Shown here: positions 1 to 64,000 of the stretch, in pieces
Position numbering within the stretch: the first letter of the stretch is position 1
How the letters are laid out: each line of letters starts with the position of its first letter
NCBI GenBank assembly: GCA_022825065.1
Contig: JAJDYR010000018.1
Coordinates: forward strand, 33,606 to 97,605
Source: a bacterium
GTDB lineage: Bacteria > UBA8248
Direction: 5' to 3'
Length of the DNA stretch: 64,000 nucleotides
Notes under the pieces: model-generated
The model's database searches: none
Told to the model about the DNA's origin: nothing
What the model saw: the letters and a program-made list of their open reading frames with translations, nothing else
Program-made: the position numbers and the translations under genes

Positions 1-369
1 CGAAGATGGCGCCTTCGTTCACCACTTCGGAGAAGTAGCGCTCCATCTGCTCTTTGGAGGCGATTTGCCCCAGAAAGTCCACGACGGCGCTGTGCATGTT
101 GAACGTGAGGCCCGTGGAAGCGCAGCCTTTCGCAATCTTGGAGAGCACCGTGACGTAGGTGAGAGAATCCGCGCCGATGCCGCCGAATTCCCTGGGTACC
201 ATGAGCGAGAGAAGACCTGCGTCGGCCAGTTCCTGATAGTTCTCGGTCGGAAAGCGCGATTCCTCGTCGATCATCTTCGCGCGCGGCGCGAATTTCTCCT
301 GCGCCAGCGATTCGGCGAGGTCGACCCATTTTTTTGATTCGGCGCCAAGCGCGCCGGCGGAACTGTTCA
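1..369 (-). CDS. Acyl-CoA dehydrogenase, N-terminal part (runs off the window 5' edge; start codon at 369)
   Basis: Reverse-strand translation from ATG at 367-369 gives MNSSAGALGAESKKWVDLAESLAQEKFAPRAKMIDEESRFPTENYQELADAGLLSLMVPREFGGIGAD..., a typical ACAD N-terminal domain. Not in the ORF track because it is truncated by the window edge. Confidence 0.7.
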
Positions 370-413
370 TCAAAAATTTCCTTTTTCTGTTGCTATGACG
401 TTTTTTTCTCTCT

Positions 414-1529
414 TCAGTCGTATTCCGCGAGTGCGGGCAAGGGCTGCTCCAGGGTGATGGGCTCCGTATCTTCCAGCAGCGGCATGATCTCGCGTCCGAA
501 TATCTCCACCTCCTCGACGTGCGGCCAGCCGGAGAGGATGAACGTGTGAACACCCACGTCCACGTATTCCCTGAGCGCCTTGGCGATCATGTCGGGCGTG
601 CCCACCAGCGAAGCGCCCGCGCCCGCTCGGACGGTGTTCACGCCCATCCACAAGGTGTCGGTGATCCAGAGCGACTCGCCCTTCGCCAGTTCGTTGACGC
701 GCGTCTGCCCGGTGCTCTCCGTTTTGGTCTTCATGTCGGACCAGGCCTGCACGTTCGAAATGTCGCTTCCCTCGATGAGCGCTTGCGCGGCTTTTTTCGC
801 CTCCGCCCTGGTCTCCCGGCAAAGGATGTGCATCCGCACGCCGAATTGAATCTTATCCTCGCGGCCGAACTCCGCGGCTCGGCGCCTCATGTCGAGCACG
901 TCTTTGGCGATGGTCTCTACATCCACGGCGTACATCATGTGCACGTCGGAGAATTTCGCCCCCACTTGGCGGCCGGGCTCGGAACTCCCGCCGAGATAGA
1001 TGGGCGGCCAGGGTTTCGAGACGTGGATCGGGAAAAAGGCGGCTTCCCGTATGTCGAAATACTTCCCCTTGTAGGTGACGGGAGCGTCGGCGCTCCAGAT
1101 TCGTGTGACAATTTCGAGAAACTCATCCGTCCTGTCGTAGCGCTCATCGTGTACGAGATGGTCGCCGTAGCGCATCTGCTCCACGTGGCTCGATCCGGTG
1201 ACGACGTTGAGCGTCAGCCGCCCGCCGGTGAGCGCGTCGAGCGTGCTCGCCGTCTGGGCGGCGAATACGGGACTGGTGAGGCCGGGGCGGAACGCCACGC
1301 AGAATTTGATTCTCTCGGTGTGCTGGGCCACGCCCGCGGCCACGAGCCAGGCGTCCATGCAGTGGGTGCCGGTGGGAACCAGAAGGTTCACGAAACCGGC
1401 CCGCTCGGCGGCGCTCGCCACCTGGGAGAGGTACTCGATGGTGGGTTTTCGTTCAGGCACCCTCGTGTTGATCTTGTGGCCGTCACCCGCCCTGGCCGAC
1501 GGGAGAAACCAGGCGTATTCTGTACCCAT
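414..1529 (-). CDS. LLM-class (luciferase-like) flavin-dependent oxidoreductase, copy 1
   Basis: 371-aa ORF. TIM-barrel LLM family hallmarks (GTHCMDAW, LTLNVVTGSS, FILSGWPHVEEVEIFGREIMPLL). ~93% identical to the downstream copy. Confidence 0.85.
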   Translation of the reverse strand: MGTEYAWFLPSARAGDGHKINTRVPERKPTIEYLSQVASAAERAGFVNLLVPTGTHCMDAWLVAAGVAQHTERIKFCVAFRPGLTSPVFAAQTASTLDALTGGRLTLNVVTGSSHVEQMRYGDHLVHDERYDRTDEFLEIVTRIWSADAPVTYKGKYFDIREAAFFPIHVSKPWPPIYLGGSSEPGRQVGAKFSDVHMMYAVDVETIAKDVLDMRRRAAEFGREDKIQFGVRMHILCRETRAEAKKAAQALIEGSDISNVQAWSDMKTKTESTGQTRVNELAKGESLWITDTLWMGVNTVRAGAGASLVGTPDMIAKALREYVDVGVHTFILSGWPHVEEVEIFGREIMPLLEDTEPITLEQPLPALAEYD

Positions 1530-1659
1530 ATGCGAAACCTCTGAGGTGAAAGATGCGCTCAGTATAGCGCGAAATGAACACGCGTGTATTCACTTCGCCC
1601 GATTCTGAAAATACAAACAAGGCGGATGCGCGTCAATCTCAAGAAGAGAGCCGAGAGGT

Positions 1660-1812
1660 TCAGACGGGCATCTGCCTGTCCGGTTGGCGGTGCTGAACCG
1701 CCTCCGCCACGAGCTGGAGAGAGATGTCTTTTCCCCCGGCCAGATCGCTGACGGTCCTCGCTCCTTTCAGCACGCGATGATAGGCGCATGCCGACAGACC
1801 CGGTTTTTCCAC
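1660..1812 (-). pseudogene. Duplicated 3'-end fragment of the ComM/YifB-like ATPase gene (scar of the tandem duplication)
   Basis: DNA at 1660-1812 is near-identical to 3130-3290 (3' end of the intact comM-like gene), with an indel (tctttt-ccccc vs tctctttcccc). It is followed at 1813-1860 by a 48-bp copy of positions 179-228 from the ACAD gene. Confidence 0.5.
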
Positions 1813-1884
1813 CGCTACCGCCGAATTCCCCGGGCACCATGAGGGTGAGAAGACCGGCGTCGGCCTTTCCGTTGCGTCCTATTC

Positions 1885-3000
1885 TTAATCGTATTCCGCG
1901 AGGGCGGGCATGGGAGGCTCCAGGGTGATGGGCTCCGTATCCTCGAGCAGGGGCATGATCTCGCGTCCGAATATCTCCACCTCCTCGACGTGCGGCCAAC
2001 CTGAGAGGATGAACGTGTGAACGCCCACTTCCACGTATTCCTTGAGCGCCTTGGCGATCATGTCCGGCGTTCCCACCAGGCAGGCGCCCGGGCCCGCGCG
2101 AACGGTGTTCACGCCCATCCACAAGGTGTCGGTGATCCAGAGCGACTCGCCCTTCGCCAGTTCGTTGACGCGCGTCTGGCCTATGCTCTCCGATTTGGTC
2201 TTCAAGTCGGCCCAGACCTGCACGTTCGAGATGTCGCTCCCCTCGATGAGTGCTTGCGCGGCTTTTTTCGCCTCCTCTTTTGTCTCCCGGCAGAGGATGT
2301 GCATCCGGACGCCGAATTTTATCTGCTCTTCGCGGCCGACCTCCGCGGCGCGCCGCTTCATGTCGAGCGCGTCCTTGGCAATGGTCTCCACATCTACGGC
2401 GTACATCATGTGCACGTCGGAGAATTTCGCCCCCACCCGGCGGCCGGACTCCGAACTTCCGCCGAGATAGATGGGCGGCCAGGGTTTCGAGACGTGGATC
2501 GGGAAAAAGGCGGCTTCTTTGATGTCGAAATACTTTCCCTTGTAGGTGATGGGAGCGTCAGCGCTCCAGATGCGCGTGACGATCTCCAGAAACTCCTCCG
2601 TCCGGTCGTAGCGCTCATCGTGTGCGAGGTGGTCGCCGTAGCGCATCTGCTCCGCGTGGCTCGAGCCGGTGACGACGTTGAGCGTCAGGCGTCCGCCGGT
2701 GAGCGCGTCGAGCGTGTTCGCCGTCTGGGCGGCGAATACGGGGCTGGTGAGACCCGGTCGGAACGCCACGCAGAATTTGATTCTTTCGGTATGCTGCGCC
2801 ACGCCCGCGGCCACGAGCCAGGCGTCCAGGCAGTGGGTGCCGGTGGGCACCAGAAGGTTCACGAAACCGGCCCGCTCGGCGGCGCTCGCAACGCGCGAGA
2901 GGTACTCGATGGTGGGTTTTCGCTCAGGCACCCTGGTGTTGATCTTTTGGCCGTCACCCGCCCTGGCCGACGGGAGAAACCAGGCGTATTCTGTCCCCAT
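1885..3000 (-). CDS. LLM-class flavin-dependent oxidoreductase, copy 2 (tandem paralog)
   Basis: The ORF-track entry 1885..3087 has an N-terminal extension. The homologous start MGTEYAWF maps to ATG at 3000. Protein is ~93% identical to copy 1. Confidence 0.85.
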   Translation of the reverse strand: MGTEYAWFLPSARAGDGQKINTRVPERKPTIEYLSRVASAAERAGFVNLLVPTGTHCLDAWLVAAGVAQHTERIKFCVAFRPGLTSPVFAAQTANTLDALTGGRLTLNVVTGSSHAEQMRYGDHLAHDERYDRTEEFLEIVTRIWSADAPITYKGKYFDIKEAAFFPIHVSKPWPPIYLGGSSESGRRVGAKFSDVHMMYAVDVETIAKDALDMKRRAAEVGREEQIKFGVRMHILCRETKEEAKKAAQALIEGSDISNVQVWADLKTKSESIGQTRVNELAKGESLWITDTLWMGVNTVRAGPGACLVGTPDMIAKALKEYVEVGVHTFILSGWPHVEEVEIFGREIMPLLEDTEPITLEPPMPALAEYD

Positions 3001-3129
3001 ATCGAAAACCTCTGTGGTGAGAGATGCGCCCAGTATAGCCCAAAATGGAGGAGCATGTATCGGCTGCGCCTGTTTTTGAAAATACAAACAAGGCGAATGC
3101 CCGTCGACCTCAACACAGAGGCCGCGAAG

Positions 3130-4662
3130 TCAGACGGGCATCTGTCTGTCCAGTTGGCGGTACTGAACCGCCTCCGCCACATGCTGGGGGGAGATGTCTC
3201 TTTCCCCGGCCAGATCGCTGATGGTCCGCGCCACTTTCAGCACGCGGTGGTAAGCGCGCGCCGATAGACCCAGTTTCTCCACCGCCAGCTTGAGCAGGCG
3301 TCTTCCCTCGGCTTCGAGCTTGCAGTGCTCGTTGATGAGAGCGGGCCCCATGTGGGCGTTGGCGTAGGTGCCCGGGTGGTTCTGAAAGCGCTCTTTCTGG
3401 ATTTTCTGCGCTGAGAGAACGCGGTTTCTTATCGTCGCGGAACTCTCGCCCTCGGGGTCTTCGGCGAGTTCTTTCCACGGCACCCTGGGTACGCTGATGT
3501 GGATGTCGATGCGATCGAGGATCGGCCCCGAGATGCGCGAGCGGTACCGGGCCACCTGTTTGGGCGTGCAGGTGCATGCGCCGTCCGTTCGCAGGCCGCA
3601 TACGCACGGGTTCATCGCGGCGGTGAGCATGAACCGGGCCGGAAACGAGAGGCTCGCCTGCGCTCTGCTGATGGTGATCTTCCCGTCCTCGAGCGGACCA
3701 CGCAGGGATTCGAGCACGTTTTTCCGGAACTCGGGCAGTTCATCGAGGAACAACACGCCGTTGTGCGCGAGCGAGGCCTCGCCGGGCAGCGGGAGCGCGC
3801 CTCCGCCCACAAGGCCTGCGTCGCTGATGGTGTGGTGCGGGGCGCGGAAGGGTCGTTCCCGGATCAGGGAATCATGTTTCGTGAGTTTGCCGAGCACGCT
3901 CCACACCTGGCTGGTCTCGATGGCCTCATCGAGAGAGAGCGGAGGCAGTATGGTGGGGAATCTTTTCGCCAGCATGCTTTTTCCGCTGCCGGGAGGGCCT
4001 ATCATTAAAAGATTGTGCGAGCCCGCGGCCGCGACCTCGACGGCGCGTTTGGCCTGGTGCTGTCCCCGGATGTCCGAGAAATTGATTCTTTCGACCTTTT
4101 TTTTCTCTATGCCGTTTTTCTGGCAACACGCCGGGTGGATGTCGATTTCCTCCCGGATGAAACCCACCACCTGGGGAAGCGTGTGTACAGGATAGACCTC
4201 TAGCTTATCGACCACGGCGGCCTCGGGTGCGTTCTCCGCCGGAAGGACGAGGCCGCGCTTGCCCATCTTCTTGGCGAGAACGGCGATGTTGAGCGCTCCC
4301 CGGATGGGCCGCAAAGAACCATCCAGCGCCAGTTCACCCAGAAACAGGAGAGAATCCTCCATTTGAGAGCGTGAGTGAAATACGCCGTTCGCGCGCAGTA
4401 TCGAGAGCGCAATGGGCAAATCGAAGGCGCTGCCCTCCTTGCGGACGTCCGCCGGTGAGAGGCTGACGGTGATGCGCCCCATCGGGTAGATGAAGCCCGT
4501 GTTGAGGATGGCTGCACGAATCCTGTCCTTGCTCTCCTTAACGGCGGCGTCGGGCAAACCGACGGTGGCGTAATAGGGGAGACCCGGCGCGAGGTCGACC
4601 TCCACGTCGACGGGGTAGGCGTCTACGCCCAGTACGGCTGCTGCTTGGGTTTTGGCAAGCAT
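3130..4662 (-). CDS. comM: YifB/ComM-family Mg-chelatase-like AAA+ ATPase
   Basis: Walker A motif GPPGSGKS, Mg-chelatase ChlI-like core and C-terminal domain. Likely start is MLAKTQAA at 4662; the track ORF extends to 4695. Confidence 0.85.
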   Translation of the reverse strand: MLAKTQAAAVLGVDAYPVDVEVDLAPGLPYYATVGLPDAAVKESKDRIRAAILNTGFIYPMGRITVSLSPADVRKEGSAFDLPIALSILRANGVFHSRSQMEDSLLFLGELALDGSLRPIRGALNIAVLAKKMGKRGLVLPAENAPEAAVVDKLEVYPVHTLPQVVGFIREEIDIHPACCQKNGIEKKKVERINFSDIRGQHQAKRAVEVAAAGSHNLLMIGPPGSGKSMLAKRFPTILPPLSLDEAIETSQVWSVLGKLTKHDSLIRERPFRAPHHTISDAGLVGGGALPLPGEASLAHNGVLFLDELPEFRKNVLESLRGPLEDGKITISRAQASLSFPARFMLTAAMNPCVCGLRTDGACTCTPKQVARYRSRISGPILDRIDIHISVPRVPWKELAEDPEGESSATIRNRVLSAQKIQKERFQNHPGTYANAHMGPALINEHCKLEAEGRRLLKLAVEKLGLSARAYHRVLKVARTISDLAGERDISPQHVAEAVQYRQLDRQMPV

Positions 4663-4864
4663 GGCAATTCTCCGGGTTGTCTCGTGGAGTAGCAAAGATA
4701 AAGCGAAATATATAACGAAAATATAACGAAATCAACCCCGAATCGGCAATGTTTATGAAATTCTACTTTTAATTCCGGAATTCCGCCGGGAGTGTTTTCG
4801 ATAGGGAAGGGGGGAAGTGAGGGTTTTTAAGTTCGATAATTGCGTCGGCGATGACAGGCGCGGC

Positions 4865-6076
4865 TTATTTCCTGGAAACTTCGGAGCCTGCAGCCATAAC
4901 GACCTTCGATTCGATGAGTGCGTGAATTTGCTCATCCCCATAAAGAAGAAGATCACGGAGGATCGCCTCGGTGTCACCCCCGTGAAGGGGAGCTGGCTCG
5001 GGGTCGGGGTTTCCGCTTCCCGATCGGTTCAAAATGGGGTTGCCCACGATTTTTACCGTTCCGACTTCGGGGTATTCATATTCGCGGATGAGGCGCCTCG
5101 CCTCGACCTGCTCGTTGTCAAGCGCGCGATCGAGCGGGTTCACCGGTGCGGAGGGCACCCCCGCCGCCTCGAAGAGCTCAATCCACTCCTCGCCCGGGCG
5201 AGTCATCAGAATCTCTTCCATGATGGGGAGAAGGACGTCTCTGTTCTCGGAGCGCAGGTCGTTTGTCTTAAAGCGCGGGTCATCCGCCAGTTCATCCATT
5301 CCCATGACCTCGCACATTTTTTTCCAGAAGCGCTCCTCGCGGGGTGAGAGCACAATGTAGATCGTTGCCGTCGGGAATGCCTGGTAGGGCACCATGTACT
5401 CATGGGCGTTGCCGGGCGGCTCCGGTATGTCGCCGTTGTTGAGATACATGGTCGAGATATAGCCGAGCATGGCGAGTTGAACGTCGAACATCGGTACTTC
5501 AAGGTGCGCTCCGCTTCTTCCTTTCGCCTTGGCCAGCAGGCCCGCCATACAGGCGATGGCGGTATAGAGGGCGGTGGAGATATCCGCCGTGGGCGATCCG
5601 TTTCTGGCGGGCGGGCGGTTCGGCTCTCCTGTGATGGCCATGTGGCCGCTTACGGCCTGCTCCACCAGATCGAAGGCGGGTTTATCGCGCCAGGGGCCTT
5701 GTTCCCCGTATCCGCTCGAATCGATAAACACGATATCGGGGTTCCTCTGCTTCATGACGTCGTATCCAAGACCCAGCCGCTTCATCGTGCCGGGCCGGAA
5801 GTTCACCATTACGGCGTCTGATTTCTCCACCAGGTCCAAAAACACTTCCTTGCCCTCGGGTTTTTTCAGGTCGATGACGATGCCCTTCTTTCCCCGGTTG
5901 AAGGTGAGAAAGATGCTTGAAACGGGACCGATGCCCGCGATGGCGGGGTTGCGCCCGATATCGCCTTGTGGAGATTCGACCTTGATGACCTCGGCCCCCA
6001 TGTCGGCGAGGATCATGCTGCCGATGGTTCCGGCGATGACCTGTCCGAGATCGAGGATGCGGTAGCCTGCCAGCAT
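4865..6076 (-). CDS. CoA-transferase family III (CaiB/BaiF-like)
   Basis: MLAGYRILDLGQVIAGTIGSMILADMGAEVIKVE N-terminus is typical of family III CoA-transferases. Start chosen at ATG 6076. Confidence 0.85.
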   Translation of the reverse strand: MLAGYRILDLGQVIAGTIGSMILADMGAEVIKVESPQGDIGRNPAIAGIGPVSSIFLTFNRGKKGIVIDLKKPEGKEVFLDLVEKSDAVMVNFRPGTMKRLGLGYDVMKQRNPDIVFIDSSGYGEQGPWRDKPAFDLVEQAVSGHMAITGEPNRPPARNGSPTADISTALYTAIACMAGLLAKAKGRSGAHLEVPMFDVQLAMLGYISTMYLNNGDIPEPPGNAHEYMVPYQAFPTATIYIVLSPREERFWKKMCEVMGMDELADDPRFKTNDLRSENRDVLLPIMEEILMTRPGEEWIELFEAAGVPSAPVNPLDRALDNEQVEARRLIREYEYPEVGTVKIVGNPILNRSGSGNPDPEPAPLHGGDTEAILRDLLLYGDEQIHALIESKVVMAAGSEVSRK

Positions 6077-6092
6077 TGGAGAAGTCCTTACA

Positions 6093-6524
6093 TTAAGTTC
6101 GGGGAGCGGCCGTCGCCGTTGCCTTGATGAGCACGTCGCCCCGCTGGTTCGCAGCACTTGCTTCGATTTCCACGAGACGCTCGCCCGCTTCTTCGTATTG
6201 CCGCACGACCCTGGCCTTGCAGATCACCATGTCGCCCGGCCACGCCTGTGCGCTGAAGCGAATTTTCAGGTTCTTGAAAGAATCAGGCCCCAGCCATTCA
6301 CTGAGAAGGCGGGCGAGATACCCGCCCTGGAGCATCCCGTGCGCGAAGGGTTTGTCGAACCCCGCCCTGATGGCGTAAATCTCATCGTGGTGGTTGGGGT
6401 TGAAATCTCCGCTGGCGCCCGCGTAGCGTACGAGGTCCGTCCGGGTGATGGGGCCTACAGTCAACTCGTGCTCGGCGCCTTCGGTGAGTTCTTCCCATTT
6501 CGCGTATTCAGTAACAGTCGTCAT
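6093..6524 (-). CDS. MaoC-family hot-dog dehydratase/enoyl-CoA hydratase subunit
   Basis: 143 aa with the MaoC signature region DFNPNHHDEIYAIRAGFDKPFAHGMLQGGYL. Confidence 0.8.
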   Translation of the reverse strand: MTTVTEYAKWEELTEGAEHELTVGPITRTDLVRYAGASGDFNPNHHDEIYAIRAGFDKPFAHGMLQGGYLARLLSEWLGPDSFKNLKIRFSAQAWPGDMVICKARVVRQYEEAGERLVEIEASAANQRGDVLIKATATAAPRT

Positions 6525-6536
6525 ATGAAAGCTCCA

Positions 6537-7004
6537 TCAGGCCTCTTTGGGAGGGGCCGCGGTCTCGATGAGGGTGCGCCTCGCCACCTGAACCAGTTCG
6601 CCCGCCTCGTCCACGAACTTCGTTTCGATGACGACGAAGGTCATCATCCCGCCCCGACGCCCTTCTTTCTCACGGGTGGAGACGATGGCGTTTCTACCCT
6701 TTAGGTTCATGCCGGCGACCAGGGGCTTGTGGTATTCGAATTCCTGCTCCCCGTGGAGACGCCGTTTGGGGTCGTAACCCAGGTGCGGCATGGGGTCGTT
6801 CTCTGGATTTTCGTGCCAGAACTGGCGCACGAACGTAGGCGGCGCGAGCAGGTCGTCAAAGCCCGCAGCACGGGCAGCTTCTAAGTTTGTATGCACAGGG
6901 TCGGTAAGCCCCAGGGCGAGGGCGTATTCTTTGATTTTGCCTCGCTCGACCCGGAACTCGAACTCGGGGAATGTTCTCTCCAGTACACTTTTATCCAACG
7001 GCAT
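6537..7004 (-). CDS. MaoC-like/FAS1-like hot-dog dehydratase N-terminal-type subunit
   Basis: 155-aa hot-dog fold protein immediately upstream of the MaoC subunit. Together they look like a split two-subunit (R)-hydratase. Confidence 0.7.
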   Translation of the reverse strand: MPLDKSVLERTFPEFEFRVERGKIKEYALALGLTDPVHTNLEAARAAGFDDLLAPPTFVRQFWHENPENDPMPHLGYDPKRRLHGEQEFEYHKPLVAGMNLKGRNAIVSTREKEGRRGGMMTFVVIETKFVDEAGELVQVARRTLIETAAPPKEA

Positions 7005-7097
7005 GAAGTCGGTTCCTCATGAAAATCACTTTATCGTTCGGGTAGTCTTTAGTTTCGGCTCTTTAGGAGGAATCATCAAGTATTCTCGGCGAGATTC

Positions 7098-8240
7098 CTA
7101 CAGCCCCAGCGCCTTGGCGATGATGTTTCTTTGCACCTCGCTCGTGCCCGCGCCGATGGTGGCCAGCCGCGCGTCGCGGTAGTGGCGCTCCATGGCGTAT
7201 TCTCCGCTGTAGCCGTACCCGCCCATCACCTGCACCCCCAGGTCGGCCACCCGCTTGTAGGCTTCGCCTGCGTATAGTTTGAGCGTCGCCGCTTCGATTC
7301 GCCCCGCCTTTCCCTGTGATACCAGCCAGGCGAACCGGTAGACCTGCAGCCTCGCCGTATCGACGAGCATGTGCATCTCGGTGAGCATGTGGCTCACGGC
7401 CTGGAACTTGCCGATGGGGCGGCCGAACTGCTTTCTCTCCTTTGCGTGATTGAGAGCCAGTTCGAGCGCAGCCGCCGCAGCCCCTGTGCGCGCAGCGGAG
7501 AGGCACAGGCGCTCGGTGGTGATGTAGGCCATGAGGCCCTGCCAGCCGTCTCCCACTTCTCCCAGAACGTCGGCTTCGCTGGCCTCCACGGCGTCATAAT
7601 GCACAACGCAGGTGCCCATCGCGCGGTGTCCGAGCAAGTCGAGCTTCGACCAGGTGACGCCCTCGGCGTCGGCGGGGATGATGAAGTTCGTGATGCCCTC
7701 GTGTTTGGCGCCTGAATTGTCCGTTCGCGCGGCGACGAGGATGTGCGTGGCCGTCGGCATACCGGAGGTGAAGTTTTTGGTGCCCGTGAGGCGGAAGCGG
7801 TCTTCTTCCCGGTCCGCGCGGGCGATGATGGCCGCAGCGTCGGAACCGGCGTCCGGTTCGGTGAGACTGAACGCGAAATACTTCGTCCCCTGGATGGTGG
7901 CGGGAATAAAATCTTTTTTCTGAGCGTCCGTTCCGCTGGCGAGGAGGGCGTCCACACCGTAGCAGACGTTTCTGAAGATCATCGTGGCGAGGTCCAGGTA
8001 GTGCATGCCCGCGGTTTCGAGGACGAGGGCCAAATCCAGCGCGTCGCCCCCCATGCCGCCGTACTCTTCGGGCGTGGATACGCCTATCCATCCGTCATCC
8101 GCCAGGGCCTTGTACGCTTCCACGGGGGCTTCGCCCTTCTTGTCGCAATCCATCGCGTATTCAGGGGGGCAAACCCGCTCTAAAAGTTCATGCAGCGTGC
8201 GGCGCATGAGTTCCTGGCGCTCGTTGAAGGCGAAATCCAA
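7098..8240 (-). CDS. Acyl-CoA dehydrogenase
   Basis: 380 aa with ACAD N, middle and C domains (FAFSLTEPDAGSD, GGYGYSGEYAMERHYRDARLATIGAGTSEVQRNIIA). Confidence 0.9.
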   Translation of the reverse strand: MDFAFNERQELMRRTLHELLERVCPPEYAMDCDKKGEAPVEAYKALADDGWIGVSTPEEYGGMGGDALDLALVLETAGMHYLDLATMIFRNVCYGVDALLASGTDAQKKDFIPATIQGTKYFAFSLTEPDAGSDAAAIIARADREEDRFRLTGTKNFTSGMPTATHILVAARTDNSGAKHEGITNFIIPADAEGVTWSKLDLLGHRAMGTCVVHYDAVEASEADVLGEVGDGWQGLMAYITTERLCLSAARTGAAAAALELALNHAKERKQFGRPIGKFQAVSHMLTEMHMLVDTARLQVYRFAWLVSQGKAGRIEAATLKLYAGEAYKRVADLGVQVMGGYGYSGEYAMERHYRDARLATIGAGTSEVQRNIIAKALGL

Positions 8241-8346
8241 ACCGGTGAACCTCAGTCGTCAAGGGGGTTTCATGATTCCGGGAGGCGATTGAACACCGCC
8301 ACGCTCGAAAAATCAAGCCGTATGCGGAATCGGCTCGAGATAGCCC

Positions 8347-9315
8347 TCAGCCCAGGACTTCGGGGTTGTGGATGTTTATCGGCTGCCCGTCGGCGAATGC
8401 GTTGATTTGATCGAAAGCGATACCGAAATACCTCTCGAACGTGCCGCGCGTGACGTAGCCCAGATGCGGTGTGCAAACTGCGTTCTCCATATTTATGAGC
8501 GGGTGTTCGGCCCCTCGAACCGGCTCTTTTCCATACACGTCCACGGCGGCGAAGCCGGGCCTTCCCGCCTTGAGCGCCGCTTCGAGCGCGCCTTCTTCTA
8601 TCAGCCCGGCGCGGCTGGTGTTCACCAAAAGGGCGCTCGGCTTCATAAGGCTCAAATCCTTCGCCGTCACGATGCCCCTCGTCTGAGGGATCAGGCGGAT
8701 GTGGAGGCTCACGATGTCGGACTCCGCGAATAGCGCTTCTTTGCTGTCCGCCATCGGGATGCCGTCCGTACGAGCGCGCTCGGCGGAGCCCTCTCTCCCG
8801 TAGGCGATGACGTTCATGCCGAACGCTTTTCCCACGGCGGCCACCTGGCTGCCGATGTTTCCGTAGGAATACACGCCGAGCGTTTTGCCGTAGAGATCCT
8901 CGCCCAGTGTCGTTTGCCAGCCGCCTTCCGCCAGATTCTGGATCTCCCGGGGGATGGAGCGCATGGCGCAGTGGATGAGGCCCCAGGTGAGTTCACACGT
9001 GGAATGCGTACCGGTTCCCCCTGCGGCTACGGCCACCTTGTGGCGCGTGCAGGCTTCCAGGTCGACGTGCCCGCCGAAGCCGGCTCCCGTCTGACTCACG
9101 ATTTTGAGATTGGGGAGTCTTGCGAGCAGTGCTTCGGTGATATGAGTGCGTTCCCTGATCAGGACGACGGCTTCTGCGTCCCGGAACCGCTCTGCAAGCG
9201 CGTCGACCTCATCGAGCGTGTCGTTGTGGATGGTGACGTCGTGCCCCGCCATCTTGGAGAAACACTCGAGGTGTCGGATGCAGTCTTGATAATCGTCTGA
9301 AATCACGACTTTCAT
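8347..9315 (-). CDS. D-isomer-specific 2-hydroxyacid dehydrogenase (PGDH-like)
   Basis: 322 aa with NAD-binding GxGxIG (GVYSYGNIGSQVA) and the catalytic region of D-2-hydroxyacid dehydrogenases. Confidence 0.85.
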   Translation of the reverse strand: MKVVISDDYQDCIRHLECFSKMAGHDVTIHNDTLDEVDALAERFRDAEAVVLIRERTHITEALLARLPNLKIVSQTGAGFGGHVDLEACTRHKVAVAAGGTGTHSTCELTWGLIHCAMRSIPREIQNLAEGGWQTTLGEDLYGKTLGVYSYGNIGSQVAAVGKAFGMNVIAYGREGSAERARTDGIPMADSKEALFAESDIVSLHIRLIPQTRGIVTAKDLSLMKPSALLVNTSRAGLIEEGALEAALKAGRPGFAAVDVYGKEPVRGAEHPLINMENAVCTPHLGYVTRGTFERYFGIAFDQINAFADGQPINIHNPEVLG

Positions 9316-9447
9316 TCAGGAGTCCTTTCTGGCGCATTCATTGGAAACGGGGGAAAGACAACAGTTTTTTGTTAATCATCTGAAGATGTATTATTATCCC
9401 CCCGGACGGGAATTTTCCCAAGCCGCGTCCAGGTTTCAGGAGAGATA

Positions 9448-10545
9448 ATGGCAACGGCATCGGAGAGAAAAGTACAGCTTACCCGGATGGTCAAGGCGGG
9501 CGGGTGAGGCTCGAAACTGGGTCCGGAGGACCTGCGAGAGGCTTTGAGCCAGTTTGAGCCGTTTTCGGACCCGAACCTGCTCTACGGAACGAACGCCGGG
9601 GACGACACGGGCGTGTATCGGCTCAGGGAGGACCTGGCCATCGTTCAGACGGTGGATTTTTTCACGCCCATCGTGGACGACCCTTACGCCTATGGCCAGA
9701 TAGCCGCGGCCAACGCGCTGAGCGATTGCTTCACCATGGGCGCGCAGCCGATCACCGGGCTGAACCTGGTGGGTTTTCCCTGCCATATCGGACTGGATGT
9801 GCTGGGGAGAATCCTGGCCGGTGGGGCGGACAAGATGCGCGAGGCGGGCGGCGTCATCGTGGGTGGCCACAGTGTGGACGACGTGGAACCGAAATACGGC
9901 ATCGCCGTCACGGGAACGGTTGACCCCAGGGAGATGGTGACGAACCAGGGAGCGAAACCCGGCGATAGGCTCGTTTTGACGAAAAAAATCGGCACCGGCG
10001 TCGTCACCAACGTGATGAAACAGGTGAACCCGGTGCTTAAGGCCGCGCGCGGCATTTTCGGGAAAAACGGCAAACTCCGCGACGGCGTTTTCGAAGAGGC
10101 GGTGGCCTCGATGCAGGCTCTGAATAAAATGGCGAGCGAGTGCATGATGCGGGTGGGCGTGAACGCCTGTACCGACGTGACCGGGTTCGGCCTCCTGGGC
10201 CATTTGCACAACGTCATGGAGGCCAGCGCCGCGCGCGCGCGGGTCGTGTTCTCCGATGTGCCCAGGTTCGATGACCTGCTTCCCCACGCCGTTGCTGGCA
10301 CGGCGGGTGGGGGCGACCGCAACCGCCTGTGGACAAAACCGTTCGTCGAGCCGAAACCGGGTGTCGATGAGGAGATGCTCGCCCTGCTCAACGACGCGCA
10401 GACCTCCGGCGGACTCGTTATCGCGGTGGATGCGGACAAGGCGGGGATATTATTGGACGAACTGCACGGCGCGGGCGTGGCTCCCGCGGCCGTATTCGGC
10501 GAGGTGTTGGATGGCCCGCCAGGGAGTATTGAGCTAGAGCCGTAA
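9448..10545 (+). CDS. selD: Selenide, water dikinase (selenophosphate synthetase) with in-frame UGA selenocysteine codon at 9505-9507
   Basis: ATG at 9448 is preceded by AGGAGA. Translation MATASERKVQLTRMVKAGG-U-GSKLGPEDLREALSQFEP... runs through the TGA in the same frame as track ORF 9544..10545. The TGA sits at the conserved GG(C/U)GxK active-site position of SelD. The rest of the protein is a typical PurM-like SelD. Confidence 0.8.
9508..9550 (+). promoter_or_regulatory. Putative bacterial SECIS stem-loop immediately 3' of the selD UGA
   Basis: ggctcgaaa...tttgagcc forms an outer stem. GGTCC-GGA-GGACC forms an apical hairpin within ~20 nt downstream of the UGA. G-rich apical loop as in bacterial SECIS elements. 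Confidence 0.45.
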
Positions 10546-10568
10546 TTCTTGTCTCTCATCGAGGAGCG

Positions 10569-11039
10569 TTGTTTATGGAAAAGGCCATGTTCGGCGCAGG
10601 TTGTTTCTGGGGAGTGGAGGCGGCGTTCCGCAAGGTGGAAGGCGTGGCGTACACCGCTGTGGGGTACTCGGGCGGCGCGAAGGACGAGCCCACCTACCGG
10701 GAGGTGTGTACGGGCCGTACGGGGCATGCGGAGGTCGTCTATCTGGAATTCGAACCCGAAAAAGTCTCCTATCAGGAGCTTTTGGAGCTTTTCTGGCGGA
10801 TTCACGACCCGTGCACGCTGAACCGCCAGGGGCCCGACGTGGGCACCCAATACCGCTCGGCGGTTTATTTCTTCTCGCCCGAGCAGGAGGCCGCGGCGCA
10901 GGCGTCCAGGGAGGAGCAGGAGGCGTCAGGGCGTCATTGGGGGCCGATAGTGACCGAGATTACGCAGGCGTCACGATTCTGGATGGGTGAGGACTACCAC
11001 CAGCAGTATGCCGAGAAGAACGGGATTATCTGCCACTAG
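10569..11039 (+). CDS. msrA: Peptide-methionine (S)-S-oxide reductase
   Basis: GAGCFWGVEAAF catalytic motif with Cys, not Sec; typical MsrA length. Confidence 0.9.
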   Translation: MFMEKAMFGAGCFWGVEAAFRKVEGVAYTAVGYSGGAKDEPTYREVCTGRTGHAEVVYLEFEPEKVSYQELLELFWRIHDPCTLNRQGPDVGTQYRSAVYFFSPEQEAAAQASREEQEASGRHWGPIVTEITQASRFWMGEDYHQQYAEKNGIICH

Positions 11040-11099
11040 CCGAATCCGAACGCATCAGCCCCCGGTGGCTCGTAGCCTGCCGGGGGCTTTTTTCCTGTT

Positions 11100-11939
11100 T
11101 TAGCCGTATTGCGCCACGACGCCGGCCAACTCGTCGAGTTTCGGCAGGATGACGTCTTCCTCCGCCGAGGGCAGGTGGAAGAGACTCCTCCCGACGCCCA
11201 GGTCCTCGAATTCGCGCAACTGCTCCAGGTCGGGGGGTGCAAAGAAAATGGTGACCGGAACGGGCGCACGCCCGGCCTTGGCGGCCATATCCTGAAGCTC
11301 CCGGATTCGCGGCGAGAGGACCAGACCCCCGCGCGGCAGCGGCATCCACTCGTCTCCGTAGCGAATCACGCGATCGAGCGTCCTCGCCCCGTTGCCGCCC
11401 ACGAGAATGGGCGGGTGCGGCTTCTGGATCGGCTTGGGCCAGGACCAGATGCGCTCGAAATCCACGAAATCGCCGTGATAGCTCGCCTCATCCTCCGTCC
11501 AGATGGCTTTCATCGCCTCGATGCGCTCGCGAAGGACGATCCAGCGCTTCTCGTAGTTCGTCCCGTGGTTTTCCATCTCCTCGCGGTTCCAGCCGCCGCC
11601 GATCCCGAAAAGCACGCGGCCGTTCGAGATGTGATCGAGCGTGGCCACCTCGTTGGCGAGGGTGATGGGGTCGCGTTCGATGACGAGGCAGATGCCCGTG
11701 CCGAGCATGATTTTTTCCGTCGCGGCCGCCGCGGCCCCTAACGCCACGAAAAGGTCGAGCGAGTGGGAGTATTCCTTAGGCAACTCCGCGCCGCCGGGCC
11801 AGGGGGTTTTCCGGCTCGCCGGAATGTGGGTGTGCTCCGGGAAGAAGATGGACTCGAAGCCCCGGTCTTCCGCCTCCTTGGCGACCCGGTGCGGGGCGAT
11901 GGAGTAATCGGTCGGGAAAATCGCGACGCCGAATTTCAT
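11100..11939 (-). CDS. LLM-class F420-dependent oxidoreductase-like protein
   Basis: 279 aa with the luciferase-like TIM-barrel (MKFGVAIFPTDYSI, GRVLFGIGGGW), resembling the F420-dependent LLM subfamily. Confidence 0.75.
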   Translation of the reverse strand: MKFGVAIFPTDYSIAPHRVAKEAEDRGFESIFFPEHTHIPASRKTPWPGGAELPKEYSHSLDLFVALGAAAAATEKIMLGTGICLVIERDPITLANEVATLDHISNGRVLFGIGGGWNREEMENHGTNYEKRWIVLRERIEAMKAIWTEDEASYHGDFVDFERIWSWPKPIQKPHPPILVGGNGARTLDRVIRYGDEWMPLPRGGLVLSPRIRELQDMAAKAGRAPVPVTIFFAPPDLEQLREFEDLGVGRSLFHLPSAEEDVILPKLDELAGVVAQYG

Positions 11940-11985
11940 GGTCTGCTCTCCTGGTTCGTGGTGATGAATGATTCGCCGATAGTTT

Positions 11986-13320
11986 CTACCTCATGCCCAG
12001 GGGGTTCGGTTTCTGCCCCTCGGGGATGATGGGGTCGTAGGTGAAGCCTCTCGTCTTCTCTTCGAACTCCTCCCGCACCTGCTTCAATACGTTCTCATCG
12101 GTGATGAGTTCCAGCGCGGTAGTCGCCATGGTCTTGGCGGCGGTCATCATGCCTTTTTCTCCGATTTCCATGCCGTATTGCTGGGTGGCCATCCATGAAT
12201 GCCCCGGCGTCCCCGGCGCGTGGCAGGTCGTCATCAGGTTGCCCAGGGGCGTGAGCCAGCTCACGTTGCCGCGCTCGTTGCTCGGGCGGATGTCCGCCGG
12301 GTCGAGGGGCGAGACATCTTCCGAGAGCGGCGTCTCATAACCCAGTTTCCGGGCGAATTCCTTCGCCTCGTCCGAGTAGCTGTGCGCCCCCACGAATTCG
12401 AGGTTCCGCTGCACGCAGTGGGCCAGGGCGCTGTTGGGGAGATTCTCGTACACGGCGGTGAGGAGGGTTTCCTTCATCGTGGTGCCGGACGCCAGCGCGC
12501 CCGCCTTCGCGCAGTTTCGCACGCGCTCGCTCAGTTCGTTCACCATCGCCCGCTTGGGCGCGCGCACGTAGTACCACACGCGCGAGTAGGAGGGCACGAC
12601 GTTGGGCGCCACCCCGCCGTCGGTGATGACGTAGTGGATCTTGACCGGCTCGATGACGTGCTCGCGCATCATGTTCACGCCGTAGTTCATGATCTCCACG
12701 CCGTCGAGCGCGCTCCTGCCGTTCCAGGGGTCGCGGGCCGAGTGGGCGGTCTCGCCATAGAATTCGAAGACGATGGAATCCATCGCGTTCGTGCTGCCGC
12801 CCCGCGTGAAGCTCTTGTCCCCGGGGTGCCAGGTGACGGCGGCGTCGAGGCCGTCGAACGCGCCGTCGCGCGCCATGTACACCTTGCCCTCGAGAGTCTC
12901 CTCCGCCGGGCAGCCGAAGCAGACGACCCGGCCCTTCGTCCCCGATTCGCGCAAGGCGCGCGCCGCGGCGATGGCCGCGTAGGAACTCGCCGTGCCGAAG
13001 AGGTTGTGCCCGCAGCCGTGGCCCTGTTTCTCGTGGGAATCCCCGCAGTGGGGCAGCGCGTCGTATTCGCCCAGAATGCCGACGGCGGGGCCGCTGTCGC
13101 CCCACCTCGCGATGAAGGCGGTGGGGAGATCGCCCACCCCGCGCTGCACCTCGAATCCGTGTTGTTCGAGCACGTCCTCGAGCAGTTCCGCGGACTTGAA
13201 TTCCTCCAGGGCGATTTCCGCGAAGTTCCAGATTTCGCGGGCGATTTCGCGCGCCTCGCCCGCCTGGCCGTCGAGGTAATCGACGGCGTGTCGTTTGAGC
13301 TCGTCCATGTCTTCCTCCAC
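11986..13320 (-). CDS. M20-family amidohydrolase/peptidase (AbgB/amidohydrolase-like)
   Basis: 444 aa with metal-binding motifs of M20D amidohydrolases (HGCGHNLFG, GCPAEE). Confidence 0.8.
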   Translation of the reverse strand: MEEDMDELKRHAVDYLDGQAGEAREIAREIWNFAEIALEEFKSAELLEDVLEQHGFEVQRGVGDLPTAFIARWGDSGPAVGILGEYDALPHCGDSHEKQGHGCGHNLFGTASSYAAIAAARALRESGTKGRVVCFGCPAEETLEGKVYMARDGAFDGLDAAVTWHPGDKSFTRGGSTNAMDSIVFEFYGETAHSARDPWNGRSALDGVEIMNYGVNMMREHVIEPVKIHYVITDGGVAPNVVPSYSRVWYYVRAPKRAMVNELSERVRNCAKAGALASGTTMKETLLTAVYENLPNSALAHCVQRNLEFVGAHSYSDEAKEFARKLGYETPLSEDVSPLDPADIRPSNERGNVSWLTPLGNLMTTCHAPGTPGHSWMATQQYGMEIGEKGMMTAAKTMATTALELITDENVLKQVREEFEEKTRGFTYDPIIPEGQKPNPLGMR

Positions 13321-13539
13321 ATGGTGATGCGGATACGGTTGGATTGGATGGGGCGATTATAGCCCAGGCGGGGTGTTTCGTATACGGCGAGCGGTTGCGG
13401 TGGGGCGGGGCAGGGGGGCCGCCCGGCCCGTGGAAGCCGCGGGCGCAAATGCGGGCAAATGCGGGGAGATGCGCGGGAGGCGAAAAACTTTTTTTGGCCT
13501 GAATCTTAGTGCGGGGCGCTCAGGTTTTTATGATAACTA

Positions 13540-13640
13540 TTTATTTTACAATCGGTTACAAGTGAATAAATTTTCAGAAATTTATCGAAAAACACCGTGA
13601 ATTTATCGAATTTTACCGGAAATATCATTATTTTTATTAC
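13540..13640. repeat. AT-rich conserved ~90-bp module (caatcggtta...gaaatttatcgRaaaac..cgtgaatttatcg...), copy 1; flanked by AAATGCGGG iterons at 13443-13475 and 13905-13930
   Basis: Direct comparison with 61588-61680 shows shared caatcggtta, gaaatttatcg, cgtgaatttatcg and ttattttt blocks. ATGCGGG/TTGCGGG direct repeats lie nearby at both loci. Confidence 0.5.
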
Positions 13641-13967
13641 TGCCGTTATCCTGGAGTCCATGAGCGCGACTCCCCGGCGGGAAAAAGCCCCCCTGAGGAG
13701 GTCAAACGCGAGCGGGGAACGGGTGTCGAACGCGACTGGTGAAGGAGCGATCGAAGATTTTCCGGAAGGGTTCGCCGCCCTCACTCCCGCTCCATCGCCG
13801 CATCCCATGAGAAAGCCTCTTCTTCCTGCGCACCGGTCCGCCGGGGAAAACCCCTTCCCCGCGTCGCGCGCACGATACCGCAGTCCGCTGTTTCGGGAGT
13901 GACGGCAATTGCGGGGAAATGCGGGTTGATTTCGAGAGGGCGGGGTTGTTGAAAAATTTCATCAAAG

Positions 13968-14092
13968 GAGCAACCCCCCCTACCCCCCCTTGTCAGGGGG
14001 GTATAAAAAGGCAATGCGCCCCTGCCGGGCTGAGGGGGTTTTGATTTTTCTTGCCCCCCTGACAAGGGGGGGTAGGGGGGGTTGGTTTTCGA
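13968..14092. repeat. MITE-like inverted-repeat element, copy A
   Basis: Left arm AACCCCCCCTACCCCCCCTTGTCAGGGGGG and right arm CCCCCCTGACAAGGGGGGGTAGGGGGGGTT are reverse complements flanking a ~50-bp spacer (tataaaaaggc..gcgcc..gggctgagggggttttgatttttcttg). Confidence 0.8.
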
Positions 14093-14276
14093 GTCGAGTG
14101 GGGACGACCGTAGCGGACAGCCCCCGCGCCGCATGTGCAAGTTCGATTGCGCACCCCGCGGCGGGGAAGCTATGATGCAGCCGCCATCGCGCGCATCCGC
14201 ACACTCACTGTTTTCCGGAAGCGGTTCGGGGTTTTCCTGAAACAGCCCGCCGGATTGTTGAAATTCCACCTTCTAC

Positions 14277-15197
14277 ATGGAGAAAAAAATGGAAAAAAGA
14301 ACACTCGGACGCACGGGTCTCGAAGTCACTGTCATCGGCTTCGGCGCCATGACCATCGGCGGCGTCTTCGGCCCGGTGGACGACGGCGAGTCCAACCGCG
14401 CCCTGCACGCGGCCATCGATTCGGGCATGAACTTCATCGACACCTCAGACGCCTACGGCGCGGGCCACAGCGAGACCGTCATCGGCAAGTTCCTGAACGA
14501 ACGCGCCGACCGCGGCGACATCCTCATCTTCACCAAGGGCGGGAACGACATGTCGACGGGCGCGCGCAATTTCACGCCCGAGTACATCGCGGGCTGCCTG
14601 GAGGGGAGCCTGAAGCGCCTGGGGATGGACGTCATCGACTACTACCAGCTCCACAACCCCAACGTCGACAACATGGCGGCCGAGGACAGCTACGCGCTGC
14701 TGGAGAAAGCCAAGGACGACGGGAAGATCAAACACTGGGGCGTTTCGATCAACACGGTGGAGGAGTGCAACCTCGCCGCGGAGCAGAACAAGCCCTCCAC
14801 CATGCAGATGGAGTACAACGTCATCAGCCAGGAGGCGGCGCCCGCCTTCGCCCGCGCGAAAGCGGCGGACGTCGGCGTCATCTCCCGCGTGCCGCTCAAG
14901 CGGGGCTTTCTCTCCGGCCGCATCGACGAGGCGTTCGAGTTCGCCGAAGGCGACCGCAGAAAGGGCATCCTCTCGCCCGAGAACATCCGCAAGTTCCAGA
15001 CCCAGCTCGCCCGCACCCGCGAGGTGGCGGAGAATCTCGGAATTTCGGCGGCCCAGGCGGCCATCCGCTTCTGCGTCTCGAACGAGAACGTGAGCTGCGT
15101 GATTCCGGGCATCCGGACGCCCGAGCAATCCCGGCAGAACGCCGAATGCGGCGAATCCCTGCCCGCCGAGGCCGTGAGGAGGCTGCAGGAGGTATAG
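14277..15197 (+). CDS. Aldo/keto reductase
   Basis: 306 aa with AKR signatures (LGRTGLEVTVIGFGAM, IDTSDAYG, IPGIRTPEQ). Confidence 0.85.
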   Translation: MEKKMEKRTLGRTGLEVTVIGFGAMTIGGVFGPVDDGESNRALHAAIDSGMNFIDTSDAYGAGHSETVIGKFLNERADRGDILIFTKGGNDMSTGARNFTPEYIAGCLEGSLKRLGMDVIDYYQLHNPNVDNMAAEDSYALLEKAKDDGKIKHWGVSINTVEECNLAAEQNKPSTMQMEYNVISQEAAPAFARAKAADVGVISRVPLKRGFLSGRIDEAFEFAEGDRRKGILSPENIRKFQTQLARTREVAENLGISAAQAAIRFCVSNENVSCVIPGIRTPEQSRQNAECGESLPAEAVRRLQEV

Positions 15198-15250
15198 GTG
15201 GGGGGGGATGTTGGAAAAGACCGTATGGGGATTCTGCAGGTAGATGGTTT

Positions 15251-15278
15251 GTAGGGACAGGTCGCGACCTGTCCCTAC
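15251..15278. repeat. REP-like perfect 28-bp palindrome GTAGGGACAGGTCGCGACCTGTCCCTAC
   Basis: Self-complementary sequence with a GTAG head. Variants recur at 17154-17180, 19421-19448, 23147-23176 and 23989-24016. Confidence 0.7.
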
Positions 15279-15339
15279 GGGTGAAGGACAACCACGGGGG
15301 TTCGGAGGGAATCACGTTTCACTCGCTCTCCCTCGGCTT

Positions 15340-15532
15340 GAAAACCAACCCCCCCTACCCCCCCTTGACAGGGGGGTATAAAAAGGCGATGTGCCCTCGC
15401 TGGGTTGAGGGGGTTTTGCTTTTTCTCGCCCCCCCAGCACCACCATACTTGAATCATCGCGCCATTTTAGCTGAGGGGGGTTTGATTTTTCTTGCCCCCC
15501 TGTCAAGGGGGGGTAGGGGGGGTTGCCTTTAT
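15340..15532. repeat. MITE-like inverted-repeat element, copy B (with internal partial duplication)
   Basis: Same terminal inverted repeats as copy A, including the gaaaaccaacc left flank and ggttgcctttatc right flank. The spacer contains a duplicated gggttgagggggttttgc segment. Confidence 0.8.
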
Positions 15533-15587
15533 CTCCTGAGGAGGAGGAGTGAATTTCTTCTGCTGAGTCGCGGTTGAGCTTTGCCCT

Positions 15588-15724
15588 TGCTCGTCATTCC
15601 GGCGTATGCCGGAATCCAGGGACTTTGCTTTTGCATTTGTCTTTTCGCTTTATCGTTTTTCTTGGTTATCCTGCGATTCGGTGTTCCCGTCTGCCCTGGA
15701 TTCCGGCATACGCCGGAATGACGG
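15588..15724. repeat. Long inverted repeat (29-bp arms, ~80-nt loop) between the AKR and cupin genes
   Basis: Left arm gtcattccggcgtatgccggaatccaggg (15588-15616) is the exact reverse complement of ccctggattccggcatacgccggaatgac (15696-15724). Each arm is internally palindromic. Confidence 0.6.
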
Positions 15725-15801
15725 CGGTGGTCAATGCCGAGCGAGGAGGGGTTTTCAACAGCCCGTAAGGTGCGATTTTATCGTTCATAAAGGAGACGAA
15801 A

Positions 15802-16203
15802 ATGCCGGTGACGAATTGGGACGAACTGCCCGTGAAGGTGCCGTTCCCGGGGGTGGAAGTGGGCCTCGTGAGCGGGAAGCACTGCATGATCAGCTACATC
15901 CACGCGAAAGGCGGGAACTCCACCCGCAGGCACCACCACGAGGCGGAGCAGATTTTCTGCCTCATCAGCGGCTCCGCCCGCGTGCAGGCGGGCGACGACC
16001 CGGTGGCGGTGCTGAAGCCGGGCGACGTCTGGTACGTGCCGCCGCACACCGAGCACCAGGCGGACTACCTCGAAGACACGGTGGCCTTCGAGGCCGCAGG
16101 CCCCATCCGCCTGGACAATTTCGCGGGCTACCTGCACGAGGACACGCATTTCGTGGATCAAAGAGACCTCGCGGCGGACATGGAGCGGGAACAGGCCGGG
16201 TAG
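15802..16203 (+). CDS. Cupin-domain protein
   Basis: 133 aa with the cupin two-His motif region (HHHEAEQIFCLISG ... PGDVWYVPPHTEH). Last ~10 codons plus the stop (AADMEREQAG*) are shared with the Rieske gene's 3' end. Confidence 0.7.
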   Translation: MPVTNWDELPVKVPFPGVEVGLVSGKHCMISYIHAKGGNSTRRHHHEAEQIFCLISGSARVQAGDDPVAVLKPGDVWYVPPHTEHQADYLEDTVAFEAAGPIRLDNFAGYLHEDTHFVDQRDLAADMEREQAG

Positions 16204-16239
16204 GGGGTAAGTGCTAAACTGGCACGGGAAATAGGTTTT

Positions 16240-16412
16240 GTAGGGGTCAGACATATATGTCTGACTGCGTGTCCGCCCTTTGGGGTCACATATCTTGTCA
16301 TCTCGTAGTATGGCGGAGAGATAAAACCGGGCGGACACGCAGGTCCGCCCCTACGGTTTCGTTTCAATGTGCGCCTTTCTCGTAGGGACAGGCCCCTGTG
16401 CCTGTCCGGGGT
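16240..16412. repeat. Cluster of REP-like palindromic units with GTAGGG heads
   Basis: Units: gtaggggtcagacatatatgtctgac; gggcggacacgcaggtccgcccctac; gtagggacaggcccctgtgcctgtccgggg. Related units occur at 19293-19448, 23058-23176, 23901-24016, 34341-34373 and 40485-40658. Confidence 0.65.
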
Positions 16413-16569
16413 CTGCGACCCCGGACCGTTCTCATGAACGGTCTCTACGGATAACCGCAATTCCTTGTTCATCACTAACGTTTGACCACGCTTGACGAAG
16501 CGCGCGGCGCCTCGCTAGATTCAAGGCGAACGCCAGAGGACCCACTACACTTTGGTGGGAGAAAAACGA

Positions 16570-16992
16570 ATGACGGAATTCGAAACCGCAACCCTCGCAA
16601 TCCAGCAAGCCACCCTCGCGGCGCAGCAGGCCTCCGTTTGGGTCGCCGCTCTCGTCGGGGCCGCGCAGTGCTCCCTGATCGCGTATGGCCTCTACTTCAT
16701 GCGCCAGGCCGCGCGTCACCGGGATGCCCAGCACCGCGAAACCATGGAGGCGATGGATCGCAGTCACCGCGAATCCATGGAGGTGATGGATCGCCGGCAT
16801 CGCGAATCCATGGAGGTGATTGAAGGCCGGCACCGCGAACACATGGAGGGGATTGACAGCCGGCACCGCGAACACATGGCGGCGCTGGCCGTCCAGCGCG
16901 AGGCGGAAAAAGATCGGCACCGCGAATCCATGGCGGCGCTTGCAGACCAGAGCGAGGCGCTCAGGGAACTCATACGGCGCACCTCACAATAG
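16570..16992 (+). CDS. Membrane-anchored protein with tandem 11-residue repeats (HRESMEVMDRR-type), unknown function
   Basis: Hydrophobic segment VWVAALVGAAQCSLIAYGLYFMRQAAR, then at least 6 tandem 11-aa repeats (DAQHRETMEAM / DRSHRESMEVM / DRRHRESMEVI / EGRHREHMEGI / DSRHREHMAAL ...). A paralog with the same architecture sits at 63584-64000. Confidence 0.55.
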   Translation: MTEFETATLAIQQATLAAQQASVWVAALVGAAQCSLIAYGLYFMRQAARHRDAQHRETMEAMDRSHRESMEVMDRRHRESMEVIEGRHREHMEGIDSRHREHMAALAVQREAEKDRHRESMAALADQSEALRELIRRTSQ

Positions 16993-17194
16993 CATTCGCA
17001 CGAGAATCGGACGTTTCACGAGGTAGAGCGGCCATAGAGAGCCGCCCTGCTGCAGGTTCGTTTCGAAACGCGGGAGATGCGCAGCCGGACAGGGCAGGGG
17101 CCGCATTCATGAATCAATCGACGTTGACTCGCCGGTAAGTGAATTTGAATTTGGAGGGACAGATCGCGACCTGTCCCTACCCCTCTCTCGGCTT

Positions 17195-17330
17195 GAAAAC
17201 CAACCCCCCCTACCCCCCCTTGTCAGGGGGGCAAGAAAAAGCAAACCCCTCTCAGCATGGCGGGGACGCATCGCCTTTTTATACCCCCCTGTTAAGGGGG
17301 GGTAGGGGGGGTTGCCTTTATCCCCTGAGG
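17195..17330. repeat. MITE-like inverted-repeat element, copy C (spacer in opposite orientation)
   Basis: Same terminal inverted repeats. The spacer is the reverse complement of copy A's spacer. Confidence 0.8.
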
Positions 17331-17424
17331 ACTCGCTCTTGCCGGGGAGTTGTTCCGCCGGTAGGGTGGTGCGGACGTTCGGGGACGAACGAGGCGGCGA
17401 AGCCTCCCCGCGCGGAATGGAGGG

Positions 17425-19284
17425 ATGATGATGGAACGCAAGCCGGAATCCCGCCGCAAGTTGATAAAGGCGGGCGATTTCATTCGTGTCGGCGCACTGG
17501 ATGAGCTCAAGCGCGAGCGCATGAAAGTGGTGAGCGGCCGGCGCCATCCCATCCTCGTGGTGTATGAGGGGGGCCGCGTTCACGCGCTCGACAACCGCTG
17601 TCCCCATCTCGGCTTCCCGCTCCACCGGGGGTCGGTGGAGAACGGCATCCTCACCTGCCACTGGCATCACGCCCGCTTCGATCTCGAGAGCGGCTGCACC
17701 TTCGATCTGTGGGCCGACGACGTGCCGAGGGCCAGGGTCGAGGTGCGGGGCGATGCGGTCTGGGTCGCGGCCGATTGCAGTTATCCCGACGAGGGCGACT
17801 ACTGGCGCACGCGGCTCGGCGACGCCATGGCGCACGACCTGGACCTGGTGTCCGGGAAGGCGGTGCTCGGCCTGCTCGATCGATCCGTTGCAAGCGCCGA
17901 TATCCTCGCCGACGCCTTCCTGTTCGGCGCGCGGAACCGCGACGACTGGAGCGCCGGTTCCACGATTCTGGCCGCGCTGGCGAACGTGCTGCCGGCCCTC
18001 GATGAGGACGACCGCTATCTCGCGCTGTTCAAGGGCATCTCCGAGGTGGCCGGCGACTGCGCCGGCGAGATGCCGCGCCGCGACCGCAAGCCCCTGGCCG
18101 ATGCCGCGCCGTCGCGGGACACCATGCGGGGCTGGCTCCGGCACTGGTCCCTGGTGCGCCACCGCGACGGCGCGGAGCGCACCGTGCTCACCGCGATCGC
18201 CGCCGGCGCGACGCCCGCGGAACTCGCCGAACTCCTGGTCACCGCACAGACCGATCGCTACTACGCCGATCGCGGCCACAGCCTCGATTTCATCAACAAG
18301 GCGATGGAGTGCCTCGACGCCATCGGCTGGCGGCACGCCGGGGCCATCCTGCCCACGGTGGTCAAGACCATGGTGGCGGCGCGCGGCGAGGAGGAGGCGA
18401 ACGCCTGGCGCCACCCGCTCGATCTGGTGCCCCTCCTGGAGGCGGCCTTCGCCGAATTGCCTGAGCTTTTCAGGAAGGGGGGAGAGGCGAAGGGCGTCTG
18501 GCGGGATCACCGCGCGCTGGCCGGGGCCATCCTCGGCGAGGAGGCCGGGCCCATCATCGCCGCCTTGGGCGCCGCAGTCGCCGCCGGCGCCCGGCCGACG
18601 GACCTCTCCCGCGCGCTCGCCTATGCGGCGGCGATCCGCGTGGCGCGATTCGGCGCCTCGAACGAGTTTTCCGACTGGAACGCGGCGCTTCACGCCTTCA
18701 CCTACGCCAACGCGTTGCATCAGGCTCTGAAGCGCATCACCGCGGCGGGGGAGGCGCCGCCCGAGGCCCAGGCCAACGTGGTGCGCGGCGTGTTCCACGG
18801 CGCCATGGCGGTCTATACGAACCGCTTTCTCAACGTGCCCCCGGCCCGGCTGCCGGAGGAGGAGCCTGCGGCGCTGGCCCGGCTCCCCGGGGACGCGGCG
18901 GCGCTCCGCCAGGGCCTGCTCGATACGATGGACCGCCAGCAGCAGGTCCAGCCGGCGGCGCGGCTGGTCGCCCGGTATTTGGACCAGGGCCACGACCCCG
19001 CAGGCATCATCGCGACGCTCGGCCATGCGCTCCTGCGCGAGGACGCGAGCTTTCACATGTTCCAGATGTACGAGGCGGGCGTGCAGCAGTACCGCGAGTG
19101 GGCGGGTGAGCCCGAAGGCGGCCACATTCTGATCGCCGTGGCCCGCTTTCTCGCCGCGCATTCCCCGACCCAGCGCGCCCGCCACCAGACCGCGACCATC
19201 GCCCGCCGGCTGCATCGCGGGGAGAGCGTGCATGAGGGAGAGGGCGGGGACGCGGCGGACATGGAAAGAGAGCAGGCCGGGTAG
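17425..19284 (+). CDS. Rieske [2Fe-2S] domain protein with large C-terminal all-alpha domain of unknown function
   Basis: CPHLGFPLHRG...(17 aa)...CHWHHARF is the Rieske CxH-x17-CxxH motif. The gene is ~72% GC, clearly higher than its neighbours. The antisense ORF 17107..19380 (-) is judged spurious. Confidence 0.7.
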   Translation: MMMERKPESRRKLIKAGDFIRVGALDELKRERMKVVSGRRHPILVVYEGGRVHALDNRCPHLGFPLHRGSVENGILTCHWHHARFDLESGCTFDLWADDVPRARVEVRGDAVWVAADCSYPDEGDYWRTRLGDAMAHDLDLVSGKAVLGLLDRSVASADILADAFLFGARNRDDWSAGSTILAALANVLPALDEDDRYLALFKGISEVAGDCAGEMPRRDRKPLADAAPSRDTMRGWLRHWSLVRHRDGAERTVLTAIAAGATPAELAELLVTAQTDRYYADRGHSLDFINKAMECLDAIGWRHAGAILPTVVKTMVAARGEEEANAWRHPLDLVPLLEAAFAELPELFRKGGEAKGVWRDHRALAGAILGEEAGPIIAALGAAVAAGARPTDLSRALAYAAAIRVARFGASNEFSDWNAALHAFTYANALHQALKRITAAGEAPPEAQANVVRGVFHGAMAVYTNRFLNVPPARLPEEEPAALARLPGDAAALRQGLLDTMDRQQQVQPAARLVARYLDQGHDPAGIIATLGHALLREDASFHMFQMYEAGVQQYREWAGEPEGGHILIAVARFLAAHSPTQRARHQTATIARRLHRGESVHEGEGGDAADMEREQAG

Positions 19285-19292
19285 GGCAGACC

Positions 19293-19448
19293 GTAGGGAC
19301 AGGCCTCCGTGCCTGTCCGGGGCCGTGTATCCGTGTATTGAATCGATTGCAGAGGGGGACCCATAGGGCAGGGCGGCCACGGAGGGCCGCCCCTACGGGT
19401 TCGTTGTGATTTTGCGGTTTGTAGGGACAGGTCGCGACCTGTCCGGGG
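19293..19448. repeat. Composite REP-like cluster
   Basis: Units: gtagggacaggcctccgtgcctgtccgggg; agggcagggcggccacggagggccgcccctac; gtagggacaggtcgcgacctgtccgggg. Same composite architecture as the clusters flanking hicBA. Confidence 0.65.
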
Positions 19449-19464
19449 TTCGGCGTGTCCGCTG

Positions 19465-19600
19465 GATTGGTCGGAAAACCAACCCCCCCTACCCCCCCTT
19501 GTCAGGGGGGTATAAAAAGGCGATACGCCCCCGCAGGGTTGAGGGGGTTTTGCTTTTTCTTGCCCCCCTGTTAAGGGGGGGTAGGGGGGGTTGGTTTTCA
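19465..19600. repeat. MITE-like inverted-repeat element, copy D
   Basis: Terminal inverted repeats with GAAAACCAACCCCCCC / GGGGGGGTTGGTTTTC extensions. Confidence 0.8.
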
Positions 19601-19942
19601 AGGCGGGGAGGCGAGCGCGTCCGGTCAAGAAAAAAAGGGCCGACACCCCTCGAAGGGCTGCTTTCAGGGGTTGTTGAAAAACCCCCGAGTGTGGGAACTG
19701 CTGCGACACATTCCCCGAGGTGCAGGCCGAGTCGGGGTGTCGGCTGCTTTCATGAAACGCGAACAGGGGCTGCCCGTTGTTCCCGTTCCCGGCTCGAGGA
19801 CTCAAACTCACAGCAAGGAGCGGTACAGTTTGCTCTATCACGAGGGAAGCAACCAACGGGCAACCCCCTTTTCGCTCTTTCCTTCATCTCGCCTTGGACC
19901 CCGGGGCTAGAGCCCCGAGGCCGAAGGCATTCTGCTCTTCTT

Positions 19943-22498
19943 CTATTCCTTCATGTAGCGCGTGCCGAATGCGCCGGCTACTGCGCCATTAGAGAAATTC
20001 GAGTTGAACTCACCCACCAGAACTGGGGGCGGTGCTACACCAGTTCCAACAGCCTCACCATCACCGGAGAATGTCCCCGACCAAGTGGACGTATCAGATG
20101 CCATGCCCTTTGATGTTCCGGTAATGCTGGCAGAACTAAGAACACCAGATGCGGTCGCCATGGTTACTTCCCACTCGTTGGCCTCTCCGCCTGATAGTTC
20201 AAAGTCCGAAATTGTCCCATGCACGGAATTGTGTTTGTCTGCGGCCACGGAAGTCTCTGCCCCGAAATAAGCCGTAAGGGCTACGTCCGCCGTGAACGTT
20301 CCTGCAGACCTGGCATCAAGAGAATTATCTGGATTCACGGTGTTGTAAACGTATACTCCGTGAGCGCCACCTTCATATTTCGCGCTTCCAGCTACAACAC
20401 TTCCTATATTCGTATTAGCGTCAAGACTTGAACCAGCGAAAGTCTGAACGGCATCGTAGGTGGTTTTGCCATCCTTGACGGTTTTCATGAGCCAGAAGCC
20501 ATAGTGCAGGTAATCATCATCCGCTACGGATACCATGGCCCCTGCGTCTGGCTTGAACTGCCATTCGCCCGTAATAGTGGTTATTTTCCCGTCCGCGTCG
20601 GTGACTGCCGTACAAGCGGCATTCACACATTCGAATGTTCCAGCCGCACCATCAAAAGTTCCCCTAAACTCACCTTCATTTCTATTTTCGGTTGTAGTGT
20701 CATCAGCAGGCAAGTTTGTGGTAGTAGTAGGCGCACTTGATATTCTGCTGGAAGCTACCTTGCCCACATCCGCCGTTTCGTCCAATTCATATGTGGTGCG
20801 TTGGTCACCAGTCCTCTCTGGGTCAGCGTCTCCCACCGTAAGAGTATACACAGAACTAAACGGCTCTGATTCAGGCGCCTCAATATCTGTCATGACACTT
20901 ACTATTTCTGAAACTCCTTTTCCGTTATCACGGACATACTTACCGTCCATCATCACGAACTTGGGGTCATTTTTCAGTGGCAAGGCAGGGTCCGTAACTT
21001 CTACCGATACAGAACCACTTTTATGAGAAATCTTCAGGGTATATTGATCGGCGGCATCAGTATCATCGAATGCCGGCGAGGTGGCGTCAGGCGTGGCGGT
21101 TGATTCAGCCGTTATGGCATCCGCTTTAGTCTTGACCATTTCATTCATAGCCTTTTTCGCAGCCGCCGCTTCCTCCATTTCTTCTTCTTCACGCCTCTTT
21201 TCTTCAGCTACTCTATCGGCCTCTTCCTTGGCGGCTACAACCATTCCGGCGAAACGCTCAACCGCAGCTTTTGCGGTCTCGGCTTTAGCCTGGGCGGCTT
21301 CCGCGTCAGCCGATGTAGTGGCGGCCGCGGCTTCATCGTTCGCGGCTTTCGCGTCCGCGACGGCATCTTCCGCCCGCGCGTAAGAGGCTTCGTCAGCAGC
21401 TTTCTGCTCATCCGTGAGGGCCGCAAGCGCCGCCTTCGCGTCCATGTACGCCTGCATGGCGGCCCCCTGCGCGGTCGAGAGCGCGGTCGCTTCCATGTGC
21501 GCGACCGTCACCATGCTAGCGTATTTCCTGGCATCGGCCAGCGCGCTTTCGGCGGCCATCTGGGCGGCTTCCGCATCCGCCGCTGTTTCGGCATTTTCCG
21601 CCCTTACTTTCGCGGCAAGCGCGTCCTCGAGAGCTCTCATGGCTATGTTGTAAGAAACGGAGTCGGCATCGCCTTGGCCCGCGATTGCATCCAGTGCAGC
21701 CTGCGCGGCATTAGCGGCCACTTCCGCGGCACCACGAGCGACTCTTATAGCGGACATTTCGGCCGCCAGATTGTCGGCAGCCGTTTTCGCGTCCGCTACC
21801 ATGTCGGCGTATCTCTGGACATCTGCGAGCGCGGCTTCCACGTCCGCCTGGGCAGCCTTCGCGGCTTCCGATGTGGTTGCCGCGTTCGCCATTGCGAGTG
21901 CTTCTTGAGCGGCCTCGTTCGCGACCTTGGCTCTCACGTATGAGTCGATGTCATGGGCTTTATTCGCCTCTGCGTCCGCCAATAAACTGGCCGCCATATC
22001 GGCCGCAGTCTTTGCGGCTTGCTTGGCGGTATCGAGCGCCATGGCTTCTTGCTGCCGATCCATTTCTGCCTGATCGGCCGCGGTCTTCGCGTCCGCTACC
22101 ATGCCGGCATACTTTTCAGCATCCGCTTGGGCCGCTTCTGCTTTCGCCTGCTCCGCCTTCGCAGCTTCCGATGTGGTTGCGGCTGCGGCCGCGTCACTCG
22201 CGGCTTTCGCGGCCGTGAGAGCGATTCGGGCTGCAGCATATGAGTCTGGATCGACACTCGCATCCGCCATCACGCCATCGACCGCCGTCATGGCAGCCGT
22301 ATACGCCGCCTTGGCGGCATTCTGCGCGGCTTCGAGAGCGGCGGCCTCGGCCGCGATCTCCTCATCCGTCGGGCCGGTCATCGGCGGTTCTGCCGTTCCG
22401 CTACCTCCGCCGCCGCCGCAGCCCGCCAGCGTCAGCGCGAACACGGCCGCCAGCGCGAAAGCGTAGAACTTGTGAATATACTTGTGTTTGAACTTCAT
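19943..22498 (-). CDS. Surface lipoprotein with Ala-rich internally repeated coiled-coil region and TbpB-like C-terminal beta-barrel domain
   Basis: Lipobox LTLAGC after the signal peptide. ~4 internal repeats of ~100 aa (TTSEAAKA..EKYAGMVADAKTAAD), also visible as DNA repeats at ~21700-21850 and ~22020-22160. C-terminal 300 aa is Gly/Ser/Thr-rich and ends ...GEFNSNFSNGAVAGAFGTRYMKE, like TbpB/fHbp-type handle-barrel lipoprotein C-termini. The 3' third of the gene is ~50% GC against ~65% locally. Confidence 0.75.
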   Translation of the reverse strand: MKFKHKYIHKFYAFALAAVFALTLAGCGGGGGSGTAEPPMTGPTDEEIAAEAAALEAAQNAAKAAYTAAMTAVDGVMADASVDPDSYAAARIALTAAKAASDAAAAATTSEAAKAEQAKAEAAQADAEKYAGMVADAKTAADQAEMDRQQEAMALDTAKQAAKTAADMAASLLADAEANKAHDIDSYVRAKVANEAAQEALAMANAATTSEAAKAAQADVEAALADVQRYADMVADAKTAADNLAAEMSAIRVARGAAEVAANAAQAALDAIAGQGDADSVSYNIAMRALEDALAAKVRAENAETAADAEAAQMAAESALADARKYASMVTVAHMEATALSTAQGAAMQAYMDAKAALAALTDEQKAADEASYARAEDAVADAKAANDEAAAATTSADAEAAQAKAETAKAAVERFAGMVVAAKEEADRVAEEKRREEEEMEEAAAAKKAMNEMVKTKADAITAESTATPDATSPAFDDTDAADQYTLKISHKSGSVSVEVTDPALPLKNDPKFVMMDGKYVRDNGKGVSEIVSVMTDIEAPESEPFSSVYTLTVGDADPERTGDQRTTYELDETADVGKVASSRISSAPTTTTNLPADDTTTENRNEGEFRGTFDGAAGTFECVNAACTAVTDADGKITTITGEWQFKPDAGAMVSVADDDYLHYGFWLMKTVKDGKTTYDAVQTFAGSSLDANTNIGSVVAGSAKYEGGAHGVYVYNTVNPDNSLDARSAGTFTADVALTAYFGAETSVAADKHNSVHGTISDFELSGGEANEWEVTMATASGVLSSASITGTSKGMASDTSTWSGTFSGDGEAVGTGVAPPPVLVGEFNSNFSNGAVAGAFGTRYMKE

Positions 22499-23040
22499 TT
22501 AGTGAGTCCTCCTGAATACATAGAAAAAGGGATTTTCAGTGAATTTCCGGCTTTCTCCGATTAACCTCCTTTCCTTCTCGATATACGGGCCTTCACAAAC
22601 TGGTCATTCGTATTTCGGGCCGCCCGGAGGACGGCGGACTTGCGGCCTCATCGTCCGGGCTGGTATGAACTCTTTCCGCGACACACGAATTCCTGAGGTA
22701 TGCGCGCACCTTTCTTTGGTCTCCTAAGGCGAGCGGTCTGCCCGCCGCTAATTGTCGTTACGGGACGCCGGAAGCCCCGTTCTCCGCCGGGAGAGCCGTT
22801 CCGGGGCGCGCGCGGGCCGCGAATGAGCGAAAAAAGACGGAAAACGGCGCCCGAAAACTCCTCCCGGGACCCCGGAATTGCGCTTGACATGGTTTTGAGA
22901 GGTGTTATATTGTCTGATAACGACAATTATCGGATATCAAGAAGCCATTTCGGTCATAACCGGCCGCCGCCGTCATGCCTGCGTCGGACATAGATGCGGA
23001 TGACGGCCCTTCATGTATCGCTGAACCCCGGCATGACGAT

Positions 23041-23200
23041 TGAAAGCCGCAGCCGCCGTAGGGGCCGTTCGTGAACGGCCCTTGTCGGAGAAGCGGGCGG
23101 TTCGCGAACCGCCCCTACGGGTTCGTTGCGATTTGCGTGGTTGTTGTAGGGACAGGCCTCCGTGCCTGTCCGGGGTCGCGACCTGTCCGAGGCCCCCGCG
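23041..23200. repeat. Composite REP-like cluster (left direct repeat flanking hicBA)
   Basis: gtaggggccgttcgtgaacggcccttgtcggagaagcgggcggttcgcgaaccgcccctacgggttcgttgcgatttgcgtggttgttgtagggacaggcctccgtgcctgtccgggg. Near-identical composite recurs at 23885-24030 in the same orientation. Confidence 0.7.
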
Positions 23201-23389
23201 CCTGTTCTTGCGATTCCGCAACCGCAGATGGCCGTCATTGTGATACACTCTGCCGCAGACGTGGATCGGCGGCTCCTGAATGATCGTCGTGTAGAGCCGC
23301 CGTATAAGTTCGGACGAACGCTTGAGGGCCGGGCCCTGGAGGTGAAGATTGCTGAATTTGCCCGATGTCGAGCGTAGGGAGGGGAACCC

Positions 23390-23593
23390 GTGAAACTCAA
23401 GGTAGTCGTTCACGAGGCGGAAGAAGGTGGATATTGGGCCGAGGTCCCGGCTGTTCCAGGGTGTGCGACGCAGGGAGATACGTTCGAGGAGTTGTTGAGC
23501 AATCTCTACGAGGCGGTCGAAGGGTGCCTCTCCGTGGACGTCCAGGAGGTGGACGTTTCGGGCGCGGGCAGGGTCGTCGAGATCGCCGTGTGA
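23390..23593 (+). CDS. hicB: Type II toxin-antitoxin system HicB-family antitoxin (UPF0150-like)
   Basis: MKLKVVVHEAEEGGYWAEVPAVPGCATQGDTFEELLSNLYEAVEGCL matches the HicB N-terminal RNase H-like domain pattern (V.EPEEGGY.V..P.LPGC.TQGDT.EEAL.N..EAIE). Confidence 0.8.
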   Translation: MKLKVVVHEAEEGGYWAEVPAVPGCATQGDTFEELLSNLYEAVEGCLSVDVQEVDVSGAGRVVEIAV

Positions 23594-23796
23594 AAATCGT
23601 CAGTGGAAAGCGCTTTTGCCGCATACTGGAAGCGAAGGGCTGGAAACTGGCGCGCACCCGCGGCAGTCACCGCATTTACGCGAAACGGGGTTCGGACATC
23701 CGCATCTCGGTGCCGGTGCATGGCGAAGCGTCGCTCAAACGCGGCTTGCAGAGGCATCTCATGAAGCTGGCGGATATCAAGGATTCCGAACTGTAG
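23590..23796 (+). CDS. hicA: Type II toxin-antitoxin system HicA-family mRNA interferase toxin
   Basis: GTG start overlaps the hicB stop (GTGA). VKIVSGKRFCRILEAKGWKLARTRGSHRIYAKRGSDIRISVPVHGEASLKRGLQRHLMKLADI matches the HicA/YcfA consensus (G.E..K.L...GW.L.R..GSH....). It is the C-terminal part of track ORF 23365..23796. Confidence 0.8.
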   Translation: MKIVSGKRFCRILEAKGWKLARTRGSHRIYAKRGSDIRISVPVHGEASLKRGLQRHLMKLADIKDSEL

Positions 23797-23884
23797 GCCA
23801 GGAGCAAGGACGACGCAATATATCCACCCTTATCGGCCCTGGCCAACCTGTTGGTTGTCACCGACATTCACCGGAATGACGAAC

Positions 23885-24030
23885 AAACGTCGCAGCCACC
23901 GTAGGGGCGGTTCGCGAACCGCCCTTGCCGGAGAAACGGGCGCTTCACGAAGCGCCCCTACGGGTTCGTTGCGATTTGCGTGGTTTCTGTAGGGACAGGT
24001 CGCGACCTGTCCAGGGTCTCTGCGCCTGTC
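23885..24030. repeat. Composite REP-like cluster (right direct repeat flanking hicBA)
   Basis: gtaggggcggttcgcgaaccgcccttgccggagaaacgggcgcttcacgaagcgcccctacgggttcgttgcgatttgcgtggtttctgtagggacaggtcgcgacctgtccaggg. Confidence 0.7.
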
Positions 24031-24044
24031 GAAGGGGACGCCCG

Positions 24045-24215
24045 AAAACCAACCCCCCCTACCCCCCCTTGTCAGGGGGGTATGAAAAAGCGACACCCCA
24101 GCGAAGGGAAAAAGCGACACCCCGGCGAAGGGGGAAAAGAAAAGAAGGTCCCCCCGACAGGGGGGAGCAAAAAAAGACCCCCCTGACAAGGGGGGGTAGG
24201 GGGGGTTGCCTTTAT
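24045..24215. repeat. MITE-like inverted-repeat element, copy E (1.5-copy variant)
   Basis: Left arm, then a spacer with an extra half-arm (ccccccgacaggggggagcaaaaaaagacccccctgacaagggggggtagggggggttgcctttatc). Confidence 0.8.
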
Positions 24216-24247
24216 CCCTTGTTAAGGGCGGCCACGGAGGGCCGCCC

Positions 24248-25501
24248 CTACGCCTCCGGCGCGGTCGCCGCCTCCACTTCGGCCGGATGAATCTCGGCGA
24301 AGGAATGATCCCTGGTCCGCCCGTCCGCTTCGAAATCGATGATCTCGGTCTCGCCGATGACCCTGTCGATCATCTCCCGGACGGGCAGGCGCGATTCCAG
24401 CCCGCGCAGGTGGCCCGCGTGGGAGCGGATGGCGGGGTGCTTGGGGACGAACAGCGAGCAGCAGTCCTGGTCGGGCTCGATGGAAATCTCGAACGTGCCG
24501 AGCGCTTTCGCCCCCTCGATAATCTCGTCCTTGTCCATGCCGATCAGGGGCCTCAGGATCGGCATCCGCACCGCGTCCTCGATGGTGGCCAGGTTCTGGA
24601 GCGTCTGGCTCGCGACCTGTCCCAGGCTCTCGCCGGTGACGAGGGCGCGGGCGTTCTCGAACCCGGCGATTCGCTCCCCGATGCGCGTCATGAACCGGCG
24701 GTAGAGGACGACGCGGTACTCGGGCTGCGTGGCGAGGACGATCTCTTTCTGCAGGTTGCCGAACGGCACCATGTAGAGCCTGCTCCCCAGCTGGTAGCCG
24801 TTCAGAACGCCGGCCAGGTCCTTCGCCTTCTCGGCGGACGCGCGGCTGAGATAAGGCGCGCCGTGAAAGTGGATGAACACCACCTCGCAGCCGCGCTTCA
24901 TGACCCGCCAGGCGGCCAGGGGGGAGTCGATGCCGCCGGAGAGAAGCGCCGCCGCCTTTCCGAGCGAGCCTGTGGGCAGGCCGCCGGGGCCGGGGATTTT
25001 CTCGGCGTACACCCAGGCCTCTTTGGGGATCACTTCCACGTGCACCGTGAGCCCCGGGCGATCCAGGTCGACGGGCAGGTGTCTTCTGGCCTGGATCGCG
25101 GCGCCGATGGCCCTGTCCCACTCCCGCGTGCTGACGGGCGTGGCCGGGAAGGATTTCCGGGTCCGGACGCGGAAGCTTTTGGTTTTAAGAGGAGCGATCA
25201 TTTCGAGCGCCGTTTGCGCCGCCGATTCGATATCGAGCGGAACGCTTCGCGCCCGGGCGAAATAGGCGACCCCGAATACTTTCCCGAGGGCCTCGATGAG
25301 AGCGCCGGGATTTTTCAGGCCGCTCGCTTCCAGAATCAGCCTTCCCGTGCGTTTCCTGACTTTGGCTTCACAGAATAAAGAGGCCGCGCGCTCGATCCGC
25401 TTCGAAAGGCGCTCGATGAAGAGCGGACGGTTCTTCCCCTTGAGGCCGATCTCGTCGTAATGGATGAGGATCGAGACGTCTTTCGGCTCACCGGAATTCA
25501 C
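24248..25501 (-). CDS. thiI: tRNA 4-thiouridine(8) synthase
   Basis: THUMP domain plus PP-loop ATPase (SGGIDSPLAAW); typical ThiI length. Confidence 0.9.
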   Translation of the reverse strand: MNSGEPKDVSILIHYDEIGLKGKNRPLFIERLSKRIERAASLFCEAKVRKRTGRLILEASGLKNPGALIEALGKVFGVAYFARARSVPLDIESAAQTALEMIAPLKTKSFRVRTRKSFPATPVSTREWDRAIGAAIQARRHLPVDLDRPGLTVHVEVIPKEAWVYAEKIPGPGGLPTGSLGKAAALLSGGIDSPLAAWRVMKRGCEVVFIHFHGAPYLSRASAEKAKDLAGVLNGYQLGSRLYMVPFGNLQKEIVLATQPEYRVVLYRRFMTRIGERIAGFENARALVTGESLGQVASQTLQNLATIEDAVRMPILRPLIGMDKDEIIEGAKALGTFEISIEPDQDCCSLFVPKHPAIRSHAGHLRGLESRLPVREMIDRVIGETEIIDFEADGRTRDHSFAEIHPAEVEAATAPEA

Positions 25502-25875
25502 GATGTCCTCTCCAGGCGAACCTCCTCCCCCGAGCGGACGCTCAGGAAATCTTTCGGGTCGCCGCTCACTTTCCCCAGCGGGTTCACGGGGCTGGCCGCG
25601 CGGGGCGCCTCGTCCACGCTCGCAGGGGTGCGGCCGAAAAAGATGCAGAACGCGCTGCCGGGCGGCCAGTAGGCGATCTCGCCGACTTCCATCTCCTCAC
25701 GGGCGGAATCCTCAAGCTCCGCGTCCACGGGGACCTGGAAATAGATTTCCTCGCCCCAGACGTTCGCGGAGCCGGTGATCGGCAAGGCCTCCCAGAAGGC
25801 GTCCGCGGTTTCGCTCTGCGCGAGTTCCGCCTCCATGCTTACGTTGCCTGTGGTGATTCGAATTTTTCTGCTCAA
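25498..25875 (-). CDS. Cyclophilin-like fold protein (DUF3830-like)
   Basis: 125 aa. MSRKIRITTGNVSMEAEL...EIAYWPPGSAFCIFFGRTP pattern matches small cyclophilin-like DUF3830 proteins (KI.IT.G....A.L......GDI.YW.PG..L.IF.G). Confidence 0.6.
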   Translation of the reverse strand: MSRKIRITTGNVSMEAELAQSETADAFWEALPITGSANVWGEEIYFQVPVDAELEDSAREEMEVGEIAYWPPGSAFCIFFGRTPASVDEAPRAASPVNPLGKVSGDPKDFLSVRSGEEVRLERTS

Positions 25876-26080
25876 ATCAAGAACTCTCCGGGTGGTTGGA
25901 CAATCGCCCTGTTTCTGGCAACATAGCCGAGCTTCGTCTTGAGGAAAAGGGGCGATTCATCGTCCCGGCGTCCATGGGCCTCCTCGATGGATGGAGTTGC
26001 TTTCGTGCGCGGCTATCGGGGACAATGTTCGAAAGAACGAAAACCCGGCGGCAGCGTATCTCTCGCAAGTCGGAGATGGG

Positions 26081-27058
26081 ATGAAATTTTCTGAGATTGC
26101 GGATTCAATCGCTTCCGAGATGAAGGAAGTGGAAGAGGCGATTCACGCGAATTTCCATTCGGACGTCGTTCTGATACCCGATGTGAGTGATTACCTCATC
26201 GGCTCCGGCGGCAAGAGGATCCGGCCGATGCTCCTGGTGCTCGTCGCCAAGGCGTGCGGCTACCGGGGCTCCCGCGCCACGACGCTGGGCTGCGTGGTGG
26301 AGTACATCCACACGGCCACGCTCCTGCACGACGACGTGGTGGACGACGCGCAGATGAGGCGGGGCAACCCCTCCGCCAACGCGAAGTGGAACAACGAGAC
26401 GAGCGTGCTGGTGGGCGATTTCCTGTTCGCCAAGAGTTTCTCGCTCATGTCCGCGGACGCCGATATGCGGATCATCGAGACCATGAGCGAGGCCTGCACC
26501 CTGCTCTCCGAAGGCGAGGTGCTCCAGCTGGTCAACATGTACAACCTCAAGCTCACCGAAGAGGAATACCTCGACGTCATCTACCGCAAGACGGCGGCCC
26601 TCATCGCCGCGAGCTGCCGCGTCGGCGCCCTGATCCCCGACAGCCCGCCCACGATCACGAACGCGCTCCACCAGTTCGGCGTCCAGATCGGCTACGCTTT
26701 CCAGCTGGTCGATGACGCCCTCGATTACATGGGTGATGCGCAAAGGATCGGAAAATCCGTGGGCGAGGACCTGCGCGAGGGGAACGTGACGCTGCCTTTG
26801 CTCCGGGTCTGCGCCCAGGCAACGGAGGCGGAATTCGAGCGGTTGAACCACCTGGTGGTTCACGCGGACGAGATCCGGGCGGAGGACCTGGACGACGTTC
26901 TCGAGTTGATGAACAAGTACGGCGCGGTGGACTACACCCTCGACAGGGCGCGGGGATACGTGGAGGCGGGCAAGGCGGCGCTCTCCATTCTGCCGGATTC
27001 CTTCCATGTCGACGTATTGCGCGACGTCGCCGACTACATTGTCGATCGCGACAATTAG
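26081..27058 (+). CDS. ispB: Polyprenyl diphosphate synthase (octaprenyl/heptaprenyl-diphosphate synthase-like)
   Basis: Both aspartate-rich motifs are present (LLHDDVVDD and FQLVDDALDYMGD). Start chosen at ATG 26081 with a GGAGA RBS; the track ORF has a 30-aa upstream extension. Confidence 0.85.
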   Translation: MKFSEIADSIASEMKEVEEAIHANFHSDVVLIPDVSDYLIGSGGKRIRPMLLVLVAKACGYRGSRATTLGCVVEYIHTATLLHDDVVDDAQMRRGNPSANAKWNNETSVLVGDFLFAKSFSLMSADADMRIIETMSEACTLLSEGEVLQLVNMYNLKLTEEEYLDVIYRKTAALIAASCRVGALIPDSPPTITNALHQFGVQIGYAFQLVDDALDYMGDAQRIGKSVGEDLREGNVTLPLLRVCAQATEAEFERLNHLVVHADEIRAEDLDDVLELMNKYGAVDYTLDRARGYVEAGKAALSILPDSFHVDVLRDVADYIVDRDN

Positions 27059-27077
27059 CCTTCCGCAGGTCCGGTTC

Positions 27078-27683
27078 TTGCGACAGCTTCGGCATTTCAT
27101 TCTGGCTTCGGGCTCCCCGCGCAGAAAACGGCTGCTGGAAGGTGCAGGCCTTGTTTTCGACGTCGTCATAGCGCCCCCCGACGTGGAGGAGGAGGTCGCG
27201 CCGGGGCTCGGGGCGGAAGAGGAGGCCATGCGCCGCGCACAGGCGAAGGCGGGTTGCGTGGCGGATATGAATCCGGGCGCGCTCGTTCTCGGCGCCGATA
27301 CGGTGGTCGTCCTGGATGGGGAAATTTTGGGAAAGCCGTCGGGCCTGGACGACGCCGCGCGCATGCTGGGGTTGCTTTCGGGGCGGACGCACGAGGTGAT
27401 CACCGCGTTCACCCTCCTGGGAGCGGATTCCCGCCACGAGGAGGCGGTATCGACGAAGGTGTCCTTCAGGGAGCTTGACGAGGAGGCCATCGCGCGCTAC
27501 GCCGAGAGCGGCGAACCCATGGACAAGGCGGGTGCGTACGCGATTCAGGGGATGGGCGGGAGCCTCGTGGACAGGGTGGAGGGAAGCTACACCAACGTCG
27601 TGGGCCTGCCCGTCCCGGAAGTGTTGGATATGCTCATGAGGTGCGGCGTCGTGACGGACGCGCCTCTTCACTCGGCGATTTGA
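27078..27683 (+). CDS. maf: Maf-like nucleoside triphosphate pyrophosphatase
   Basis: ILASGSPRRKRLL ... GKP ... AGAYAIQG Maf signatures. TTG start at 27078 avoids overlap with ispB. Confidence 0.8.
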   Translation: MRQLRHFILASGSPRRKRLLEGAGLVFDVVIAPPDVEEEVAPGLGAEEEAMRRAQAKAGCVADMNPGALVLGADTVVVLDGEILGKPSGLDDAARMLGLLSGRTHEVITAFTLLGADSRHEEAVSTKVSFRELDEEAIARYAESGEPMDKAGAYAIQGMGGSLVDRVEGSYTNVVGLPVPEVLDMLMRCGVVTDAPLHSAI

Positions 27684-27697
27684 AGAAACGGAGATGA

Positions 27698-28864
27698 ATG
27701 ATGCGTCTGGCTGATCGGATGAACCTGCTCAAAACGGAAAGCGCGTTCGTGGTCCTCGCCAAGGCGAGCGAGATGGAGCGCCAGGGCCGGGACATCATCC
27801 ACCTGGAGATTGGCGATACCGATTTCGACACGCCATCGAGCATCGTCGAGGAGGCGTATGCGCAGTTAAAGGCGGGCAAGACGCACTATTGCCCCTCCGC
27901 CGGCGTGCTGGAGCTTAGGGAGGCCGCTTGCGAGTGGCTCGGGCGCGACGGGCGCGGGGAGTATTCGCCGGACGAGATCGTCGTCGGCCCGGGCGGCAAG
28001 CCGTTTCTCTACTACACCATCATGGCGACGGCGGGGCCGGGCGATGAGGTGATCTACCCGGACCCGGGCTTTCCGGTGTATGAGTCCGTGGCGCTCTATG
28101 CGGGCGCCAAGCCCGTGCCGCTGCCGATACTCGAAGAAAACAACTTCCGCTTCACGCCGGACGATCTGCGCGCGCGCGTCACCGGGAAGACCCGCCTCCT
28201 CATCCTGAACTACCCGCACAACCCCACCGGCGGGACGCTGACGAGGAACGAACTCGAAGCCATCGCGGAGATCGCGGTGGAGAACGACATCATCGTGTTG
28301 TCGGATGAAGTCTACGCCCACATGCTTTTCGAGGGCGAACACGTGTCGCTCGCCACGCTGCCGGGGATGCGCGAGCGCACCATCATGCTCGAGACGTTCT
28401 CCAAGACTTACGCCATGACCGGCTGGCGCCTGGGCTTCATCGCAGCACCTACGACGCTTGCCGACCCGCTCGCCCAGCTCATCACCAACTCGGTGAGCTG
28501 CGTGCCGCCTTTTATCCAGTTGGCGGGTGCGAAGGGGCTCCTGGAGGATCAGACGGAAAGCCGCGCCATGATGGATGACTTCAGGCGCAGGCGCGACATC
28601 TTCATCTCGGGCCTGAACGAGGTGGAAGGCATGTCCTGTCAATACCCCGACGGCGCTTTCTACGCCTTTCCCAACGTGAGCCAAATCCCCATGAGCGCCG
28701 ATGATTTCGCCGACTATCTCCTCGACGAGGTGGGCGTGGCGACGCTGCCGGGATCGGCCTTCGGTGTTCATGCGGACAATCACCTCAGGATGTGCTTCGC
28801 CAACAGCGTGGAGAATCTGGAGCGGGCCGTCGACCGCATCGCGGACGCCGTGAAGCGGCTGTGA
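27698..28864 (+). CDS. Class I/II pyridoxal-phosphate aminotransferase (aspartate aminotransferase family)
   Basis: 388 aa with NYPHNPTG and the SFSKTYAMTGWRLG PLP-lysine region. Confidence 0.85.
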   Translation: MMRLADRMNLLKTESAFVVLAKASEMERQGRDIIHLEIGDTDFDTPSSIVEEAYAQLKAGKTHYCPSAGVLELREAACEWLGRDGRGEYSPDEIVVGPGGKPFLYYTIMATAGPGDEVIYPDPGFPVYESVALYAGAKPVPLPILEENNFRFTPDDLRARVTGKTRLLILNYPHNPTGGTLTRNELEAIAEIAVENDIIVLSDEVYAHMLFEGEHVSLATLPGMRERTIMLETFSKTYAMTGWRLGFIAAPTTLADPLAQLITNSVSCVPPFIQLAGAKGLLEDQTESRAMMDDFRRRRDIFISGLNEVEGMSCQYPDGAFYAFPNVSQIPMSADDFADYLLDEVGVATLPGSAFGVHADNHLRMCFANSVENLERAVDRIADAVKRL

Positions 28865-28866
28865 AG

Positions 28867-29865
28867 ATGAACGGCAAGGAGCTCCCGCGCGTATTCCTCT
28901 CCCGAAGATTCCCGCCGCATCATTTCGAAGAGTTGAAGCAATCCACCGAATTCATCATGCACGGGAGAGACGTGAAGCCGACTCCGGCCGGCTACAGGCG
29001 CGCCGTGCGCCGCGCGGACGTTCTCATCTCGATGGTGGGAGACGAGATAGACGCCGGTTTCCTGGACGCCGCGCCCCGCCTCAAGCTGGTCGCCAACTGC
29101 GGGGTCGGCTTCAACAATCTCGATTTGGAAGAGATCACGGGGCGGGGAATCCTGGCCACGAACACGCCCGGCGTCGTCACGGAGCCGACGGCGGAATGCG
29201 CCATGGCGCTTCTGCTCGCGGTATGCAGGCGGGTGGCGGAGGCGGATTCGTACATCAGAACGGGGCGATGGAAGGGCTGGACGCCCACGCTGCTGGAGGG
29301 CCGGGGCCTGAACGGCCGGGTTCTCGGGATCGTCGGCCTGGGGCGCATCGGCTGCGCCGTCGCGCGCATGGCGAACGCGTTCGGCATGAGGGTCCGTTAC
29401 TGGAGCCGGAACAGGAAAAGCCGCGAAATGGAGAAAGAAACGGGCGTCTCCTACCGCGCATTCGGCAGGCTGCTGCGCGAGTCCGATTTCCTGAGCGTGC
29501 ATTTGGCCCTGAACGAAGAGACGCGCCATCTTTTGGGTGCTGCGGAGTTCGCCCGCATGAAGGAGGGGGCCGTGGTCATCAACACCGCCCGTGGCCCGAT
29601 TCTGGACGAGAAGGCCCTGGTCGCGGCGCTCCGCTCGGGCCGCCTGGGCGGAGCCGGGCTGGACGTGTTCGAGGATGAACCCAGGCCGCACCCGGGGCTT
29701 CTCAGGATGAAGAACGTCGTCATGATGCCGCACCTGGGCACGAACACCGACCTGGGCCGGGACGCGGTGTCGGATCGCGTGGAGAGAAACGTGAAGGCCT
29801 ATCTAATGGGCAGGCGTCCTCCCGATTTGCTGAACCCCGAAGCTTGGCCCCACAGGAGGCGCTGA
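28867..29865 (+). CDS. D-2-hydroxyacid dehydrogenase (glyoxylate/hydroxypyruvate reductase-like)
   Basis: NAD-binding GIVGLGRIG and the catalytic His region. Start at MNGKELPRVFL (28867), directly after the aminotransferase stop. Confidence 0.85.
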   Translation: MNGKELPRVFLSRRFPPHHFEELKQSTEFIMHGRDVKPTPAGYRRAVRRADVLISMVGDEIDAGFLDAAPRLKLVANCGVGFNNLDLEEITGRGILATNTPGVVTEPTAECAMALLLAVCRRVAEADSYIRTGRWKGWTPTLLEGRGLNGRVLGIVGLGRIGCAVARMANAFGMRVRYWSRNRKSREMEKETGVSYRAFGRLLRESDFLSVHLALNEETRHLLGAAEFARMKEGAVVINTARGPILDEKALVAALRSGRLGGAGLDVFEDEPRPHPGLLRMKNVVMMPHLGTNTDLGRDAVSDRVERNVKAYLMGRRPPDLLNPEAWPHRRR

Positions 29866-31880
29866 TGCCGGGACGCGCGAGAAAGACGCTTCGGATCGGC
29901 GTCGACACCGGCGGTACCTTCACGGATTTCATCTCGTTCGACGGCGCTGCGGTGAGAGTCCACAAGGTGCCCTCCACGCCCGATGCGCCCGAGCGCGCCA
30001 TCCTGCAGGGGCTGGAGGAGATACTGGAGGGCCGCGGCCTCGCGCTGGACATCACCCACGGCTCCACCGTGGCGACGAACGCCCTCCTCACCCGCCGGGG
30101 CGCCAGGACCGCCCTCGTCACGACGGCCGGTTTCGAGGACCTGATCGAGATCGGCCGCCAGAACCGGAAAGAACTCTACAACCTCGCGTACCGCAAGCCG
30201 CCAGCGCTCGTGCCGAGAGAGCTCAGGATGGGCGTGGCGGAGCGCCTCGATGAAAAAGGCGGCGAACTCCTCCGCCTCAAGCCTTCGGACGTGAGGGCGC
30301 TGAGAGGAAAACTTAAAGAAGCGGGCGTCGAGTCCGTCGCCATCTGCCTGCTCCATTCTTACGCGAACCCCGCGCATGAACAGAAGGTGGCCGATGCGGT
30401 CCGCCGGAGCGGCATCCACGTGTCGATGTCCAGCCAGGTGCTGCCCGAGTTCCGGGAATACGAGCGGATGAGCACGACGTGCGTGAACGCCTACGTGTCG
30501 CCCATGATGAACAGGTATCTCAAGGATTTGGAATCGCGTCTCGATTCGGGCCGCTTGCGGGTCATGCAGAGCAACGGCGGCGTCATCTCGAGCACGATGG
30601 CGGGCGAGGAGGCCATACGGACGATTCTTTCAGGCCCCGCCGGCGGCGTCGTGGGCGCCTATGAGGTGGCGAAACGGGCGGGGTTCGAGAGCGCCATCGC
30701 GTTCGACATGGGGGGGACGAGTACGGACGTCTCCCTGCTGCACGGCGGGGTCGGCTTCACGGCGGAGACCGAGGTGGCCGGCTGCCCGATCCGCGTTCCC
30801 CTCATCGACATCCACACGGTGGGCGCGGGCGGCGGCTCCATCGCCCGTGTCGATCCGGGGGGCGCGCTGGCCGTCGGGCCTGAGAGCGCGGGCGCAGACC
30901 CCGGTCCGATATGCTACGGCAAGGGGGATCAGGTGACCGTCACGGACGCGAACCTCTTTCTCGGTCGCCTCGACCCCGAACAGTTCCTGGGCGGCAGGAT
31001 GGCGCTCGACATGGAGCCGGTGAAGGCCGGGGTCGCGCGTCTGGCCAAAACCCTGCGGCTCGACGACCGGCAGGCGGCCGAGGGCGTGGTCCGCGTCGCC
31101 AACCAGCACATGGCGGGCGCGATCCGCCTCATCAGCGTGGAGCGGGGCCACGACCCGCGCCAGTTCGCCCTCATCTCCTTCGGCGGCGCGGGGGCGATGC
31201 ACGCCTGCTCGCTGGCGGAGATTCTGGGGATTCCGGGCGTCGTCGTACCCAATGATCCGGGAATTCTCTCCGCACGTGGCATGCTGACGGCCGACGTGGT
31301 GAAAGACTACGCCCGGACGGTCCTGCTGCCGCTTGCGGGCTTGAACAAGAAAACGCTCGCGAGCCACTTTGCCCCCTTGCTCCAAAAAGGCCGGGAAGAT
31401 CTCAAGTTCGAGGGATTCGCAAAGCCCGCCTTTTCGCTCTTCATCGACATGCGCTATCTCGGGCAATCGTATGAACTGACGCTCCCCTATCAACCCGAGA
31501 CGGGCGTGGACTTGCGCGAGAGCCTCCGGGCGGCATTCGATGCGTTGCACGATGAGCGCTTCGGCACCGCAAGCCCCGAGAGCGCGGTGGAGGTCGTGAC
31601 GCTGAGGGTGCGGGGCGTGGGGGAGGTGGAGCGCCCGCCCGCGAGGCGGCTTCCCAAGGCCCGAAAGAGCGTTTCCCGTGCGCTCATGGGAAGCCGGAAA
31701 ATGGTTTTTTGGGGAAAACAAATCGAGGGCTCGGTTTACATGCGAGAAAAATTTTCCCGCGGGAATCGCTTCAAGGGCCCGGCGCTGGTGTGTGAGTTCA
31801 GCGCGACGACGGTCGTCCCGCCGGGCTGGGAATGCCGGGTGGACGAGTGGGGCAATCTCGTGTTGAAGAACCTGGGCTGA
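29865..31880 (+). CDS. Hydantoinase/oxoprolinase family protein, A subunit (HyuA-like)
   Basis: N-terminal IGVDTGGTFTDFI and the hydantoinase A core. ATG at 29865 overlaps the upstream stop (ATGA). Confidence 0.85.
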   Translation: MPGRARKTLRIGVDTGGTFTDFISFDGAAVRVHKVPSTPDAPERAILQGLEEILEGRGLALDITHGSTVATNALLTRRGARTALVTTAGFEDLIEIGRQNRKELYNLAYRKPPALVPRELRMGVAERLDEKGGELLRLKPSDVRALRGKLKEAGVESVAICLLHSYANPAHEQKVADAVRRSGIHVSMSSQVLPEFREYERMSTTCVNAYVSPMMNRYLKDLESRLDSGRLRVMQSNGGVISSTMAGEEAIRTILSGPAGGVVGAYEVAKRAGFESAIAFDMGGTSTDVSLLHGGVGFTAETEVAGCPIRVPLIDIHTVGAGGGSIARVDPGGALAVGPESAGADPGPICYGKGDQVTVTDANLFLGRLDPEQFLGGRMALDMEPVKAGVARLAKTLRLDDRQAAEGVVRVANQHMAGAIRLISVERGHDPRQFALISFGGAGAMHACSLAEILGIPGVVVPNDPGILSARGMLTADVVKDYARTVLLPLAGLNKKTLASHFAPLLQKGREDLKFEGFAKPAFSLFIDMRYLGQSYELTLPYQPETGVDLRESLRAAFDALHDERFGTASPESAVEVVTLRVRGVGEVERPPARRLPKARKSVSRALMGSRKMVFWGKQIEGSVYMREKFSRGNRFKGPALVCEFSATTVVPPGWECRVDEWGNLVLKNLG

Positions 31881-31889
31881 GAGGACGCG

Positions 31890-33482
31890 ATGGCGAATAC
31901 TTACGATCCGATACTCCTGGAAGTTTTCCGCAACCTGTTGTTCGCGGCCTCGGAAGAGATGGGCGTGGCGCTGTGCCGCTCCTCGTTCTCCCCCAACATC
32001 AAGGAGCGGAAGGATTATTCGTGCGCCGTCTTCGACGCAGAGGGCCGGATGGCGGCGCAGGCGGCGCATCTGCCCGCCCATCTGGGCTCCATGCCGATGT
32101 CGGTGGAATACGTTATCGAGCGGATGACGCTCGATCCGGGCGACGTGGTCGTGCTGAACGACCCCTTCCACGGGGGGAACCATCTGCCGGACATCACCAT
32201 GATCTCGCCCGTGTACGGGGAGGAGCGGGGAAAAGAACGGCTTATCTATTACGTCGCCAACCGGGCGCACCATGCCGACGTGGGCGGCATCGCGCCGGGT
32301 TCGATGAGCATCACGACGGAGATATTCCAGGACGGCGTGGTGATTCCGCCGGTGAGGCTCGTGCGCGCGGAGGAGATGCAGGAAGACGTCTTCGCGCTCA
32401 TCCTCGCGAACGTGCGCACGGCCGAGGAGCGCAGGGGAGACATCGCCGCGCAGGTCGCGGCGAACCGCGTGGGCGAGCGGCGGATACTGGAGATCATCGA
32501 GCGCCACGGCCTGGCCGAGACGCTGCGCTACACGGCCGAGCTGCAAAGATACTCCGAGCGGCTCACCAAGGCCGTGATTCAGGACATACCCGACGGGCGG
32601 TATGGTTTCGAGGACTACATGGACGATGACGGCTTCGGCAGCGGCCCTGTGCCGATACGGGTGGAGATCACGGTGCGCGGTTCGAAGATGCGCGTGGATT
32701 ACACCGGCTCCGCGCCGCAGACCCAGGGCAGCGTGAACGCGGTGGAGTCCATCGCCCGCACGGCGGCCTACTACGCCCTGCGCTGTCTGGTGCCCTACGA
32801 CATCCCGAACAATTCGGGCTGCATGGACCCCATCGAGGTGGTGGCGCCGTCCGGAACCGTGGTGAACGCCGAGTTTCCCGCCGCCGTCGCGGGCGGAAAC
32901 GTGGAGACGAGCCAGAGAATGGTGGACGTGATATTAGGCGCGCTCGCGAAAGCCTGTCCCGGCAAGATACCCGCCGCCTCGTGCGGCACGATGAACAACC
33001 TGACGGTGGGGGGTCTGGATCACCGCGCGGGCCCCCGGCAGGGCCGCCCCTACGCCTATTATGAGACCACGGGCGGCGGCATGGGCGGCGGCCCCTGGGG
33101 CGACGGGGAAGACGCCATCCACACCCATCTGACCAACACCCTGAACACGCCCATAGAAGCGCTTGAACACGCCTATCCGTTCCGCGTGAGCCGCTACACC
33201 GTCCGCCGGGGCAGCGGCGGCGGGGGGAAGCACCGCGGCGGCGACGGCATCATCCGCGAGATCGAACTCCTGGGCGACGCCACCGTCTCGTTCATGACGG
33301 AGCGGCGCGAGAGGCCTCCCTGGCCTCTGAACGGCGGGGAACCCGGCACGAAGGGCAGGAACCTCCTCATCAGCGGGGGTGAGGAAACGCAATTCTCCGG
33401 CAAGGCCCGCCTCTCGGCGAAGCGCGGAGACAGGATACGCCTGGAGACGCCCGGCGGCGGCGGTTGGGGAAAGAAGGATTGA
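31890..33482 (+). CDS. Hydantoinase/oxoprolinase family protein, B subunit (HyuB-like)
   Basis: 530 aa with hydantoinase B family signatures (DPFHGGNHLPDIT, GGGGWGKKD C-terminus). Confidence 0.85.
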   Translation: MANTYDPILLEVFRNLLFAASEEMGVALCRSSFSPNIKERKDYSCAVFDAEGRMAAQAAHLPAHLGSMPMSVEYVIERMTLDPGDVVVLNDPFHGGNHLPDITMISPVYGEERGKERLIYYVANRAHHADVGGIAPGSMSITTEIFQDGVVIPPVRLVRAEEMQEDVFALILANVRTAEERRGDIAAQVAANRVGERRILEIIERHGLAETLRYTAELQRYSERLTKAVIQDIPDGRYGFEDYMDDDGFGSGPVPIRVEITVRGSKMRVDYTGSAPQTQGSVNAVESIARTAAYYALRCLVPYDIPNNSGCMDPIEVVAPSGTVVNAEFPAAVAGGNVETSQRMVDVILGALAKACPGKIPAASCGTMNNLTVGGLDHRAGPRQGRPYAYYETTGGGMGGGPWGDGEDAIHTHLTNTLNTPIEALEHAYPFRVSRYTVRRGSGGGGKHRGGDGIIREIELLGDATVSFMTERRERPPWPLNGGEPGTKGRNLLISGGEETQFSGKARLSAKRGDRIRLETPGGGGWGKKD

Positions 33483-33527
33483 GCGGGTTTCTCCCCTTCG
33501 GGGTTGTTGGAAAAGTCTCCCTTGTCT

Positions 33528-33680
33528 GGGGATAAAGGCAACCCCCCCTACCCCCCCTTGTCAGGGGGGTCTTTTTTTGTTCCCCCCTGTCGGGGGGACT
33601 TTTTTTCTTTTACCCCCTTCGTCGGGGTGTTGCTTTTTTATACCCCCCTGACAAGGGGGGTAGGGGGGGTTGGTTTTCAA
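33528..33680. repeat. MITE-like inverted-repeat element, copy F (variant spacer shared with copy I)
   Basis: gataaaggcaaccccccctacccccccttgtcagggggg ... cccccctgacaagggggggtagggggggttggttttc. Confidence 0.8.
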
Positions 33681-33736
33681 GGCGAGAGGGCATCCTTCGA
33701 TACGGCGCTTGCGCGCCTACTCAGGATGAGGTGGAT

Positions 33737-33781
33737 AGGGTTTTTTCAACAACCCCCTTGCCGGGGGGCTGTTGAAAAACC
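33737..33781. repeat. Small palindrome tttttcaacaaccccc-ttgcc-gggggctgttgaaaaa
   Basis: Inverted repeat read directly. Partial copies of the gttgttgaaaaa motif occur at 13945, 19668 and 40253. Confidence 0.4.
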
Positions 33782-33999
33782 CTACTCCGACCCTCACGAA
33801 CTGAACGAGATCGCTCTGTAGGGGCCGCATATTATGCGGCCCTGCCTTTTACCGACAAAACACGGGACCGTCCCCTGCAATTCAGGTGGCACCCCGCCGG
33901 CATGACGACAGTGGGTCATCTCGAGAAGTTGAAAAATAGTAACGTATAAGTTACCTTTATCGAATGATCGAGATACCGCATACACGAGGAGAACTAACC

Positions 34000-34317
34000 A
34001 TGCCACTCACGCGGGATTTCAGGGAAACGATTCAGGCAAGGGTTCAGCGCGACCCGGCCTTCCGGGAGGAGTTGTTGAAAGAAGGAGTCGAATCCCTCCT
34101 CTCGGGCGAGATGGAAGTCGGCAAGGCGGCCCTGCGCGATTTCATCAACGCGACGGTGGGCTTCGAGACCCTGGGTTCTCTCACAGGGAAATCACCCAAG
34201 AGCCTCATGCGCATGTTCGGGCCCGATGGCAATCCACAGGCCAGGAACCTCTTCGACGTCATCGCCCGGCTCCAGGAAAGCGAGGGGCTCAGGCTCGAAG
34301 TGCGCGCGGTTCGTTAG
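34000..34317 (+). CDS. Putative addiction-module antidote protein (HTH antitoxin of the RelE/ParE-like killer family), apparently orphan
   Basis: MPLTRDFRETIQARVQRDPAFREELLKEGVESLLSGEMEVGKAALRDFINATVGFETLGSLTGKSPKSLMRMF...VRAVR follows the conserved pattern of this antidote family. No toxin-sized ORF lies upstream; only REP units at 33822-33848 do. Confidence 0.6.
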   Translation: MPLTRDFRETIQARVQRDPAFREELLKEGVESLLSGEMEVGKAALRDFINATVGFETLGSLTGKSPKSLMRMFGPDGNPQARNLFDVIARLQESEGLRLEVRAVR

Positions 34318-34387
34318 ATTTTATGGGCGACCACAGGGGTGGCGGACATATATGTCTGACCGTGTATCCGCCCGCTCTTGCTGGAAA

Positions 34388-34540
34388 GGCAACCCCCCTC
34401 TTGTCTGAGGATAAAGGCAACCCCCCCTACCCCCCCTTAACAGGGGGGCAAAAAATGCAAAGCCCCCTCAGCCCGGCGAAGGCGCATCGCCTTTTTATAC
34501 CCCCCTGACAAGGGGGGGTAGGGGGGGTTGCCTTTCAAGA
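34388..34540. repeat. MITE-like inverted-repeat element, copy G
   Basis: Left-arm partial duplication (ggaaaggcaacccccctcttgtctgaggataaaggcaaccccccctaccccccc) and the canonical right arm. Confidence 0.8.
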
Positions 34541-34690
34541 CAGGCCGCGAAATTCCCCGAAGCGATTTTGCTCTCCGGCCTTTTCTTTTATAAGATGCCC
34601 CTATGTAGGATGAAATTTCATTTTACACGCGGCTGTGCCCCTCGATCCGGGCCGGCCTTTCTTTGTTGATGCGCATGGGAGGAGCGTCCG

Positions 34691-35608
34691 ATGCCGGGTG
34701 AGCGATTCGTCTATCTCAACGGTGAGATCATGGAGGAGAGCAGCGCCAGGATATCGCCCTTCGATCGCGGCTTCCTCTGGGGCGACGGGGTGTATGAGGT
34801 CACGCCCTGTTTCGATGGAAAGCTCTACCGGCTCGACGATCATCTCGACCGCATCTATCGCTCGCTCAAGTATGTGCGTATCGACGTAGGATTAAGCCAG
34901 GAGGAAATGAAGCAGGCGACGCTGGCCACCCTGGAGTCGAACCTGTGCCGTCTGGAAGAAGGCGCCATGTACCGCGTCGGCCACTGGGTGACGCGCGGTG
35001 CTGATGACCCCTCCATGACGGCGGGCGCGGCGGGGCCCGCTTCGGTCTTTATCTTCTGGCGGCCCGTGAACGTCGCGTCATTCGCGGAGCGGTACCTGAA
35101 CGGCGTGCGCCTGGCGATTACGCCCACGAGGCGCAACCCGCCCGAGTGCATCGAGACCAGAGCGAAGGTGACGAGCAAGATGAACCAGATCCTGGCGGAG
35201 CTGGACGCCGCCGCATCCGGTTCCCTATCCCTGATGCTCGACATTCGGGGGAACGTGGCGGAGAACTCGTCCGCCAATTTCTTCATGGTGAAAGACGGCG
35301 CGCTCTGGACGCCGCATGAGCGGAACATTTTGCAGGGGGTGACCCGCATCGCGGTTTTCGAACTGGCCGCGCGCCTGGGGATCGCCGTCGAGGAAAGGGA
35401 CATAACGACGTACGACCTGGCGCAGGCGGAGGAGTACTTCATCACCTCGAGCGCGATCTGCGCCATGCCGGTGAGCGAGATCGACAGCTTCCAGCCGAGC
35501 GCGCCGGTTCCGGGACCGGTCACGAAGCGCCTCATCGAGGCGTTCGTGGAGGATACCGGGTATGATTTTCGTGAACATGTGAAGGAACAAATAGCTGAAG
35601 GCGCCTGA
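34691..35608 (+). CDS. Class IV aminotransferase (branched-chain/D-amino-acid aminotransferase family)
   Basis: 305 aa with fold-type IV PLP enzyme features (FDRGFLWGDGVYEV, ETRAKVTSKMNQILA). Confidence 0.8.
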   Translation: MPGERFVYLNGEIMEESSARISPFDRGFLWGDGVYEVTPCFDGKLYRLDDHLDRIYRSLKYVRIDVGLSQEEMKQATLATLESNLCRLEEGAMYRVGHWVTRGADDPSMTAGAAGPASVFIFWRPVNVASFAERYLNGVRLAITPTRRNPPECIETRAKVTSKMNQILAELDAAASGSLSLMLDIRGNVAENSSANFFMVKDGALWTPHERNILQGVTRIAVFELAARLGIAVEERDITTYDLAQAEEYFITSSAICAMPVSEIDSFQPSAPVPGPVTKRLIEAFVEDTGYDFREHVKEQIAEGA

Positions 35609-35648
35609 GGCGCGTTTTTCGATTATTTCAACGCCGGATGAGGAAGAA

Positions 35649-36128
35649 ATGCCGTATTACATCACCAAAGCGAGCCTCGAGGGGCTGCGACAGAAGGTCG
35701 AACAGATTCAGTACCGCCTGAAACATGAGGTGTCGAAAGAGATCGGCAGGGCGGCGAGCCTGGGCGATCTGAGCGAGAACGCCGAGTGGGAGGCGGCCAT
35801 CGAGCTGCAGGGCAACCTCAAGAACGAGGTGAGCCGGATCATGGACAAGATACGCGAGGCGAGCGTCATCGAGGAACTCCCCATCGCCGGCGACAGGGTC
35901 ACCATCGGCACGAAAGTCACGCTCTTCGACCTGGACAAGAACGAAGAGCTGACCTACGAGATACTGGGCGAGGAGGAAAGTGACCTCCCCAACGGGGTCA
36001 TCTCCTTCAGCGCGCCGCTCTCGCGCGGGCTCATGCAGAAAGAACCGGGCGATGAGGTGGCGGTTCAGTTGCCCGGCGGCGTGAGAAATTTCGAGATCGT
36101 GGACGTCGTAAAAATCGAATTTCCCTGA
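35649..36128 (+). CDS. greA: Transcription elongation factor GreA
   Basis: N-terminal coiled-coil (SLGDLSENAEWEAAIE) and C-terminal FKBP-like domain; 159 aa. Confidence 0.85.
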   Translation: MPYYITKASLEGLRQKVEQIQYRLKHEVSKEIGRAASLGDLSENAEWEAAIELQGNLKNEVSRIMDKIREASVIEELPIAGDRVTIGTKVTLFDLDKNEELTYEILGEEESDLPNGVISFSAPLSRGLMQKEPGDEVAVQLPGGVRNFEIVDVVKIEFP

Positions 36129-36133
36129 TTCTC

Positions 36134-36907
36134 ATGAGACGGCTCGATATCGGCGACAGGCTGCTTGCGTATCTCCTCTTCGCGGCGGCGGTCGTTCTGG
36201 TCACCTTCTTCGCGTTCCAGCACGAATTACCGCGGGAATGGCATCTGCCGGGTTCCCCGACGCTGTATCTGCTCGGCGTCGCGGGGACGCTCCTCCTGTG
36301 CGTGTCTCTGGTGTTCGTGGTCACGAAGCGGACGGGCGTCGGCGGCTCTCCCCTCGGCTGGTTCTCCGCCCATGTCGTGACGGCCACCCTGGGCGGCGTG
36401 CTGGTGACGATCCACTCGGGCGGCTTTCTCCGCTATGCGCCGGCGCTTTTGCTCGCAGCGCTTTTGCTTCTGGTGATCCTGGGCGTGTGGGCGCGCGTCC
36501 GCCTCTCCAGGCAGATGTCGGCCACGTTCGCCTCGAGGGAGCAATCCTTCTCCCCGCCCGGTTCCGAAGACCGGGAGCGCCTGGCTCATCTCATTCAAGA
36601 AAAAGAATCTTTGTTGGCGAGGCTCGATCCTGGAGCGGACGAGGGCACCTTTTCCCCCAGGCCCAAGCACTGGTTCTCAAGGCCCGCGCTCACGTTCGCC
36701 TACGCCCGGTTGATCGGCCGGGAAAACAGGTTGCTGGGCACCCGCGCAGGCGTTTCTGCCGCGCAGGCGTACTGGCGGATGGTCCACATCGTTTTGGCGT
36801 TCGCCTTCGTTCTCGGTATTGTGGGGCACGTCGTCACCGTCACGTTTTTCGCCGGTTATGTCTCGGGCGGTGGAGAGGTATACTGGTGGCACCTGACGAA
36901 ATGGTAG
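36134..36907 (+). CDS. Hypothetical integral membrane protein
   Basis: 257 aa with at least 5 predicted hydrophobic helices; no recognisable family. Confidence 0.55.
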   Translation: MRRLDIGDRLLAYLLFAAAVVLVTFFAFQHELPREWHLPGSPTLYLLGVAGTLLLCVSLVFVVTKRTGVGGSPLGWFSAHVVTATLGGVLVTIHSGGFLRYAPALLLAALLLLVILGVWARVRLSRQMSATFASREQSFSPPGSEDRERLAHLIQEKESLLARLDPGADEGTFSPRPKHWFSRPALTFAYARLIGRENRLLGTRAGVSAAQAYWRMVHIVLAFAFVLGIVGHVVTVTFFAGYVSGGGEVYWWHLTKW

Positions 36908-36998
36908 CCCGCGTGGTCGGGTTGTTGGGAAAATCTGCCTGCGGAGGGGGCGGGGAGGTTGGTTTTGTAGGGGCGGCGAAAGAGGACGCTTCTCTCGA

Positions 36999-37200
36999 CC
37001 GGAAAGGCAACCCCCCCTACCCCCCTTAACAGGGGGGTAAAAAAAGACGATGCGCCCCGCCGGGCTGAGGGGGCTTTGCTTTTTCTTTCCCTCCTGACGA
37101 AGGGGGTAAAAAGACGACGCCCGCTGACGGAGGGGTTTTTGGTTCTTCATACCCCCCTGACAAGGGGGGGTAAGGGGGGGTTGCCTTTATCCCCTGACTA
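36999..37200. repeat. MITE-like inverted-repeat element, copy H (1.5-copy variant), ending 40 bp upstream of the molybdoenzyme start codon
   Basis: ggaaaggcaaccccccctacccccttaacagggggg ... atacccccctgacaagggggggtaagggggggttgcctttatcccctgactaagggggg. Confidence 0.8.
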
Positions 37201-37239
37201 AGGGGGGCCTTTTCGACACCCCTCTTCAAGGAGTGATTC

Positions 37240-40191
37240 TTGAGCAAGCTGGCCTTGATGATCGATCTGGAGCGGTGCTTCGGCTGCAAGAGCTGTGAGG
37301 CGGCCTGCAAGCAGGAGCACAGGCTGGGCCCCGGCGAATACCGGAACAAGGTCGTCTGGCTGGGGGACGCTTCCACGGGGACGCCTGATTTCCTCACGCT
37401 GACGTGCCAGCATTGCGAGCGCCCCGCTTGTCTCAGGGCCTGTCCCGTTCATCCCAAGGCGATTACCAAAGACCCCGATACCGGCGTGGTGGAGGTTCAC
37501 GAGGCGCTTTGCACGGGTTGCGGGGAATGCGTCATGGCGTGTCCCTACAGCGCGATGGGCTATGACGCGCAGGGGCATCATTCGGTGAAGTGCGACCTCT
37601 GCCCCGACAGACGGGAGAAGAATCTGGAGCCCGCCTGCGCCGAGATTTGCCCGGGCTACGCCATCTCGTTCGGCGAGAGGGAGAACCTCCTCGAAAAGGC
37701 CCATCAGGAGGGTCGGAGCCTTCGGGATCACGATCATTTTCTCCTGAAGCCGCAGACGATTTATCTGGAGAAAATCGCGAGAGAAAACGGCCGCGTAAAC
37801 GGCGCGGAAAATTCAAGTTCGTCTGAAAGCCCGAATCGGCCCAAGTTCGTGGAATCCCCCGAAGCGAACGGCGTTTTCCGGGAGAAAGGCCCCGATTTCC
37901 CCTACCTGCACGACAAGAACGCGCTCAAGGCGGACCGGGTGGAGCCGGGGGGATGTAATTTCTGCTTCAACTGCTGCACCGCCAAGTTCCATTTCCAGGG
38001 CGATAAGCTCATCAACGTGACGGGGAACGATGAAGACCCCGTCCTGGACGGAAAAATCTGCCCCAAGGCGCAGTTCACGCTGCAGCTCCACCACAACGAA
38101 CACCGCCTGCAATATCCCTTGAAGCGCGTCGGCCGCCGGGGCGAAAATGCGTTCGAGCGCATCACCTGGGAGCAGGCGCTCGATGAGATCGCCGCGAAAC
38201 TGGGGGTCCTGAAGGAAAAATGGGGCACGGAGGCGCTGGCGATGTTCGTCGGGACCCGAACGGGCCTGATTACCCAGAAAGGCTATGCGCGGCTGTTCAG
38301 CCAGATGTGGGGAACGCCGAACCTCCAGGGGACGGACCCGTTCTGCGCGGCGGGCAAAGTGGTCGCCTACGAGGTGACGCACGGGATCAACGGCAACGGG
38401 AACAGCTACACGTCCGAGGATATCGGCAGCGCCGGGATGTATCTCTACGTCGGGGACAACCAGGCGGAGACGCGGCCAGTCTACTTCGGCAAGGTGAACG
38501 ACTGGCGCATCAGGAACAAGACCCCGATGGTCGTGGTGGATCCCAGGTACACCGCCACGGCGAGCAAGGCGGACAAATGGCTCGCCATCCGCCCCGGCAC
38601 CGACATGGCGCTCGGCCTCGCCATGGCGCACCATATTCTCTCTGAAAATCTGCACGATGCGCGTTTCTGCGACGAATGGGTGCTGGGCTGGGAGCGCTGG
38701 CGCGATTTCATATTCTCGAAGGGCTATTCCCCCGATTGGGCGGAAGCCATCACCGGCATAGCAGCGGATGAGATTCGCGCGCTCGCCGGGGACGTGGCCA
38801 AAGCGGACGGCTGCGTCATCTTCGGGAGCCGGGGACTCAACCAGCACACCAACTCGGTGCAGACCAACCGGACGTTCATGTTCGTCGCCGCGATAACGGG
38901 GAACTGGGGCCGAAAGGGCGGCGCCTACGTGAACATGACGGCGGGGCCGCCCATCGCCGCCAACGCGCCGGAGAACAGACGGGCAGAGATTCAGAAGCCC
39001 ATGGTGCGCAGGAGCCCGGCCGGCTGGCTGAGCGCCATGCGGGAGGGCAAGCCGTACCCGATTAAAGGCCTCATCACGTGCAACAACCCGCTCGCGCAGT
39101 GGCCGGGCCAGGACGAGGCGCGCGCGGCCTTCAAAGCGCTCGACCTCATCGTCCACATCGAGTTGTTCGCGAACGAGACCTCGGCCTATGCGGATTACGT
39201 GCTGCCCGCGGCGGGCGGGATCGAGAAAGGCGAGCTGGGCCGCACGAACGACGACAGGAGAGTCGTCTGGATCGACAAGATGATCGACCCGCCGGGAGAG
39301 GCGAAGCCCGACGGGTGGATATGGACGGAACTCGGGCGGCGCCTGGGGTTCGGCGACGTCATGAAAGAGGAATACAAGGACCCGGGCAAGTTCTGGGACG
39401 AGATGTGCATCGACAACGATTTCCTGCGGGGCGTGACGCAGAAACGGCTCCACTCGGTCCCCTACCGGTGGGTGCGGTTCCCCGTCGCGAGCGAGGACGC
39501 CCCCGAGCAGGAGACGCTTTATCTCGAAGGAACGACCGCCACGGGGCAGCCCGAGGGCAAGCGCTTCCCCACGCCGAGCGGGCGGCTCGAGTTCTGGACG
39601 GAAGCGTTGGAGGAAAAATTCAAGAAAGTAGGACTCTCGGCGCTGCCGGAATTTTACAGCGAGAAGGAGAATCTCCTGGGGTTGCCGTATCTCGAATATG
39701 AACACGAAGATGATGATCTGGAAGTCATCTCCCCCTTCTCCAAGGCGCCGACGGGTTCCCGCGCCGCCAGAATCGTCCAGCCGGATGGGGAAAACCCAAG
39801 TGATGCGCTTCGCGCGCAAGGCTTCGGGACGACGCTGATAACGGGCCGCCCGCCCGCGCCGCATTTCCACAGCTGGACGCATTATTTCTGGCAGGCGCAG
39901 GAGATGTGGCCCGACCTCTATTGCCAGATACATCCCGAAAAAGCGGGGGAACTGGGAATCGAAGACGGGGAGAAAGTCCGGGTGGAGACGGCGCACGGCG
40001 CCATCGAGGCGATGGCCTGGGTGAATGCAGGGATAAGGGAAGACGCGGTGTACGTCCCCATCGGCTGGGGGGAGCGCCAGCCCTACCATCCCTGGCGGTC
40101 GGTGAATTTCCTGACGGACATCGCGCAGCGCGACCCGTGCTCGGACCAGACGAATCTGAAGAGCTTGCTGTGTAGAATCTCAAGGGCGTGA
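37240..40191 (+). CDS. Molybdopterin (bis-MGD) oxidoreductase catalytic subunit with N-terminally fused four-cluster [4Fe-4S] ferredoxin domain; no Tat signal
   Basis: Residues 1-~160 carry four Cys clusters (CFGCKSCEAAC; CQHCERPACLRACP; CTGCGECVMACP; CDLCPDRREKNLEPACAEICP) like FdnH/PsrB-type beta subunits. From ~residue 230 the GGCNFCFNCCTAKFHF cluster and the molybdopterin oxidoreductase / MGD-binding domains follow in one continuous 983-aa ORF. No twin-arginine leader and no in-frame TGA. Confidence 0.8.
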   Translation: MSKLALMIDLERCFGCKSCEAACKQEHRLGPGEYRNKVVWLGDASTGTPDFLTLTCQHCERPACLRACPVHPKAITKDPDTGVVEVHEALCTGCGECVMACPYSAMGYDAQGHHSVKCDLCPDRREKNLEPACAEICPGYAISFGERENLLEKAHQEGRSLRDHDHFLLKPQTIYLEKIARENGRVNGAENSSSSESPNRPKFVESPEANGVFREKGPDFPYLHDKNALKADRVEPGGCNFCFNCCTAKFHFQGDKLINVTGNDEDPVLDGKICPKAQFTLQLHHNEHRLQYPLKRVGRRGENAFERITWEQALDEIAAKLGVLKEKWGTEALAMFVGTRTGLITQKGYARLFSQMWGTPNLQGTDPFCAAGKVVAYEVTHGINGNGNSYTSEDIGSAGMYLYVGDNQAETRPVYFGKVNDWRIRNKTPMVVVDPRYTATASKADKWLAIRPGTDMALGLAMAHHILSENLHDARFCDEWVLGWERWRDFIFSKGYSPDWAEAITGIAADEIRALAGDVAKADGCVIFGSRGLNQHTNSVQTNRTFMFVAAITGNWGRKGGAYVNMTAGPPIAANAPENRRAEIQKPMVRRSPAGWLSAMREGKPYPIKGLITCNNPLAQWPGQDEARAAFKALDLIVHIELFANETSAYADYVLPAAGGIEKGELGRTNDDRRVVWIDKMIDPPGEAKPDGWIWTELGRRLGFGDVMKEEYKDPGKFWDEMCIDNDFLRGVTQKRLHSVPYRWVRFPVASEDAPEQETLYLEGTTATGQPEGKRFPTPSGRLEFWTEALEEKFKKVGLSALPEFYSEKENLLGLPYLEYEHEDDDLEVISPFSKAPTGSRAARIVQPDGENPSDALRAQGFGTTLITGRPPAPHFHSWTHYFWQAQEMWPDLYCQIHPEKAGELGIEDGEKVRVETAHGAIEAMAWVNAGIREDAVYVPIGWGERQPYHPWRSVNFLTDIAQRDPCSDQTNLKSLLCRISRA

Positions 40192-40279
40192 CCTGTCCGA
40201 GGTCGCGATTTGTCCTATCGGTCGGATTTGAAATTCACTCCCCCCTTGAGTGGACTGTTGAAAAAGCATTTATCAAAAG

Positions 40280-40425
40280 AATAACCCCCCCTACCCCCCC
40301 TTAACAGGGGGGTCTTTTTGTTGCTCCCCCCTGTCGGGGGGACCTTTTTTTCTTTTACCCCCTTCGTCGGGGTGTTGCTTTTTTATACCCCCCTGATAAG
40401 GGGGGGTAGGGGGGGTTGCTTTTCC
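40280..40425. repeat. MITE-like inverted-repeat element, copy I
   Basis: Same arms. The spacer variant matches copy F (ggggggtctttttgttgctcccccctgtcggggggacc...). Confidence 0.8.
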
Positions 40426-40484
40426 AGTCGAGGATGATCACCACCGTCATCCGGCGGCGGGATTCCGTCTTGCCGCGCATTGGT

Positions 40485-40658
40485 GTAGGGGCCGCATATA
40501 TGCGGCCCATTGTGGGAATGGGGAAAAAGCAGGGTCGCATGTATGTGACCCCTACACGCGGGCGGGCGGCCATGGAGGGCCGCCCCTACGGCGATACGCG
40601 CGATTTCCGTAGGGACAACCCCCGTGGTTGTCCCCCAAGCCCCCGCGCCTGTCCGAGG
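40485..40658. repeat. Cluster of REP-like palindromic units
   Basis: Units: gtaggggccgcatatatgcggccc; gggtcgcatgtatgtgacccctac; gggcggccatggagggccgcccctac; gtagggacaacccccgtggttgtccc. Confidence 0.65.
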
Positions 40659-41120
40659 CTATTCAATCGGGTCGGGCTGAACGGGCACGCAGATTTCGGT
40701 CCTGGTGTCGGCCTCCGTCGTTTCGCGGGGGTCGGTGACGTAGCGGTACACCACCGGACCTCCTCTTCTCTTGAATCCGCTGTGCGGCAGCCATTGTTCG
40801 AGCATCTCCCCCAGTGTAAGCCCGAGCGTATCGTATCCCCCGATGTGCGTCCCCACCGCGTGCCATCCGCCCGGAAAGTCTGTCTCATGGAGCCCTTCAG
40901 GTCTTGGCAGGTCTGTAAGCGCTCCCCGGCAGGCTTCGTATCCCTTCTCTCCATGGTCGAGACCGCAAGCGGGGCCGATGCGGGGGAGGTTCCCGCAGAT
41001 CCTGAGCAGGCGCGCCTGTGTGAGGCCGATGGTCTCAGGCGTCGCGGGCGCGTCCGTGCGAAGCGCCCAGAGCTTCAAGGCGTTCAGTTCCAGGACTTTG
41101 ACGGCTTGTGAAGTCCTCAT
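40659..41120 (-). CDS. GyrI-like small-molecule-binding domain protein
   Basis: C-terminal ~150 aa of track ORF 40659..41252 has the GyrI/SbmC-like fold pattern (GLHETDFPGGWHAVGTHIGGYDTLGLTLGEMLEQWLPHSGFKRRGGPVVYRYVTDP). Start set at ATG 41120, just after the nifU-like stop; the start is uncertain. Confidence 0.5.
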   Translation of the reverse strand: MRTSQAVKVLELNALKLWALRTDAPATPETIGLTQARLLRICGNLPRIGPACGLDHGEKGYEACRGALTDLPRPEGLHETDFPGGWHAVGTHIGGYDTLGLTLGEMLEQWLPHSGFKRRGGPVVYRYVTDPRETTEADTRTEICVPVQPDPIE

Positions 41121-41127
41121 CGAGGTG

Positions 41128-41511
41128 TCAGCTTGCGCTTCTCGATTTGAGCGCGTTTTGGAGCACCCGCCGGGCGAGGGTGGCGCAGTGGCGTTTGTGG
41201 GTGGGGAGGCCGCCGACGCTTTCGGCGATCTCCTCCGCGGTAATTTCTCCAAGCTCCTCCGCGGTCTTTCCGCGCACCATGTCCGTCAGGGAACTCATGG
41301 CGGCGGTGATCGCCCCGCAGCCGAGAATCCGGATTTTGGCGTCGGTGACCGCCTCGCCCTCGAATTTGAGGTAAAGCGTCACCTCATCGCCGCAGGCGGG
41401 GTTCGTCCCGCTCCCCTCGGCGTCCGCGTCTTCGATGACGCCGATGTTGCGCGGGTCGGCGATGTGGCGGAGCACCGTCTCGTTATAGTGGTAGTCGTCT
41501 CGTGGGGCCAA
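41128..41511 (-). CDS. nifU: Fe-S cluster assembly scaffold, NifU/IscU N-terminal-type
   Basis: Three conserved Cys (NPACGDE, ILGCGAI, HKRHCATLA) in 127 aa. Confidence 0.85.
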   Translation of the reverse strand: MAPRDDYHYNETVLRHIADPRNIGVIEDADAEGSGTNPACGDEVTLYLKFEGEAVTDAKIRILGCGAITAAMSSLTDMVRGKTAEELGEITAEEIAESVGGLPTHKRHCATLARRVLQNALKSRSAS

Positions 41512-41520
41512 GGTTTCTTC

Positions 41521-42690
41521 TCACGTTTTCGTTGATTTGAGGCGGGGCGCCATCTCGCGCACCTTGCTCACGGCCTCGGGCAGCACTTCGAGCAGCCTGT
41601 CGATGTCCGCATCCGAGTTGCCGTAGCCGAGGCTGAACCTGAGCGAGCCCTGCACGGTTTCCTGGGGCAAATCCATCGCCAGCAGAACGTGGCTGGGCTC
41701 GGGAGAACCCGAACTGCAGGCCGCGCCCGTGCTCACGGCGATGCCCTCGAGATCCAGGCGGATCAGGAGCGTCTCCCCTTCCGCGCCGATGAAGCCCAGG
41801 TTCGACGTGCCGGGAAGGCGGTGGTCCGTATCGCCGTTGATCAAGACATCGGGAACGTGCTCGCAGATTTCGTTTTCGAGCCGGTCCCTGAGGGCGGCGA
41901 CGTTCCTTGCGGATTGCGGGCCTTCTTCTTTCGCGATGCGGCAGGCTTCTCCCAGCGCCACGATGCCGGCCACGTTCTCCGTGCCCGAGCGCAGCTTCTG
42001 CTCCTGCCCGCCGCCGGTCATGAAGGGGTCGAGTTTGGTTCCTTTTTTCACGTACAAAAACCCCGCGCCCTTGGCGGCGTTGATCTTGTGCCCGGTGGCG
42101 GAGAGCAGGGACACGCCGGCGCGCTCCACGTCGACCTCCACCTTGCCCAGCGCCTGCACGGCGTCGGTGTGGAACAGGATGCCGTGTTCCCGGCAAATCG
42201 CGCCGATCTCATGGATCGGCTGAACCGTGCCGACCTCGTTGTTGCCCCACATGACGGACACGATGCGCGTATCCGGCCGGATCGCCGCCGCCACGTCTTC
42301 CGCCGAGACGCGCCCTTTGCGGTCCGGTTTCACATAGGTGACTTCCGCCCCCTCCGCTTCCAGCGCCTGGCACGTCGCGAGCACGGCCTCGTGCTCGATG
42401 GCTGTGGTGACGATGCGGCTTTTTCCACTCGCTGCGGAGATGACGCCCCGGAGCGCCCAGTTGTCGCTCTCCGTCCCGCCTGAGGTGAAGAATATCTCGT
42501 CGCTCTCCGCGGCGCCGATGAGGGCCGCCGCATGATCGCGTGCGTTTTCAATCGCGATTCTGGTTTCGCGGCCGTACCGGTGGATGCTGTTCGGGTTTCC
42601 GAATTTCTCGCCGAGATAGGGATGCATCGCGGCCAGAACCTCGGGCCGCATCGGGGTGGTCGCGTTGTGGTCCATGTAGATGGTGTTCAT
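41521..42690 (-). CDS. nifS: Cysteine desulfurase (NifS/IscS class V aminotransferase)
   Basis: PLP-Lys region [18 protein letters not shown] and the active-site Cys loop STGAACSSG. Confidence 0.9.
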
Positions 42691-43394
42691 GGGGCCTCTT
42701 GTTTTTCCCCTGTCGGTTCTCGCGCCTGGGCCAGTTCTTTCTCGAGGGCCGCGATGCGCTGGTTCAAAGCCTGGATGGCCGCCTCCACCGGGTCGGGCAA
42801 CTCGTGGTGCTCGAAAGAGACGGGGAGCAGATCGTCCGTTTTGCCTTGCCCCTCCCGGTAGACGATGCGCGCGGGCACGCCGACGACCGTGCAGCCGGGC
42901 GGCACGTCCGAGATGACGACCGAACTGGCGCCGATGCGGCTGCCTGCGCCGATGACGTGCGGACCCAGCACCCGGGCGCCGACGCCGACGACGACGTTCT
43001 CCTCCAGGGAGGGGTGTCTTTTTTCTTTCTTGAGGCTCACGCCGCCGAGCGTCACCCCCTGGTAGATGGTGCAGTTTTTCCCGATATGCGTCGTTTCACC
43101 GATCACGACGCCCATCCCGTGGTCGATGAAAAGCCCTTCGCCGATCCGGGCGCCGGGGTGAATTTCGATGCCCGTGATGAACCGGTTCCAGTGGCTCAGC
43201 CAGCGCGCGAGGAGCAGGAATCCCCGCTTCCAGAAGTAGTGGGCCATCCGGTGCAGGCAGACGGCGTGGAATCCCGGATAGCAGAGGATCACCTCCAGCT
43301 TCGATCTGCAGGCGGGGTCGCGCTCCATGACGGCGGCGATGTCCTTTCGCATCGATTCGAATCCGCGCCCGAAACTTCCGAGGAGTCCACTCAT
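42687..43394 (-). CDS. cysE: Serine O-acetyltransferase
   Basis: N-terminal SAT helical domain plus left-handed beta-helix hexapeptide repeats ([25 protein letters not shown]). Confidence 0.85.
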
Positions 43395-43507
43395 GTCTCG
43401 TAAACCTTAAGTCAAAGAAAAATCGGGGAAACAGGCGTGTTCCCCCGCATCATTCGTCCATGATAGCACAGTGTGTTTCGATGCGCCTTTCGCCCAAGTG
43501 ATTCATG

Positions 43508-43924
43508 CTAATACTTCCTTGAAAAATAATCGCTTAGAATGTCCGCGTGATCAAATGCGATTTCAGGGGGCAGGGAGTTTTCGCTAAAAACGCCTGCGCG
43601 CCTCGCGTCGTCGTGCGCTTCGAGCGCGCCGCCAAGCGGCCTTGCGATGAACACGACGGTGACGTTGTGTTGCCTCTCATCGCGCCCGGGGTCGCTGTAG
43701 GCGTGAAACTGGCGGATCAGTTCCACCTCGAGCGAGGTTTCCTCTTTGGCTTCCCGAACGGCGGCCGCCTCGAGCGATTCCCCGTAGTCGACGAATCCAC
43801 CCGGAAGCGCCCAGCCGTAGGGCGGGTTTTTCCGCTCAATCATCACGACCCCTTGCTCGCCGTTCTCATCCTCGATTTCGATGATGATGTCCACCGTAAG
43901 ATAAGGATTTCTGGGGGTTTCCAT
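43508..43924 (-). CDS. NUDIX hydrolase
   Basis: Nudix box [26 protein letters not shown]. Confidence 0.8.
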
Positions 43925-44115
43925 CTATCCGCTCACTTTTGAATGAAATGCAGTCCATGAATCAGACGGATTTTCGCATATGGAGCCATGCCCTTGCGAC
44001 TACGTTTCATCGGCCCATATAATGCGGCGAGTCCAAAAGAAAGTTCCGCCGACAACGGCTTCATTTCGAATCGAGGCATCGTCAATTTTCGCTTCCACAA
44101 TGCAGGGGTGATGAA

Positions 44116-45087
44116 ATGGTAAAGTTCAATATGGCGCCTACCGCCAGACGAATCGTAGAGCAGGTTCTTGACGTGAAAGAGGGCGAACTGGTGCTTCTCG
44201 TGACGGATTCGGATCGCCCCGCTTCGGTCACCGAGGCGCTGGCGCATGCCTTGAGCGCCGCGGGCGCGAGGCTCTCCGTCATGCACATGCCCCCCCATAT
44301 GAACGGGGGAATCGACCCGCTGCCTCACGTGGGGGCGGCGATGGCGGCTTCCGACGTGGTGATACTCCAGACCAGCTTCGCCACGATCCATACCGAGACG
44401 GCGAGGAACGCGCTCAAGCAGGGCGCGCGTGTTCTGGACATGTGGGGATGGCGCGAGGACATGATGGTCGCGGGCGGCGCCCTGGCCGATTACGACGAGG
44501 TCGCCCGGGTCACCCGGACGATTTCTGACATCTACACCGAAGCCAAAACGGGCCGGTTCACGACGCCGGATGGATGCGACATGGAGTTTTCGCTGGAGGG
44601 CAGGACGTGCTTCCCCCTCATCGGCGTGGCGAGAAAATCCGGAGAGTTCGCGGCGTGTCCCGATGGAGAAGCGGCCATGAGTCCCCTGGAGGGCACGTCG
44701 AACGGCGTGATGGTGAATCCTTTTTCCATCGAGCGAAAGGATTTGGGCTTCGTCACCGAACCCATGCGCATCGAGATCAAGGACGGCCAGGTGGCGTCCA
44801 TCACCGGAAGCGCCGCCGCGGACAGGTTCTGGAAACTGCTGGATGAAACCGGGGACCTGGCGAAGAACGTGGCGGAGTTCGCCATCGGCACGAACCCGGC
44901 ATGCCGCCCCCGGGAGACGATGCGCGAGGCGAAAAAGACGTGGGGCACCTGCCACATGGCGGTGGGCGACAGCGGCAGCATCGGGGGCGTGGTCGAAGCC
45001 CCGCTCCACATCGACATGATTTTCGACAACCCCACCGTCTGGGCGGATGAGCAGATGATCATCCAGGACGGAAAGATTCTGGTATAG
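44116..45087 (+). CDS. M29-family aminopeptidase-like protein (AmpS/NicX-like fold)
   Basis: 323 aa. The overall pattern (VLLVTDSD..., ...HIDMIFDNPTVWADEQ) resembles the thermophilic metalloprotease M29 / 2,5-dihydroxypyridine dioxygenase superfamily. Assignment is tentative. Confidence 0.5.
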   Translation: MVKFNMAPTARRIVEQVLDVKEGELVLLVTDSDRPASVTEALAHALSAAGARLSVMHMPPHMNGGIDPLPHVGAAMAASDVVILQTSFATIHTETARNALKQGARVLDMWGWREDMMVAGGALADYDEVARVTRTISDIYTEAKTGRFTTPDGCDMEFSLEGRTCFPLIGVARKSGEFAACPDGEAAMSPLEGTSNGVMVNPFSIERKDLGFVTEPMRIEIKDGQVASITGSAAADRFWKLLDETGDLAKNVAEFAIGTNPACRPRETMREAKKTWGTCHMAVGDSGSIGGVVEAPLHIDMIFDNPTVWADEQMIIQDGKILV

Positions 45088-45133
45088 TCGCCAGATGCAA
45101 TAAGTCCGCCGCCGGCGCGCCCGATGATGAAGG

Positions 45134-46012
45134 ATGAAGATGTCAAAAGCCCTGCTTCTTGAAGGCAAACCTGTGGCGGAAAAGGTGATGGAGGAACTCA
45201 AAGCCTCCATTGATGCTCTACTCCCCCGGATGGGCAGGCCTCCGGGGCTCGCCGTCGTTCTCGTGGGCGAGGACCCGGCCTCTCAGGTGTATGTCCGCAT
45301 CAAAGGGCGTTCCGCCAAAAAACTCGGCATCCGGACTTTCGATCACCATTTGCCCGAGGATACGAGCCAGGATGATATCGTCTCCCTCATCGAAGCGTTG
45401 AACCGCGATGAAGAGGTGGACGGGATGCTGGTGCAGTTGCCGCTTCCAGGAGACTTGAACGAAGAAGAAGTGCTGCGCAGGGTATCCCCCCGAAAAGACG
45501 CCGACGTCTTTCACCCGGAAAATTTCGGAAAGCTCGCGCTCAAGCAGGGTACGCTCAAGCCCTGCACGCCCGCCGGTGTGCTCGAGATTCTGAAGTTCTA
45601 CGATATCGGCCTGGAAGGGAAGAAAACCGCCATCATCGGGCGCAGCAAGATCGTGGGGCTTCCCCTGGCCATTCTGATGATGCACGAGAATGCGACGATC
45701 ACGGTGTGCCACTCCCGGACGCGCGATATCCCCGCGATCACGAGAGAAGCCGATATCGTCGTGGCCGCCATGGGACGGCCGAAATTCCTGACGGCGGATA
45801 TGGTCCGGGAAGGGGCGGTGGTGGTCGACGTCGGCATCAACCGGGTGGATGGGGAACTGGTCGGGGATTGTGATTTCGAACCGTTGCTCGAAAAGGTTTC
45901 CGCCATTACCCCGGTGCCGGGCGGTGTGGGGCCCATGACGGTCGCCATGTTGATGATGAACACGACCCAGGCGTATTCTCTCAAGTCGCAGGAAGCGGGG
46001 GCATCGAGCTGA
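45134..46012 (+). CDS. folD: Bifunctional methylenetetrahydrofolate dehydrogenase/methenyltetrahydrofolate cyclohydrolase
   Basis: Canonical FolD motifs (VLVGEDPASQVYV, GRSKIVGLPLA, PVPGGVGPMTVAML). Confidence 0.9.
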   Translation: MKMSKALLLEGKPVAEKVMEELKASIDALLPRMGRPPGLAVVLVGEDPASQVYVRIKGRSAKKLGIRTFDHHLPEDTSQDDIVSLIEALNRDEEVDGMLVQLPLPGDLNEEEVLRRVSPRKDADVFHPENFGKLALKQGTLKPCTPAGVLEILKFYDIGLEGKKTAIIGRSKIVGLPLAILMMHENATITVCHSRTRDIPAITREADIVVAAMGRPKFLTADMVREGAVVVDVGINRVDGELVGDCDFEPLLEKVSAITPVPGGVGPMTVAMLMMNTTQAYSLKSQEAGASS

Positions 46013-46025
46013 TAAAGGCTTTCGG

Positions 46026-47426
46026 ATGAATGTAGACCTTCTGGGTGACAATACGCCTCGCGCAACACCTGCGGTGCTCACCGTCTCACAACTCAACGCG
46101 CGCGTTAAAGAATTGCTGGAAGATGAATTCGGCGAGGTTCTGGTCGAGGGGGAAATCTCCTCCTGGCGCACCTATCCATCCGGGCATTCCTATTTCGACC
46201 TGAAAGATGCCGCATCCAGGGTGAGTGCGGTGATGTTTTCGGGCCGCAGGCGCTTTCTGCGTTTCGAGCCGGAAGTGGGCATGCGCGTGATGCTCCGTTG
46301 CCGGGTGACGCTTTACGAGAAGGACGGGCGCTTCCAGGTGTCTGCGCTTTCCATGGAGCCCCTGGGCGAAGGCGCGCTGGAAGTCGCTTTTCGCCAATTG
46401 CACGAACGACTGGAAAAGGAAGGTTTGTTCGATCCTGCGCGTAAAAAGGAGATTCCCGATCGCCCCCACCGCGTAGGGTTGGTGACGAGCCGGGAAGGCG
46501 CCGCCCTCCGGGATATGCTGCGGGTTTTCAAGGAGCGCGCTCCGATTGTCGAACTCGTGGTACTCCACACCCAGGTGCAGGGAGAGGGCGCCGCATCTTC
46601 CATCGCTTCGGCGATTCAAAGGGCGGATGAGGGTCTCGCAAGCATGGGGCATCCGCTGGACCTCATCATCACGGGCCGCGGCGGAGGGAGCCGGGAGGAT
46701 TTGTGGGCGTTCAACGAAGAAGAGGTGGTTCGGGCTATCGCCGGATGCGGGACGCCCCTCATTTCGGCGGTGGGTCATGAGGTCGATACCTCGCTCAGTG
46801 ATCTGGCCGCCGATGAATCGGCGCTTACGCCTACGGCGGCGGCGGAGCGCGTGGCCAGAGGCTGGCTGGATGTCGCCCGGGACGTTGCCGGCTTGATCCA
46901 TGATGCGCGACGGGCAGTCGAAACTATCCTGGCCTCTCTGGATGACAAGTTGTCTCGTTTTCTCAGGGAACCTGTATTCAGAAGGCCCGAGGCGCCGCTC
47001 GAATCGTTGGCGCAGCGGCTGGATGCGCTCTATGAACGCATGAGCAGAGAAGCCAGGCACCAACAGCAGATGAAAAGGACGCATTTGGCCGGAATGGTCC
47101 CGAAACTGCGCGTCCTCTCGCCCCAAAAGAAAATTCTTGTATCCGTATCGAAACTTGACGATAATCTGAAACGCTTGCGTATGGCGAACGGGTCGTTTCT
47201 GCAGAACAGGGCGGACGCGCTCGAAACCGCCGCCGGACGCCTTGAGTTGGTATCGCCGCTGGCCGTTTTGGCGCGGGGGTATAGCCTGGCCTATAAGGAG
47301 CCCGCCGGCGCATTGGTGAAAAAGGCCGAAGATGTGAGGGCAGGTGAATCCGTGCGGCTTCGTTTATCGCAAGGCGGCTTGATCTGCAGGGTAGAAGAAG
47401 TCTTTCCCGAGGGAGAGGGCCCATGA
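46026..47426 (+). CDS. xseA: Exodeoxyribonuclease VII large subunit
   Basis: OB-fold N-terminus (LTVSQLNARVKELLEDEFGEVLVEGEIS) and XseA catalytic region; 466 aa. Confidence 0.9.
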   Translation: MNVDLLGDNTPRATPAVLTVSQLNARVKELLEDEFGEVLVEGEISSWRTYPSGHSYFDLKDAASRVSAVMFSGRRRFLRFEPEVGMRVMLRCRVTLYEKDGRFQVSALSMEPLGEGALEVAFRQLHERLEKEGLFDPARKKEIPDRPHRVGLVTSREGAALRDMLRVFKERAPIVELVVLHTQVQGEGAASSIASAIQRADEGLASMGHPLDLIITGRGGGSREDLWAFNEEEVVRAIAGCGTPLISAVGHEVDTSLSDLAADESALTPTAAAERVARGWLDVARDVAGLIHDARRAVETILASLDDKLSRFLREPVFRRPEAPLESLAQRLDALYERMSREARHQQQMKRTHLAGMVPKLRVLSPQKKILVSVSKLDDNLKRLRMANGSFLQNRADALETAAGRLELVSPLAVLARGYSLAYKEPAGALVKKAEDVRAGESVRLRLSQGGLICRVEEVFPEGEGP

Positions 47427-47692
47427 GTACTGTGGATGAATCCGCGAATCCCGATGCGGAACCGAAAAGTTTCGAGGCTGCGCTGGAGCGTTTGGAAGCC
47501 ATCGTGGAAGAACTCGAAGAGGGCGAGCCTTCCCTGGAAAAGGCCGTTTTGCTGTATGAAGAGGGTGTGAAGCTCTTCCGCTACAGTCGGGAGCAGTTGA
47601 ACGCGGCGCAAAAGAAGGTGGAAGAACTCGCCGGGGAATCGGAGGAAACATTATCGTTGCAGCCGTTCGAAGATGGTGATGATGATGAATGA
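47423..47692 (+). CDS. xseB: Exodeoxyribonuclease VII small subunit
   Basis: SFEAALERLEAIVEELEEGEPSLEKAVLLYEEGVKL signature. Start overlaps the xseA stop. Confidence 0.85.
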   Translation: MSTVDESANPDAEPKSFEAALERLEAIVEELEEGEPSLEKAVLLYEEGVKLFRYSREQLNAAQKKVEELAGESEETLSLQPFEDGDDDE

Positions 47693-48599
47693 AGGCGAAC
47701 TCCCCGTCGTCATCGACGCAGCGGCTTACCTGAGCGGCTGGGCGAAACGTGTGGAAGAAGAACTCGACCGCCTCGTGCCGGAATCCTCGGAACCGCCCGA
47801 AATCTTCGAGATCATGCGCTACAGCCTTTTCGCGGGTGGAAAGCGCCTGCGCCCCGTGCTTTGTGTGGCCGGGTGTGAAGCCGTAGGCGGCGACCCTGAA
47901 TGTATCCTGCCTGCCGCATGCGCCCTCGAATGCATTCATTCCTATTCCTTGATCCATGATGATTTGCCCGCCATGGACGATGACGACTTAAGACGCGGGA
48001 TGCCGACGAACCACAAGGTGTATGGGGAGGCGGCGGCGATTCTCGCGGGTGACGGGTTGCAGGCCCTGGCCTTCGAGTTGATGGCGAATCAACGAATGGG
48101 TGCGAAAGTTTCGCCGGAGCGTCATGTGAAAGCGATTCGCATGGTCGCCGATGCGGCGGGCGCGACGGGTATGGTGGGGGGACAGCTTTTGGACATCCGG
48201 GCCAATGGCCGTGTGAGCGATATGGCGCATTTGGAGGAAATCCACAGAAGAAAGACGGGCGCGCTTTTGAGGGTTTCCGTTTGCCTGGGAGGCCTCCTCG
48301 GCGGGGGTGATGAAGCGCAGATGGAAGCGCTGCGTGTTTACGGCGAGAAAATCGGGCTGGCGTTTCAAATCGTGGACGACATTTTGGACGTGGAAGGCGA
48401 TGAGGCCCTCATGGGAAAACCCATAGGCTCGGATGAGGGATTGAACAAGGCTACCTATCCCGCCTTGTACGGTATGGAAGAATCGAAAAAACTCGCGCGT
48501 TCCACTTGCGAGGAGGCCTTGGAAGCGCTCGAAATTTTCCCGAATAAAGCGCCTGAATTGGAATCTTTGGCGCATTTTATTATCTTGCGTCGGTTTTGA
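47673..48599 (+). CDS. ispA: (2E,6E)-farnesyl diphosphate synthase / geranyltranstransferase
   Basis: Aspartate-rich motifs LIHDDLPAMDDDDLRRG and FQIVDDILD. Conserved xseB-ispA-dxs order. Confidence 0.85.
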   Translation: MVMMMNEGELPVVIDAAAYLSGWAKRVEEELDRLVPESSEPPEIFEIMRYSLFAGGKRLRPVLCVAGCEAVGGDPECILPAACALECIHSYSLIHDDLPAMDDDDLRRGMPTNHKVYGEAAAILAGDGLQALAFELMANQRMGAKVSPERHVKAIRMVADAAGATGMVGGQLLDIRANGRVSDMAHLEEIHRRKTGALLRVSVCLGGLLGGGDEAQMEALRVYGEKIGLAFQIVDDILDVEGDEALMGKPIGSDEGLNKATYPALYGMEESKKLARSTCEEALEALEIFPNKAPELESLAHFIILRRF

Positions 48600-48714
48600 C
48601 GATTGATTATCATTTTGTAGTTAATCTTTGGGTGAGGGTGGGATGCCGGTTTCCGAGACATCCCCTTGATGAAATCAGATTCGATTTGCGATGAGTTCCC
48701 GTGGGGGAGATGAT

Positions 48715-50649
48715 ATGGGCGAATTGCTTGAACGTATTGATAGCCCGGCGGATTTGAGACAACTGACGGAAGAGGAGTTACCTCAAGTCGTGGATGAACT
48801 CCGCGACATGGTCATTCAGGTAACCTCCAATACGGGTGGGCATCTTGGCGCATCTTTGGGAGCCGCTGAGCTCATTGTAGCGCTTCACTATCTCTATGAT
48901 ACGCCGAAGGACAAGTTGATTTGGGATGTGGGCCATCAGGCCTACACGCACAAGATCCTCACGGGACGCCGGGACCAGTTCCATACGCTGAGGCAGTGGG
49001 AGGGGGTTGCCGGCTTTCCGGACAGGCGTGAGAGTGAATACGACCATCTGAATGTGGCGCATGGCGGCACGTCCATTTCCGCTGCCCTGGGTATGGCCAC
49101 GGCGCGAGACCTCTCGGGTGAGGATTTTCAGGTCGTCGCCATCATCGGAGACGGCAGCCTGACCGCCGGCATGGCGATGGAAGGGCTCAACAACGCCGGC
49201 GATTCGAAGCGAAACCTCACCGTTATTCTCAATGACAATAAAATGGGAATTTCGCATAACGTGGGCGCCATGTGCTCCTATCTGGCGCGAATCATGACGG
49301 GTGAATGGTCGAACCGGGCCCGCAAGGTGCGTACGGAAGTCCAGAAAATAATCAGCCACCTTCCCGTGGTGGGGAGTCATGCCGTCACGCTGATGGACAG
49401 GGTGGAGGAGTCTCTGAAAAATATCATCGTGCCGGGAATTTTGTTCGAGGAACTGGGTTTTCGCTACATCGGCCCGGTGGATGGACACCGGCTCGATTTG
49501 CTGATTCCCACTCTCAGAAACGTGAAAAATCTGGATGGTCCCAACCTGGTGCACGTCGTCACCCGCAAAGGCTATGGGTATCCCTATAGCGAGGCGGAAC
49601 CCATCACATATCACGGCGTGACGAAATTCGATCCCGAATCCGGTGAATTCCACAAGAAAGCGCCCGGCCCTCCCGGCTACTCCAAAGTTTTTACCGATAC
49701 CATGGTTAAACTCAGCCAAAAGGATGAAAAGATTGTCGCCATCTCGGCGGCCATGCTGGAGGGCACGGCGCTCGTGAACTACCAGAAAGTCTTGCCGGAT
49801 CGCTGCTTCGACGTGGGGATGTGCGAACAGCATGCGGTGACTTTCGCCGCGGGTCTGGCGCTCGAGGGAATGAAGCCGGTCGCCGCCATATACAGCACGT
49901 TTTTGCAGCGGGCTTATGATCAGATAATCCACGACGTCTGCCTCACGAACGTGCCCGTTACCTTTGCGCTGGACCGGGCCGGTCTCGTGGGTGATGACGG
50001 GCCTACCCACCAGGGGGCCTATGACCTGGCCTATCTCCGGTGTCTGCCGAACATGGCCATCATGTCGCCCAAAGACGAAAATGAACTTCAAAAAATGGTC
50101 TTGACCGCGATTGAACATCCCGGTCCGGCGGCAGTGCGCTTCGCGCGCGGCTCCGGCGAAGGGGTGCCGATGGATGAGGAAATCGGAACGATTCCCATCG
50201 GAGAGGCGGAATCGCTTCGCGACGGCGATGACGTCGCTCTCATCGCCCTGGGCCCCATGGTGGGCCTCGCGATGGAGTCCGCCGGGCAACTGGAGGAACT
50301 CGGCATACAGGCGTCGGTTTTGAACCTCCGCTTTGTGAAGCCGATGGATGAGGAGAAAGTCTTGGAACTCGCGAGGCGCTGCAAACGCGTCGTCACGGTC
50401 GAGGAGGGAACGCGCATCGGTGGAATGGGCGCCGGCGTTCTGGAGCTATTGGCGGCGCATGGCATCCGGGACGTTTCCGCCACGGTTTTGGGTATTCCCG
50501 ACCGGTTTATCGAGCACGGAGCGCCTCAACTCCAGCGCGAAGATTGCGGGCTTACACCGGGCGATATCACCCAGGCGGCTCGCGATCTGATGGAAGGCAA
50601 GGCTGATTCTGCCGATCTGGCGGCGCATGGTAAAGAAACAGAGGCTTGA
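48715..50649 (+). CDS. dxs: 1-deoxy-D-xylulose-5-phosphate synthase
   Basis: TPP-binding GDG...N region, transketolase-like domains; ~645 aa. Start taken at MGELLERIDSPADLRQL. Confidence 0.9.
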   Translation: MGELLERIDSPADLRQLTEEELPQVVDELRDMVIQVTSNTGGHLGASLGAAELIVALHYLYDTPKDKLIWDVGHQAYTHKILTGRRDQFHTLRQWEGVAGFPDRRESEYDHLNVAHGGTSISAALGMATARDLSGEDFQVVAIIGDGSLTAGMAMEGLNNAGDSKRNLTVILNDNKMGISHNVGAMCSYLARIMTGEWSNRARKVRTEVQKIISHLPVVGSHAVTLMDRVEESLKNIIVPGILFEELGFRYIGPVDGHRLDLLIPTLRNVKNLDGPNLVHVVTRKGYGYPYSEAEPITYHGVTKFDPESGEFHKKAPGPPGYSKVFTDTMVKLSQKDEKIVAISAAMLEGTALVNYQKVLPDRCFDVGMCEQHAVTFAAGLALEGMKPVAAIYSTFLQRAYDQIIHDVCLTNVPVTFALDRAGLVGDDGPTHQGAYDLAYLRCLPNMAIMSPKDENELQKMVLTAIEHPGPAAVRFARGSGEGVPMDEEIGTIPIGEAESLRDGDDVALIALGPMVGLAMESAGQLEELGIQASVLNLRFVKPMDEEKVLELARRCKRVVTVEEGTRIGGMGAGVLELLAAHGIRDVSATVLGIPDRFIEHGAPQLQREDCGLTPGDITQAARDLMEGKADSADLAAHGKETEA

Positions 50650-51439
50650 TAAGTTACTCGTCGAACGTGCGCTGGCCCCGAGCCGGGAGCGTGCGCGCAG
50701 CCTGATTCTGGCAGGTCTTGTGAGTGTCGACGGCGAACCCGCCACAAAGGCGGGTTCTTCGTTTCCGGAAGACGCATCCATCACCCTCAAGGAAAACCCT
50801 TGTCCCTATGTCAGCCGGGGAGGCCTGAAGCTCGCAGGCGCGCTGGATTTTTTTGGGGTTGATCCACTGGATAAATACTGCATGGACGTCGGCGCGTCGA
50901 CGGGTGGATTCACCGACGTGCTGCTCACCCGCGGCGCCCGCCGCGTTGCGGCGGTGGACGTGGGCAAGGGTCTGATTGACTGGAAGTTGCGGAATGACCC
51001 CAGAGTCACTCTTTTAGAGGGTGTGAACGCCAGGCATCTGACGCCGGAAATCTTCCTGTCGTTGGCCGGAGAAGAACGGCCGGGTTTATGCGCCGTGGAT
51101 GTTTCGTTCATCTCCGTCATGAAGGTGCTCGAACCGGTTCATGAGTTGCTCGACGATGATGGAGAGATGCTTGTTCTCGTCAAACCGCAGTTCGAAGTGG
51201 GGAGGGGACGTGTGGGAAAGGGTGGAATTGTTCGCGACCCCGAGCTTCACCGTGAGGTACTCCTCCGCGTCTGGGATGAAACGCTTCGGGCGGGAATGGC
51301 TCCCCAGGGCATCGCAACGAGCGCGATTGCGGGCGCGAAGGGAAACCGGGAATTCTTTCTGCACCTGAAACCCGGGGCGAGTTCTCCGGGGCCGCAAGAG
51401 ATGGTTGAGAACGTCTTGGCGAAGGAGCTTGAAACTTAA
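50627..51439 (+). CDS. tlyA: TlyA-family rRNA (cytidine-2'-O)-methyltransferase
   Basis: N-terminal S4 domain (RLDKLLVERALAPSRERARSLI) plus FtsJ-like methyltransferase domain (DVGASTGGFTDVLL). Confidence 0.85.
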   Translation: MVKKQRLDKLLVERALAPSRERARSLILAGLVSVDGEPATKAGSSFPEDASITLKENPCPYVSRGGLKLAGALDFFGVDPLDKYCMDVGASTGGFTDVLLTRGARRVAAVDVGKGLIDWKLRNDPRVTLLEGVNARHLTPEIFLSLAGEERPGLCAVDVSFISVMKVLEPVHELLDDDGEMLVLVKPQFEVGRGRVGKGGIVRDPELHREVLLRVWDETLRAGMAPQGIATSAIAGAKGNREFFLHLKPGASSPGPQEMVENVLAKELET

Positions 51440-52227
51440 GAAATCTTTATTATCCCGGCATCCAGTTTGGGAACGACCCTCGTGATGTCCTTCTGCGCGC
51501 AGAAGGATATGTCCTCGTCAAGTCCGAGAGACGACAAGTGTCTGCCCCACCAACTCTGGAAAAGCATCTTTTCTAGGTTTTTTTCAGCTCCGTTCGCAAC
51601 ATGCAGGACTGCCCGGGCGGTGTCGGAGAATGCCGGTTTCTCCAAATGTCCGGACAAGATACGCAGGAGCATTCCCGCCGCTGCGGTGTCTTCTTCACAA
51701 TAAGCTCCTTCGCGGCCCGAGCAGGCGATCAGGAGGGATTGCTTGGGGTTTTCCTGGAGAATGGACGCTACCCGTTCGGCGGTTGCGGTCATGTTCACGA
51801 AAGCGGCGGTGAAAATTTCTCCGCAACGCTGCACGGCGGAGAGCGTTTTGGTTCCGTTGCTCGTTGAGAGTATCAGGGTTTTCCCGCTGATTCTCCGGCG
51901 CGTGTATTCGAGCGGAGAGTTTCCCCCGTCGAATCCTTCGATAGGCTTGCCGTCCTGCTCTCCGCCCAGGATGATTTTTTCGGAACCATGCCGAAGCCGC
52001 AGCTTTTGGGCCAGTTCAAACGCGATTTCAGGAGAAGCGCACGGATATATTGCGGAGCAGCCGTTCTCCAGGATGGCGGCGATGTTCGTCGTGGCTCTTA
52101 ATACGTCTATGACGACGCAGACGATGTTTCTTTCATTTTCTCCGCACGCCCGTTGCGCGTCTTTGAGCCTGACGGGGATTTCCGGGTGGGAAAAGGCGAC
52201 GTCACACCAGGTGTTCTTGCTCACGAG
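51436..52227 (-). CDS. comB: 2-phosphosulfolactate phosphatase-family protein
   Basis: VVIDVLRATTNIA motif typical of ComB. A GTG start near 52227 is proposed to limit overlap with the upstream gene; the track ORF extends to 52263. Confidence 0.65.
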   Translation of the reverse strand, partial: LVSKNTWCDVAFSHPEIPVRLKDAQRACGENERNIVCVVIDVLRATTNIAAILENGCSAIYPCASPEIAFELAQKLRLRHGSEKIILGGEQDGKPIEGFDGGNSPLEYTRRRISGKTLILSTSNGTKTLSAVQRCGEIFTAAFVNMTATAERVASILQENPKQSLLIACSGREGAYCEEDTAAAGMLLRILSGHLEKPAFSDTARAVLHVANGAEKNLEKMLFQSWWGRHLSSLGLDEDISFCAQKDITRVVPKLDAGIIKIS

Positions 52228-53296
52228 GCGATTCCCAGATGACGTCCAGATAGAAAAAATCACTGCTCAGCGCGGACAGGAGAATCTCCGCCCGTCTTTG
52301 TTGATCGCCGTTTTGTTTCGGCGCACGCACCCTCAACAGCGTATCCGGGTCTCTCATGTCGTCAACCGCCCGGAACCAGTCGTCCGCCGTGGTCCCGTCC
52401 CCGGCGGAATAGGAAAGCGTTTTCATGGTTCGCGCATTGATGGGCTTTCGCTCGAGTCGAACCAGGGAGCCCCGTTCATCCATTTCTCCCAAAACGATAG
52501 AGCGTTCCCCCAGATTGTGATCGCTGAAGCGCAACCCTTCAGGAGAGCCGCTGTAGCATGCGCCGCCCCCGCTCCACCGGGCGACGTCCACAGGCTTGTG
52601 GTAATGGCCGATGGCCACGTACCCGAAGGGCAGGCGCTTCAAATCATCGGCCTGGAAGGGATGCTCCTTGAACGCCGGGTGCTCCGAGGCGAGGGCCGCT
52701 TCCGAGCCGTGCAACAGCAGGATGGATCTGTCGTTCAGATGGAGTTCCCGCGTGAGGATTTCCTGCAAGGGGGGTTTGAAGGCGTCTTCGGTATCCCAGG
52801 GGATTCCGGCGATCGTAAGGTTTAGTTCTGCGATGTTTTCCTGCGCCGGCCCGGCGGCGGGGTCGCCATGGAAAAGATGGATGTTGTTCAGTATTTCGGG
52901 CCGGTTCCACACGGATTCTGAGTGCGCCGGGTCATGATTTCCGGGAATGGCGAAACAACGCACCCCTTTTTTGGATAAATGCGCGAGGTTCTTCGAGACG
53001 ATTTCGACGTCGCGCTCACTTGGGTGGGGGGTGTCGAACAGATCCCCGGAAACAAGAAAGGCCTGCGCGCCCCATTTGAGTGTTTCGCGAACGGAGCGGA
53101 AAAAAGCCACCCGGAGATCGGCTTGCCGCGCCGCGGCTTTGCGGGGCGGGAGGTAGCCGAAGTCATAGCCGAGATGGAAATCACCGCAATGGGCGAATCG
53201 AAAGGTCACATTGTCTCCCAAGGCCGAAATATCGGCGATTGTGGCATGTATGCGTTGCGGTTGGCAAAAGCGGGAGAGAAAAAGGCGCTTTTCCAC
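52202..53296 (-). CDS. Calcineurin-like metallophosphoesterase (SbcD/Mre11-like DNA repair exonuclease family)
   Basis: Phosphoesterase motifs I-IV (HCGDFHLG, GDLFD, GNHD, GHYH). The true start is probably downstream of the track start (near VTFRFAHCGD). Confidence 0.7.
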   Translation of the reverse strand: MEKRLFLSRFCQPQRIHATIADISALGDNVTFRFAHCGDFHLGYDFGYLPPRKAAARQADLRVAFFRSVRETLKWGAQAFLVSGDLFDTPHPSERDVEIVSKNLAHLSKKGVRCFAIPGNHDPAHSESVWNRPEILNNIHLFHGDPAAGPAQENIAELNLTIAGIPWDTEDAFKPPLQEILTRELHLNDRSILLLHGSEAALASEHPAFKEHPFQADDLKRLPFGYVAIGHYHKPVDVARWSGGGACYSGSPEGLRFSDHNLGERSIVLGEMDERGSLVRLERKPINARTMKTLSYSAGDGTTADDWFRAVDDMRDPDTLLRVRAPKQNGDQQRRAEILLSALSSDFFYLDVIWESPREQEHLV

Positions 53297-53367
53297 ATCG
53301 TCTTGACAGTACGCGCTGCACGCGATGATGATGCAGGTCCTGAGACATATATTTAGGAGAAACGGTT

Positions 53368-55077
53368 TTGGCGAAGAAAACGAGGAGGAAAGCCTCGAAA
53401 AAAACTTTTCCGAAAGAAGATTTGAACCGGGCCGCCGCCGTAGCGGCAGGACTTGAAGCGTCGTTTACCGTGCCGGCTCCGCCGGGCGCCATGGCGCCGG
53501 CGCCTCTTTTGGATGAAATCAGGGAAATGGGGGAGGTCGGGCTCGCCGGTATATTGAACCATCTGTCCTCCACTACTTCAGAGGGTCGTATTCCCACACT
53601 CCTCGCCCTGCGCGAATTGAACAATCCATCCATCGCGGGAAAGCTTGTTTCCCTGATTCGGACGATGCGTTGGTCGATACCGGGACTCGCCACGCTCTAC
53701 GAGACGCTTCAGTCACTGGATGCGGAAGTAGAATTGCCGGTGGGTTTCGATAGCGAAAACTTGAGCCGGGCCCGGGATGTTTCCGAACAACTCGGCGGGA
53801 ATGCCATTCTCACGCTTGATTCCGCAAAGTCCATCGTATCGTCGTTGAAAGACCTGCCTCCTTTTCTGCAGGAAGTGACATTGCGCGACGGCCTTGTGAA
53901 TTCGGATGGCGTTTCGGCGGATTGTGCGCTTGTTCTGGCTGAAGCGATGGCTCAAACAGAAATATTGCCGCCTGAGTATTTCATTCAGATTCTGGCGGAT
54001 ATGGCTACGCAGGAGGCCGCGATTGCGCTTCAAAAGCTCTCGGAATCGAGCAAGGACAAAGATACGCTGTCTCGAATTCGCAAAGCGTTGTTCCGGTTGA
54101 AGAACAAGGGGGTAGAAGTTGAAAAATTACCCGATACGGGTGTTCGCACTGCGCAGCGAGCCAATTACCCTGACTATGTTCATGCCGTAGTCAGCGCCGT
54201 AGACGGACGTGGGCAGATGCTTTTGTGGCTTGCGCGATCGAGGGTTCCGCGCGGAAGGTATCTCGTGCAGGCGCGATTGCACCGGGGACGGGGCATCGTT
54301 GAGTTCACCGATGCGGAAATGAGTGGGAAAGAGTTGCGTGATGTTTTCCGCCGAATATCAGAAATGCCCACTCTGGCCTCACAGGAAGTGCCTGCCGGAT
54401 ATGCGATCTGGCTTCTGGAGCGCGGCCAGCGCGAAAACGAAATGGGAGAAACGCCACTGCCGCGCGGCTTTACGCATGCGAAGCTCATGCTCGATCCGTT
54501 GTCGGAGGCCGAGGCGTATCCCGTGGAGGGGCCGCATCCTGTCCGCGCGATGGTGAATCCTCTTGCGGAAGGCGAGAAACGGATGGAAGTGCGCACGATG
54601 TTCGCCCACCGGCCTTTTTGGAGTTGGGTGATGGATGAAGAGCTCGTGGCGCCGTATTTTCAGGAATTTCTGGAGTCGATGGAAAGTCAGGTGGCGCTGG
54701 ATGACAGACAGAAAAAAGAGCGTCTTCAGCAGATTGTGGAAAACTGCGCGAAAGATAGTTTTGAGGACAGGGCGTTGCGGGAGCGCATATCGGGCCAGTT
54801 GGAAGACAACGGGTACGTTTTCCATCAGGCGGGTGACGAGGCGATGGCCCGTGAATGCGTGACGCTGGCGGACGAAGTACGGGTGGATGCGAATGAACCC
54901 GCGCCGCTATTCGTCGAAATGTTCCAGTATTCGATCAACGTGATGCTCGAGCGGGTTATCCGCCAGGTTCGGGAGTCTCAGGGCGGGGAAGGGGAAATGC
55001 AGGAAGAGAATGTCGAGGATGGTGGTGTTTCGGAAACTGCGGATTCGGAAGATTCACCGATCATTATCACGCCGTAA
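53368..55077 (+). CDS. Hypothetical protein (569 aa), basic N-terminus and acidic C-terminal tail
   Basis: Long uninterrupted ORF with an AAGAAA-type RBS context. No family recognisable from sequence. Confidence 0.55.
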   Translation: MAKKTRRKASKKTFPKEDLNRAAAVAAGLEASFTVPAPPGAMAPAPLLDEIREMGEVGLAGILNHLSSTTSEGRIPTLLALRELNNPSIAGKLVSLIRTMRWSIPGLATLYETLQSLDAEVELPVGFDSENLSRARDVSEQLGGNAILTLDSAKSIVSSLKDLPPFLQEVTLRDGLVNSDGVSADCALVLAEAMAQTEILPPEYFIQILADMATQEAAIALQKLSESSKDKDTLSRIRKALFRLKNKGVEVEKLPDTGVRTAQRANYPDYVHAVVSAVDGRGQMLLWLARSRVPRGRYLVQARLHRGRGIVEFTDAEMSGKELRDVFRRISEMPTLASQEVPAGYAIWLLERGQRENEMGETPLPRGFTHAKLMLDPLSEAEAYPVEGPHPVRAMVNPLAEGEKRMEVRTMFAHRPFWSWVMDEELVAPYFQEFLESMESQVALDDRQKKERLQQIVENCAKDSFEDRALRERISGQLEDNGYVFHQAGDEAMARECVTLADEVRVDANEPAPLFVEMFQYSINVMLERVIRQVRESQGGEGEMQEENVEDGGVSETADSEDSPIIITP

Positions 55078-55097
55078 TCTCATTTTTGAGGGTTTCG

Positions 55098-55496
55098 ATG
55101 GAATTTGGTTTTGATCATATTCACTACGTTTGCACAGACGTGAAGGCGTTTGCCGAGTATTTCGAAAACGTGTTCGACGCTGAAATGATACGCTACGACG
55201 AAGACTTCAAGGGCTCGCCCAACGCGGCGGTGAAAGTCGGCCGCCTGGTGATATTCGCGCGCGGCATCAGACCCGGGGAGACGCCGGATTCCGTGGGGCC
55301 GGAACTGGTTCAGGGCCTGGATCATTTCGGGTTCGGCGTTCCGGATGTGGAAGCCGCCGTCGAGTGGCTGAGGGGCAAAGGGGCGGAAATTATGGTGGAG
55401 CCCGTGCGCCGCGGGGTTGGCGGGCGCATGATCGCCTATGTCAGAGGACCCGGCAATATCCGCATCGAGTTGTGCGAGAACCCCGAGGCTCTTTAA
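55098..55496 (+). CDS. VOC-family protein (glyoxalase/methylmalonyl-CoA epimerase-like)
   Basis: FDHIHYVCTDV...GLDHFGFGVPDVEAAVEWL paired beta-alpha-beta-beta-beta modules. Confidence 0.7.
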   Translation: MEFGFDHIHYVCTDVKAFAEYFENVFDAEMIRYDEDFKGSPNAAVKVGRLVIFARGIRPGETPDSVGPELVQGLDHFGFGVPDVEAAVEWLRGKGAEIMVEPVRRGVGGRMIAYVRGPGNIRIELCENPEAL

Positions 55497-55607
55497 TATA
55501 CGCTCGCATCCTGAAAACCGGAGAAGCGGAGGCGCAACAGCGGGCTTTCTTGACATGATGATTCGCGACTGAATCGCCAGGACAATTACCCTTGGAGGAT
55601 AAAACCG

Positions 55608-56855
55608 ATGGTCGATTTCCAGCTCACCCCCCGGCAGATGGAACTCAGGGATACTGCGAAAAGGTTCGCCACCGAAGTCATGATTCCCGCAGCGGAGGTC
55701 GCGGACCGCATCGAAGATCCTGAAGCATCCTTCAACTGGGAAGTCATTCGAGAAGGTTCGAGACGAGGCCTCAGAACGCTCACCGTCCCGAAAGAGTTTG
55801 GAGGTGAAGGCGCCGACGTGCTTTCCTGCGCCATCGTGGGTGAAACGCTGGCCTATGGGGATCTGGGACTCGCCGTCGCCTTTGATCAGACATGGAAGAT
55901 CATGACGTCGATCGCCAACATGGCGGATGAGGAACAGCGAAAACGCTGGCTCCCCAGAATCATGGATGACGACGAGTGTATTCTGGCGACGGCCTGGACG
56001 GAACCTATGGCGGGAAGCGACAACGTATGGCCCAACCAGAATCCCGGGGCGGGAATTCAGTCGTATGCGGAAAAAAAGGGAGACCGCTGGGTGTTGAACG
56101 GCACAAAACGTTATATCTCGAACGGGGGGCTCGCCAAGGTCTACCAGATCGCCGCCCGCACGGATAAAGACAACCCCATGATGAACAGTCTCACGGCCTT
56201 CCTGGTGCCCTCTGACGCCAAGGGTTTTGAAGTCACGGAAGTGTGGGACAAACTCGGCCAAAGGTGTGTCCAGAACGGAACGCTGGAGTTTCACGATGTG
56301 GAAATTCCGGCGGAAGACCAGATCGGAGAAGTGGGCCAGGCTCTGCCGGCGCTGGCCAATTTGTTCATCAGGCACGGGAGCAACATCCAGGCGGGCGCAA
56401 CCGTCCTGGGTGTCGCGCAACGCGCGTATGACCTCTCTTTGCAGTATGGGCATGCCAGAATCCAGGGCAGCGTGCCTCTGCTCGATCACCAGCTTCAGCA
56501 AATCAGGCTCGCGCGCATGGCGATGAAAATAGAGGCCTCTCGCTCTTATCTGTGGCGCACGGCGTGGTCCACGCAGCTTGAGGAGATGGACCGGAAGAAT
56601 GCGATGCTGAGCAAGGTATTCGCATCCGAATCCGCCGTACAGGTCTGCCAGGAGGCGATGGAGTTTTGGGGCGCGGCGGGGTATATGCGGAAAAACCCCA
56701 TCGAGAAACTCATGCGCGACGCCTTGAGTTTTCTGCATTCAGACGGGACGAACGACGTGCTGACGCTGAAAGCGGCGGGCTTTCTCGAAGATCCGCCGCA
56801 GGTGGATGACCTCATTTATTCCCCTCGTGTGGCCGAGGCGGCGGCGGGCAGGTAG
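55608..56855 (+). CDS. Acyl-CoA dehydrogenase
   Basis: 415 aa with ACAD N/M/C domains (WTEPMAGSD, QEAMEFWGAAGYMRKNPIEKLMRDA). Confidence 0.85.
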   Translation: MVDFQLTPRQMELRDTAKRFATEVMIPAAEVADRIEDPEASFNWEVIREGSRRGLRTLTVPKEFGGEGADVLSCAIVGETLAYGDLGLAVAFDQTWKIMTSIANMADEEQRKRWLPRIMDDDECILATAWTEPMAGSDNVWPNQNPGAGIQSYAEKKGDRWVLNGTKRYISNGGLAKVYQIAARTDKDNPMMNSLTAFLVPSDAKGFEVTEVWDKLGQRCVQNGTLEFHDVEIPAEDQIGEVGQALPALANLFIRHGSNIQAGATVLGVAQRAYDLSLQYGHARIQGSVPLLDHQLQQIRLARMAMKIEASRSYLWRTAWSTQLEEMDRKNAMLSKVFASESAVQVCQEAMEFWGAAGYMRKNPIEKLMRDALSFLHSDGTNDVLTLKAAGFLEDPPQVDDLIYSPRVAEAAAGR

Positions 56856-56924
56856 GGCTTTTCGCTGGACGCTGGAGATTCGGGTTCGAGGGGGTAGTTT
56901 GGCGTGTAGTTTTTCTCCTCGGAG

Positions 56925-57821
56925 TCAGTTCCTGAAAGCGGTGATCAGAACTCCGCCTGTGACGACGCAAACGGTGGCCAGAACCGTTTTGCGGTTGATT
57001 GTTTCGAGTTTGCCCAGGAAAAAATAGCTCAGGATCAGCACCCAAATCGGTGCGATCCGGCTCAGGGGCAGAGCGGTGGACACGCTCGCCATCGTAAAGG
57101 CCGTCCAGAGCATAAACGAGCTGCAAATGCCAATGGCGCCTGCGCCTCCCACCCATATAAGACCTCTTTTCTTGCCGCGAATATCACTTTGGCCGGGCAG
57201 GATCGGTTTCGTAAGCAGAAGTAAACCGTTGGCTGTGGCGAAGGAGACGGCCATGCCGACGCTGGGCGTCATCTGGTGTGTATATGCGAGTTTGGCGAAG
57301 ATGGGCGCTATCGCATAGGCGAGTGATGCAACGAGCGGAAATATGAGCGCTCCCCGGAACCAGCTTTTGAACGATTGAGATTTGTCGTCTTGTATCCCGA
57401 GAATGGATACCCCGATGACGATGCCCAGGGTGCCGAGTACGACCATGGTTGTCGGCGTTTCTCCCAGAATCAGAATGGCGAAAAAAGTTCCCCAGATCGG
57501 GGCCGCTGAGGATATGGGCACAGAGCGGCTGAGCCCGATACGGGAGACGCCCACCAGGTAGCAATATCTGCCTATGGTGGGACCCGCTGCGCCCACGGCG
57601 GCGTACCAGAAGATGGCTTCTGCTTTCGAGGCAAAAAGCGTGCCGTTCAGGAGTGACATGACGAGGCCGCCCAGGCTTACGATTCCATTGACTATCAAGG
57701 CGGCGGCCAGTGGCGATACGCTTCTCATTCCCTGTCTGAGGAAAGTTTGCGCTACCGAGAATGTGATGGAAGAGGCGATGGCGAGCAGCTCGCCCGGGCC
57801 GATCAGCTGGATCCAGTTCAT
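56925..57821 (-). CDS. DMT-superfamily (EamA-like) transporter
   Basis: Ten predicted hydrophobic helices in two EamA repeats. Confidence 0.75.
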   Translation of the reverse strand: MNWIQLIGPGELLAIASSITFSVAQTFLRQGMRSVSPLAAALIVNGIVSLGGLVMSLLNGTLFASKAEAIFWYAAVGAAGPTIGRYCYLVGVSRIGLSRSVPISSAAPIWGTFFAILILGETPTTMVVLGTLGIVIGVSILGIQDDKSQSFKSWFRGALIFPLVASLAYAIAPIFAKLAYTHQMTPSVGMAVSFATANGLLLLTKPILPGQSDIRGKKRGLIWVGGAGAIGICSSFMLWTAFTMASVSTALPLSRIAPIWVLILSYFFLGKLETINRKTVLATVCVVTGGVLITAFRN

Positions 57822-58558
57822 GGGCTGGTTTGCTTTTGCGAAAGGTGCATTTCTCCGCCTTTGGATTTTCCCGGAATCTTGTCTTTATAGTAGGGGCACA
57901 TTCGCCTCATATCGCAGTCGGCGCACTTGGGATTGCGGGCGGTGCAGATGGTGCGGCCAAAACGCAGCATGTTCATGTGTAATTCGTGAGCACGGCCTTT
58001 CGGGATGAGTGGCGCGAGGACTGCGTGAGATTTTTCAGGCGTCGTTTTCTCAGGAATGATGCCCAGGCGAATCATGATCCGGTGAATGTGAACGTCAATG
58101 GGGAACAAGTCCCGGTTTGAAGCCAACAACAAGGTGACATAAGCGGTTTTTACGCCGATGCCTTTGTGCCGGGTGAGATACTGCACGGCGAAGTCATCTG
58201 ATTCATGGTGCAGGAATTCCAGGCAGAGTTGCCCCCGGTCCTCACGGAGCCACCTCAGGAAATCCCGGATTCTCCCCGCTTTCTGATTCCCCAAACCGGC
58301 CGAACGGATTGCCTGGGCAAGAGACTTTTGAGAGGCGTCGGCGATCTCATCCCAACTGGCGAAAGTCTTTTTCAGGGAATCAAACGCCATGTCGCGGTTA
58401 TGATCGGTCGTGCTCTGTGAGAGCAGGGTTTCGACCAGGGAGTCCAGCAGGTTGCTTCGCTTTGTGCGTTTTGGCCTCCCGAAGCGGGACAATAGTCTGT
58501 CTGTGAGTTTCAGGATTTTTCGTTTTCGGGTGCCTGGTGAGGCGACTCTGGTCGGCAT
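57818..58558 (-). CDS. Endonuclease III-like HhH-GPD base-excision DNA glycosylase with [4Fe-4S] cluster loop
   Basis: HhH-GPD region (LTRHKGIGVKTAYVTLL) and C-terminal CTARNPKCADCDMRRMCPY (Cx6Cx2Cx5C). Confidence 0.8.
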   Translation of the reverse strand: MPTRVASPGTRKRKILKLTDRLLSRFGRPKRTKRSNLLDSLVETLLSQSTTDHNRDMAFDSLKKTFASWDEIADASQKSLAQAIRSAGLGNQKAGRIRDFLRWLREDRGQLCLEFLHHESDDFAVQYLTRHKGIGVKTAYVTLLLASNRDLFPIDVHIHRIMIRLGIIPEKTTPEKSHAVLAPLIPKGRAHELHMNMLRFGRTICTARNPKCADCDMRRMCPYYKDKIPGKSKGGEMHLSQKQTSP

Positions 58559-58765
58559 TCTAAGTCCTGGTGCGATGCGCTTTTAAACAAACGGGCCGGG
58601 TGGTTTCTTTGGATTATAAAATATAGAACTCAAGTCTGGTTTGGCAATAAGATTTCAGAATGACGCATCATTTCCATAAGCTGCAAGAAACACCGGCGTT
58701 GCTGAACTGGAACGAATCTTTCGGGTGCAAGCCCGGGGTACGGCCATTTTCCAGGAATTGTCCTG

Positions 58766-59500
58766 TCAGTTTTTTCCCTGAGTTTCAGGCAATTGACGGA
58801 GCAAGGCGGAAAGTCGGGAGGAATCATTGAAGACTTTCTCCGTTCTTTTGAGGCGCTCATACACTTCTATGATCCTCAGGATATATCGGCGTGTCTCCTG
58901 GAAAGGAGGAATCCCGTTATACCGCCGGATGTTGGCGGGCCCCGCATTATAAGAGGCCAGCGCCATATGCAAATTCCAACCGTATCGTTCGAGTAAATAT
59001 CGTAGATACCGCACCCCGCCCTCGATGTTGTCACCGATGTCGAAAATATCGTTCAGGCCCAGATGTCTGGCGGTAATCGGGTTGATTTGCATCAGGCCTT
59101 TAGCGCCATTTTGAGAAACGGCTGTTGGGTCGAAGTTGCTCTCCACCTCGATGACGGCTCGCACCAGCAGGGGATCGACTCCATAGAGCTTGGCGTAATG
59201 ATCTATGTGCCAGAAGATTCCACGATTCCCGGTACCGAAGCTTCCACCCGCCGATGAAGCTCTATCGTCGTCAGCATGAAGTTTCGAGGCGGGGAATGGA
59301 ATCGCTTTTCGTTCTATCAACTCGGTAAGAGTCATCAGAGGTTGTTTGAAAAGAATGAAGGCGCCGGCCAGGACAATTCCGGCCAGCGGCAGTATCCGAA
59401 TTCCCAATCCGGATTTCCGTCGACCACGGGATAAGCTCGCTAGCTCGAACATTGACAGCAGAAGGTAAATGGCAATCAGGGTGAAAATAACGAGATTCAT
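58766..59500 (-). CDS. Lytic transglycosylase (SLT-domain), membrane-anchored
   Basis: N-terminal TM helix; SLT catalytic motif VIEVESNFDPTAVSQNGAKGLMQI and AYNAGP. Confidence 0.8.
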   Translation of the reverse strand: MNLVIFTLIAIYLLLSMFELASLSRGRRKSGLGIRILPLAGIVLAGAFILFKQPLMTLTELIERKAIPFPASKLHADDDRASSAGGSFGTGNRGIFWHIDHYAKLYGVDPLLVRAVIEVESNFDPTAVSQNGAKGLMQINPITARHLGLNDIFDIGDNIEGGVRYLRYLLERYGWNLHMALASYNAGPANIRRYNGIPPFQETRRYILRIIEVYERLKRTEKVFNDSSRLSALLRQLPETQGKN

Positions 59501-59714
59501 ATCAACTGCCCCAGGGATTGCATCTGAATGAGCATCAGTTGAAGGCTTCTCTTTTAGATTCCATCAGGCGACGACACGTAAGCGCAAGATCAATACCCTG
59601 CGCGAAGTGGAAATAATTCGGCGGGCTTGGATTGGTGCAATGCTGCGCTGCTGTTTCCTGACCAAAATAAAGGATAGAAAACCATCGGCAAGTGCGCAAG
59701 CGGCGGTTGGCGCA

Positions 59715-60350
59715 TTATATCAGATCCAGAATATCCTCTAATTTTTCCAGATATTTATCCGGGTTTAATTTTCGTATCTCACTGTGCTGGGAGTATTTTC
59801 CCTTGATGATCCATGCCGGGATAGATGCGTTTCTGGCGGCTTGCAAGTCCGTCGTCGTGTCCCCGACCATGACGACCTCATCTGGTTTCACTTCCAGCGA
59901 TTCGATGGCGGCGAACAGCATTTCAGGGTCCGGTTTCGGCGCATAGCCCTGACGGTGCCCGAATACCGTTTGAATGTAGGGCAAAAGCCCGACATGCTCT
60001 AACTGCTCCTTGCAGAAAAACCATGCCTTGTTCGAAACGCAAGCCATCCGAATGCCCCGGTGGGCGAGGGTTTCGAGTGTTTTTTTCACCCCGGGGATGA
60101 TATGGGTGCCTGCAGCGTTATGAACCTTGTAATGGGAGCGGTAGATGCGCACCGCCTCTTCGGCCGTGTCCCCGCCCCATAGTTCGGTGAATCTGTCCTC
60201 GAGCGTGGGGCCGATGGATGCAAGGATTTCCGCTTCGCTCATTTCGGGCACGCCCAGGTCGCGGCACATGAGGCGCATGCATTTGGCGATGCCCTCGTAG
60301 CTGTCGACAAGCGTGCCGTCGTGGTCCAGAAGGAGCGCGCGTATAGCCAT
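59715..60350 (-). CDS. HAD-family hydrolase (phosphoglycolate phosphatase-like)
   Basis: LLDHDGTLVDS motif I, motif II S/T, and MVGDTTTDLQAA motif IV. Confidence 0.8.
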   Translation of the reverse strand: MAIRALLLDHDGTLVDSYEGIAKCMRLMCRDLGVPEMSEAEILASIGPTLEDRFTELWGGDTAEEAVRIYRSHYKVHNAAGTHIIPGVKKTLETLAHRGIRMACVSNKAWFFCKEQLEHVGLLPYIQTVFGHRQGYAPKPDPEMLFAAIESLEVKPDEVVMVGDTTTDLQAARNASIPAWIIKGKYSQHSEIRKLNPDKYLEKLEDILDLI

Positions 60351-60425
60351 ATGGTACTCTCCATCCAGGCGTGCATAACCATGTTATGATTCAAACCGGA
60401 AGCGAAATCGGCAAACCATAACACC

Positions 60426-61580
60426 ATGAGCCCATCTATGAAACAGGACGTGAAATCAAAAATCGCAACACATCAGGCGGGTCTGCGGCCTGCCACCCGG
60501 CCTGTCGAGCTCGTCGGCATGGATGAGGAGGAACTCGTCTCCTTATGCGGGCAGATGGGAGAACCCCCCTACAGGGGCCGGCAGATATTCTCGTGGCTAT
60601 ATGCTCACGGTGTGAGCGAGTTCTCTCAAATGACCAACATTCCCAAGGGTTTTCGGGCAAAGCTTGGGGAAGCGGCCCGCCTGGAGGCTCTCGAACTCGA
60701 CCGGGAGAGCAAAAGTGCGGACGGCACGGAAAAATATGTGTGGCGGCTTCGTGACGGCGCGCGGGTCGAGAGCGTCCGGATACCGATGAGAAACGTGAAC
60801 GGCGTCATGCGGTGGTCTCTTTGTATATCTACGCAGGTCGGATGCGCGATGGGATGCGCGTTTTGCCTGACGGCGAAGATGGGTTTCATCAGGCAGTTGA
60901 CGGCCGGTGAGATCGTCGGCCAGTTTCTCGCCGCAAGAAGGCTGCTCGCCCGGGGGGAGCGTTTTCACAACGTCGTGTTCATGGGAATGGGGGAGCCGCT
61001 CGATAATTTCGGCGCCACCGTAAAGGCGGTGAGAATCCTGACGCACCCGCGCGCGAACGGCGTCAGCGCAAAAAGGCTGACGGTATCGACGGTGGGGATT
61101 GTCTCGAGGCTTCGGGATTTCGTCTCCGCTGTTCCGGGCGTGGGACTGGCGGTATCGCTTCATGCGGCGGATGATGAAACCAGGGGAAAACTCGTACCGG
61201 TGAACCGCAAGTGGAATCTGAGGGCGCTGATTGATGAATGCCGGGAGTTGCCGGTCGGCGAACGGCGCCGCATCACTTTTGAATACGTGATGCTCCGGGG
61301 CGTGAATGACTCGAAACGAGACGCGAAGGAGCTCTCAAAACTCCTGGAGGGGCTCAAGTGCAAGGTAAACCTGATGCCCTGGAATCCGTTTCCGGGAACG
61401 CCGTTCGAGCGGCCCGGCGATGAGCGCGTCGAGGAATTCCGCCGCATCCTCCTGGCCGCCGGCCTGGTGGCCACCACGCGCACGGCCAAGGGAGTCGATA
61501 TCCTCGCGGCGTGCGGGCAGCTGGCCGATAGCAGCCGCCTGGACGGCCCGGGCGGCCTGAAACAGCTTAACCCCTTATAG
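60426..61580 (+). CDS. rlmN: 23S rRNA (adenine2503-C2)-methyltransferase, radical SAM
   Basis: CISTQVGCAMGCAFC radical-SAM cluster and RlmN/Cfr family core. The true start may be internal (near residue 25-30). Confidence 0.85.
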   Translation: MSPSMKQDVKSKIATHQAGLRPATRPVELVGMDEEELVSLCGQMGEPPYRGRQIFSWLYAHGVSEFSQMTNIPKGFRAKLGEAARLEALELDRESKSADGTEKYVWRLRDGARVESVRIPMRNVNGVMRWSLCISTQVGCAMGCAFCLTAKMGFIRQLTAGEIVGQFLAARRLLARGERFHNVVFMGMGEPLDNFGATVKAVRILTHPRANGVSAKRLTVSTVGIVSRLRDFVSAVPGVGLAVSLHAADDETRGKLVPVNRKWNLRALIDECRELPVGERRRITFEYVMLRGVNDSKRDAKELSKLLEGLKCKVNLMPWNPFPGTPFERPGDERVEEFRRILLAAGLVATTRTAKGVDILAACGQLADSSRLDGPGGLKQLNPL

Positions 61581-61587
61581 ATCAATC

Positions 61588-61680
61588 GGTTAATTTCCGT
61601 GAAATTTATCGGAAAACCTCGTGAATTTATCGGTATTTATCTTATTTTTCGGAATTGTCCGGTTGAAACCAAAGATGCGG
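61588..61680. repeat. AT-rich conserved ~90-bp module, copy 2; ATGCGGG/TTGCGGG motifs follow at 61672-61755
   Basis: caatcggttaatttccgtgaaatttatcggaaaacctcgtgaatttatcggtatttatcttattttt aligns block-wise with 13548-13640. Confidence 0.5.
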
Positions 61681-61762
61681 GAAGCGCCCCTTGCCCGCGC
61701 GCCCGGTATGTTGGTATACCTCTCCCCTGGGGAGACACGGGCGCGGCAATTGCGGGTTCATG

Positions 61763-62560
61763 CGCGACACAATGCAGCACGATGGATGCACCGACATGGC
61801 GGATGAAAATCCGGAAACGGCAGACCTCATCAAAGAGCTTTCCAGCGGCATTTCTTCGGTTCTCAAGAGCCATCAGGAACTCTCGGAAAAGTTCGATGCG
61901 CTCGAAGCGCGCGTGCGCCACATCGAAGAAGCAGGCTCCGCCGGCGCTCCCCGGGCGGAAGGGGGAGACGATGAGGAGTACGATTACCGCGTGCTGCTCC
62001 ACGCCCGCACCTACACGATAGAAGACGTCGATGGCCGCACCGCGCGCATGGAGAGCGTGCGGCGCTGCCTGGCCCAGCGGGAGTTGTCCCGCGTGAAGAC
62101 GCGCTACCACACGGGCAGCGGCGACAGGGAGGTGGCCTATTCCTGCCGTCTCCTGGAAGATGAGGAAGCCGACCCCCCCTGGACGCTCCTGGAATACCGG
62201 ATCGAGAAGCAGGCGGGCGCCGATTATTCCGCCAGTCTCGCTCTGCCCGAGCCGATTCGGGCGGGCGCGCTCTTCGAACTTCGCCACGAACTCCTCCTGC
62301 GCGATTCGTTCACGTCGCGGAACGAGTGGGTCACCCTGGTCGTCGAATATCCCACCGACGAATTCCGGCTCGAAGTGCTCATCCCCCCCGGCCGCAAGCT
62401 GGTGGGCGCGCGCCGCGAGGAATCCCAGGGCGCGTCGAACAGCTTCAACAAGCGCCGCGTCTACCCCCGCCTTCTGAACGAAACCGGCCAGACCCGCCTG
62501 GAGTGGCGCGAAGCCGGCCCCGTCACCGGCAGGGCCTATACGCTGTTCTGGGATTGGTAG
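61763..62560 (+). CDS. Hypothetical protein
   Basis: Long ORF (track 61691..62560). Start shifted to the first ATG beyond the intergenic repeat module; no clear RBS, so the start is uncertain. No recognisable domain. Confidence 0.45.
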   Translation, partial: RDTMQHDGCTDMADENPETADLIKELSSGISSVLKSHQELSEKFDALEARVRHIEEAGSAGAPRAEGGDDEEYDYRVLLHARTYTIEDVDGRTARMESVRRCLAQRELSRVKTRYHTGSGDREVAYSCRLLEDEEADPPWTLLEYRIEKQAGADYSASLALPEPIRAGALFELRHELLLRDSFTSRNEWVTLVVEYPTDEFRLEVLIPPGRKLVGARREESQGASNSFNKRRVYPRLLNETGQTRLEWREAGPVTGRAYTLFWDW

Positions 62561-62691
62561 GGGGGGTATTTCGGGGCAATCCATTTTGTCTGTAGATGAG
62601 CCTGTTGCAAGAATTCAATTTTTGCAGGTAATCTCATAGACAAGGCGTTGTTTGTTTTCGAAAAAGACCTGTCTTATGGAGGGTCTCGGTC

Positions 62692-62931
62692 ATGCAAGTG
62701 TTGGACAGGCAGATCGCGTATTTTCAGCAGCACCAGACGCAACTCGCCGAGGAGCATCACGGCGAATTCGTGTTAATCCACGCCGAGTCGGTAGAGGGTT
62801 TCTACGAATCGGAACTGGATGCTTACACCGCCGCCAAGCGCCGCTACGACGCCGGCGCGTTTCTCATCCGGCAATGCCTTAGACCCGAAGAAGAAACGAC
62901 CCAAATGTTTCATTCCCGGATAGCGATATAA
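62692..62931 (+). CDS. Small hypothetical protein, DUF5678-like (tentative)
   Basis: 79 aa. HGEFVLIHAESVEGFYESELDAYTAAKRRYDAGAFLIRQC resembles the pattern recalled for small DUF5678-type proteins (G.YVAI.d.kV.g..d...A...A...G....LI..V). Candidate sigma70 promoter ttgcaa-N18-taatct lies upstream at ~62607-62636. Confidence 0.45.
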   Translation: MQVLDRQIAYFQQHQTQLAEEHHGEFVLIHAESVEGFYESELDAYTAAKRRYDAGAFLIRQCLRPEEETTQMFHSRIAI

Positions 62932-63058
62932 CGGGTTTTTCCATCGGGCGAACCCCCACCCCCTTTCTCACCCCGTCCCCTTTCTGCTAGACTCCGCGCT
63001 TTCGCAGGCCCCGAAAGGGGTGTTTCGTTCATCACGTTTCAAGGGAGAATGCGCCATC

Positions 63059-63373
63059 ATGCTGGAGCCTGAAATTTTTGTGGTCGACCTCACGGAGAAT
63101 TTCGGCGGGGAAATCCTCGCGGACGGACGGGTGAAGACGACGCGGGAGCAACTCGAGGGCTGCGCCGCCAAGTTCGGCGCGAGCGTCTCGGTGAGCCATG
63201 CCAAAAACTTCGAACTCGGCGTCCACGTGCCGACCATCACGGTGCGTCGCCTCGAGAAAAAGGGCAGGAAGACCGAGACCGAACTCCTGTTCTTCTCCTA
63301 CGAGGGCGAGGGCGGCGACATCCTCACCGACCCCGCCGAATGGGGCCGCGTGCCGACGCAGATATTCGGCTAG
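63059..63373 (+). CDS. Hypothetical protein
   Basis: 105-aa ORF from MLEPEIFVVDL (internal start of track ORF 63020..63373). No family recognised. Confidence 0.4.
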   Translation: MLEPEIFVVDLTENFGGEILADGRVKTTREQLEGCAAKFGASVSVSHAKNFELGVHVPTITVRRLEKKGRKTETELLFFSYEGEGGDILTDPAEWGRVPTQIFG

Positions 63374-63583
63374 TCGGTATTTCGGGAGCATCGTTCCCGC
63401 TGCATCACGGAAATGGCCGCCGGGCATACGATGGTGGGGACAGGGCCGTAGCCTTGTTTGAAAGTTCATCTGGTTGTGTGGTTTCATAATGAGGAAGCCG
63501 GGCGTTTGCGCTCCTCACACATTTTCTTTCTAATGTTCACGAGATAACCTGAATGAGGACCCGGAAAGAGAGGATGCGGAAAG

Positions 63584-64000
63584 ATGATCGATTTGCAGCC
63601 GATCAACACGGGAGACCTCATAGGCATCGCGCAATTCGCCGTGGGCGTTACGCAAAGCGCCTTGATCTGGTACGGCCTTTACACCATGCGGGAAGCAACG
63701 AGACAAAGGGAGAAGGCACTCGACGAGATAATCGCACAGGGTAATGAAGGCAGAGAAGCGTTGCGAAAAACAATGGAAAGTTTGGATAAAACGCTCGAAC
63801 GTTTGGATAAATCGGACGAACGTCTGGAAAAATCAACCGCAGCACTGGGAAAATTACTAGAAGGTTCCGAAAAATCAAACGAAACTTTGGAGAAATTACT
63901 AGAAGGTACGCAGAGATCGAACGACTCTTTGGGAAAATTACTGGAAAGTTCACAAAGTTCGAACGAAGCCTTGCGGAAATCAAACGAATCCCTGGGGAAA
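63584..64000 (+). CDS. Membrane-anchored tandem 11-residue-repeat protein (paralog of 16570-16992), 3'-truncated by the window edge
   Basis: ATG at 63584 opens a frame running to the window end: MIDLQPINTGDLIGIAQFAVGVTQSALIWYGLYTMREATRQREKALDEI... followed by 11-aa repeats (LDKTLERLDKS / DERLEKSTAAL / GKLLEGSEKSN / ETLEKLLEGTQ ...). It shares the SxLIxYGLYxMRxAxRxR anchor motif with the 16570 protein. Absent from the ORF track; track ORF 63553..63744 is in another frame. Confidence 0.55.
   Translation, partial: MIDLQPINTGDLIGIAQFAVGVTQSALIWYGLYTMREATRQREKALDEIIAQGNEGREALRKTMESLDKTLERLDKSDERLEKSTAALGKLLEGSEKSNETLEKLLEGTQRSNDSLGKLLESSQSSNEALRKSNESLGK

Follow-up and report, generated by a model that had tools for sequence, protein, structure and literature searches.

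The window (the whole 64,000-nucleotide stretch of DNA analysed here) contains nine palindromic elements, or 18 half-units, each element bounded by C7TAC7 and G7TAG7 and each lying between genes. A search of both strands with the 16-mer CCCCCCCTACCCCCCC, allowing up to 2 mismatches, returns 19 matches in the window compared to 0.2 expected from shuffles, and these resolve into nine plus/minus pairs, while a 50-nt half-unit profile derived from other genomes recovers precisely 18 strong units (E-values of 1e-10 to 1e-17) and none in the window outside 13.9-40.4 kb. Both searches bear out the number and coordinates of the copies in the original prediction. The conserved half-unit is ~46 nt long, extends from position −8 to position ~+38 as counted from the core, with a sharp conservation boundary at −8, and reads AAARSCAA-C7TAC7-TTGTCA-G6-(T/C)A(T/A)RAAAA. 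The modal palindrome length is 108 nt from core to core, and the inner spacers are variable and occur in both orientations, as first described; palindromes B, E, and H are longer variants and carry additional inner modules.

The neighbours of all nine copies are called or Pfam-supported genes, which upholds the exclusively intergenic placement claimed before. Between 13.3 and 40.7 kb, a copy is present in 9 of the 12 gaps between genes that measure 100 nt or more, compared to none of the 16 such gaps in the rest of the window (Fisher p = 3e-5). Reading frames in the elements are pseudo-ORFs through the G/C runs and nothing else, and the unit AAC CCC CCC TAC CCC CCC TTG TCA GGG GGG translates to NPPYPPLSGG, the pseudo-ORF motif already attributed to the repeats. 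Rfam and tRNA scans were empty.

The window also has 13 sites of a second motif, compared to 2.4 expected, here called the IS1182-type terminus after the insertion sequence (IS) described below. Palindrome A (13965-14092), recognised from its core pairs and the half-unit profile, has a forward alpha spacer and measures 108 nt core to core; a terminus, GGGGTTGTTGAAAAATT (13942-13958, plus strand), is directed into it and followed by the short arm TTCATCAAAGGAG. The AKR gene starts 185 nt downstream at 14277, close to the ~190 bp first estimated, and right after its stop codon lies a degenerate terminus, a G-run with TGTTGGAAAA (15200-15218, plus strand), 140 nt outside palindrome B (15340-15532; 174 nt, with an alpha spacer and an extra partial module). 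The terminus GGGGTTTTCAACAGCCC at 15749-15764 (minus strand) has the right-end orientation. Palindrome C (17194-17320; 108 nt) is A reversed, 90% complementary. Palindrome D (19474-19600; 108 nt) has convergent genes on either side, and the terminus GGGGTTGTTGAAAAACCCCC (19667-19686, plus strand) is directed away from it, where a neighbouring unit begins. Palindrome E (24044-24214; 153 nt) contains a minus-strand inner module of the beta type, and canonical REP hairpins on both flanks cut into its arms.

Palindrome F (33533-33678) is the only copy in the window complete with both terminal inverted repeats (TIRs), sitting in a 258-bp unit (33500-33757) that reads GGGGTTGTTGGAAAAG, arm, palindrome, arm, and GGGTTTTTTCAACAACCCCC; this copy has no target duplication. 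The next terminus, GGGGGGCTGTTGAAAAACCC (33763-33782, plus strand), forms a CCCCC-TTGCC-GGGGGG junction hairpin with the preceding right end of unit F. Palindrome G (34412-34536; 107 nt) has a reversed alpha spacer, and palindrome H (37002-37189; 169 nt) includes a third, degenerate unit (~37078-37106) and ends 40 nt ahead of the start of the molybdoenzyme ORF at 37240, exactly as predicted. The terminus TGGACTGTTGAAAAA (40251-40265, plus strand) interrupts a ACTCCCCCCTTGAG hairpin and is directed into palindrome I (40277-40424; 131 nt), whose beta-type inner module consists of three hairpin plus T-run units on the plus strand. One TIR is kept in A, B, and I, and palindromes C, D, E, G, and H are without any terminus of their own within 160 nt.

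Across the sampled genomes, the palindrome is in most cases part of a larger unit, laid out as TIR, variable arm, palindrome, arm, and TIR, with a length of ~200-300 bp (complete units 197-297 bp). Its outer ends are GGGG-YTGTTGAAAAA-CCC and the inverted complement, which bound 11 palindrome-bearing units. Among 200 core ends, the terminus TGTTGAAAAA lies 25-90 nt outward and points inward at 88, compared to 10 with the opposite orientation, and the distances from terminus to core fall into discrete classes of 25-40, 55-65, and 80-90 nt. Exact TGTTGAAAA sites number 153 in 650 kb, with the consensus GGGG-TTGTTGAAAAAG-CCCC. Within a 160-nt search distance, 17 (23%) of 74 testable palindromes, all ascertained through the core, have both termini, 30 have one, and 36% have none. 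About a quarter of the cores are unpaired half-units. The arms comprise ~8 sequence types of 20-90 nt, with the core following arms a2-a6 in 56 of 59 cases, and the pairing of left with right arms and end types is fairly unrestricted. Ten small TIR-bounded elements hold canonical REPs and no palindrome, thus the termini can enclose other cargo. Conservation of the core appears to exceed that of the termini, although the elements were ascertained through the core. The original prediction described the repeats as ~45-bp TIRs; the length stands, but given the 88 to 10 excess of inward outer termini, the role as transposition ends probably does not, and the C7TAC7/G7TAG7 arms are probably an internal palindrome rather than the ends on which a transposase acts.

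The same 15-20-nt termini are common to the small elements and to a 1.5-kb IS in related genomes. Two copies of this IS (L022, 3397-4928, and L045, 6025-7559) are 98.9% identical and occupy two sites on one chromosome (OZ241996.1), and further copies are found in L012, L178-L182, and L017, a relative of the window with 96% identity. The IS ends are GGGGCTGTTGAAAAACCC and GGGGTTTTTCAACAGGCCC, and its 479-aa ORF has DUF772, DDE_Tnp_1_6, and DDE_Tnp_1 domains and scores 342.7 bits against the NCBIfam IS1182 model NF033551 (cutoff 270). An autonomous parent, one of the checks suggested earlier, has a candidate in relatives, an IS1182-family IS with the same termini, while the window itself holds no transposase copy. 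Similarly, the earlier caveat that the repeats might be part of a longer IS element holds in that the copies belong to longer, non-autonomous elements, and fails in that these are not a full IS.

Target duplications of 5-6 bp are seen for the IS as well as for the small elements bounded by TIRs. Examples flanking the IS are CTTGTC (L022), GACAAG (L179), and CTCAAG (L182), and those at the outer tips of palindrome-bearing units are TTACA(G) (L007), CGATAG (L046), and CCATT (L026). Direct repeats of 4 bp or longer are present at 21 of 69 TIR-bounded intervals, compared to 7.3% for mismatched flank pairings (p = 1e-8), and many TIR-bounded copies have no duplication. The target-site duplications originally sought at the flanks of the repeats are found at the outer IS1182-type tips of some units and are absent from copy F. 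A different duplication, a central TA of the IS630/Tc1 kind nested in C7-TA-G7, was rejected as uninterrupted CCCCCCTAGGGGGG and CCCCCTAGGGGG are absent from 720 kb. The insertion sites show a preference of both the IS and the small elements for the loops of C-run/G-run hairpins, among them the C7-TTGTCA-G6 hairpins within the palindrome. IS copies in L022, L045, and L179 and small elements in L018 and L061 are inserted in C7TAC7 units, at the TTGTCA/TGACAA loop, and other copies lie in CCCCCC-TCAA/TTGA-GGGGGG loops or in REP loops.

The family extends far beyond the window, as the original prediction of a dispersed, MITE-like family anticipated. A 20-mer search returned more than 92 stretches, mostly Nitrospinota or MAG chromosomes, and the element loci are scattered over entire chromosomes in 14 or more assemblies, both short-read and chromosome-level, from many projects. 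The elements are small, non-coding, and multi-copy throughout, and 204 of 207 cores across all loci lie outside called genes. Repeat contents differ between orthologous intergenic regions at 88-96% coding identity; in L017, for example, the right halves alone of palindromes C and D are present. The intergenic regions were too rearranged for any of six comparisons (window/L017, window/L019, L055/L092, L020/L092, L021/L040, and the L017 IS site/window) to yield a clean empty site for a palindrome-bearing unit.

With moderate confidence, we read the C7TAC7...G7TAG7 palindrome as the central module of ~200-300-bp MITEs moved by an IS1182-type transposase. Alongside the observed anatomy, shared termini, duplications, loop targeting, spread among genomes, and intergenic restriction, we infer that this IS1182-family transposase mobilises the palindrome-bearing units. 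The proposed unit would be a GGGG-YTGTTGAAAAA-CCC terminus, an arm, AAARSCAA-C7TAC7-TTGTCA-G6...C6-TGACAA-G7TAG7-TTGSYTTT, a second arm, and the inverted terminus. The DDE transposase of the 1.5-kb IS may act in trans on the small elements, by cut-and-paste or copy-in, with a 5-6-bp duplication, and both would land in the loops of short C-run/loop/G-run hairpins. Because the tips are GGGG.../...CCCC, insertion would rebuild a hairpin at both junctions, and because the palindrome offers two C7-TTGTCA-G6 hairpins, it would be hit repeatedly, leading to nested, chimeric, and truncated copies, half-elements, and fast intergenic turnover. Against the MITE reading stand the small share of palindromes with both termini (23%), the apparently better conservation of the core, the free combination of arms and end types, the failure to recover a clean empty site, the REP-bearing elements with the same termini, and the lack of a transposase copy in the window. 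Two further points against it are the 36% of palindromes without a terminus and the presence of the C7TAC7-hairpin unit, free of any IS1182-type terminus, in other phyla (Gemmatales, cyanobacteria, SR1, and Caldithrix) and in phages.

These last two observations also favour an unlikely alternative, that the palindrome, or the 46-nt half-unit by itself, is a REP/REPIN-like element of independent origin, copied by a different enzyme, such as a RAYT-type HUH transposase or another nuclease, and that IS1182 elements merely accumulate around and inside it by targeting its hairpins. The solitary half-units, including the right halves of C and D kept in L017, the sharp −8 boundary, the free combination of end types and arms, and a solo 27-30-nt C7TAC7-unit insert in a Peribacteria gltX-like gene point the same way, as do the GTAG/CTAC within the core and the several canonical REP families of the same genome, which are present in the window as separate families. 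However, a REP by definition opens at its 5′ end with an unvarying GTAG or GTGG, to which a GC-rich imperfect palindrome is joined (PMC4690160), while the unit here reads C6-TGACAA-G6-GTAG-G6, with the GTAG 3′ of the small hairpin. A weak test for a RAYT/IS200 partner, tblastn of the 720 kb sampled with RayT/IS200 queries, gave nothing convincing and no Y1/RAYT-like ORF (best E = 0.09), and none of the 19 genes with cores on both sides looks RAYT-like, judged by inspection of their N-termini alone. The 88 to 10 excess of inward termini differs from what insertion beside a target would predict, and the target duplications at the IS-type tips of palindrome-bearing units also count against this alternative.

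The occurrence of the unit across phyla and phages raises a further, quite unlikely possibility, that C7TAC7-TT-loop-G6/7 is a DNA structural signal (G-quadruplex, i-motif, H-DNA, or hairpin), which the MITEs would carry and the IS1182 transposase would home to as a replication or priming structure, making the family a self-targeting landing-pad system whose insertions create safe havens between genes. In phages, the C7TAC7 motif lies inside replication-initiator genes, after hexamer repeats, and two reading frames (PPYPPL and PPLPPL) are conserved; this placement resembles that of the lambda ori inside gene O.

The elements are also predicted to fold strongly as RNA. The palindromes form hairpins of −80 to −100 kcal/mol (z of −6 to −10), with two inverted units pairing into one long hairpin; palindrome A gives −99.7/−88.3 kcal/mol (z of −9.8/−8.6). 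G7UAG7 alone is predicted to form a G-quadruplex (G4; −27.7 kcal/mol), but a G4 was rejected as the main fold of the complete element, since enabling G4 energies leaves the long hairpin as the structure of minimum energy. Left and right loops match in 55 of 73 cases, compared to 40 expected, which fits both selection on structure and common descent. A giant hairpin between an A-tract and a T-tract could, on these predictions, terminate or stabilise transcripts in either direction. Between 13.5 and 25 kb there are 28 terminator-like matches, compared to 12 expected, and many lie inside elements. In tandem gene pairs, the median distance of the elements is 133 nt to the upstream stop and 288 nt to the next start (Wilcoxon p = 7e-4; start-codon calls are approximate), and elements are densest in convergent gaps (2.06/kb), ahead of tandem (1.28) and divergent (1.02) ones. 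A promoter is not apparent: the original prediction saw a possible −10 sequence in TATAAAAAGG, which has the wrong spacing to any −35 hexamer, and a sigma-70 consensus scan of 13.5-25 kb finds no promoter-like site inside any element.

It is decidedly unlikely that host selection is the main explanation of the family, with the elements as bidirectional terminators or insulators, mRNA 3′-end stabilisers, or G-quadruplex/i-motif sites that spread by recombination, mobility being secondary. This explanation draws on the A-tract, giant hairpin, and T-tract layout, the three hairpin plus T-run units of the beta module, the terminator-like enrichment, the position nearer the upstream stop, the high density in convergent gaps, the G7UAG7 prediction, and the very high conservation of the core. 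Conversely, copies also lie in divergent promoter regions, orthologous sites are not kept between relatives, and the full element is predicted to fold as a long hairpin, not a G4. In the window, the beta module follows the direction of the upstream gene in 3 of 3 cases, but the bias over all loci is not significant (alpha 23:13, p = 0.13; beta 2:4) and lends no support to an oriented terminator cargo.

That the repeats are a CRISPR-like array or an artefact of tandem repetition, assembly, or sequencing is extremely improbable, for although G/C homopolymer runs are prone to sequencing error, the repeats are inverted pairs with no unique spacers, separated irregularly by 857-9465 nt with genes between, which excludes the array originally named as a refuting outcome, and the family recurs in assemblies of both kinds from many projects.

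Bacterial MITEs derived from DDE-type IS are small, non-coding, intergenic, and multi-copy, with the TIRs of a full-length IS, short duplications, and decayed or chimeric copies. The elements here resemble them in size, intergenic copies, IS-shared TIRs, short duplications, and decayed or chimeric copies, while the IS1182-family partner, the long, near-perfect G/C-run palindrome inside, the modular arms, and the use of their own internal hairpins as the preferred insertion target are peculiar. Correia elements (NEMIS) of Neisseria are palindromic and intergenic, 100-160 bp long, with ends that are transposition ends and a TA duplication, and they are not known to have a partner transposase. 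Likenesses to these include end subtypes that combine (here AAAACCAA, AAAGGCAA, and AAAAGCAA), length variants produced by internal modules, very high density, and a suggested part in termination or RNA processing; no similarity in sequence between the two is known, and the elements here have outer termini with a candidate partner and a 5-6-bp duplication. IS1397 and ISKpn1, of the IS3 family, insert into REP loops and likewise target the loop of an interspersed palindromic repeat, whereas here the IS is of the IS1182 family and the palindrome that it targets forms part of elements sharing its own termini. The REP/BIME of E. coli and the REPIN-RAYT of Pseudomonas are mosaics of short GC-rich palindromes in alternating orientation with conserved linkers (PMC4690160; PMC3116915). 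The elements here share with them doublets that form long hairpins, an intergenic location with a bias to gene 3′-ends, and G-tracts with G4 potential, but have no GTAG 5′ of the hairpin, show target duplications and DDE-type termini, and yielded no RAYT in the weak tblastn test of the sampled DNA. In literature searches, the 16-mer turned up solely in connection with mitochondrial or viral G4s, no paper dealt with MITEs of sponge symbionts, and what was returned on IS1182 MITEs was of no use.

This is a previously undescribed family of small mobile DNA in the intergenic gaps of sponge-associated Nitrospinota; its kind, the MITE, is already known, and nothing here is categorically new biology. 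The family accounts for the palindrome-packed intergenic DNA of these uncultured bacteria and its almost complete turnover at 88-96% coding identity. The annotation model of termini, arms, palindrome, and partner IS allows NPPYPPLSGG pseudo-ORFs to be masked and assembly breakpoints to be recognised. The analysis also puts on record an IS1182-family element that clearly targets hairpin loops and makes duplications of 5-6 bp, together with MITEs that host that very target. Effects on the host are a further inference; should the elements terminate transcripts, stabilise them, or adopt G-quadruplexes, they would constitute a genome-wide regulatory layer.

The C7TAC7/G7TAG7 elements of the window comprise nine palindromic copies, A (13968-14092), B (15340-15532), C (17195-17330), D (19465-19600), E (24045-24215), F (33528-33680), G (34388-34540), H (36999-37200) and I (40280-40425). 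Searching with the 16-mer CCCCCCCTACCCCCCC (up to 2 mismatches) gave 19 matches against 0.2 expected from dinucleotide-preserving shuffles, and these form nine plus-then-minus pairs, placing the nine copies exactly where they were originally predicted. A repeat finder recovered the same set as nine left and ten right arms, with whole copies appearing as mutual reverse complements (A and C, for example, over 134 nt at 90%). A 50-nt profile of the half-unit (core plus conserved flank), built from other genomes only, detected exactly 18 strong units and one degenerate internal unit in H, and no unit in the rest of the window outside 13.9-40.4 kb. Inside this interval 9 of the 12 intergenic gaps ≥100 nt long are occupied, compared to 0 of 16 elsewhere in the window (Fisher p = 3e-5). 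All copies are indeed intergenic, and their neighbouring genes are supported by Pfam or a codon-bias gene caller (AKR, Rieske protein, ThiI, hydantoinase A/B, aminotransferase, GreA and molybdoenzyme). The NPPYPPLSGG reading of the arm also held, as did every other observed detail of the original prediction.

In 195 ends, taken from the window and from its related genomes, conservation is universal from -8 to about +38 (AAARSCAA-C7TAC7-TTGTCA-G6-(T/C)A(T/A)RAAAA) and falls steeply beyond. A small hairpin, C6/7-TTGTCA-G6, is present in each arm of the palindrome, with TTGTCA (128), TTGACA (25) or TTAACA (25) as its loop. Core-to-core length has its mode at 105-109 nt, and the longer classes of 122-141, 147-174 and >200 nt arise because extra inner modules are present, namely alpha (52 nt, found in both orientations), beta (three small hairpins, each with a T-run after it) and gamma (about 100 nt of unrelated sequence). 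The smallest form, seen in one copy, is C7-TA-C7-TGACAA-G7-TA-G7. Whole elements are predicted to fold into a hairpin of -80 to -100 kcal/mol (z -6 to -10). While G7UAG7 in isolation is predicted to form a G-quadruplex (-27.7 kcal/mol) in preference to the local small hairpin, the long hairpin is still favoured over the quadruplex in predictions for the full element.

The 20-mer AACCCCCCCTACCCCCCCTT occurs in at least 92 stretches of a species-representative genome collection, and nearly all matches listed come from Nitrospinota/Nitrospinaceae-labelled MAGs or “MAG: bacterium” chromosomes. Labelled isolates among the matches listed are COS4_bin_23, RHO1_bin_79, CO36386bin_35, SB0662_bin_51 and CAYTSP01; the prefixes COS and RHO correspond to Coscinoderma and Rhopaloeides, two sponge hosts of PMC8163846, and we infer from the names that COS4 and RHO1 belong to that study. 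The loci are distributed along entire 4.3-4.5-Mb chromosomes of multiple genomes, and the family is therefore dispersed genome-wide and common to a lineage rather than confined to the window. Coding DNA of the window matches a segment of OZ241875.1 (L017) at 96% identity and a Nitrospinaceae contig (L019) at 89%. Only 3 of 207 cores lie within called genes. A contig labelled Candidatus Binatia (L030, JAJDXX01) carries one complete 105-nt palindrome with typical arms at its end, which could be mis-binning or horizontal transfer.

A search for genes with cores on both flanks identified a 479-aa ORF in L022, part of a 1.53-kb repeat with two copies on a single chromosome (L022 and L045, 98.9% identical and 512 kb apart) and further copies in L012 and L017. 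The protein contains DUF772, DDE_Tnp_1_6 and DDE_Tnp_1 domains and passes the NCBIfam IS1182 model (342.7 bits, cutoff 270). The ends of this insertion sequence, GGGG-CTGTTGAAAAACCC... and ...GGGGTTTTTCAACAG-GCCC, equal a motif in the palindrome flanks, and this IS1182-family IS of related genomes is the candidate parent element. Metagenomic relatives at 80-81% amino acid identity have ends of identical type, as do distant ones at about 62%. The 9-mer TGTTGAAAA has 153 sites in the 650 kb sampled, with the consensus GGGG-TTGTTGAAAAAG-CCCC, and the terminus 10-mer has 13 sites in the window against 2.4 expected.

Four independent IS insertions are legible at base resolution: C8TAC7-TTGTC / IS / TTGTCA-G6 in L022, C6-TGACAA / IS / GTCAA-G7TAG7 in L045, C6-TGACAA / IS / GACAA-G7TAG7 in L179 and CTCCCCC-TCAA / IS / TCAA-GGGGGGAG in L182. 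In three of the four, the IS lies inside the loop of the palindrome's small hairpin. The target duplications measure 5-6 bp, with one base that could equally belong to the G-run tip, and a hairpin is rebuilt at each junction because the element tips are GGGG.../...CCCC. IS1397 and ISKpn1 likewise target the hairpin loop of a repeat. Small elements bounded by the same terminal inverted repeats (TIRs) lie in loops of C7TAC7 units (L018 and L061, duplications CTTGTC/CTTGT), next to a CTCAAG duplication (L084) and within a REP loop (L013), and ...TTGTC-GGGG-CTGTTGAAA directly follows about seven further cores. Overall, direct repeats of ≥4 bp adjoin the tips in 21 of 69 TIR-bounded intervals, compared to 7.3% for mismatched flanks (p = 1e-8). 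Two metagenome contigs, L179 and L181, have in common the left junction of one IS copy and differ in its right flank (GACAA-G7TAG7 versus TTGTCA-G6-TATAAAAAGG), which hints at rearrangement by the IS, or at a chimeric assembly, between palindromes.

When the 70-nt sequences flanking the cores were sorted, about eight recurrent arm types emerged (e.g., ...CCCCCTCCTCAGGGG-ATAAAGGCAA; ...CCCCTTGAAAGGGAAAYCCCATAAAGGCAA; ...AGAGGGGACGCCCCTCTCGACTGGAAAAGCAA; ...GAACCCCCGACCTCCCTCTTTGAAAACCAA), many preceded by GGGG-YTGTTGAAAAAG. Left and right arms are frequently of unlike types and the end types combine, the commonest pair being AAAACCAA + AAAGGCAA (24/73); for arms a2-a6, a core comes next in 56 of the 59 occurrences. 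An inward-pointing terminus lies within 150 nt on the outer side of 88 of 200 core ends, at distances peaking at 25-40, 55-65 and 80-90 nt, the arm lengths. Only 10 ends have the opposite orientation, and several of these fit the geometry of an IS inserted into a palindrome. Eleven TIR-to-TIR units of 197-297 bp hold a complete palindrome, one being window copy F (33500-33757), and ten others hold canonical REPs in its place. Target duplications were found at the outer TIR tips, cleanly in three palindrome-bearing units (TTACA(G) in L007, CGATAG in L046 and CCATT in L026), indicating that the TIR-arm-palindrome-arm-TIR block entered as one piece. Terminus orientation, these duplications and the arm-core linkage make it the best-supported reading, held with moderate confidence from sequence comparison, that the palindrome would be the central cargo of IS1182-type MITEs. 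The original prediction was thus right about a MITE-like family and probably wrong to take the C7TAC7/G7TAG7 arms as transposition ends, the likely termini lying further out and pointing inward. Counting against the cargo reading, both termini are retained in just 17 of the 74 palindromes, and 27 lack any terminus within 160 nt; in the window, F has both, A, B and I have one each, and C, D, E, G and H have none. The core seems better conserved than the termini, a difference inflated because elements were ascertained via cores.

Orthologous intergenic regions of relatives are almost wholly different. In L019, the region of F, a small ORF and G is replaced by another 453-nt REP mosaic bounded by the same terminus, C and D survive in L017 only as their right halves, and L055 and L092, which are 97% identical, have a left half in common and diverge to its right. 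No clean empty site was found in the orthologous regions compared (window/L017/L019, L055/L092, L020/L092, L021/L040 and the IS site of L017 against the window), and movement of palindrome-bearing units is therefore deduced from duplications rather than observed. Comparing L017:6250-6300 with window 17311-17330 places a 25-nt hairpin, GGACAGCCCCTCCTCGGGGCTGTCC, precisely where the arm (ATAAAGG) meets the C7TAC7 core of C; this hairpin is a separate tiny insertable unit, and the same arm/core junction recurs in L004, L072 and L081.

Other repeats accompany the palindromes. Several canonical REP-like hairpin families (GTAG + palindrome, e.g., GTAGGGACAGGTCGCGACCTGTCC, GGGCGGCCACGGAGGGCCGCCCCTAC and GTAGGGGCCGCATATATGCGGCCC) occupy the same intergenic regions (15246-15274, 17148-17176, 19416-19444 and 23984-24012; 16328-16355, 19370-19397, 24225-24252 and 40563-40590; 40487-40510, 40532-40556 and 40610-40635), frequently cutting into palindrome arms and also filling TIR-bounded units without a palindrome. 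An 851-aa ORF (19943-22498, minus strand) has no Pfam match, failed the codon-bias gene caller, lies in a stretch of lower GC (0.555 versus about 0.63) and contains internal repeats of 270-300 nt and 40 nt. It may be foreign or a repetitive surface protein, and L017, L055, L072 and L081 hold relatives at 77-84% identity. Six tandem 33-nt coding repeats (HRESMEAMDRS-like, 16732-16950) lie in a small ORF (16570-16992), with related copies in L072 and L092 and similar HRDA-HRET-M motifs encoded in L004 and L006. Two short intergenic motifs, GCAAATGCGGGG(A/G)AATGCG (13443-13473, 13903-13923 and 61744-61764; flanking sequences in L029, L052 and L055 contain it too) and the AT-rich GAAATTTATCGAAAAACACCGTGAATTTATCGA (13577-13636 and 61601-61639), may be operator or promoter elements. 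Gene segments are tandemly duplicated at 399-698/1870-2169 and 1660-1815/3130-3285 (period 1471 nt, 87-90% identical), and a tandem repeat with a 21-nt unit, AAATCAAACGAAnnnTTGGnnAAA, probably coding and heptad-like, runs from 63767 to 64000 and past the window end.

The C7TAC7-TT-loop-G6/7 unit also occurs in a Gemmatales MAG (L011, L028, L036 and L041), low-GC cyanobacteria (L009 and L014), SR1 (L066), Caldithrix (L051) and Peribacteria. In the C7TAC7-TT-loop-AA-G7 units of the first four groups the loops differ, and the Gemmatales palindromic element has oppositely arranged units and other outer repeats (GTAACCGTTCAC...GTGAACGGTTAC). The Peribacteria MAG CAZWBM01 (44% GC) has one in-frame 27-30-nt insert, CCCCCCTGACAAGGGGGGGTAGGGGGGG, with the loop seen in Nitrospinota, in a gltX-like ORF (L054:4108-4144); the reading, ..EIIQKM-PP*QGGVGG-VSRDDL..PLRVALTGKEF, includes a TGA codon brought in by the insert, and a real insertion, recoding or chimeric assembly is possible. 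Each of 66 viral contigs (IMG/VR L093-L158, GC 32-69%) contains the 18-mer C7TAC7TT once, whereas control 18-mers whose centre is AT or AA gave 12 and 7. In many phages the 18-mer comes after tandem hexamer repeats and an AT-rich stretch and precedes a TT-loop-G6/7 hairpin, and in many it lies inside a replication-initiator gene whose downstream part matches PHROG 270/9474/678 (e.g., L095:1193-1981 and L130:3669-4772, both minus strand), reminiscent of the lambda ori inside gene O. Its frame differs, NNPPYPPLPGG in L095 versus NPPLPPLGG in L130, which points to the 18-mer being conserved as DNA rather than as protein.

A promoter-like (-10) role had been suggested for the spacers, and a sigma-70 scan of 13.5-25 kb found no promoter-like site in any element. 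In the same interval terminator-like matches number 28 against 12 expected, many within elements. Per kb, convergent gaps hold 2.06 elements, tandem gaps 1.28 and divergent gaps 1.02, and in tandem gaps the median distance is 133 nt to the upstream stop versus 288 nt to the next start (p = 7e-4, based on approximate start calls). No orientation bias toward gene direction was seen in the alpha and beta modules. These data fit tolerated or bidirectional termination as a putative function, or IS preference for terminator-like hairpins.

No occurrence of the 16-mer turned up in the bacterial literature searched. REPs are defined by a GTAG 5′ of the palindrome (PMC4690160); in these elements it lies 3′ of the small hairpin, so they do not fit that definition. 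No RAYT was found in the 720 kb sampled by tblastn with RayT/IS200 query sequences, a weak test. The elements resemble BIMEs in their mosaic build, and Correia elements in their end-subtype combinatorics and density, but share sequence similarity with neither. By the operational definition they are MITEs, being small and non-coding, bearing TIRs and target duplications, occurring in many copies and having a partner IS, and the family is an addition to this known class.

Follow-up and report, generated by a model that had tools for sequence, protein, structure and literature searches.

What are the short palindromes that stand between the genes in the middle of this 64-kb stretch of DNA (hereafter the window, at its full length), and what could have spread them? 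A sequence-only reading had listed ten loci with such palindromes and related their GTAG heads to the REP elements on which RAYT transposases act. Our analysis bears out this reading in its essentials. The units are very probably REPs of the GTAG super-family, cognate to RAYTs of subclass 2.4 (Group 4) and present as singles, inverted dimers and mixed groups, and we refer to them as REPs below. They show the anatomy by which REPs are defined, with a G+C-rich hairpin after an unpaired 5' GTAG, and they are intergenic, repeated and combined into inverted dimers and groups. The host is a sponge-associated Nitrospinota-like genome.

The window contains 21 to 22 GTAG-headed hairpins, every one of them intergenic and all confined to the 26 kb between 15.2 and 40.7 kb (Table 1). 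Their common form is GTAG, GG(G), a stem of 7-10 bp, a loop of 0-8 nt and (C)CC. Perfect hairpins with a stem of 7 bp or more abutted by GTAG were observed 19 times, against 0.73 on average and 2 at most in 30 simulations under a dinucleotide model. Of all 4-mers, GTAG stands most often on the 5' side of the window's strong hairpins (15 cases). Across 19 aligned units, GTAG is invariant and separated from the stem by 0-2 nt; for the six outer stem pairs, 96.5% of the cells are paired, whereas slid registers reach only 38-52%. At 4 of these 6 pairs both sides have changed, so that the changes are compensatory and the stem is kept, and not one of 500 shuffles gave a covariation score as high as that observed. 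At least 6 core types, their stems differing by compensatory changes, can be distinguished, with a stem foot of GGG/CCC in types C, D and E and of GGA/TCC in types A and B. One transition from type A to type B is preserved in the window as a 19-nt insertion, which gives the locus value for studying how REP variants originate.

Palindromic units are present at all ten loci listed earlier, and the four cores quoted for them all occur in the window. The coordinates were right in general, with the exceptions that the unit placed at 33822-33848 really spans 33818-33842, that the palindrome at 34341-34373 is headless, and that the units of the locus given as 16240-16412 are followed, past its end, by an additional minus-strand unit. 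The 28-mer at 15251-15278 is indeed a perfect palindrome (DNA fold -13.2 kcal/mol, z -6.0), and the pattern GTAGGG-N10-30-CCCTAC matches once in the window versus never in 100 shuffles. REPs are absent from the other 38 kb of the window despite suitable intergenic gaps there, and such clustering within 26 kb is not predicted by simple genome-wide scattering. Known RNA families and tRNAs were searched for in the window and none was found.

Table 1. REP units and C7/G7 repeats of the window, with positions, strand and immediate surroundings.
Feature	Position	Strand	Remarks
C7/G7 copy 1 of 9	13965-14096
Type A REP, double-foot (GTAG / CTAC ends), GTAGGGACAGGTCGCGACCTGTCCCTAC	15251-15278		54 nt past aldo-keto reductase stop
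C7/G7 copy 2	15340-15530
Type F REP, GTAGGGGTCAGACATATATGTCTGAC	16240-16265	+	fused to 3' half of type C' REP (16265-16278)
Type C' REP, GTAGGGGCGGACCTGCGTGTCCGCCC on minus strand	16329-16354	-
Type B REP, GTAGGGACAGGCCCCTGTGCCTGTCC	16382-16407	+	conserved 27-nt linker to preceding C' unit
Extra REP-like unit, head GTAGA, GTAGAGACCGTTCATGAGAACGGTC	16424-16448	-
Type A REP, one stem mismatch, degenerate second foot	17155-17180	-	14 nt from left end of C7/G7 element
C7/G7 copy 3	17195-17326
Type B REP	19293-19318	+	9 nt past Rieske gene stop; first half of B(+)...C(-) dimer, GTAG heads outside
Type C REP, GTAGGGGCGGCCCTCCGTGGCCGCCC on minus strand	19371-19396	-
Type A REP	19421-19444	+	linker GGGTTCGTTGTGATTTTGCGGTTT to type C unit
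C7/G7 copy 4	19474-19605
D(+)/D(-) inverted dimer, heads outside, 13-nt spacer	23058-23118		single long hairpin, REPIN-like; -27.2 kcal/mol, z -4.8
Type B REP (23146-23171), then headless 3' part of type A REP	23146-23188	+
Second D(+)/D(-) inverted dimer	23901-23961		direct-repeat copy of 23058-23118, across hicAB
Type A REP	23989-24012	+
C7/G7 copy 5	24044-24213
Type C REP	24226-24251	-	head TAG (24248-24250) is stop codon of minus-strand ThiI-like gene
C7/G7 copy 6	33533-33678
Type E REP, GTAGGGGCCGCATATTATGCGGCCC	33818-33842	+
Headless F-like palindrome, GGCGGACATATATGTCTGACCG..., without GTAG	34341-34373		probably a decayed or hybrid unit
C7/G7 copy 7	34412-34542
C7/G7 copy 8	37001-37187
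C7/G7 copy 9	40276-40423
E(+)/E'(-) inverted dimer, heads outside, 23-nt spacer	40485-40555		z -3.5; second unit (40532-40555) imperfect
Type C REP	40564-40589	-
Type B' REP, GTAGGGACAACCCCCGTGGTTGTCCC	40609-40634	+

Arrangement of the units and their position relative to genes

In the D-D and E-E' dimers the GTAG heads lie outside and the two units fold into a long hairpin. The commonest dimer is that of B with C, with 11 occurrences of B(+)...C(-) heterodimers in the window and the lineage contigs together; over the same material, the GTAG heads of paired units lie outside in 26 pairs and inside in 9, and 10 pairs are tandem. A conserved linker of 24-27 nt, GGGTTCGTTGCGATTTGCGTGGTTT, connects units on the minus strand with units of type A or B.

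All 10 intergenic regions with GTAG-headed units contain the 3' end of a gene, and the three divergent (5'-5') regions inside the REP span have no such units, a position bias that the sequence-only reading had envisaged. In five cases the first unit stands 9-65 nt past a gene stop, and three genes have the TAG of a head as their stop codon. These positions would suit elements evolved by the host to act at the RNA level, as terminators or stabilizers of mRNA 3' ends, kept by selection and without any link to a transposase. The parts of Di Nocera et al. (2013, PMC3733652) considered here likewise place REPs mostly downstream of coding regions and mention that they may act as RNA elements. We nevertheless regard such an origin as very unlikely. 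The stems are not followed by T-runs, and a terminator scan caught 1 unit of about 21, which also tells against the terminator idea raised in the earlier reading. The units can face either way with respect to the gene upstream, identical 24-26-mers recur across phyla in unrelated contexts and with unrelated flanks, and the same sequences both flank RAYT genes and lie within them. An RNA role fails, moreover, to account for the origin of the units and for their conserved GTAG head, and any effect of REPs on mRNA 3' ends may be secondary.

Spread of the units and linkage to Y1 transposases

Enrichment beyond the window, as the sequence-only reading expected, is seen in 674 kb of composition-matched metagenome contigs, a set that had been selected for the C7/G7 repeat neighbouring the REPs and that holds 131 hairpins headed by GTAG and sharing the window's cores, most of them A, B, B', C and E. 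The GC content of these contigs (0.606-0.617) is that of the window, and their tetranucleotide correlation with it is 0.98-0.99. A megablast comparison of the window with the C7/G7-selected contigs revealed no overlapping genes, and hence the tie between the window and the contig L185 (MKWU01000011), which we assign to the same lineage, consists of shared repeats and composition only. On a broader scale, the motif GTAGGGACAGG-N6-8-CCTGTCC is found at no fewer than 120 loci from many phyla, its inner stem always complementary and its flanks unrelated.

No RAYT was detected in the 64-kb window, either by tblastn with E. coli YafM or with an HMM trained on 120 retrieved RAYT sequences and run against all ORFs of at least 60 aa. 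The expected homologue is found instead in other genomes, as a Y1 transposase gene with identical type A REPs both beside it and in frame within it, in the same-lineage contig L185, in Pontibacter virosus and in Ignavibacterium. Among 120 loci selected for REPs, each of up to 8 kb, 5 contain a Y1 transposase, which directly adjoins the REPs in four of them; by our estimate, about 0.3-0.5 loci would be expected by chance for a gene present at 1-2 copies per genome. The REP-flanked transposase of Ignavibacterium (L041) matches PF01797 with 34 bits (cut-off 23), its best NCBIfam match is NF047646, 'REP-associated tyrosine transposase', at 67 bits and hence below the equivalog cut-off of 80, and its homologues carry the JGI name RayT. 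In P. virosus, a cultured isolate, two exact type A REPs form an inverted pair that ends 36 nt upstream of the RAYT gene, and a third type A copy lies in frame within it, 15 residues past the HUH motif. Identical type A REPs are also found within and beside the RAYT gene of L185, an arrangement shared by L205 and L206. The L206 copy has an in-frame stop and L205 has one inside the embedded REP, so that some of these RAYT genes may be dead.

The linked transposases share the motif set NH[IFV]H, WQ and YIxxNP, exemplified by PNHIH, WQRS and YIDQNP in L041 (164-184 aa), PNHVH, WQRS and YILSNP in L207 (178 aa), and PNHFH, WQR and YIRNNP in L206. The peptides VGTGRDLS and DRSRPVPT, which are the translated type A REP, stand about 15 residues past the HuH motif in L207, L185, L206, L102 and L067. 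Such peptides are present in 103 of 177 retrieved homologues, a set biased by the fact that two of the queries carried the peptide; among homologues found with a query that lacks the insert, other REP-derived peptides (VGA..., ...APT and ...RPY) were seen. We considered whether REPs inside the RAYT gene are a new feature and rejected this, as the portion of the subclass 2.4 literature drawn on here already describes them as a hallmark of that subclass. An exact copy of the 24-nt type A REP, GTAGGGACAGGTCGCGACCTGTCC, accompanies subclass 2.4 RAYT genes in organisms as distant as Pontibacter and members of the window's lineage.

From this linkage we infer that the window's own genome has a RAYT and that this enzyme is the agent that spread the copies seen here. 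By analogy with the RAYT/REP pairs that have been studied, each REP would fold into a hairpin in single-stranded DNA and be bound by the RAYT, and the unpaired GTAG would guide a cut at a nearby dinucleotide (CT in those pairs); strand joining would follow, and units or dimers would be copied or moved to other intergenic sites. The enzyme would, on the same analogy, recognise the head, the stem foot and the folded shape. RAYT binding and cleavage of single-stranded REPs have been shown only for the pairs of E. coli, Stenotrophomonas maltophilia and Marinomonas (PMC8266576). In the S. maltophilia pair, cleavage depends on GTAG, a perfect stem is needed too, and the base sequence in the centre and upper part of the stem has only a moderate effect (PMC8266576). 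If the REPs of the window behave alike, the coexistence of many cores through compensatory changes is consistent with a moderate role of the middle and upper stem bases.

The C7/G7 palindromic repeat

A second repeat family, which is distinct from the REPs, less well explained than they are and unmentioned in the earlier reading, fills the same intergenic regions. It is a larger palindrome of about 130-190 nt, characterized by C7-TA-C7 / G7-TA-G7, with nine copies beside the REPs and with ends of the form CAAC-C7-TA-C7-TTGTCA-G6 and its complement. The element is lineage-restricted and folds almost symmetrically, without extrahelical bases. Its G7-TA-G7 core is a textbook G-quadruplex motif on each strand (candidate sequence GGGGGGGTAGGGGGGG). 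A hairpin followed by a T-run lies inside the element, and the other matches of the terminator scan fall in it.

REPs and C7/G7 elements co-occupy 8 of the 10 intergenic regions in the window, about half of the REPs in the lineage contigs lie within 500 nt of a C7/G7 element, and GTAG is also found in the element, within G7-TA-G7. This proximity is what would be expected if the units were the ends or remnants of another mobile element (a DDE-made MITE, the ends of an IS200/IS605 element or sub-parts of C7/G7) and their GTAG a coincidence, a possibility that we consider highly improbable. In most phyla the REPs occur without the C7/G7 element, and the two do not stand at a constant distance from each other. 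No transposase recurrently adjoins C7/G7 either, since clustering of 821 neighbouring ORFs returned only translations of the element and orthologous housekeeping genes. The units, single hairpins of 24-28 nt, also lack the terminal inverted repeats and target duplications of a DDE-type MITE. We likewise rejected a fixed composite of REP and C7/G7 element, given that the distances vary (medians of 131 to 3525 nt, depending on type); thus, the two families occupy the same permissive intergenic regions without making up a single unit.

The recurrence of large palindromes raises another alternative, namely that the region from 14 to 41 kb is an integron-like cassette array in which the REPs or the 130-nt element serve as attC-type sites. 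Transcription units are separated by palindromes of 126-190 nt at intervals of 0.9-9.5 kb, the invariant CAAC...GTTG ends of the 130-nt palindrome resemble the R''/R' cores of attC, some genes are cassette-like (cupin, HicAB and a GyrI-like/Cass2 domain) and synteny breaks at the repeats. Yet no integrase is present in the window, the best upstream ORF being an M20 peptidase, and the genes that the repeats separate include core genes (GreA, ThiI, polyprenyl synthase, Maf, and hydantoinase A and B). The 130-nt element is nearly symmetric and lacks the extrahelical bases of attC, the REPs measure only 24-28 nt, and the element is spread over many long contigs, one per locus, rather than forming a single array. 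Because of the missing integrase, the intervening core genes, the symmetric hairpins and the dispersed copies, we rejected the attC reading, which we deem extremely improbable.

Two local arrangements deserve mention alongside the element. The hicAB genes are flanked on both sides by direct repeats, of about 180 nt, of a REP array. The contig VXPH01000187 has a Rieske gene 93-94% identical to that of the window, with different neighbours and with a REP and C7/G7 content that differs on both sides, which shows a turnover of these repeats between close relatives. Together with the G-quadruplex core, the bracketing of hicAB and the Rieske neighbours point to the tentative and, in our judgement, unlikely idea that C7/G7 is a new non-autonomous element that uses the RAYT/REP machinery or targets REP arrays, and that together with these arrays it marks junctions of gene or operon shuffling.

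Comparison with known systems

The reading of the units as REPs cognate to a RAYT finds its closest counterpart in TnpA-REP subclass 2.4 (Quentin et al. 2018, PMC6006769), which corresponds to RAYT Group 4 (Bertels et al. 2017, PMC5581495). In the passages of the former paper used here, the subclass is defined by the motifs NH[IFV]H (HuH), WQ and YIxNNP and a length of about 194 aa, and its REPs by a stem foot with three G-C pairs, by double-foot units and by copies inserted into the transposase gene. The REPs of the window have the same 5' GTAG head and a long G+C-rich hairpin with a G-C-rich foot, the double-foot GTAG...CTAC units are matched at 15251-15278, and the transposases linked to window-type REPs carry the subclass motifs and are likewise scattered over many phyla. 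Differences concern the foot of types A and B, which is G-C, G-C, A-T versus three G-C pairs, the cognate gene, which here lies in a related contig outside the window, and the Nitrospinota-like host, which is not named for subclass 2.4 in the portions of PMC6006769 and PMC5581495 considered.

The GTAG-tagged super-family comprises 24 REP families, including SMAG of S. maltophilia, and the excerpts of its description that we compared (Di Nocera et al. 2013, PMC3733652) report several families in one genome as well as HH, TT and HT dimers and larger groups. All of this is paralleled in the window, as are the unpaired GTAG (GT[AG]G in the super-family) at one end, stems of similar length (6-13 bp in the super-family) with alternative complementary residues, and sites between unidirectional and convergent genes; the REPtrons of the super-family, RAYT genes flanked by REPs, have their equivalent in the linked contigs. 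The sequence-only reading was therefore mistaken in taking mixed cores in composite arrays for less commonly described. Exact cores, such as GGACAGGTCGCGACCTGTCC, had no match in the literature text, the comparison with the 24 families being one of text and not of figures, and a literature search with the exact REP and C7/G7 strings gave nothing relevant.

Anatomy, enzyme class, REP copies within the gene and mixed arrays have all been published already, and the finding opens no new question. What it adds is an example rich in REPs, from an uncultured and little-studied lineage that is Nitrospinota-like and associated with sponges. It is useful for annotation, because REPs break assemblies, create spurious ORFs and alter gene 3' ends, and it helps in the choice of a RAYT/REP pair for biochemistry.

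E. coli BIMEs are defined by alternating unlike REPs, and the arrays of the window resemble them in the alternating orientation of their REPs, their unlike partners and their conserved linkers. The E. coli stems are bulged and imperfect, whereas those of the window are perfect. The RAYT class differs as well, being 2.2 (Group 2) in E. coli and 2.5 (Group 3) in Pseudomonas, as opposed to 2.4 here. The inverted doublets D-D and E-E' are akin to Pseudomonas REPINs in forming one long hairpin; unlike REPINs, however, the commonest dimer of this lineage, B with C, does not show a long-hairpin fold (z -1.6).

Core types, arrays and gene context of the GTAG-headed hairpins

A census of GTAGGG/CCCTAC motifs and hairpins recovered 21-22 units in the window, spanning 15251-40634, every one of them intergenic and of the form GTAG, GG(G), a stem of 7-10 bp, a loop of 0-8 nt and (C)CC. 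The REP-like GTAG palindromes of the sequence-only reading are real: a GTAG directly adjoins 19 perfect hairpins with stems of 7 bp or more, compared with 0.73 on average and never more than 2 in 30 simulations under a dinucleotide model. In an alignment of 19 units, the GTAG is invariant and the outer six stem pairs are 96.5% paired, with both sides varying in 4 of the 6; the observed covariation was reached by none of 500 shuffles, and slid registers of the alignment give pairing of only 38-52%.

The core types (see table) also co-occur in fixed composite arrays, as had been claimed, since the same dimers recur and a conserved linker of 24-27 nt, GGGTTCGTTGCGATTTGCGTGGTTT, connects minus-strand units to the following A or B unit. 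In the inverted dimers D-D and E-E', the GTAG heads face outwards, the spacers measure 13 and 23 nt, respectively, and each dimer folds as a single long hairpin (z -4.8 and -3.5). The commonest dimer in the window and related contigs is the unlike pair B(+)...C(-) (n = 11), which has no long-hairpin fold (z -1.6).

The suspected position bias relative to genes was found as well: all 10 intergenic regions with GTAG-headed units lie between unidirectional or convergent genes and include a gene 3' end, and none of the 3 divergent regions in the REP span holds such a unit. The first unit begins 9-65 nt past the stop codon in five cases, and three genes have the TAG of a GTAGGG as their stop codon. 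An identical final block, GARCAGGCCGGGTAGGG (protein ...MEREQAG*), is shared by the cupin and Rieske genes. A terminator-like role, raised in the sequence-only reading, is not supported: the units are without T-runs, and a terminator scan picked up only one.

Repeats and associated features in the window, by coordinates
Feature	Sequence or form	Copies	Coordinates
REP type A	GTAGGGACAGGTCGCGACCTGTCC	4	
REP type B	GTAGGGACAGGCCTCCGTGCCTGTCC	3, plus variant B'	
REP type C	GTAGGGGCGGCCCTCCGTGGCCGCCC	3, plus variant C'	
REP type D	GTAGGGGCSGTTCGYGAACSGCCC	4	
REP type E	GTAGGGGCCGCATATATGCGGCCC	2, plus one imperfect	
REP type F	GTAGGGGTCAGACATATATGTCTGAC	1, plus a headless copy	34341-34373 (headless)
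GTAGA-headed unit		1	16424-16448
Stop codon within GTAGGG	TAG	3	16201-16203, 19282-19284, 24248-24250 (-)
Shared gene end, cupin and Rieske	GARCAGGCCGGGTAGGG	2	16189-16205, 19270-19286
C7/G7 element	126-190 nt near-perfect palindrome	9	13965-14096, 15340-15530, 17195-17326, 19474-19605, 24044-24213, 33533-33678, 34412-34542, 37001-37187, 40276-40423
Third small repeat	GGGG(Y)TGTTGAAAAA(CCC)		33739-33782, 19666-19685, 13941-13955, 40250-40262; also in VXPH01000187 (L042)
Inverted repeat	on palindrome CATTCCGGCGTATGCCGGAATG		15593-15625, 15693-15727
hicAB	HicB/HicA toxin-antitoxin		23378-23796
Direct repeats around hicAB	~180 nt	2	23030-23205, 23873-24029
Short motifs	GCGGGSAAATGCG / GAAATTTATCG		13443-13473, 13903-13923, 61744-61764; 13577-13636, 61601-61639
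ORF with tandem repeats	six of 33 nt (HRE[ST]MEAMDR)		16552-16992
Tandem repeat at window end	21 nt		63767-64000
Repetitive protein	851 aa		19943-22498 (-)
Luciferase-like monooxygenase genes		2	414-1589, 1885-3129

The C7/G7 element and other small repeats

The REP-bearing intergenic regions also contain the C7/G7 element, a second palindromic family whose ends read GAAAACCAAC-C7-TA-C7-TTGTCA-G6 plus the complement. Its fold is strong (-55 kcal/mol, z -8.8), some copies carry an internal hairpin with a T-run, and its distance to the REPs is variable; by its sequence, the G7-TA-G7 stretch would fit a G-quadruplex motif. We considered attC sites and rejected them: no integrase is present, and the copies are dispersed, have core genes between them and fold symmetrically. 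The ORFs neighbouring the element include no recurrent transposase, and the literature searched yielded no mention of it. Within the collections searched, the element is confined to the lineage of the window (82 metagenome stretches of the window's composition), and it deserves a separate look.

The same intergenic regions hold a third small repeat, which at one site forms a 19-nt inverted repeat (33739-33782). The inverted repeat on CATTCCGGCGTATGCCGGAATG resembles what we take to be another widespread GC-rich hairpin repeat of environmental genomes.

Turnover at the repeats and composition of the window

The only close public relative found, VXPH01000187 ('Nitrospinota bacterium isolate SB0662_bin_51'), matches window positions 17324-19256 at 94% identity (93% for the Rieske protein). 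Homology ends at repeats on both sides, where REP and C7/G7 content differs; the genes downstream of Rieske are unrelated and the VXPH01000187 contig runs out within the upstream repeats. Synteny thus breaks at the repeat arrays. Since homology within the Rieske gene stops at 19256, just ahead of GARCAGGCCGGGTAGGG, repeat-associated sequence seems to have rewritten its 3' end. Shorter copies of the region in ENA ERZ23491266 and Logan SRR16351696, located by exact-protein look-up, break at the repeats. Each of the direct repeats bracketing hicAB spans an entire REP array (D, D, linker, A or B). A 19-nt insertion in the left copy has changed its type A unit into a type B unit with a headless A behind it, which shows one route to new cores.

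The window has a G+C content of ~61% and ordinary chromosomal genes (GreA, two polyprenyl synthases, hydantoinase A and B, aminotransferases, ThiI-like, Maf, FolD, Dxs and RlmN), together with an aldo-keto reductase, a cupin, a Rieske protein and hicAB. All REPs lie within 26 kb and none in the remaining 38 kb; neither REP nor C7/G7 element occurs outside 13.9-40.7 kb (1-13900 and 40700-64000), and the REP-free part offers at least 12 intergenic gaps of at least 80 nt with a gene 3' end. This confinement may stem from spread on a local scale, from a segment of distinct composition or from an assembly join. The right-hand 20 kb (44-64 kb) has a G+C content of 0.574, lower third-position G+C than the rest and a tetranucleotide profile correlating with it at r = 0.91, and could represent either a separate segment or an assembly join; the short motifs GCGGGSAAATGCG and GAAATTTATCG, common to the divergent region at 13.5 kb and the region at 61.6 kb, argue for one genome at both window ends.

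Several other features were observed: an ORF with tandem repeats, a 21-nt tandem repeat that continues past the window end, an internally repetitive protein without Pfam match in a G+C patch of 0.555, and adjacent luciferase-like monooxygenase genes with ~90% identity over 300 nt.

REPs and transposases beyond the window

When one genome per species was scanned for GTAGGGACAGG-N6-8-CCTGTCC, at least 120 loci matched. The matches listed include Bacteroidota (several cultured Pontibacter), Chloroflexota, Nitrospinota, Latescibacterota, Omnitrophota, Patescibacteria and Acidobacteriota; in every one, the variable inner bases are self-complementary and the flanks unrelated, and the exact type A 24-mer is the commonest form (42 among the matches listed). 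In a Bacteroidota MAG (L071, JADKIC010000002), four exact type A REPs at 1886-2173 are spaced regularly by 88 nt and alternate with a related unit, forming a tandemly amplified REP cluster.

A metagenome scan was queried with the C7/G7 repeat, so its stretches were chosen by that repeat; it returned just 82, from a handful of assemblies, with G+C of 0.606-0.617 and a tetranucleotide correlation with the window of 0.98-0.99. These same-composition contigs hold 131 GTAG-headed hairpins in 674 kb, mainly of A, B, B', C and E cores, in line with an enrichment beyond the window; the repeats are thus a trait of the lineage rather than one confined to the window.

The expected RAYT homologue is missing from the 64-kb window, which contains no Y1 transposase, but REP-linked Y1 transposases do occur elsewhere, including on a contig of the same lineage. 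Among the matches listed, 5 of 120 REP-selected loci carry such a gene, abutting REPs in four; the chance expectation is estimated at well below 1, for a gene present one to two times per genome. In Ignavibacterium (L041), seven GTAGGG-headed hairpins with four cores bracket the gene in an AT-rich background; the protein matches PF01797 above cut-off, and in NCBIfam it matches 'REP-associated tyrosine transposase' best (67 bits, below the 80-bit equivalog cut-off). Homologues from a profile search number at least 8000, and JGI names many of them RayT. Upstream of the transposase gene of Pontibacter virosus, two exact type A REPs form an inverted pair that ends 36 nt from it, and a third copy lies in frame, 15 residues past the HUH motif. 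The same-lineage contig MKWU01000011 (L185) encodes the N-terminal 150 residues of such a protein, with two type A REPs within the reading frame and more alongside. At two loci with relatives of this transposase (L205 and L206; 77-78% identity), one type A REP precedes the gene by 85 nt and another sits in frame; L205 also carries a fragment of a C7/G7 end.

The mechanism of the window REPs would, by analogy, be that of the REP/RAYT systems already studied. In a perfect-palindrome pair, GTAG is needed for cleavage at CT and the stem must be perfect, with only a moderate effect of central and upper base identity (Corneloup et al. 2021, PMC8266576), which is consistent with one head and many cores. 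Di Nocera et al. 2013 (PMC3733652) describe a GTAG-tagged super-family of 24 families in several phyla, several per genome, with alternative complementary stem residues, HH, TT and HT dimers and groups, REPs downstream of genes and REP-flanked RAYT genes. For TnpA-REP subclass 2.4 (Group 4 of Bertels et al.), Quentin et al. 2018 (PMC6006769) give the motifs NH[IFV]H, WQ and YIxNNP, long REPs with a stem foot of three G-C pairs, 'double foot' GTAG...CTAC units, REP copies within the transposase gene and a scattered distribution over many phyla. All these subclass 2.4 features are seen here, across the window REPs and the REP-bearing loci elsewhere. Overall, the REP/RAYT interpretation is supported, and the window provides a new instance of a known REP class in a little-studied lineage.

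Follow-up and report, generated by a model that had tools for sequence, protein, structure and literature searches.

A C-terminal tail shared by neighboring cupin and Rieske genes is native to the cupin and was probably copied onto the Rieske gene by recombination

The 64-kb stretch of DNA analyzed here (the window) contains a small cupin gene and, downstream on the same strand, a gene for a Rieske-domain protein (Table 1). The Rieske protein has an N-terminal Rieske [2Fe-2S] domain followed by an all-alpha domain of roughly 490 amino acids. The two proteins are unrelated apart from a shared C-terminus: both end in AADMEREQAG. These residues and the stop codon are encoded by 36 nt of shared DNA (window positions 16170 to 16205 versus 19251 to 19286; the initial annotation had placed both starts 2 nt too early), of which 32 are identical. 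Similarity between the two copies begins 1 nt before the first Ala codon and ends 2 nt past the stop codon. All four differences between them (GAG CGG GAA versus GAA AGA GAG) are synonymous, an outcome with a P value of about 0.001 for four random differences. When the window was searched with a degenerate 33-nt pattern allowing up to 3 mismatches, there were exactly two matching sites, and the same pattern had no match in 100 dinucleotide-preserving shuffles. No further copies in the window were found with the 3-mismatch nucleotide pattern, a six-frame peptide search, or blastn and tblastn searches with the cupin. The sole other shared C-terminus among its 370 open reading frames of at least 80 codons belonged to two tandem paralogues that are 92% identical. 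Therefore, the C-terminal decapeptide shared by two unrelated neighbors, with its stop codon, is a real observation, as the initial annotation had claimed.

Table 1. Features of the cupin-Rieske locus, in window coordinates
Feature	Position	Strand	Evidence or remark
Cupin_2 gene, 133 aa, donor	15802..16203	+	Pfam Cupin_2, E=8e-12
Native copy of the 36-nt segment (last 10 codons, stop, GG)	16170..16205	+	Only synonymous codon variation in 20 cupin alleles
Cupin downstream flank present in the window (ggggtaagtgctaaactgg...)	16204..16328	+	242 nt collinear (85%) with L016 Rieske downstream flank
Another copy of the poly-C MITE-like element, between cupin flank and Rieske gene	17205..17310		Matches the MITE that ends the L015 cupin flank
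Rieske-domain gene, 619 aa, recipient, type B tail allele	17425..19284	+	Pfam Rieske, E=6e-14
Copied segment in the Rieske locus	19251..19322	+	72-nt match (92%) to L015 cupin 3' end and flank
REP-like unit (GTAGGG head, 8-bp stem), copied with the tail	19293..19322	+	-8.7 kcal/mol, z = -2.7
Poly-C palindromic MITE-like element downstream of the Rieske gene	19484..19589		Type A, type B, and cupin flanks re-converge inside it

Comparison with orthologues shows that the tail is native to the cupin and is not an insertion there. DMEREQAG terminated all 20 cupin alleles examined. More distant orthologues with 65 to 75% identity, including one from Nitrospinota, have a homologous ending (...QRDLAALMKKQK...), and the tail is still recognizable as DLAAxMxKQK at about 65% identity. 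It is kept in these orthologues although the sequence downstream is unrelated, and in every strain the cupin flanks diverge right after the stop codon. The predicted cupin fold resembles those of small cupins such as 4e2g and KdgF. In the AF2 model the C-terminal helix, DLAADMEREQAG, spans residues 123 to 132 with a pLDDT of about 90.

The Rieske gene is different. Its tail is derived, as well as polymorphic, with the native C-terminus replaced. Orthologues that are at least 90% identical end with either the ancestral tail (type A, ...DAADPDALSDSAAK) or the cupin-type tail (type B, ...MEREQAG), and type B is limited to part of this closest cluster. Orthologues at 96%, 84%, and 81% identity were found to end in ...DAADMDALSGSAAR, ...DEADAYSDQAAE, and ...HPDALSHPAAK, respectively, and type A tails share homology with the tails of the 84% and 81% clusters. 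Relative to orthologue L001, the window gene shifts toward the cupin sequence from GCG GCG GAC onward. Therefore, the proposal that the native C-termini of both genes had been replaced holds for the Rieske gene, whose orthologues end differently and whose new end came with a REP unit, but not for the cupin. More than 7,700 Rieske homologues have acidic tails that are hypervariable after ...RRLHRG. The AF2 model of the window protein had a mean pLDDT of 89.7, but residues 605 to 619 scored below 50. The window protein itself had no exact match in the protein collection.

Types A and B coexist among Rieske alleles of 96 to 97% identity, and tail type is incongruent with the gene-body tree. Therefore, the Rieske 3' end recombines within the population. 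Incongruence aside, the neighbor-joining trees at 96 to 97% identity are star-like and uninformative on one versus several events. Six type B alleles were examined as DNA. The type B tail stayed in frame in six strains, which came from several samples. An assembly artefact was rejected because type B occurred in six independent assemblies from different samples, with distinct variants. In three of seven type B alleles a stop-loss read-through (+QGRP) buries the tail, one allele has a D to G change, and junction indels are also tolerated.

Similarity between the two loci extends well beyond the shared coding segment. In the window Rieske locus, the 72 nt that match the L015 cupin locus consist of 34 nt of cupin 3' coding sequence, including the stop codon, and 38 nt of cupin-type flank with the REP hairpin, and their distance from the stop codon is the same in both loci. 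The L014 Rieske locus is collinear with the L015 cupin locus for 142 nt (89%), the L016 Rieske locus with the window and L018 cupin loci for 242 nt (85%), and the L017 Rieske locus with the L015 cupin locus for 72 nt (96%). In type B alleles the similarity to the cupin starts 31 to 34 nt before the stop codon and runs 72 to 242 nt into the REP-containing flank, up to a poly-C palindromic MITE-like element common to all flanks. The type A Rieske alleles that were checked had no such match. Inside the window the similarity stops at TAGGG because the window cupin has a flank haplotype other than the one copied to the Rieske gene.

Both junctions of the exchange can be placed in these alignments. 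The L014 Rieske allele is type A-like up to ...GCGGCCGGTCCG and then switches to the sequence of the cupin 3' end and its flank, which it follows into the MITE; beyond this element L014 (type B) once more aligns collinearly with L020 (type A). The MITE-like element downstream of the window Rieske gene is the probable homologous anchor and right-hand junction of the replacement, judging from the flanks that re-converge in it. The left homology boundary is constant to about 3 nt across type B alleles, and their flanks are of at least two haplotypes. The left junction reads ...GNT CCG/GCG GAC ATG..., with about 3 nt (CGG) common to the parental sequences. L014 and L017 have a long-form junction, ...GGDAA(G/V)P-ADMEREQAG followed by the stop codon; no parsimonious derivation from the long form was found for the L016 junction (GGDDRAGMEREQAG). 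Collinearity with a defined polarity beyond the shared coding segment, together with one junction in extended homology and the other at microhomology, is the pattern of ectopic gene conversion or homology-facilitated illegitimate recombination (HFIR). In no family other than the cupins is the tail ancestral. An orphan cupin 3' fragment (L013), 150 nt plus a REP, lies 130 kb away in genome OZ244799.1 and has a different left breakpoint. Therefore, copying of the cupin 3' region is not tied to one site.

We also looked for the tail elsewhere. Across 185,579 species genomes, DMEREQAG followed by a stop codon was found only at cupin 3' ends, although, by requiring the stop, this pattern missed Rieske alleles with read-through; the OZ244799.1 allele is one of these and was recovered via the protein cluster. 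Nine related genomes had the segment at the cupin 3' end and, apart from one orphan cupin fragment, nowhere else. A scan of JGI metagenomes did not require the stop codon and returned 32 matches. Thirty were chance internal matches, some of them DMESEQAG because MGN also matches AGY, and the two C-terminal matches were both in cupins. Neither the species-genome nor the metagenome scan revealed a third protein family with the tail.

Together, these findings establish which gene was donor and which recipient, the polarity of the copying, where the junctions lie, and the polymorphism. They suggest that, in some strains, recombination replaced the Rieske 3' end with a copy of the cupin 3' end and its repeat-rich flank, and we consider this the likely explanation. 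The event would date to an ancestor from which some strains of this Nitrospinota lineage descend. About the last 31 nt of the cupin gene (GCG GAC ATG GAG CGG GAG CAG GCC GGG TAG) would have been copied together with at least about 100 nt of the REP/MITE flank that follows it. They would have replaced about the last 10 codons of the same-strand Rieske gene 1 to 3 kb downstream, as well as about 210 to 290 nt of Rieske flank. The right-hand junction would have formed in the poly-C palindromic MITE-like element, which follows both genes and so serves as a homologous anchor. At the left-hand junction, the two sequences would have been joined illegitimately where they share about 3 nt of microhomology (CGG), and this join was in frame by chance, producing the long form. 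The enzymology might be RecA-dependent HFIR or ectopic gene conversion, using DNA of the same genome or of another strain.

Repeated independent illegitimate joins would not give a constant left boundary with differing flanks. Therefore, the model needs one founding event and later homologous exchanges within the 31-nt tail. Crossing over inside this tail is plausible for these later exchanges, and the single founding event itself is our inference. The window sublineage would then have undergone three further changes: a 9-nt deletion between GCGG repeats, giving ...GGDAADMEREQAG before the stop codon; three silent substitutions in the Rieske copy (GAG CGG GAG to GAA AGA GAG); and a swap of the cupin's own flank for another haplotype. 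The C-terminal extension of the Rieske protein is acidic, hypervariable, and disordered, and the tail probably rides on it as a tolerated passenger.

The initial annotation had instead called the shared segment repeat-derived. According to that explanation, a REP/MITE-like mobile repeat encoding ...AADMEREQAG and a stop codon inserted at both 3' ends and replaced both C-termini, as Rickettsia palindromic elements do. The genome is dense enough in repeats to invite this idea, with 22 REP-like units and about eight poly-C MITE-like elements in the 64-kb window. A REP unit lies 9 nt after the Rieske stop codon and was transferred with the tail, and GGGTAGGG at the stop codon looks like a GTAGGG REP head. 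However, the GTAGGG over the stop codon belongs to no hairpin, and the true REP begins only 9 nt past the Rieske stop. The two copies of the 36-nt segment fold at -3.3 kcal/mol with z scores of +0.39 and -0.40, whereas true REP units scored -2.7 and -5.9. The window has just these two copies, and the search for others at gene ends, in species genomes and JGI metagenomes alike, led only to cupins. For the cupin the explanation is refuted, because its tail is conserved down to 65% identity with unrelated sequence downstream and the motif occurs in orthologues from other taxa, the observation that the initial annotation itself had named as refuting. Overall, we consider an inserted repeat highly improbable. 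A site-specific or transposition event is also rather improbable. Here the cupin 3' end would be the site of an integrase- or RAYT-driven element, and the 31-nt core would mark the far end of its module, fused to the Rieske gene by chance. The constancy of the left boundary despite differing flank haplotypes would fit this, as would the loss of similarity between cupin flanks directly past the stop codon in all strains. In addition, a module of about 0.8 kb with a small ORF directly follows one of the two tails, that of the cupin or that of the Rieske gene depending on the strain, and integrase genes or fragments adjoin the locus in L003 and L016. However, no integrase or transposase separates the two window copies; the interval contains just a small ORF plus the Rieske gene. 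In type A strains the Rieske gene lies in this position too, with no duplicated tail core, the left end of the orphan fragment is different (about 150 nt of cupin sequence), and the right junction is in a dispersed MITE.

The remaining explanation accepts DNA copying as the means but proposes that the helix DLAADMEREQAG acts as a module for docking or partner binding. Selection would have kept it on the Rieske protein because it let the two proteins bind a common partner or one another, and the shared peptide would be adaptive. In the cupin this helix is ordered and strongly conserved, type B is in frame in six strains, and the two genes are syntenic same-strand neighbors in nine loci. The GAA AGA codon variant was absent from the cupin alleles examined, and all three Rieske changes are silent (P of about 0.006). 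These silent changes fit selection on the peptide in the Rieske protein better than they fit a purely neutral passenger, and the all-synonymous differences between the window copies hint weakly at selection too. However, the three changes all lie within 4 nt of each other and may have arisen together in one mutational event. The coexistence of both tail types at 96 to 97% identity without association to the gene-body tree also argues against a selected module, as do the read-through and D to G alleles. The model confidence for the Rieske tail is very low, no third family has the tail, and more than 100 nt of noncoding flank came along, as expected of an accident. Therefore, a functional transplant is unlikely. 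It is equally doubtful that the cupin helix is a portable interaction module and that selection maintains it on the Rieske protein in part of the population. If it were, the silent-only divergence would be explained, and a Rieske electron-transfer protein would be physically coupled to the cupin or the cupin's partner. Such a coupling would be new protein wiring that arose naturally from a 31-nt tail swap and was caught recently after it formed.

Recombinational copying of the cupin 3' end resembles HFIR, or one-sided homology-anchored ectopic gene conversion, in that one end lies in a shared poly-C MITE and the other is illegitimate at about 3 nt of microhomology. HFIR was defined experimentally for incoming linear DNA in transformation or conjugation, whereas here the donor may be a neighbor on the same chromosome. 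A repeat-rich genome with a REP hairpin 9 to 15 nt from the new stop codon is also reminiscent of Rickettsia palindromic elements and of REP/BIME sequences near stop codons. Unlike in those systems, the peptide-coding segment lies outside the repeat, is not palindromic or multicopy, and corresponds to the conserved, native 3' end of a single gene. A search of the literature for trans-translation and for REPs close to stop codons found nothing directly usable. In att-site duplication by integrative elements, the 3' end of the target gene is duplicated. The locus is similar in having a short direct repeat of a gene 3' end kilobases downstream on the same strand. It differs in that there is no integrase between the repeats, the intervening segment is present in strains without the repeat, and the copy is fused in frame to another gene.

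The shared tail is most likely an ordinary recombination accident and a clean example of a known process, and no repeat element rewrote both genes. It provides a population-level example of repeat-dense intergenic regions (REPs and MITEs) acting as homology anchors that drag codons between genes. The chimeric C-terminus would survive because the recipient tail is disordered, and the consequence for the organism is probably small. For genome scanning, it cautions that identical short tails on unrelated neighbors do not necessarily point to a shared signal peptide or to a mobile element, and the direction of tail transfer was quickly settled by orthologue comparison. Unlike a shared targeting or docking peptide, such as a compartment cargo tag, the tail occurs only on the cupin and on a subset of the alleles of one Rieske clade. 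The possibilities of a tmRNA tag, an encapsulin tag, or a BMC tag were dropped because the peptide is encoded in frame, occurs in two families only, and has no shell genes among its annotated neighbors. The Pfam-matched neighbors in the nine syntenic loci included no shell-type family; those called were aldo-keto reductase, M20 peptidase, luciferase-like, ThiI, cyclophilin-like, polyprenyl synthase, and Maf proteins.

The cupin protein and the Rieske-domain protein encoded downstream on the same strand both end in AADMEREQAG. Their 3' segments are identical at 32 of 36 nt, and all four differences are synonymous (GAG CGG GAA versus GAA AGA GAG; P ~0.001 for four random differences). With up to 3 mismatches tolerated, a degenerate 33-nt pattern occurs in the window at these two places only, and 100 shuffles contain no match. 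BLASTP found no similarity between the two proteins besides the tail. Therefore, the shared tail is real and chance is excluded, which confirms the initial annotation on this point. Of the 370 ORFs with 80 or more codons, only one other pair shared a C-terminus. They are tandem paralogues, and their 92% identity over 371 residues indicates a recent tandem duplication.

Coordinates of features in the window and in loci from relatives' genomes
Feature	Locus	Position	Strand
Cupin gene (Pfam Cupin_2, E=8e-12)	window	15802-16203	+
Rieske-domain gene (Pfam Rieske, E=6e-14)	window	17425-19284	+
Shared segment, cupin	window	16170-16205	
Shared segment, Rieske	window	19251-19286	
Poly-C/poly-G palindromic MITE-like element	window	13975-14080	
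MITE-like element	window	15350-15521	
MITE-like element	window	17205-17310	
MITE-like element	window	19484-19589	
MITE-like element	window	24054-24204	
MITE-like element	window	34422-34526	
MITE-like element	window	40286-40414	
Tandem paralogue	window	414-1529	-
Tandem paralogue	window	1885-3087	-
~0.8-kb module	window	~16329-17093	
ORF of module	window	16552-16992	
Module before cupin	L015	3127-3567	
Module after Rieske	L015	7185-7661	
Module after Rieske	L019	5688-6197	
Ala-rich ORF	window	19943-22498	-
Read-through	L015	6858-6869	
Read-through	L017	2097-2108	
Read-through	L018	6858-6869	
Orphan cupin fragment	L013	1632-1781	

We searched for cupin homologues and aligned the orthologues. The C-terminus of close relatives is DLAADMEREQAG; EMEREKAG and DMEREQNE occur as minor variants. 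At 65-75% identity, the orthologues, one of them a protein named as Nitrospinota, have the homologous ending QRDLAALMKKQK..., often with an added Lys-rich extension. In one genome for each of 185,579 species, we also looked for DMEREQAG directly preceding a stop codon. All 10 matches were cupin 3' ends; the 9 genomes concerned are MAGs, labelled either Nitrospinota or simply 'bacterium'. Tail codons in 20 cupin alleles vary only synonymously (CGG/AGG/CGC/CGA, GAA/GAG, CAG/CAA, and GCC/GCG/GCA), and the DNA directly 3' of the cupin stop differs between strains. In an AlphaFold2 model, the tail is part of a helix (residues 123-132, pLDDT ~90), and the predicted fold resembles small cupins. The tail is native to the cupin.

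The Rieske family (>7,700 matches) has an acidic tail after a conserved ...IARRLHRG, and its length and sequence vary freely. Clusters at 84% and 81% identity end in ...GDGVDEADAYSDQAAE and ...AEAVHPDALSHPAAK. Members of the cluster at ≥90% identity carry one of two tail alleles. Type A, ...GGDAADPDALSDSAAK and variants, is homologous to the tails of more distant clusters and is therefore ancestral, with type B, ...MEREQAG, derived. Type B proteins terminate in DAAGPADMEREQAG (L014), DAAVPADMEREQAGQGRP (L017), DAADMEREQAG (window), DAADMEREQAGQGRP (L015 and L018), and DDRAGMEREQAG (L016). The window's exact Rieske protein had no identical entry in the protein collection searched. Pfam families and solved structures (Rieske ferredoxins) cover only its first ~110 residues; the all-alpha domain of ~490 residues that follows has a pLDDT of ~95, no Pfam family, and no Foldseek PDB match.

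The DNA comparison of 3' ends took in the window, five other loci of type B, and three of type A. The type A sequence is GAC GCG GCC GAT CCG GAT GCC CTG TCC GAT TCG GCT GCG AAA TAG gcttcgacgaacgcc..., and that of L014, the long type B form, is GAC GCG GCC GGT CCG / GCG GAC ATG GAG CGG GAG CAG GCC GGG TAG gggagatcgtagggacagg..., where the slash marks the left junction. By blastn, every type B Rieske 3' end aligned collinearly, at the same offset, to the 3' end and flank of a cupin gene; the matches begin 31-34 nt ahead of the stop codon's last base. The L015 cupin matched the Rieske ends of L014 (142 nt, 89%), the window (72 nt, 92%), and L017 (72 nt, 96%), and the cupins of the window and L018 matched that of L016 (242 nt, 85%). 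No cupin 3' end or flank was matched by the type A alleles at three loci. In a four-way alignment, L014 tracks type A to ...GCGGCCGGTCCG and then switches to the cupin 3' end and flank. This stretch runs via a REP unit and ...GTCGAAGGGGACGCC... to a poly-C palindromic MITE-like element, inside which all flanks are alike, and beyond it L014 is again collinear with the type A locus L020. The left junction, in the coding end, has only ~3 nt (CGG) shared by the parents, and the right junction is inside the MITE. From these switch points, the Rieske locus lost its last ~10 codons and ~210-290 nt of REP-rich flank and gained 31 nt of cupin coding sequence with ~100 nt of cupin flank. Similarity between the window's two genes ends at TAGGG because its present cupin flank (ggggtaagtgc...) is another haplotype than the one copied.

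The Rieske tail came from the cupin locus and not from a repeat family. The initial annotation had proposed that a repeat was inserted into both 3' ends, replacing both native C-termini. Replacement holds for the Rieske protein, in which type B differs from the ancestral type A and the incoming DNA is collinear with the cupin locus. It does not hold for the cupin, whose homologous tail is kept in orthologues down to 65% identity. The suggested link to REP elements stands only in that a REP unit was co-copied onto Rieske.

There are 22 REP-like units (GTAGGG and then a hairpin) in the window, along with ~8 poly-C MITE-like elements, between which the genes of the cupin-Rieske locus lie. The MITE-like arms are ...AACCCCCCCTACCCCCCCTTGTCAGGGGGG... 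and ...CCCCCCTGTTAAGGGGGGGTAGGGGGGGTT; the element is present on both sides of every gene in the AKR-cupin-Rieske locus, with more copies over the window. It appears to be the homology anchor for flank exchange. We rejected the 36-nt segment itself as a repeat. It occurs only twice in the window and folds into no hairpin (z = +0.39 and -0.40, versus -2.7 and -5.9 for neighbouring REP units). A metagenome scan without the stop requirement gave 32 matches, and the only two at C-termini were both cupins. Further copies at the ends of other genes did not appear in the 185,579-species scan, which returned cupin 3' ends only.

The exchange combines a homologous anchor at one end with a microhomology join at the other, like homology-facilitated illegitimate recombination (PMC3240628), and its anatomy fits one-sided ectopic gene conversion between neighbouring loci equally. 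It is unlike RPEs, palindromic elements inserted into coding sequence (PMC1166351), because the coding segment here is outside the repeat. It is also unlike att-site duplication, because no recombinase lies between the copies and gene order is the same in type A strains. The cupin-to-Rieske tail copy is a fresh instance of an already known process.

The Rieske model has a mean pLDDT of 89.7, and residues 605-619, which take in the whole tail, score <50, in agreement with the family's hypervariable tails. The swap traded one short acidic tail for another. The silent-only changes leave space for selection on the tail, perhaps as an adaptive docking module, a reading that we consider quite improbable. 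Type B tails include forms with indels at the junction, a four-residue read-through, and, in one case, a D to G change. Because such changes are tolerated in a hypervariable region that scores as disordered, we regard the type B tail on Rieske as a tolerated passenger.

Type B alleles have changed further. The form in the window, L015, and L018 (GAC GCG GCG GAC ATG) differs from the long form by the loss of 9 nt between GCGG repeats, and this deletion lengthens the apparent cupin identity by ~5 nt. This sublineage carries three silent changes (GAA AGA GAG) absent from all 20 cupin alleles (P ~0.006 if independent). In L015, L017, and L018, the stop TAG became CAG, and the frame would add QGRP before reaching the next TAG, supplied by the GTAG head of a REP unit. 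This leaves 3 nt between the new stop and a stable hairpin. Behind its Rieske tail, L016 carries the flank haplotype that follows the cupin gene in the window and L018, which indicates a second exchange with a crossover inside the tail or an independent event; the L016 junction (DDRAG) has no simple derivation from the long form. Identity among Rieske gene bodies is 96-97%, and types A and B are interleaved in their star-like tree. Hence the Rieske 3' end recombines within the population. OZ244799.1 has an orphan 150-nt cupin 3' fragment (L013; ~3.066 Mb), the last ~50 codons with stop and REP included, in intergenic debris beside a truncated minus-strand ORF and 130 kb from its intact cupin locus. 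Its left breakpoint differs, which argues against a single specific site.

The neighbourhood also varies. A ~0.8-kb module has an ORF for a small protein that combines an N-terminal hydrophobic helix with HRE(S/H)ME repeats and has no Pfam match. The module's intergenic slot differs among loci, being between cupin and Rieske in the window and L018. Downstream of Rieske, a large ORF (851 aa) is Ala-rich and begins with a lipoprotein-like N-terminus (MKFKHKYIHKFYAFALAAVFALTLAGC...), and the equivalent position in relatives has ORFs of 575-765 aa with no Pfam match. The Rieske gene is not beside the cupin gene in a relative at greater distance (87% nt identity in cupin; L002 and L003 versus L001). 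L002 has a HicB-like gene in its slot, and L003 has an integrase fragment and a VapE-like gene after cupin. The slot behind cupin is therefore a general gain/loss hotspot.
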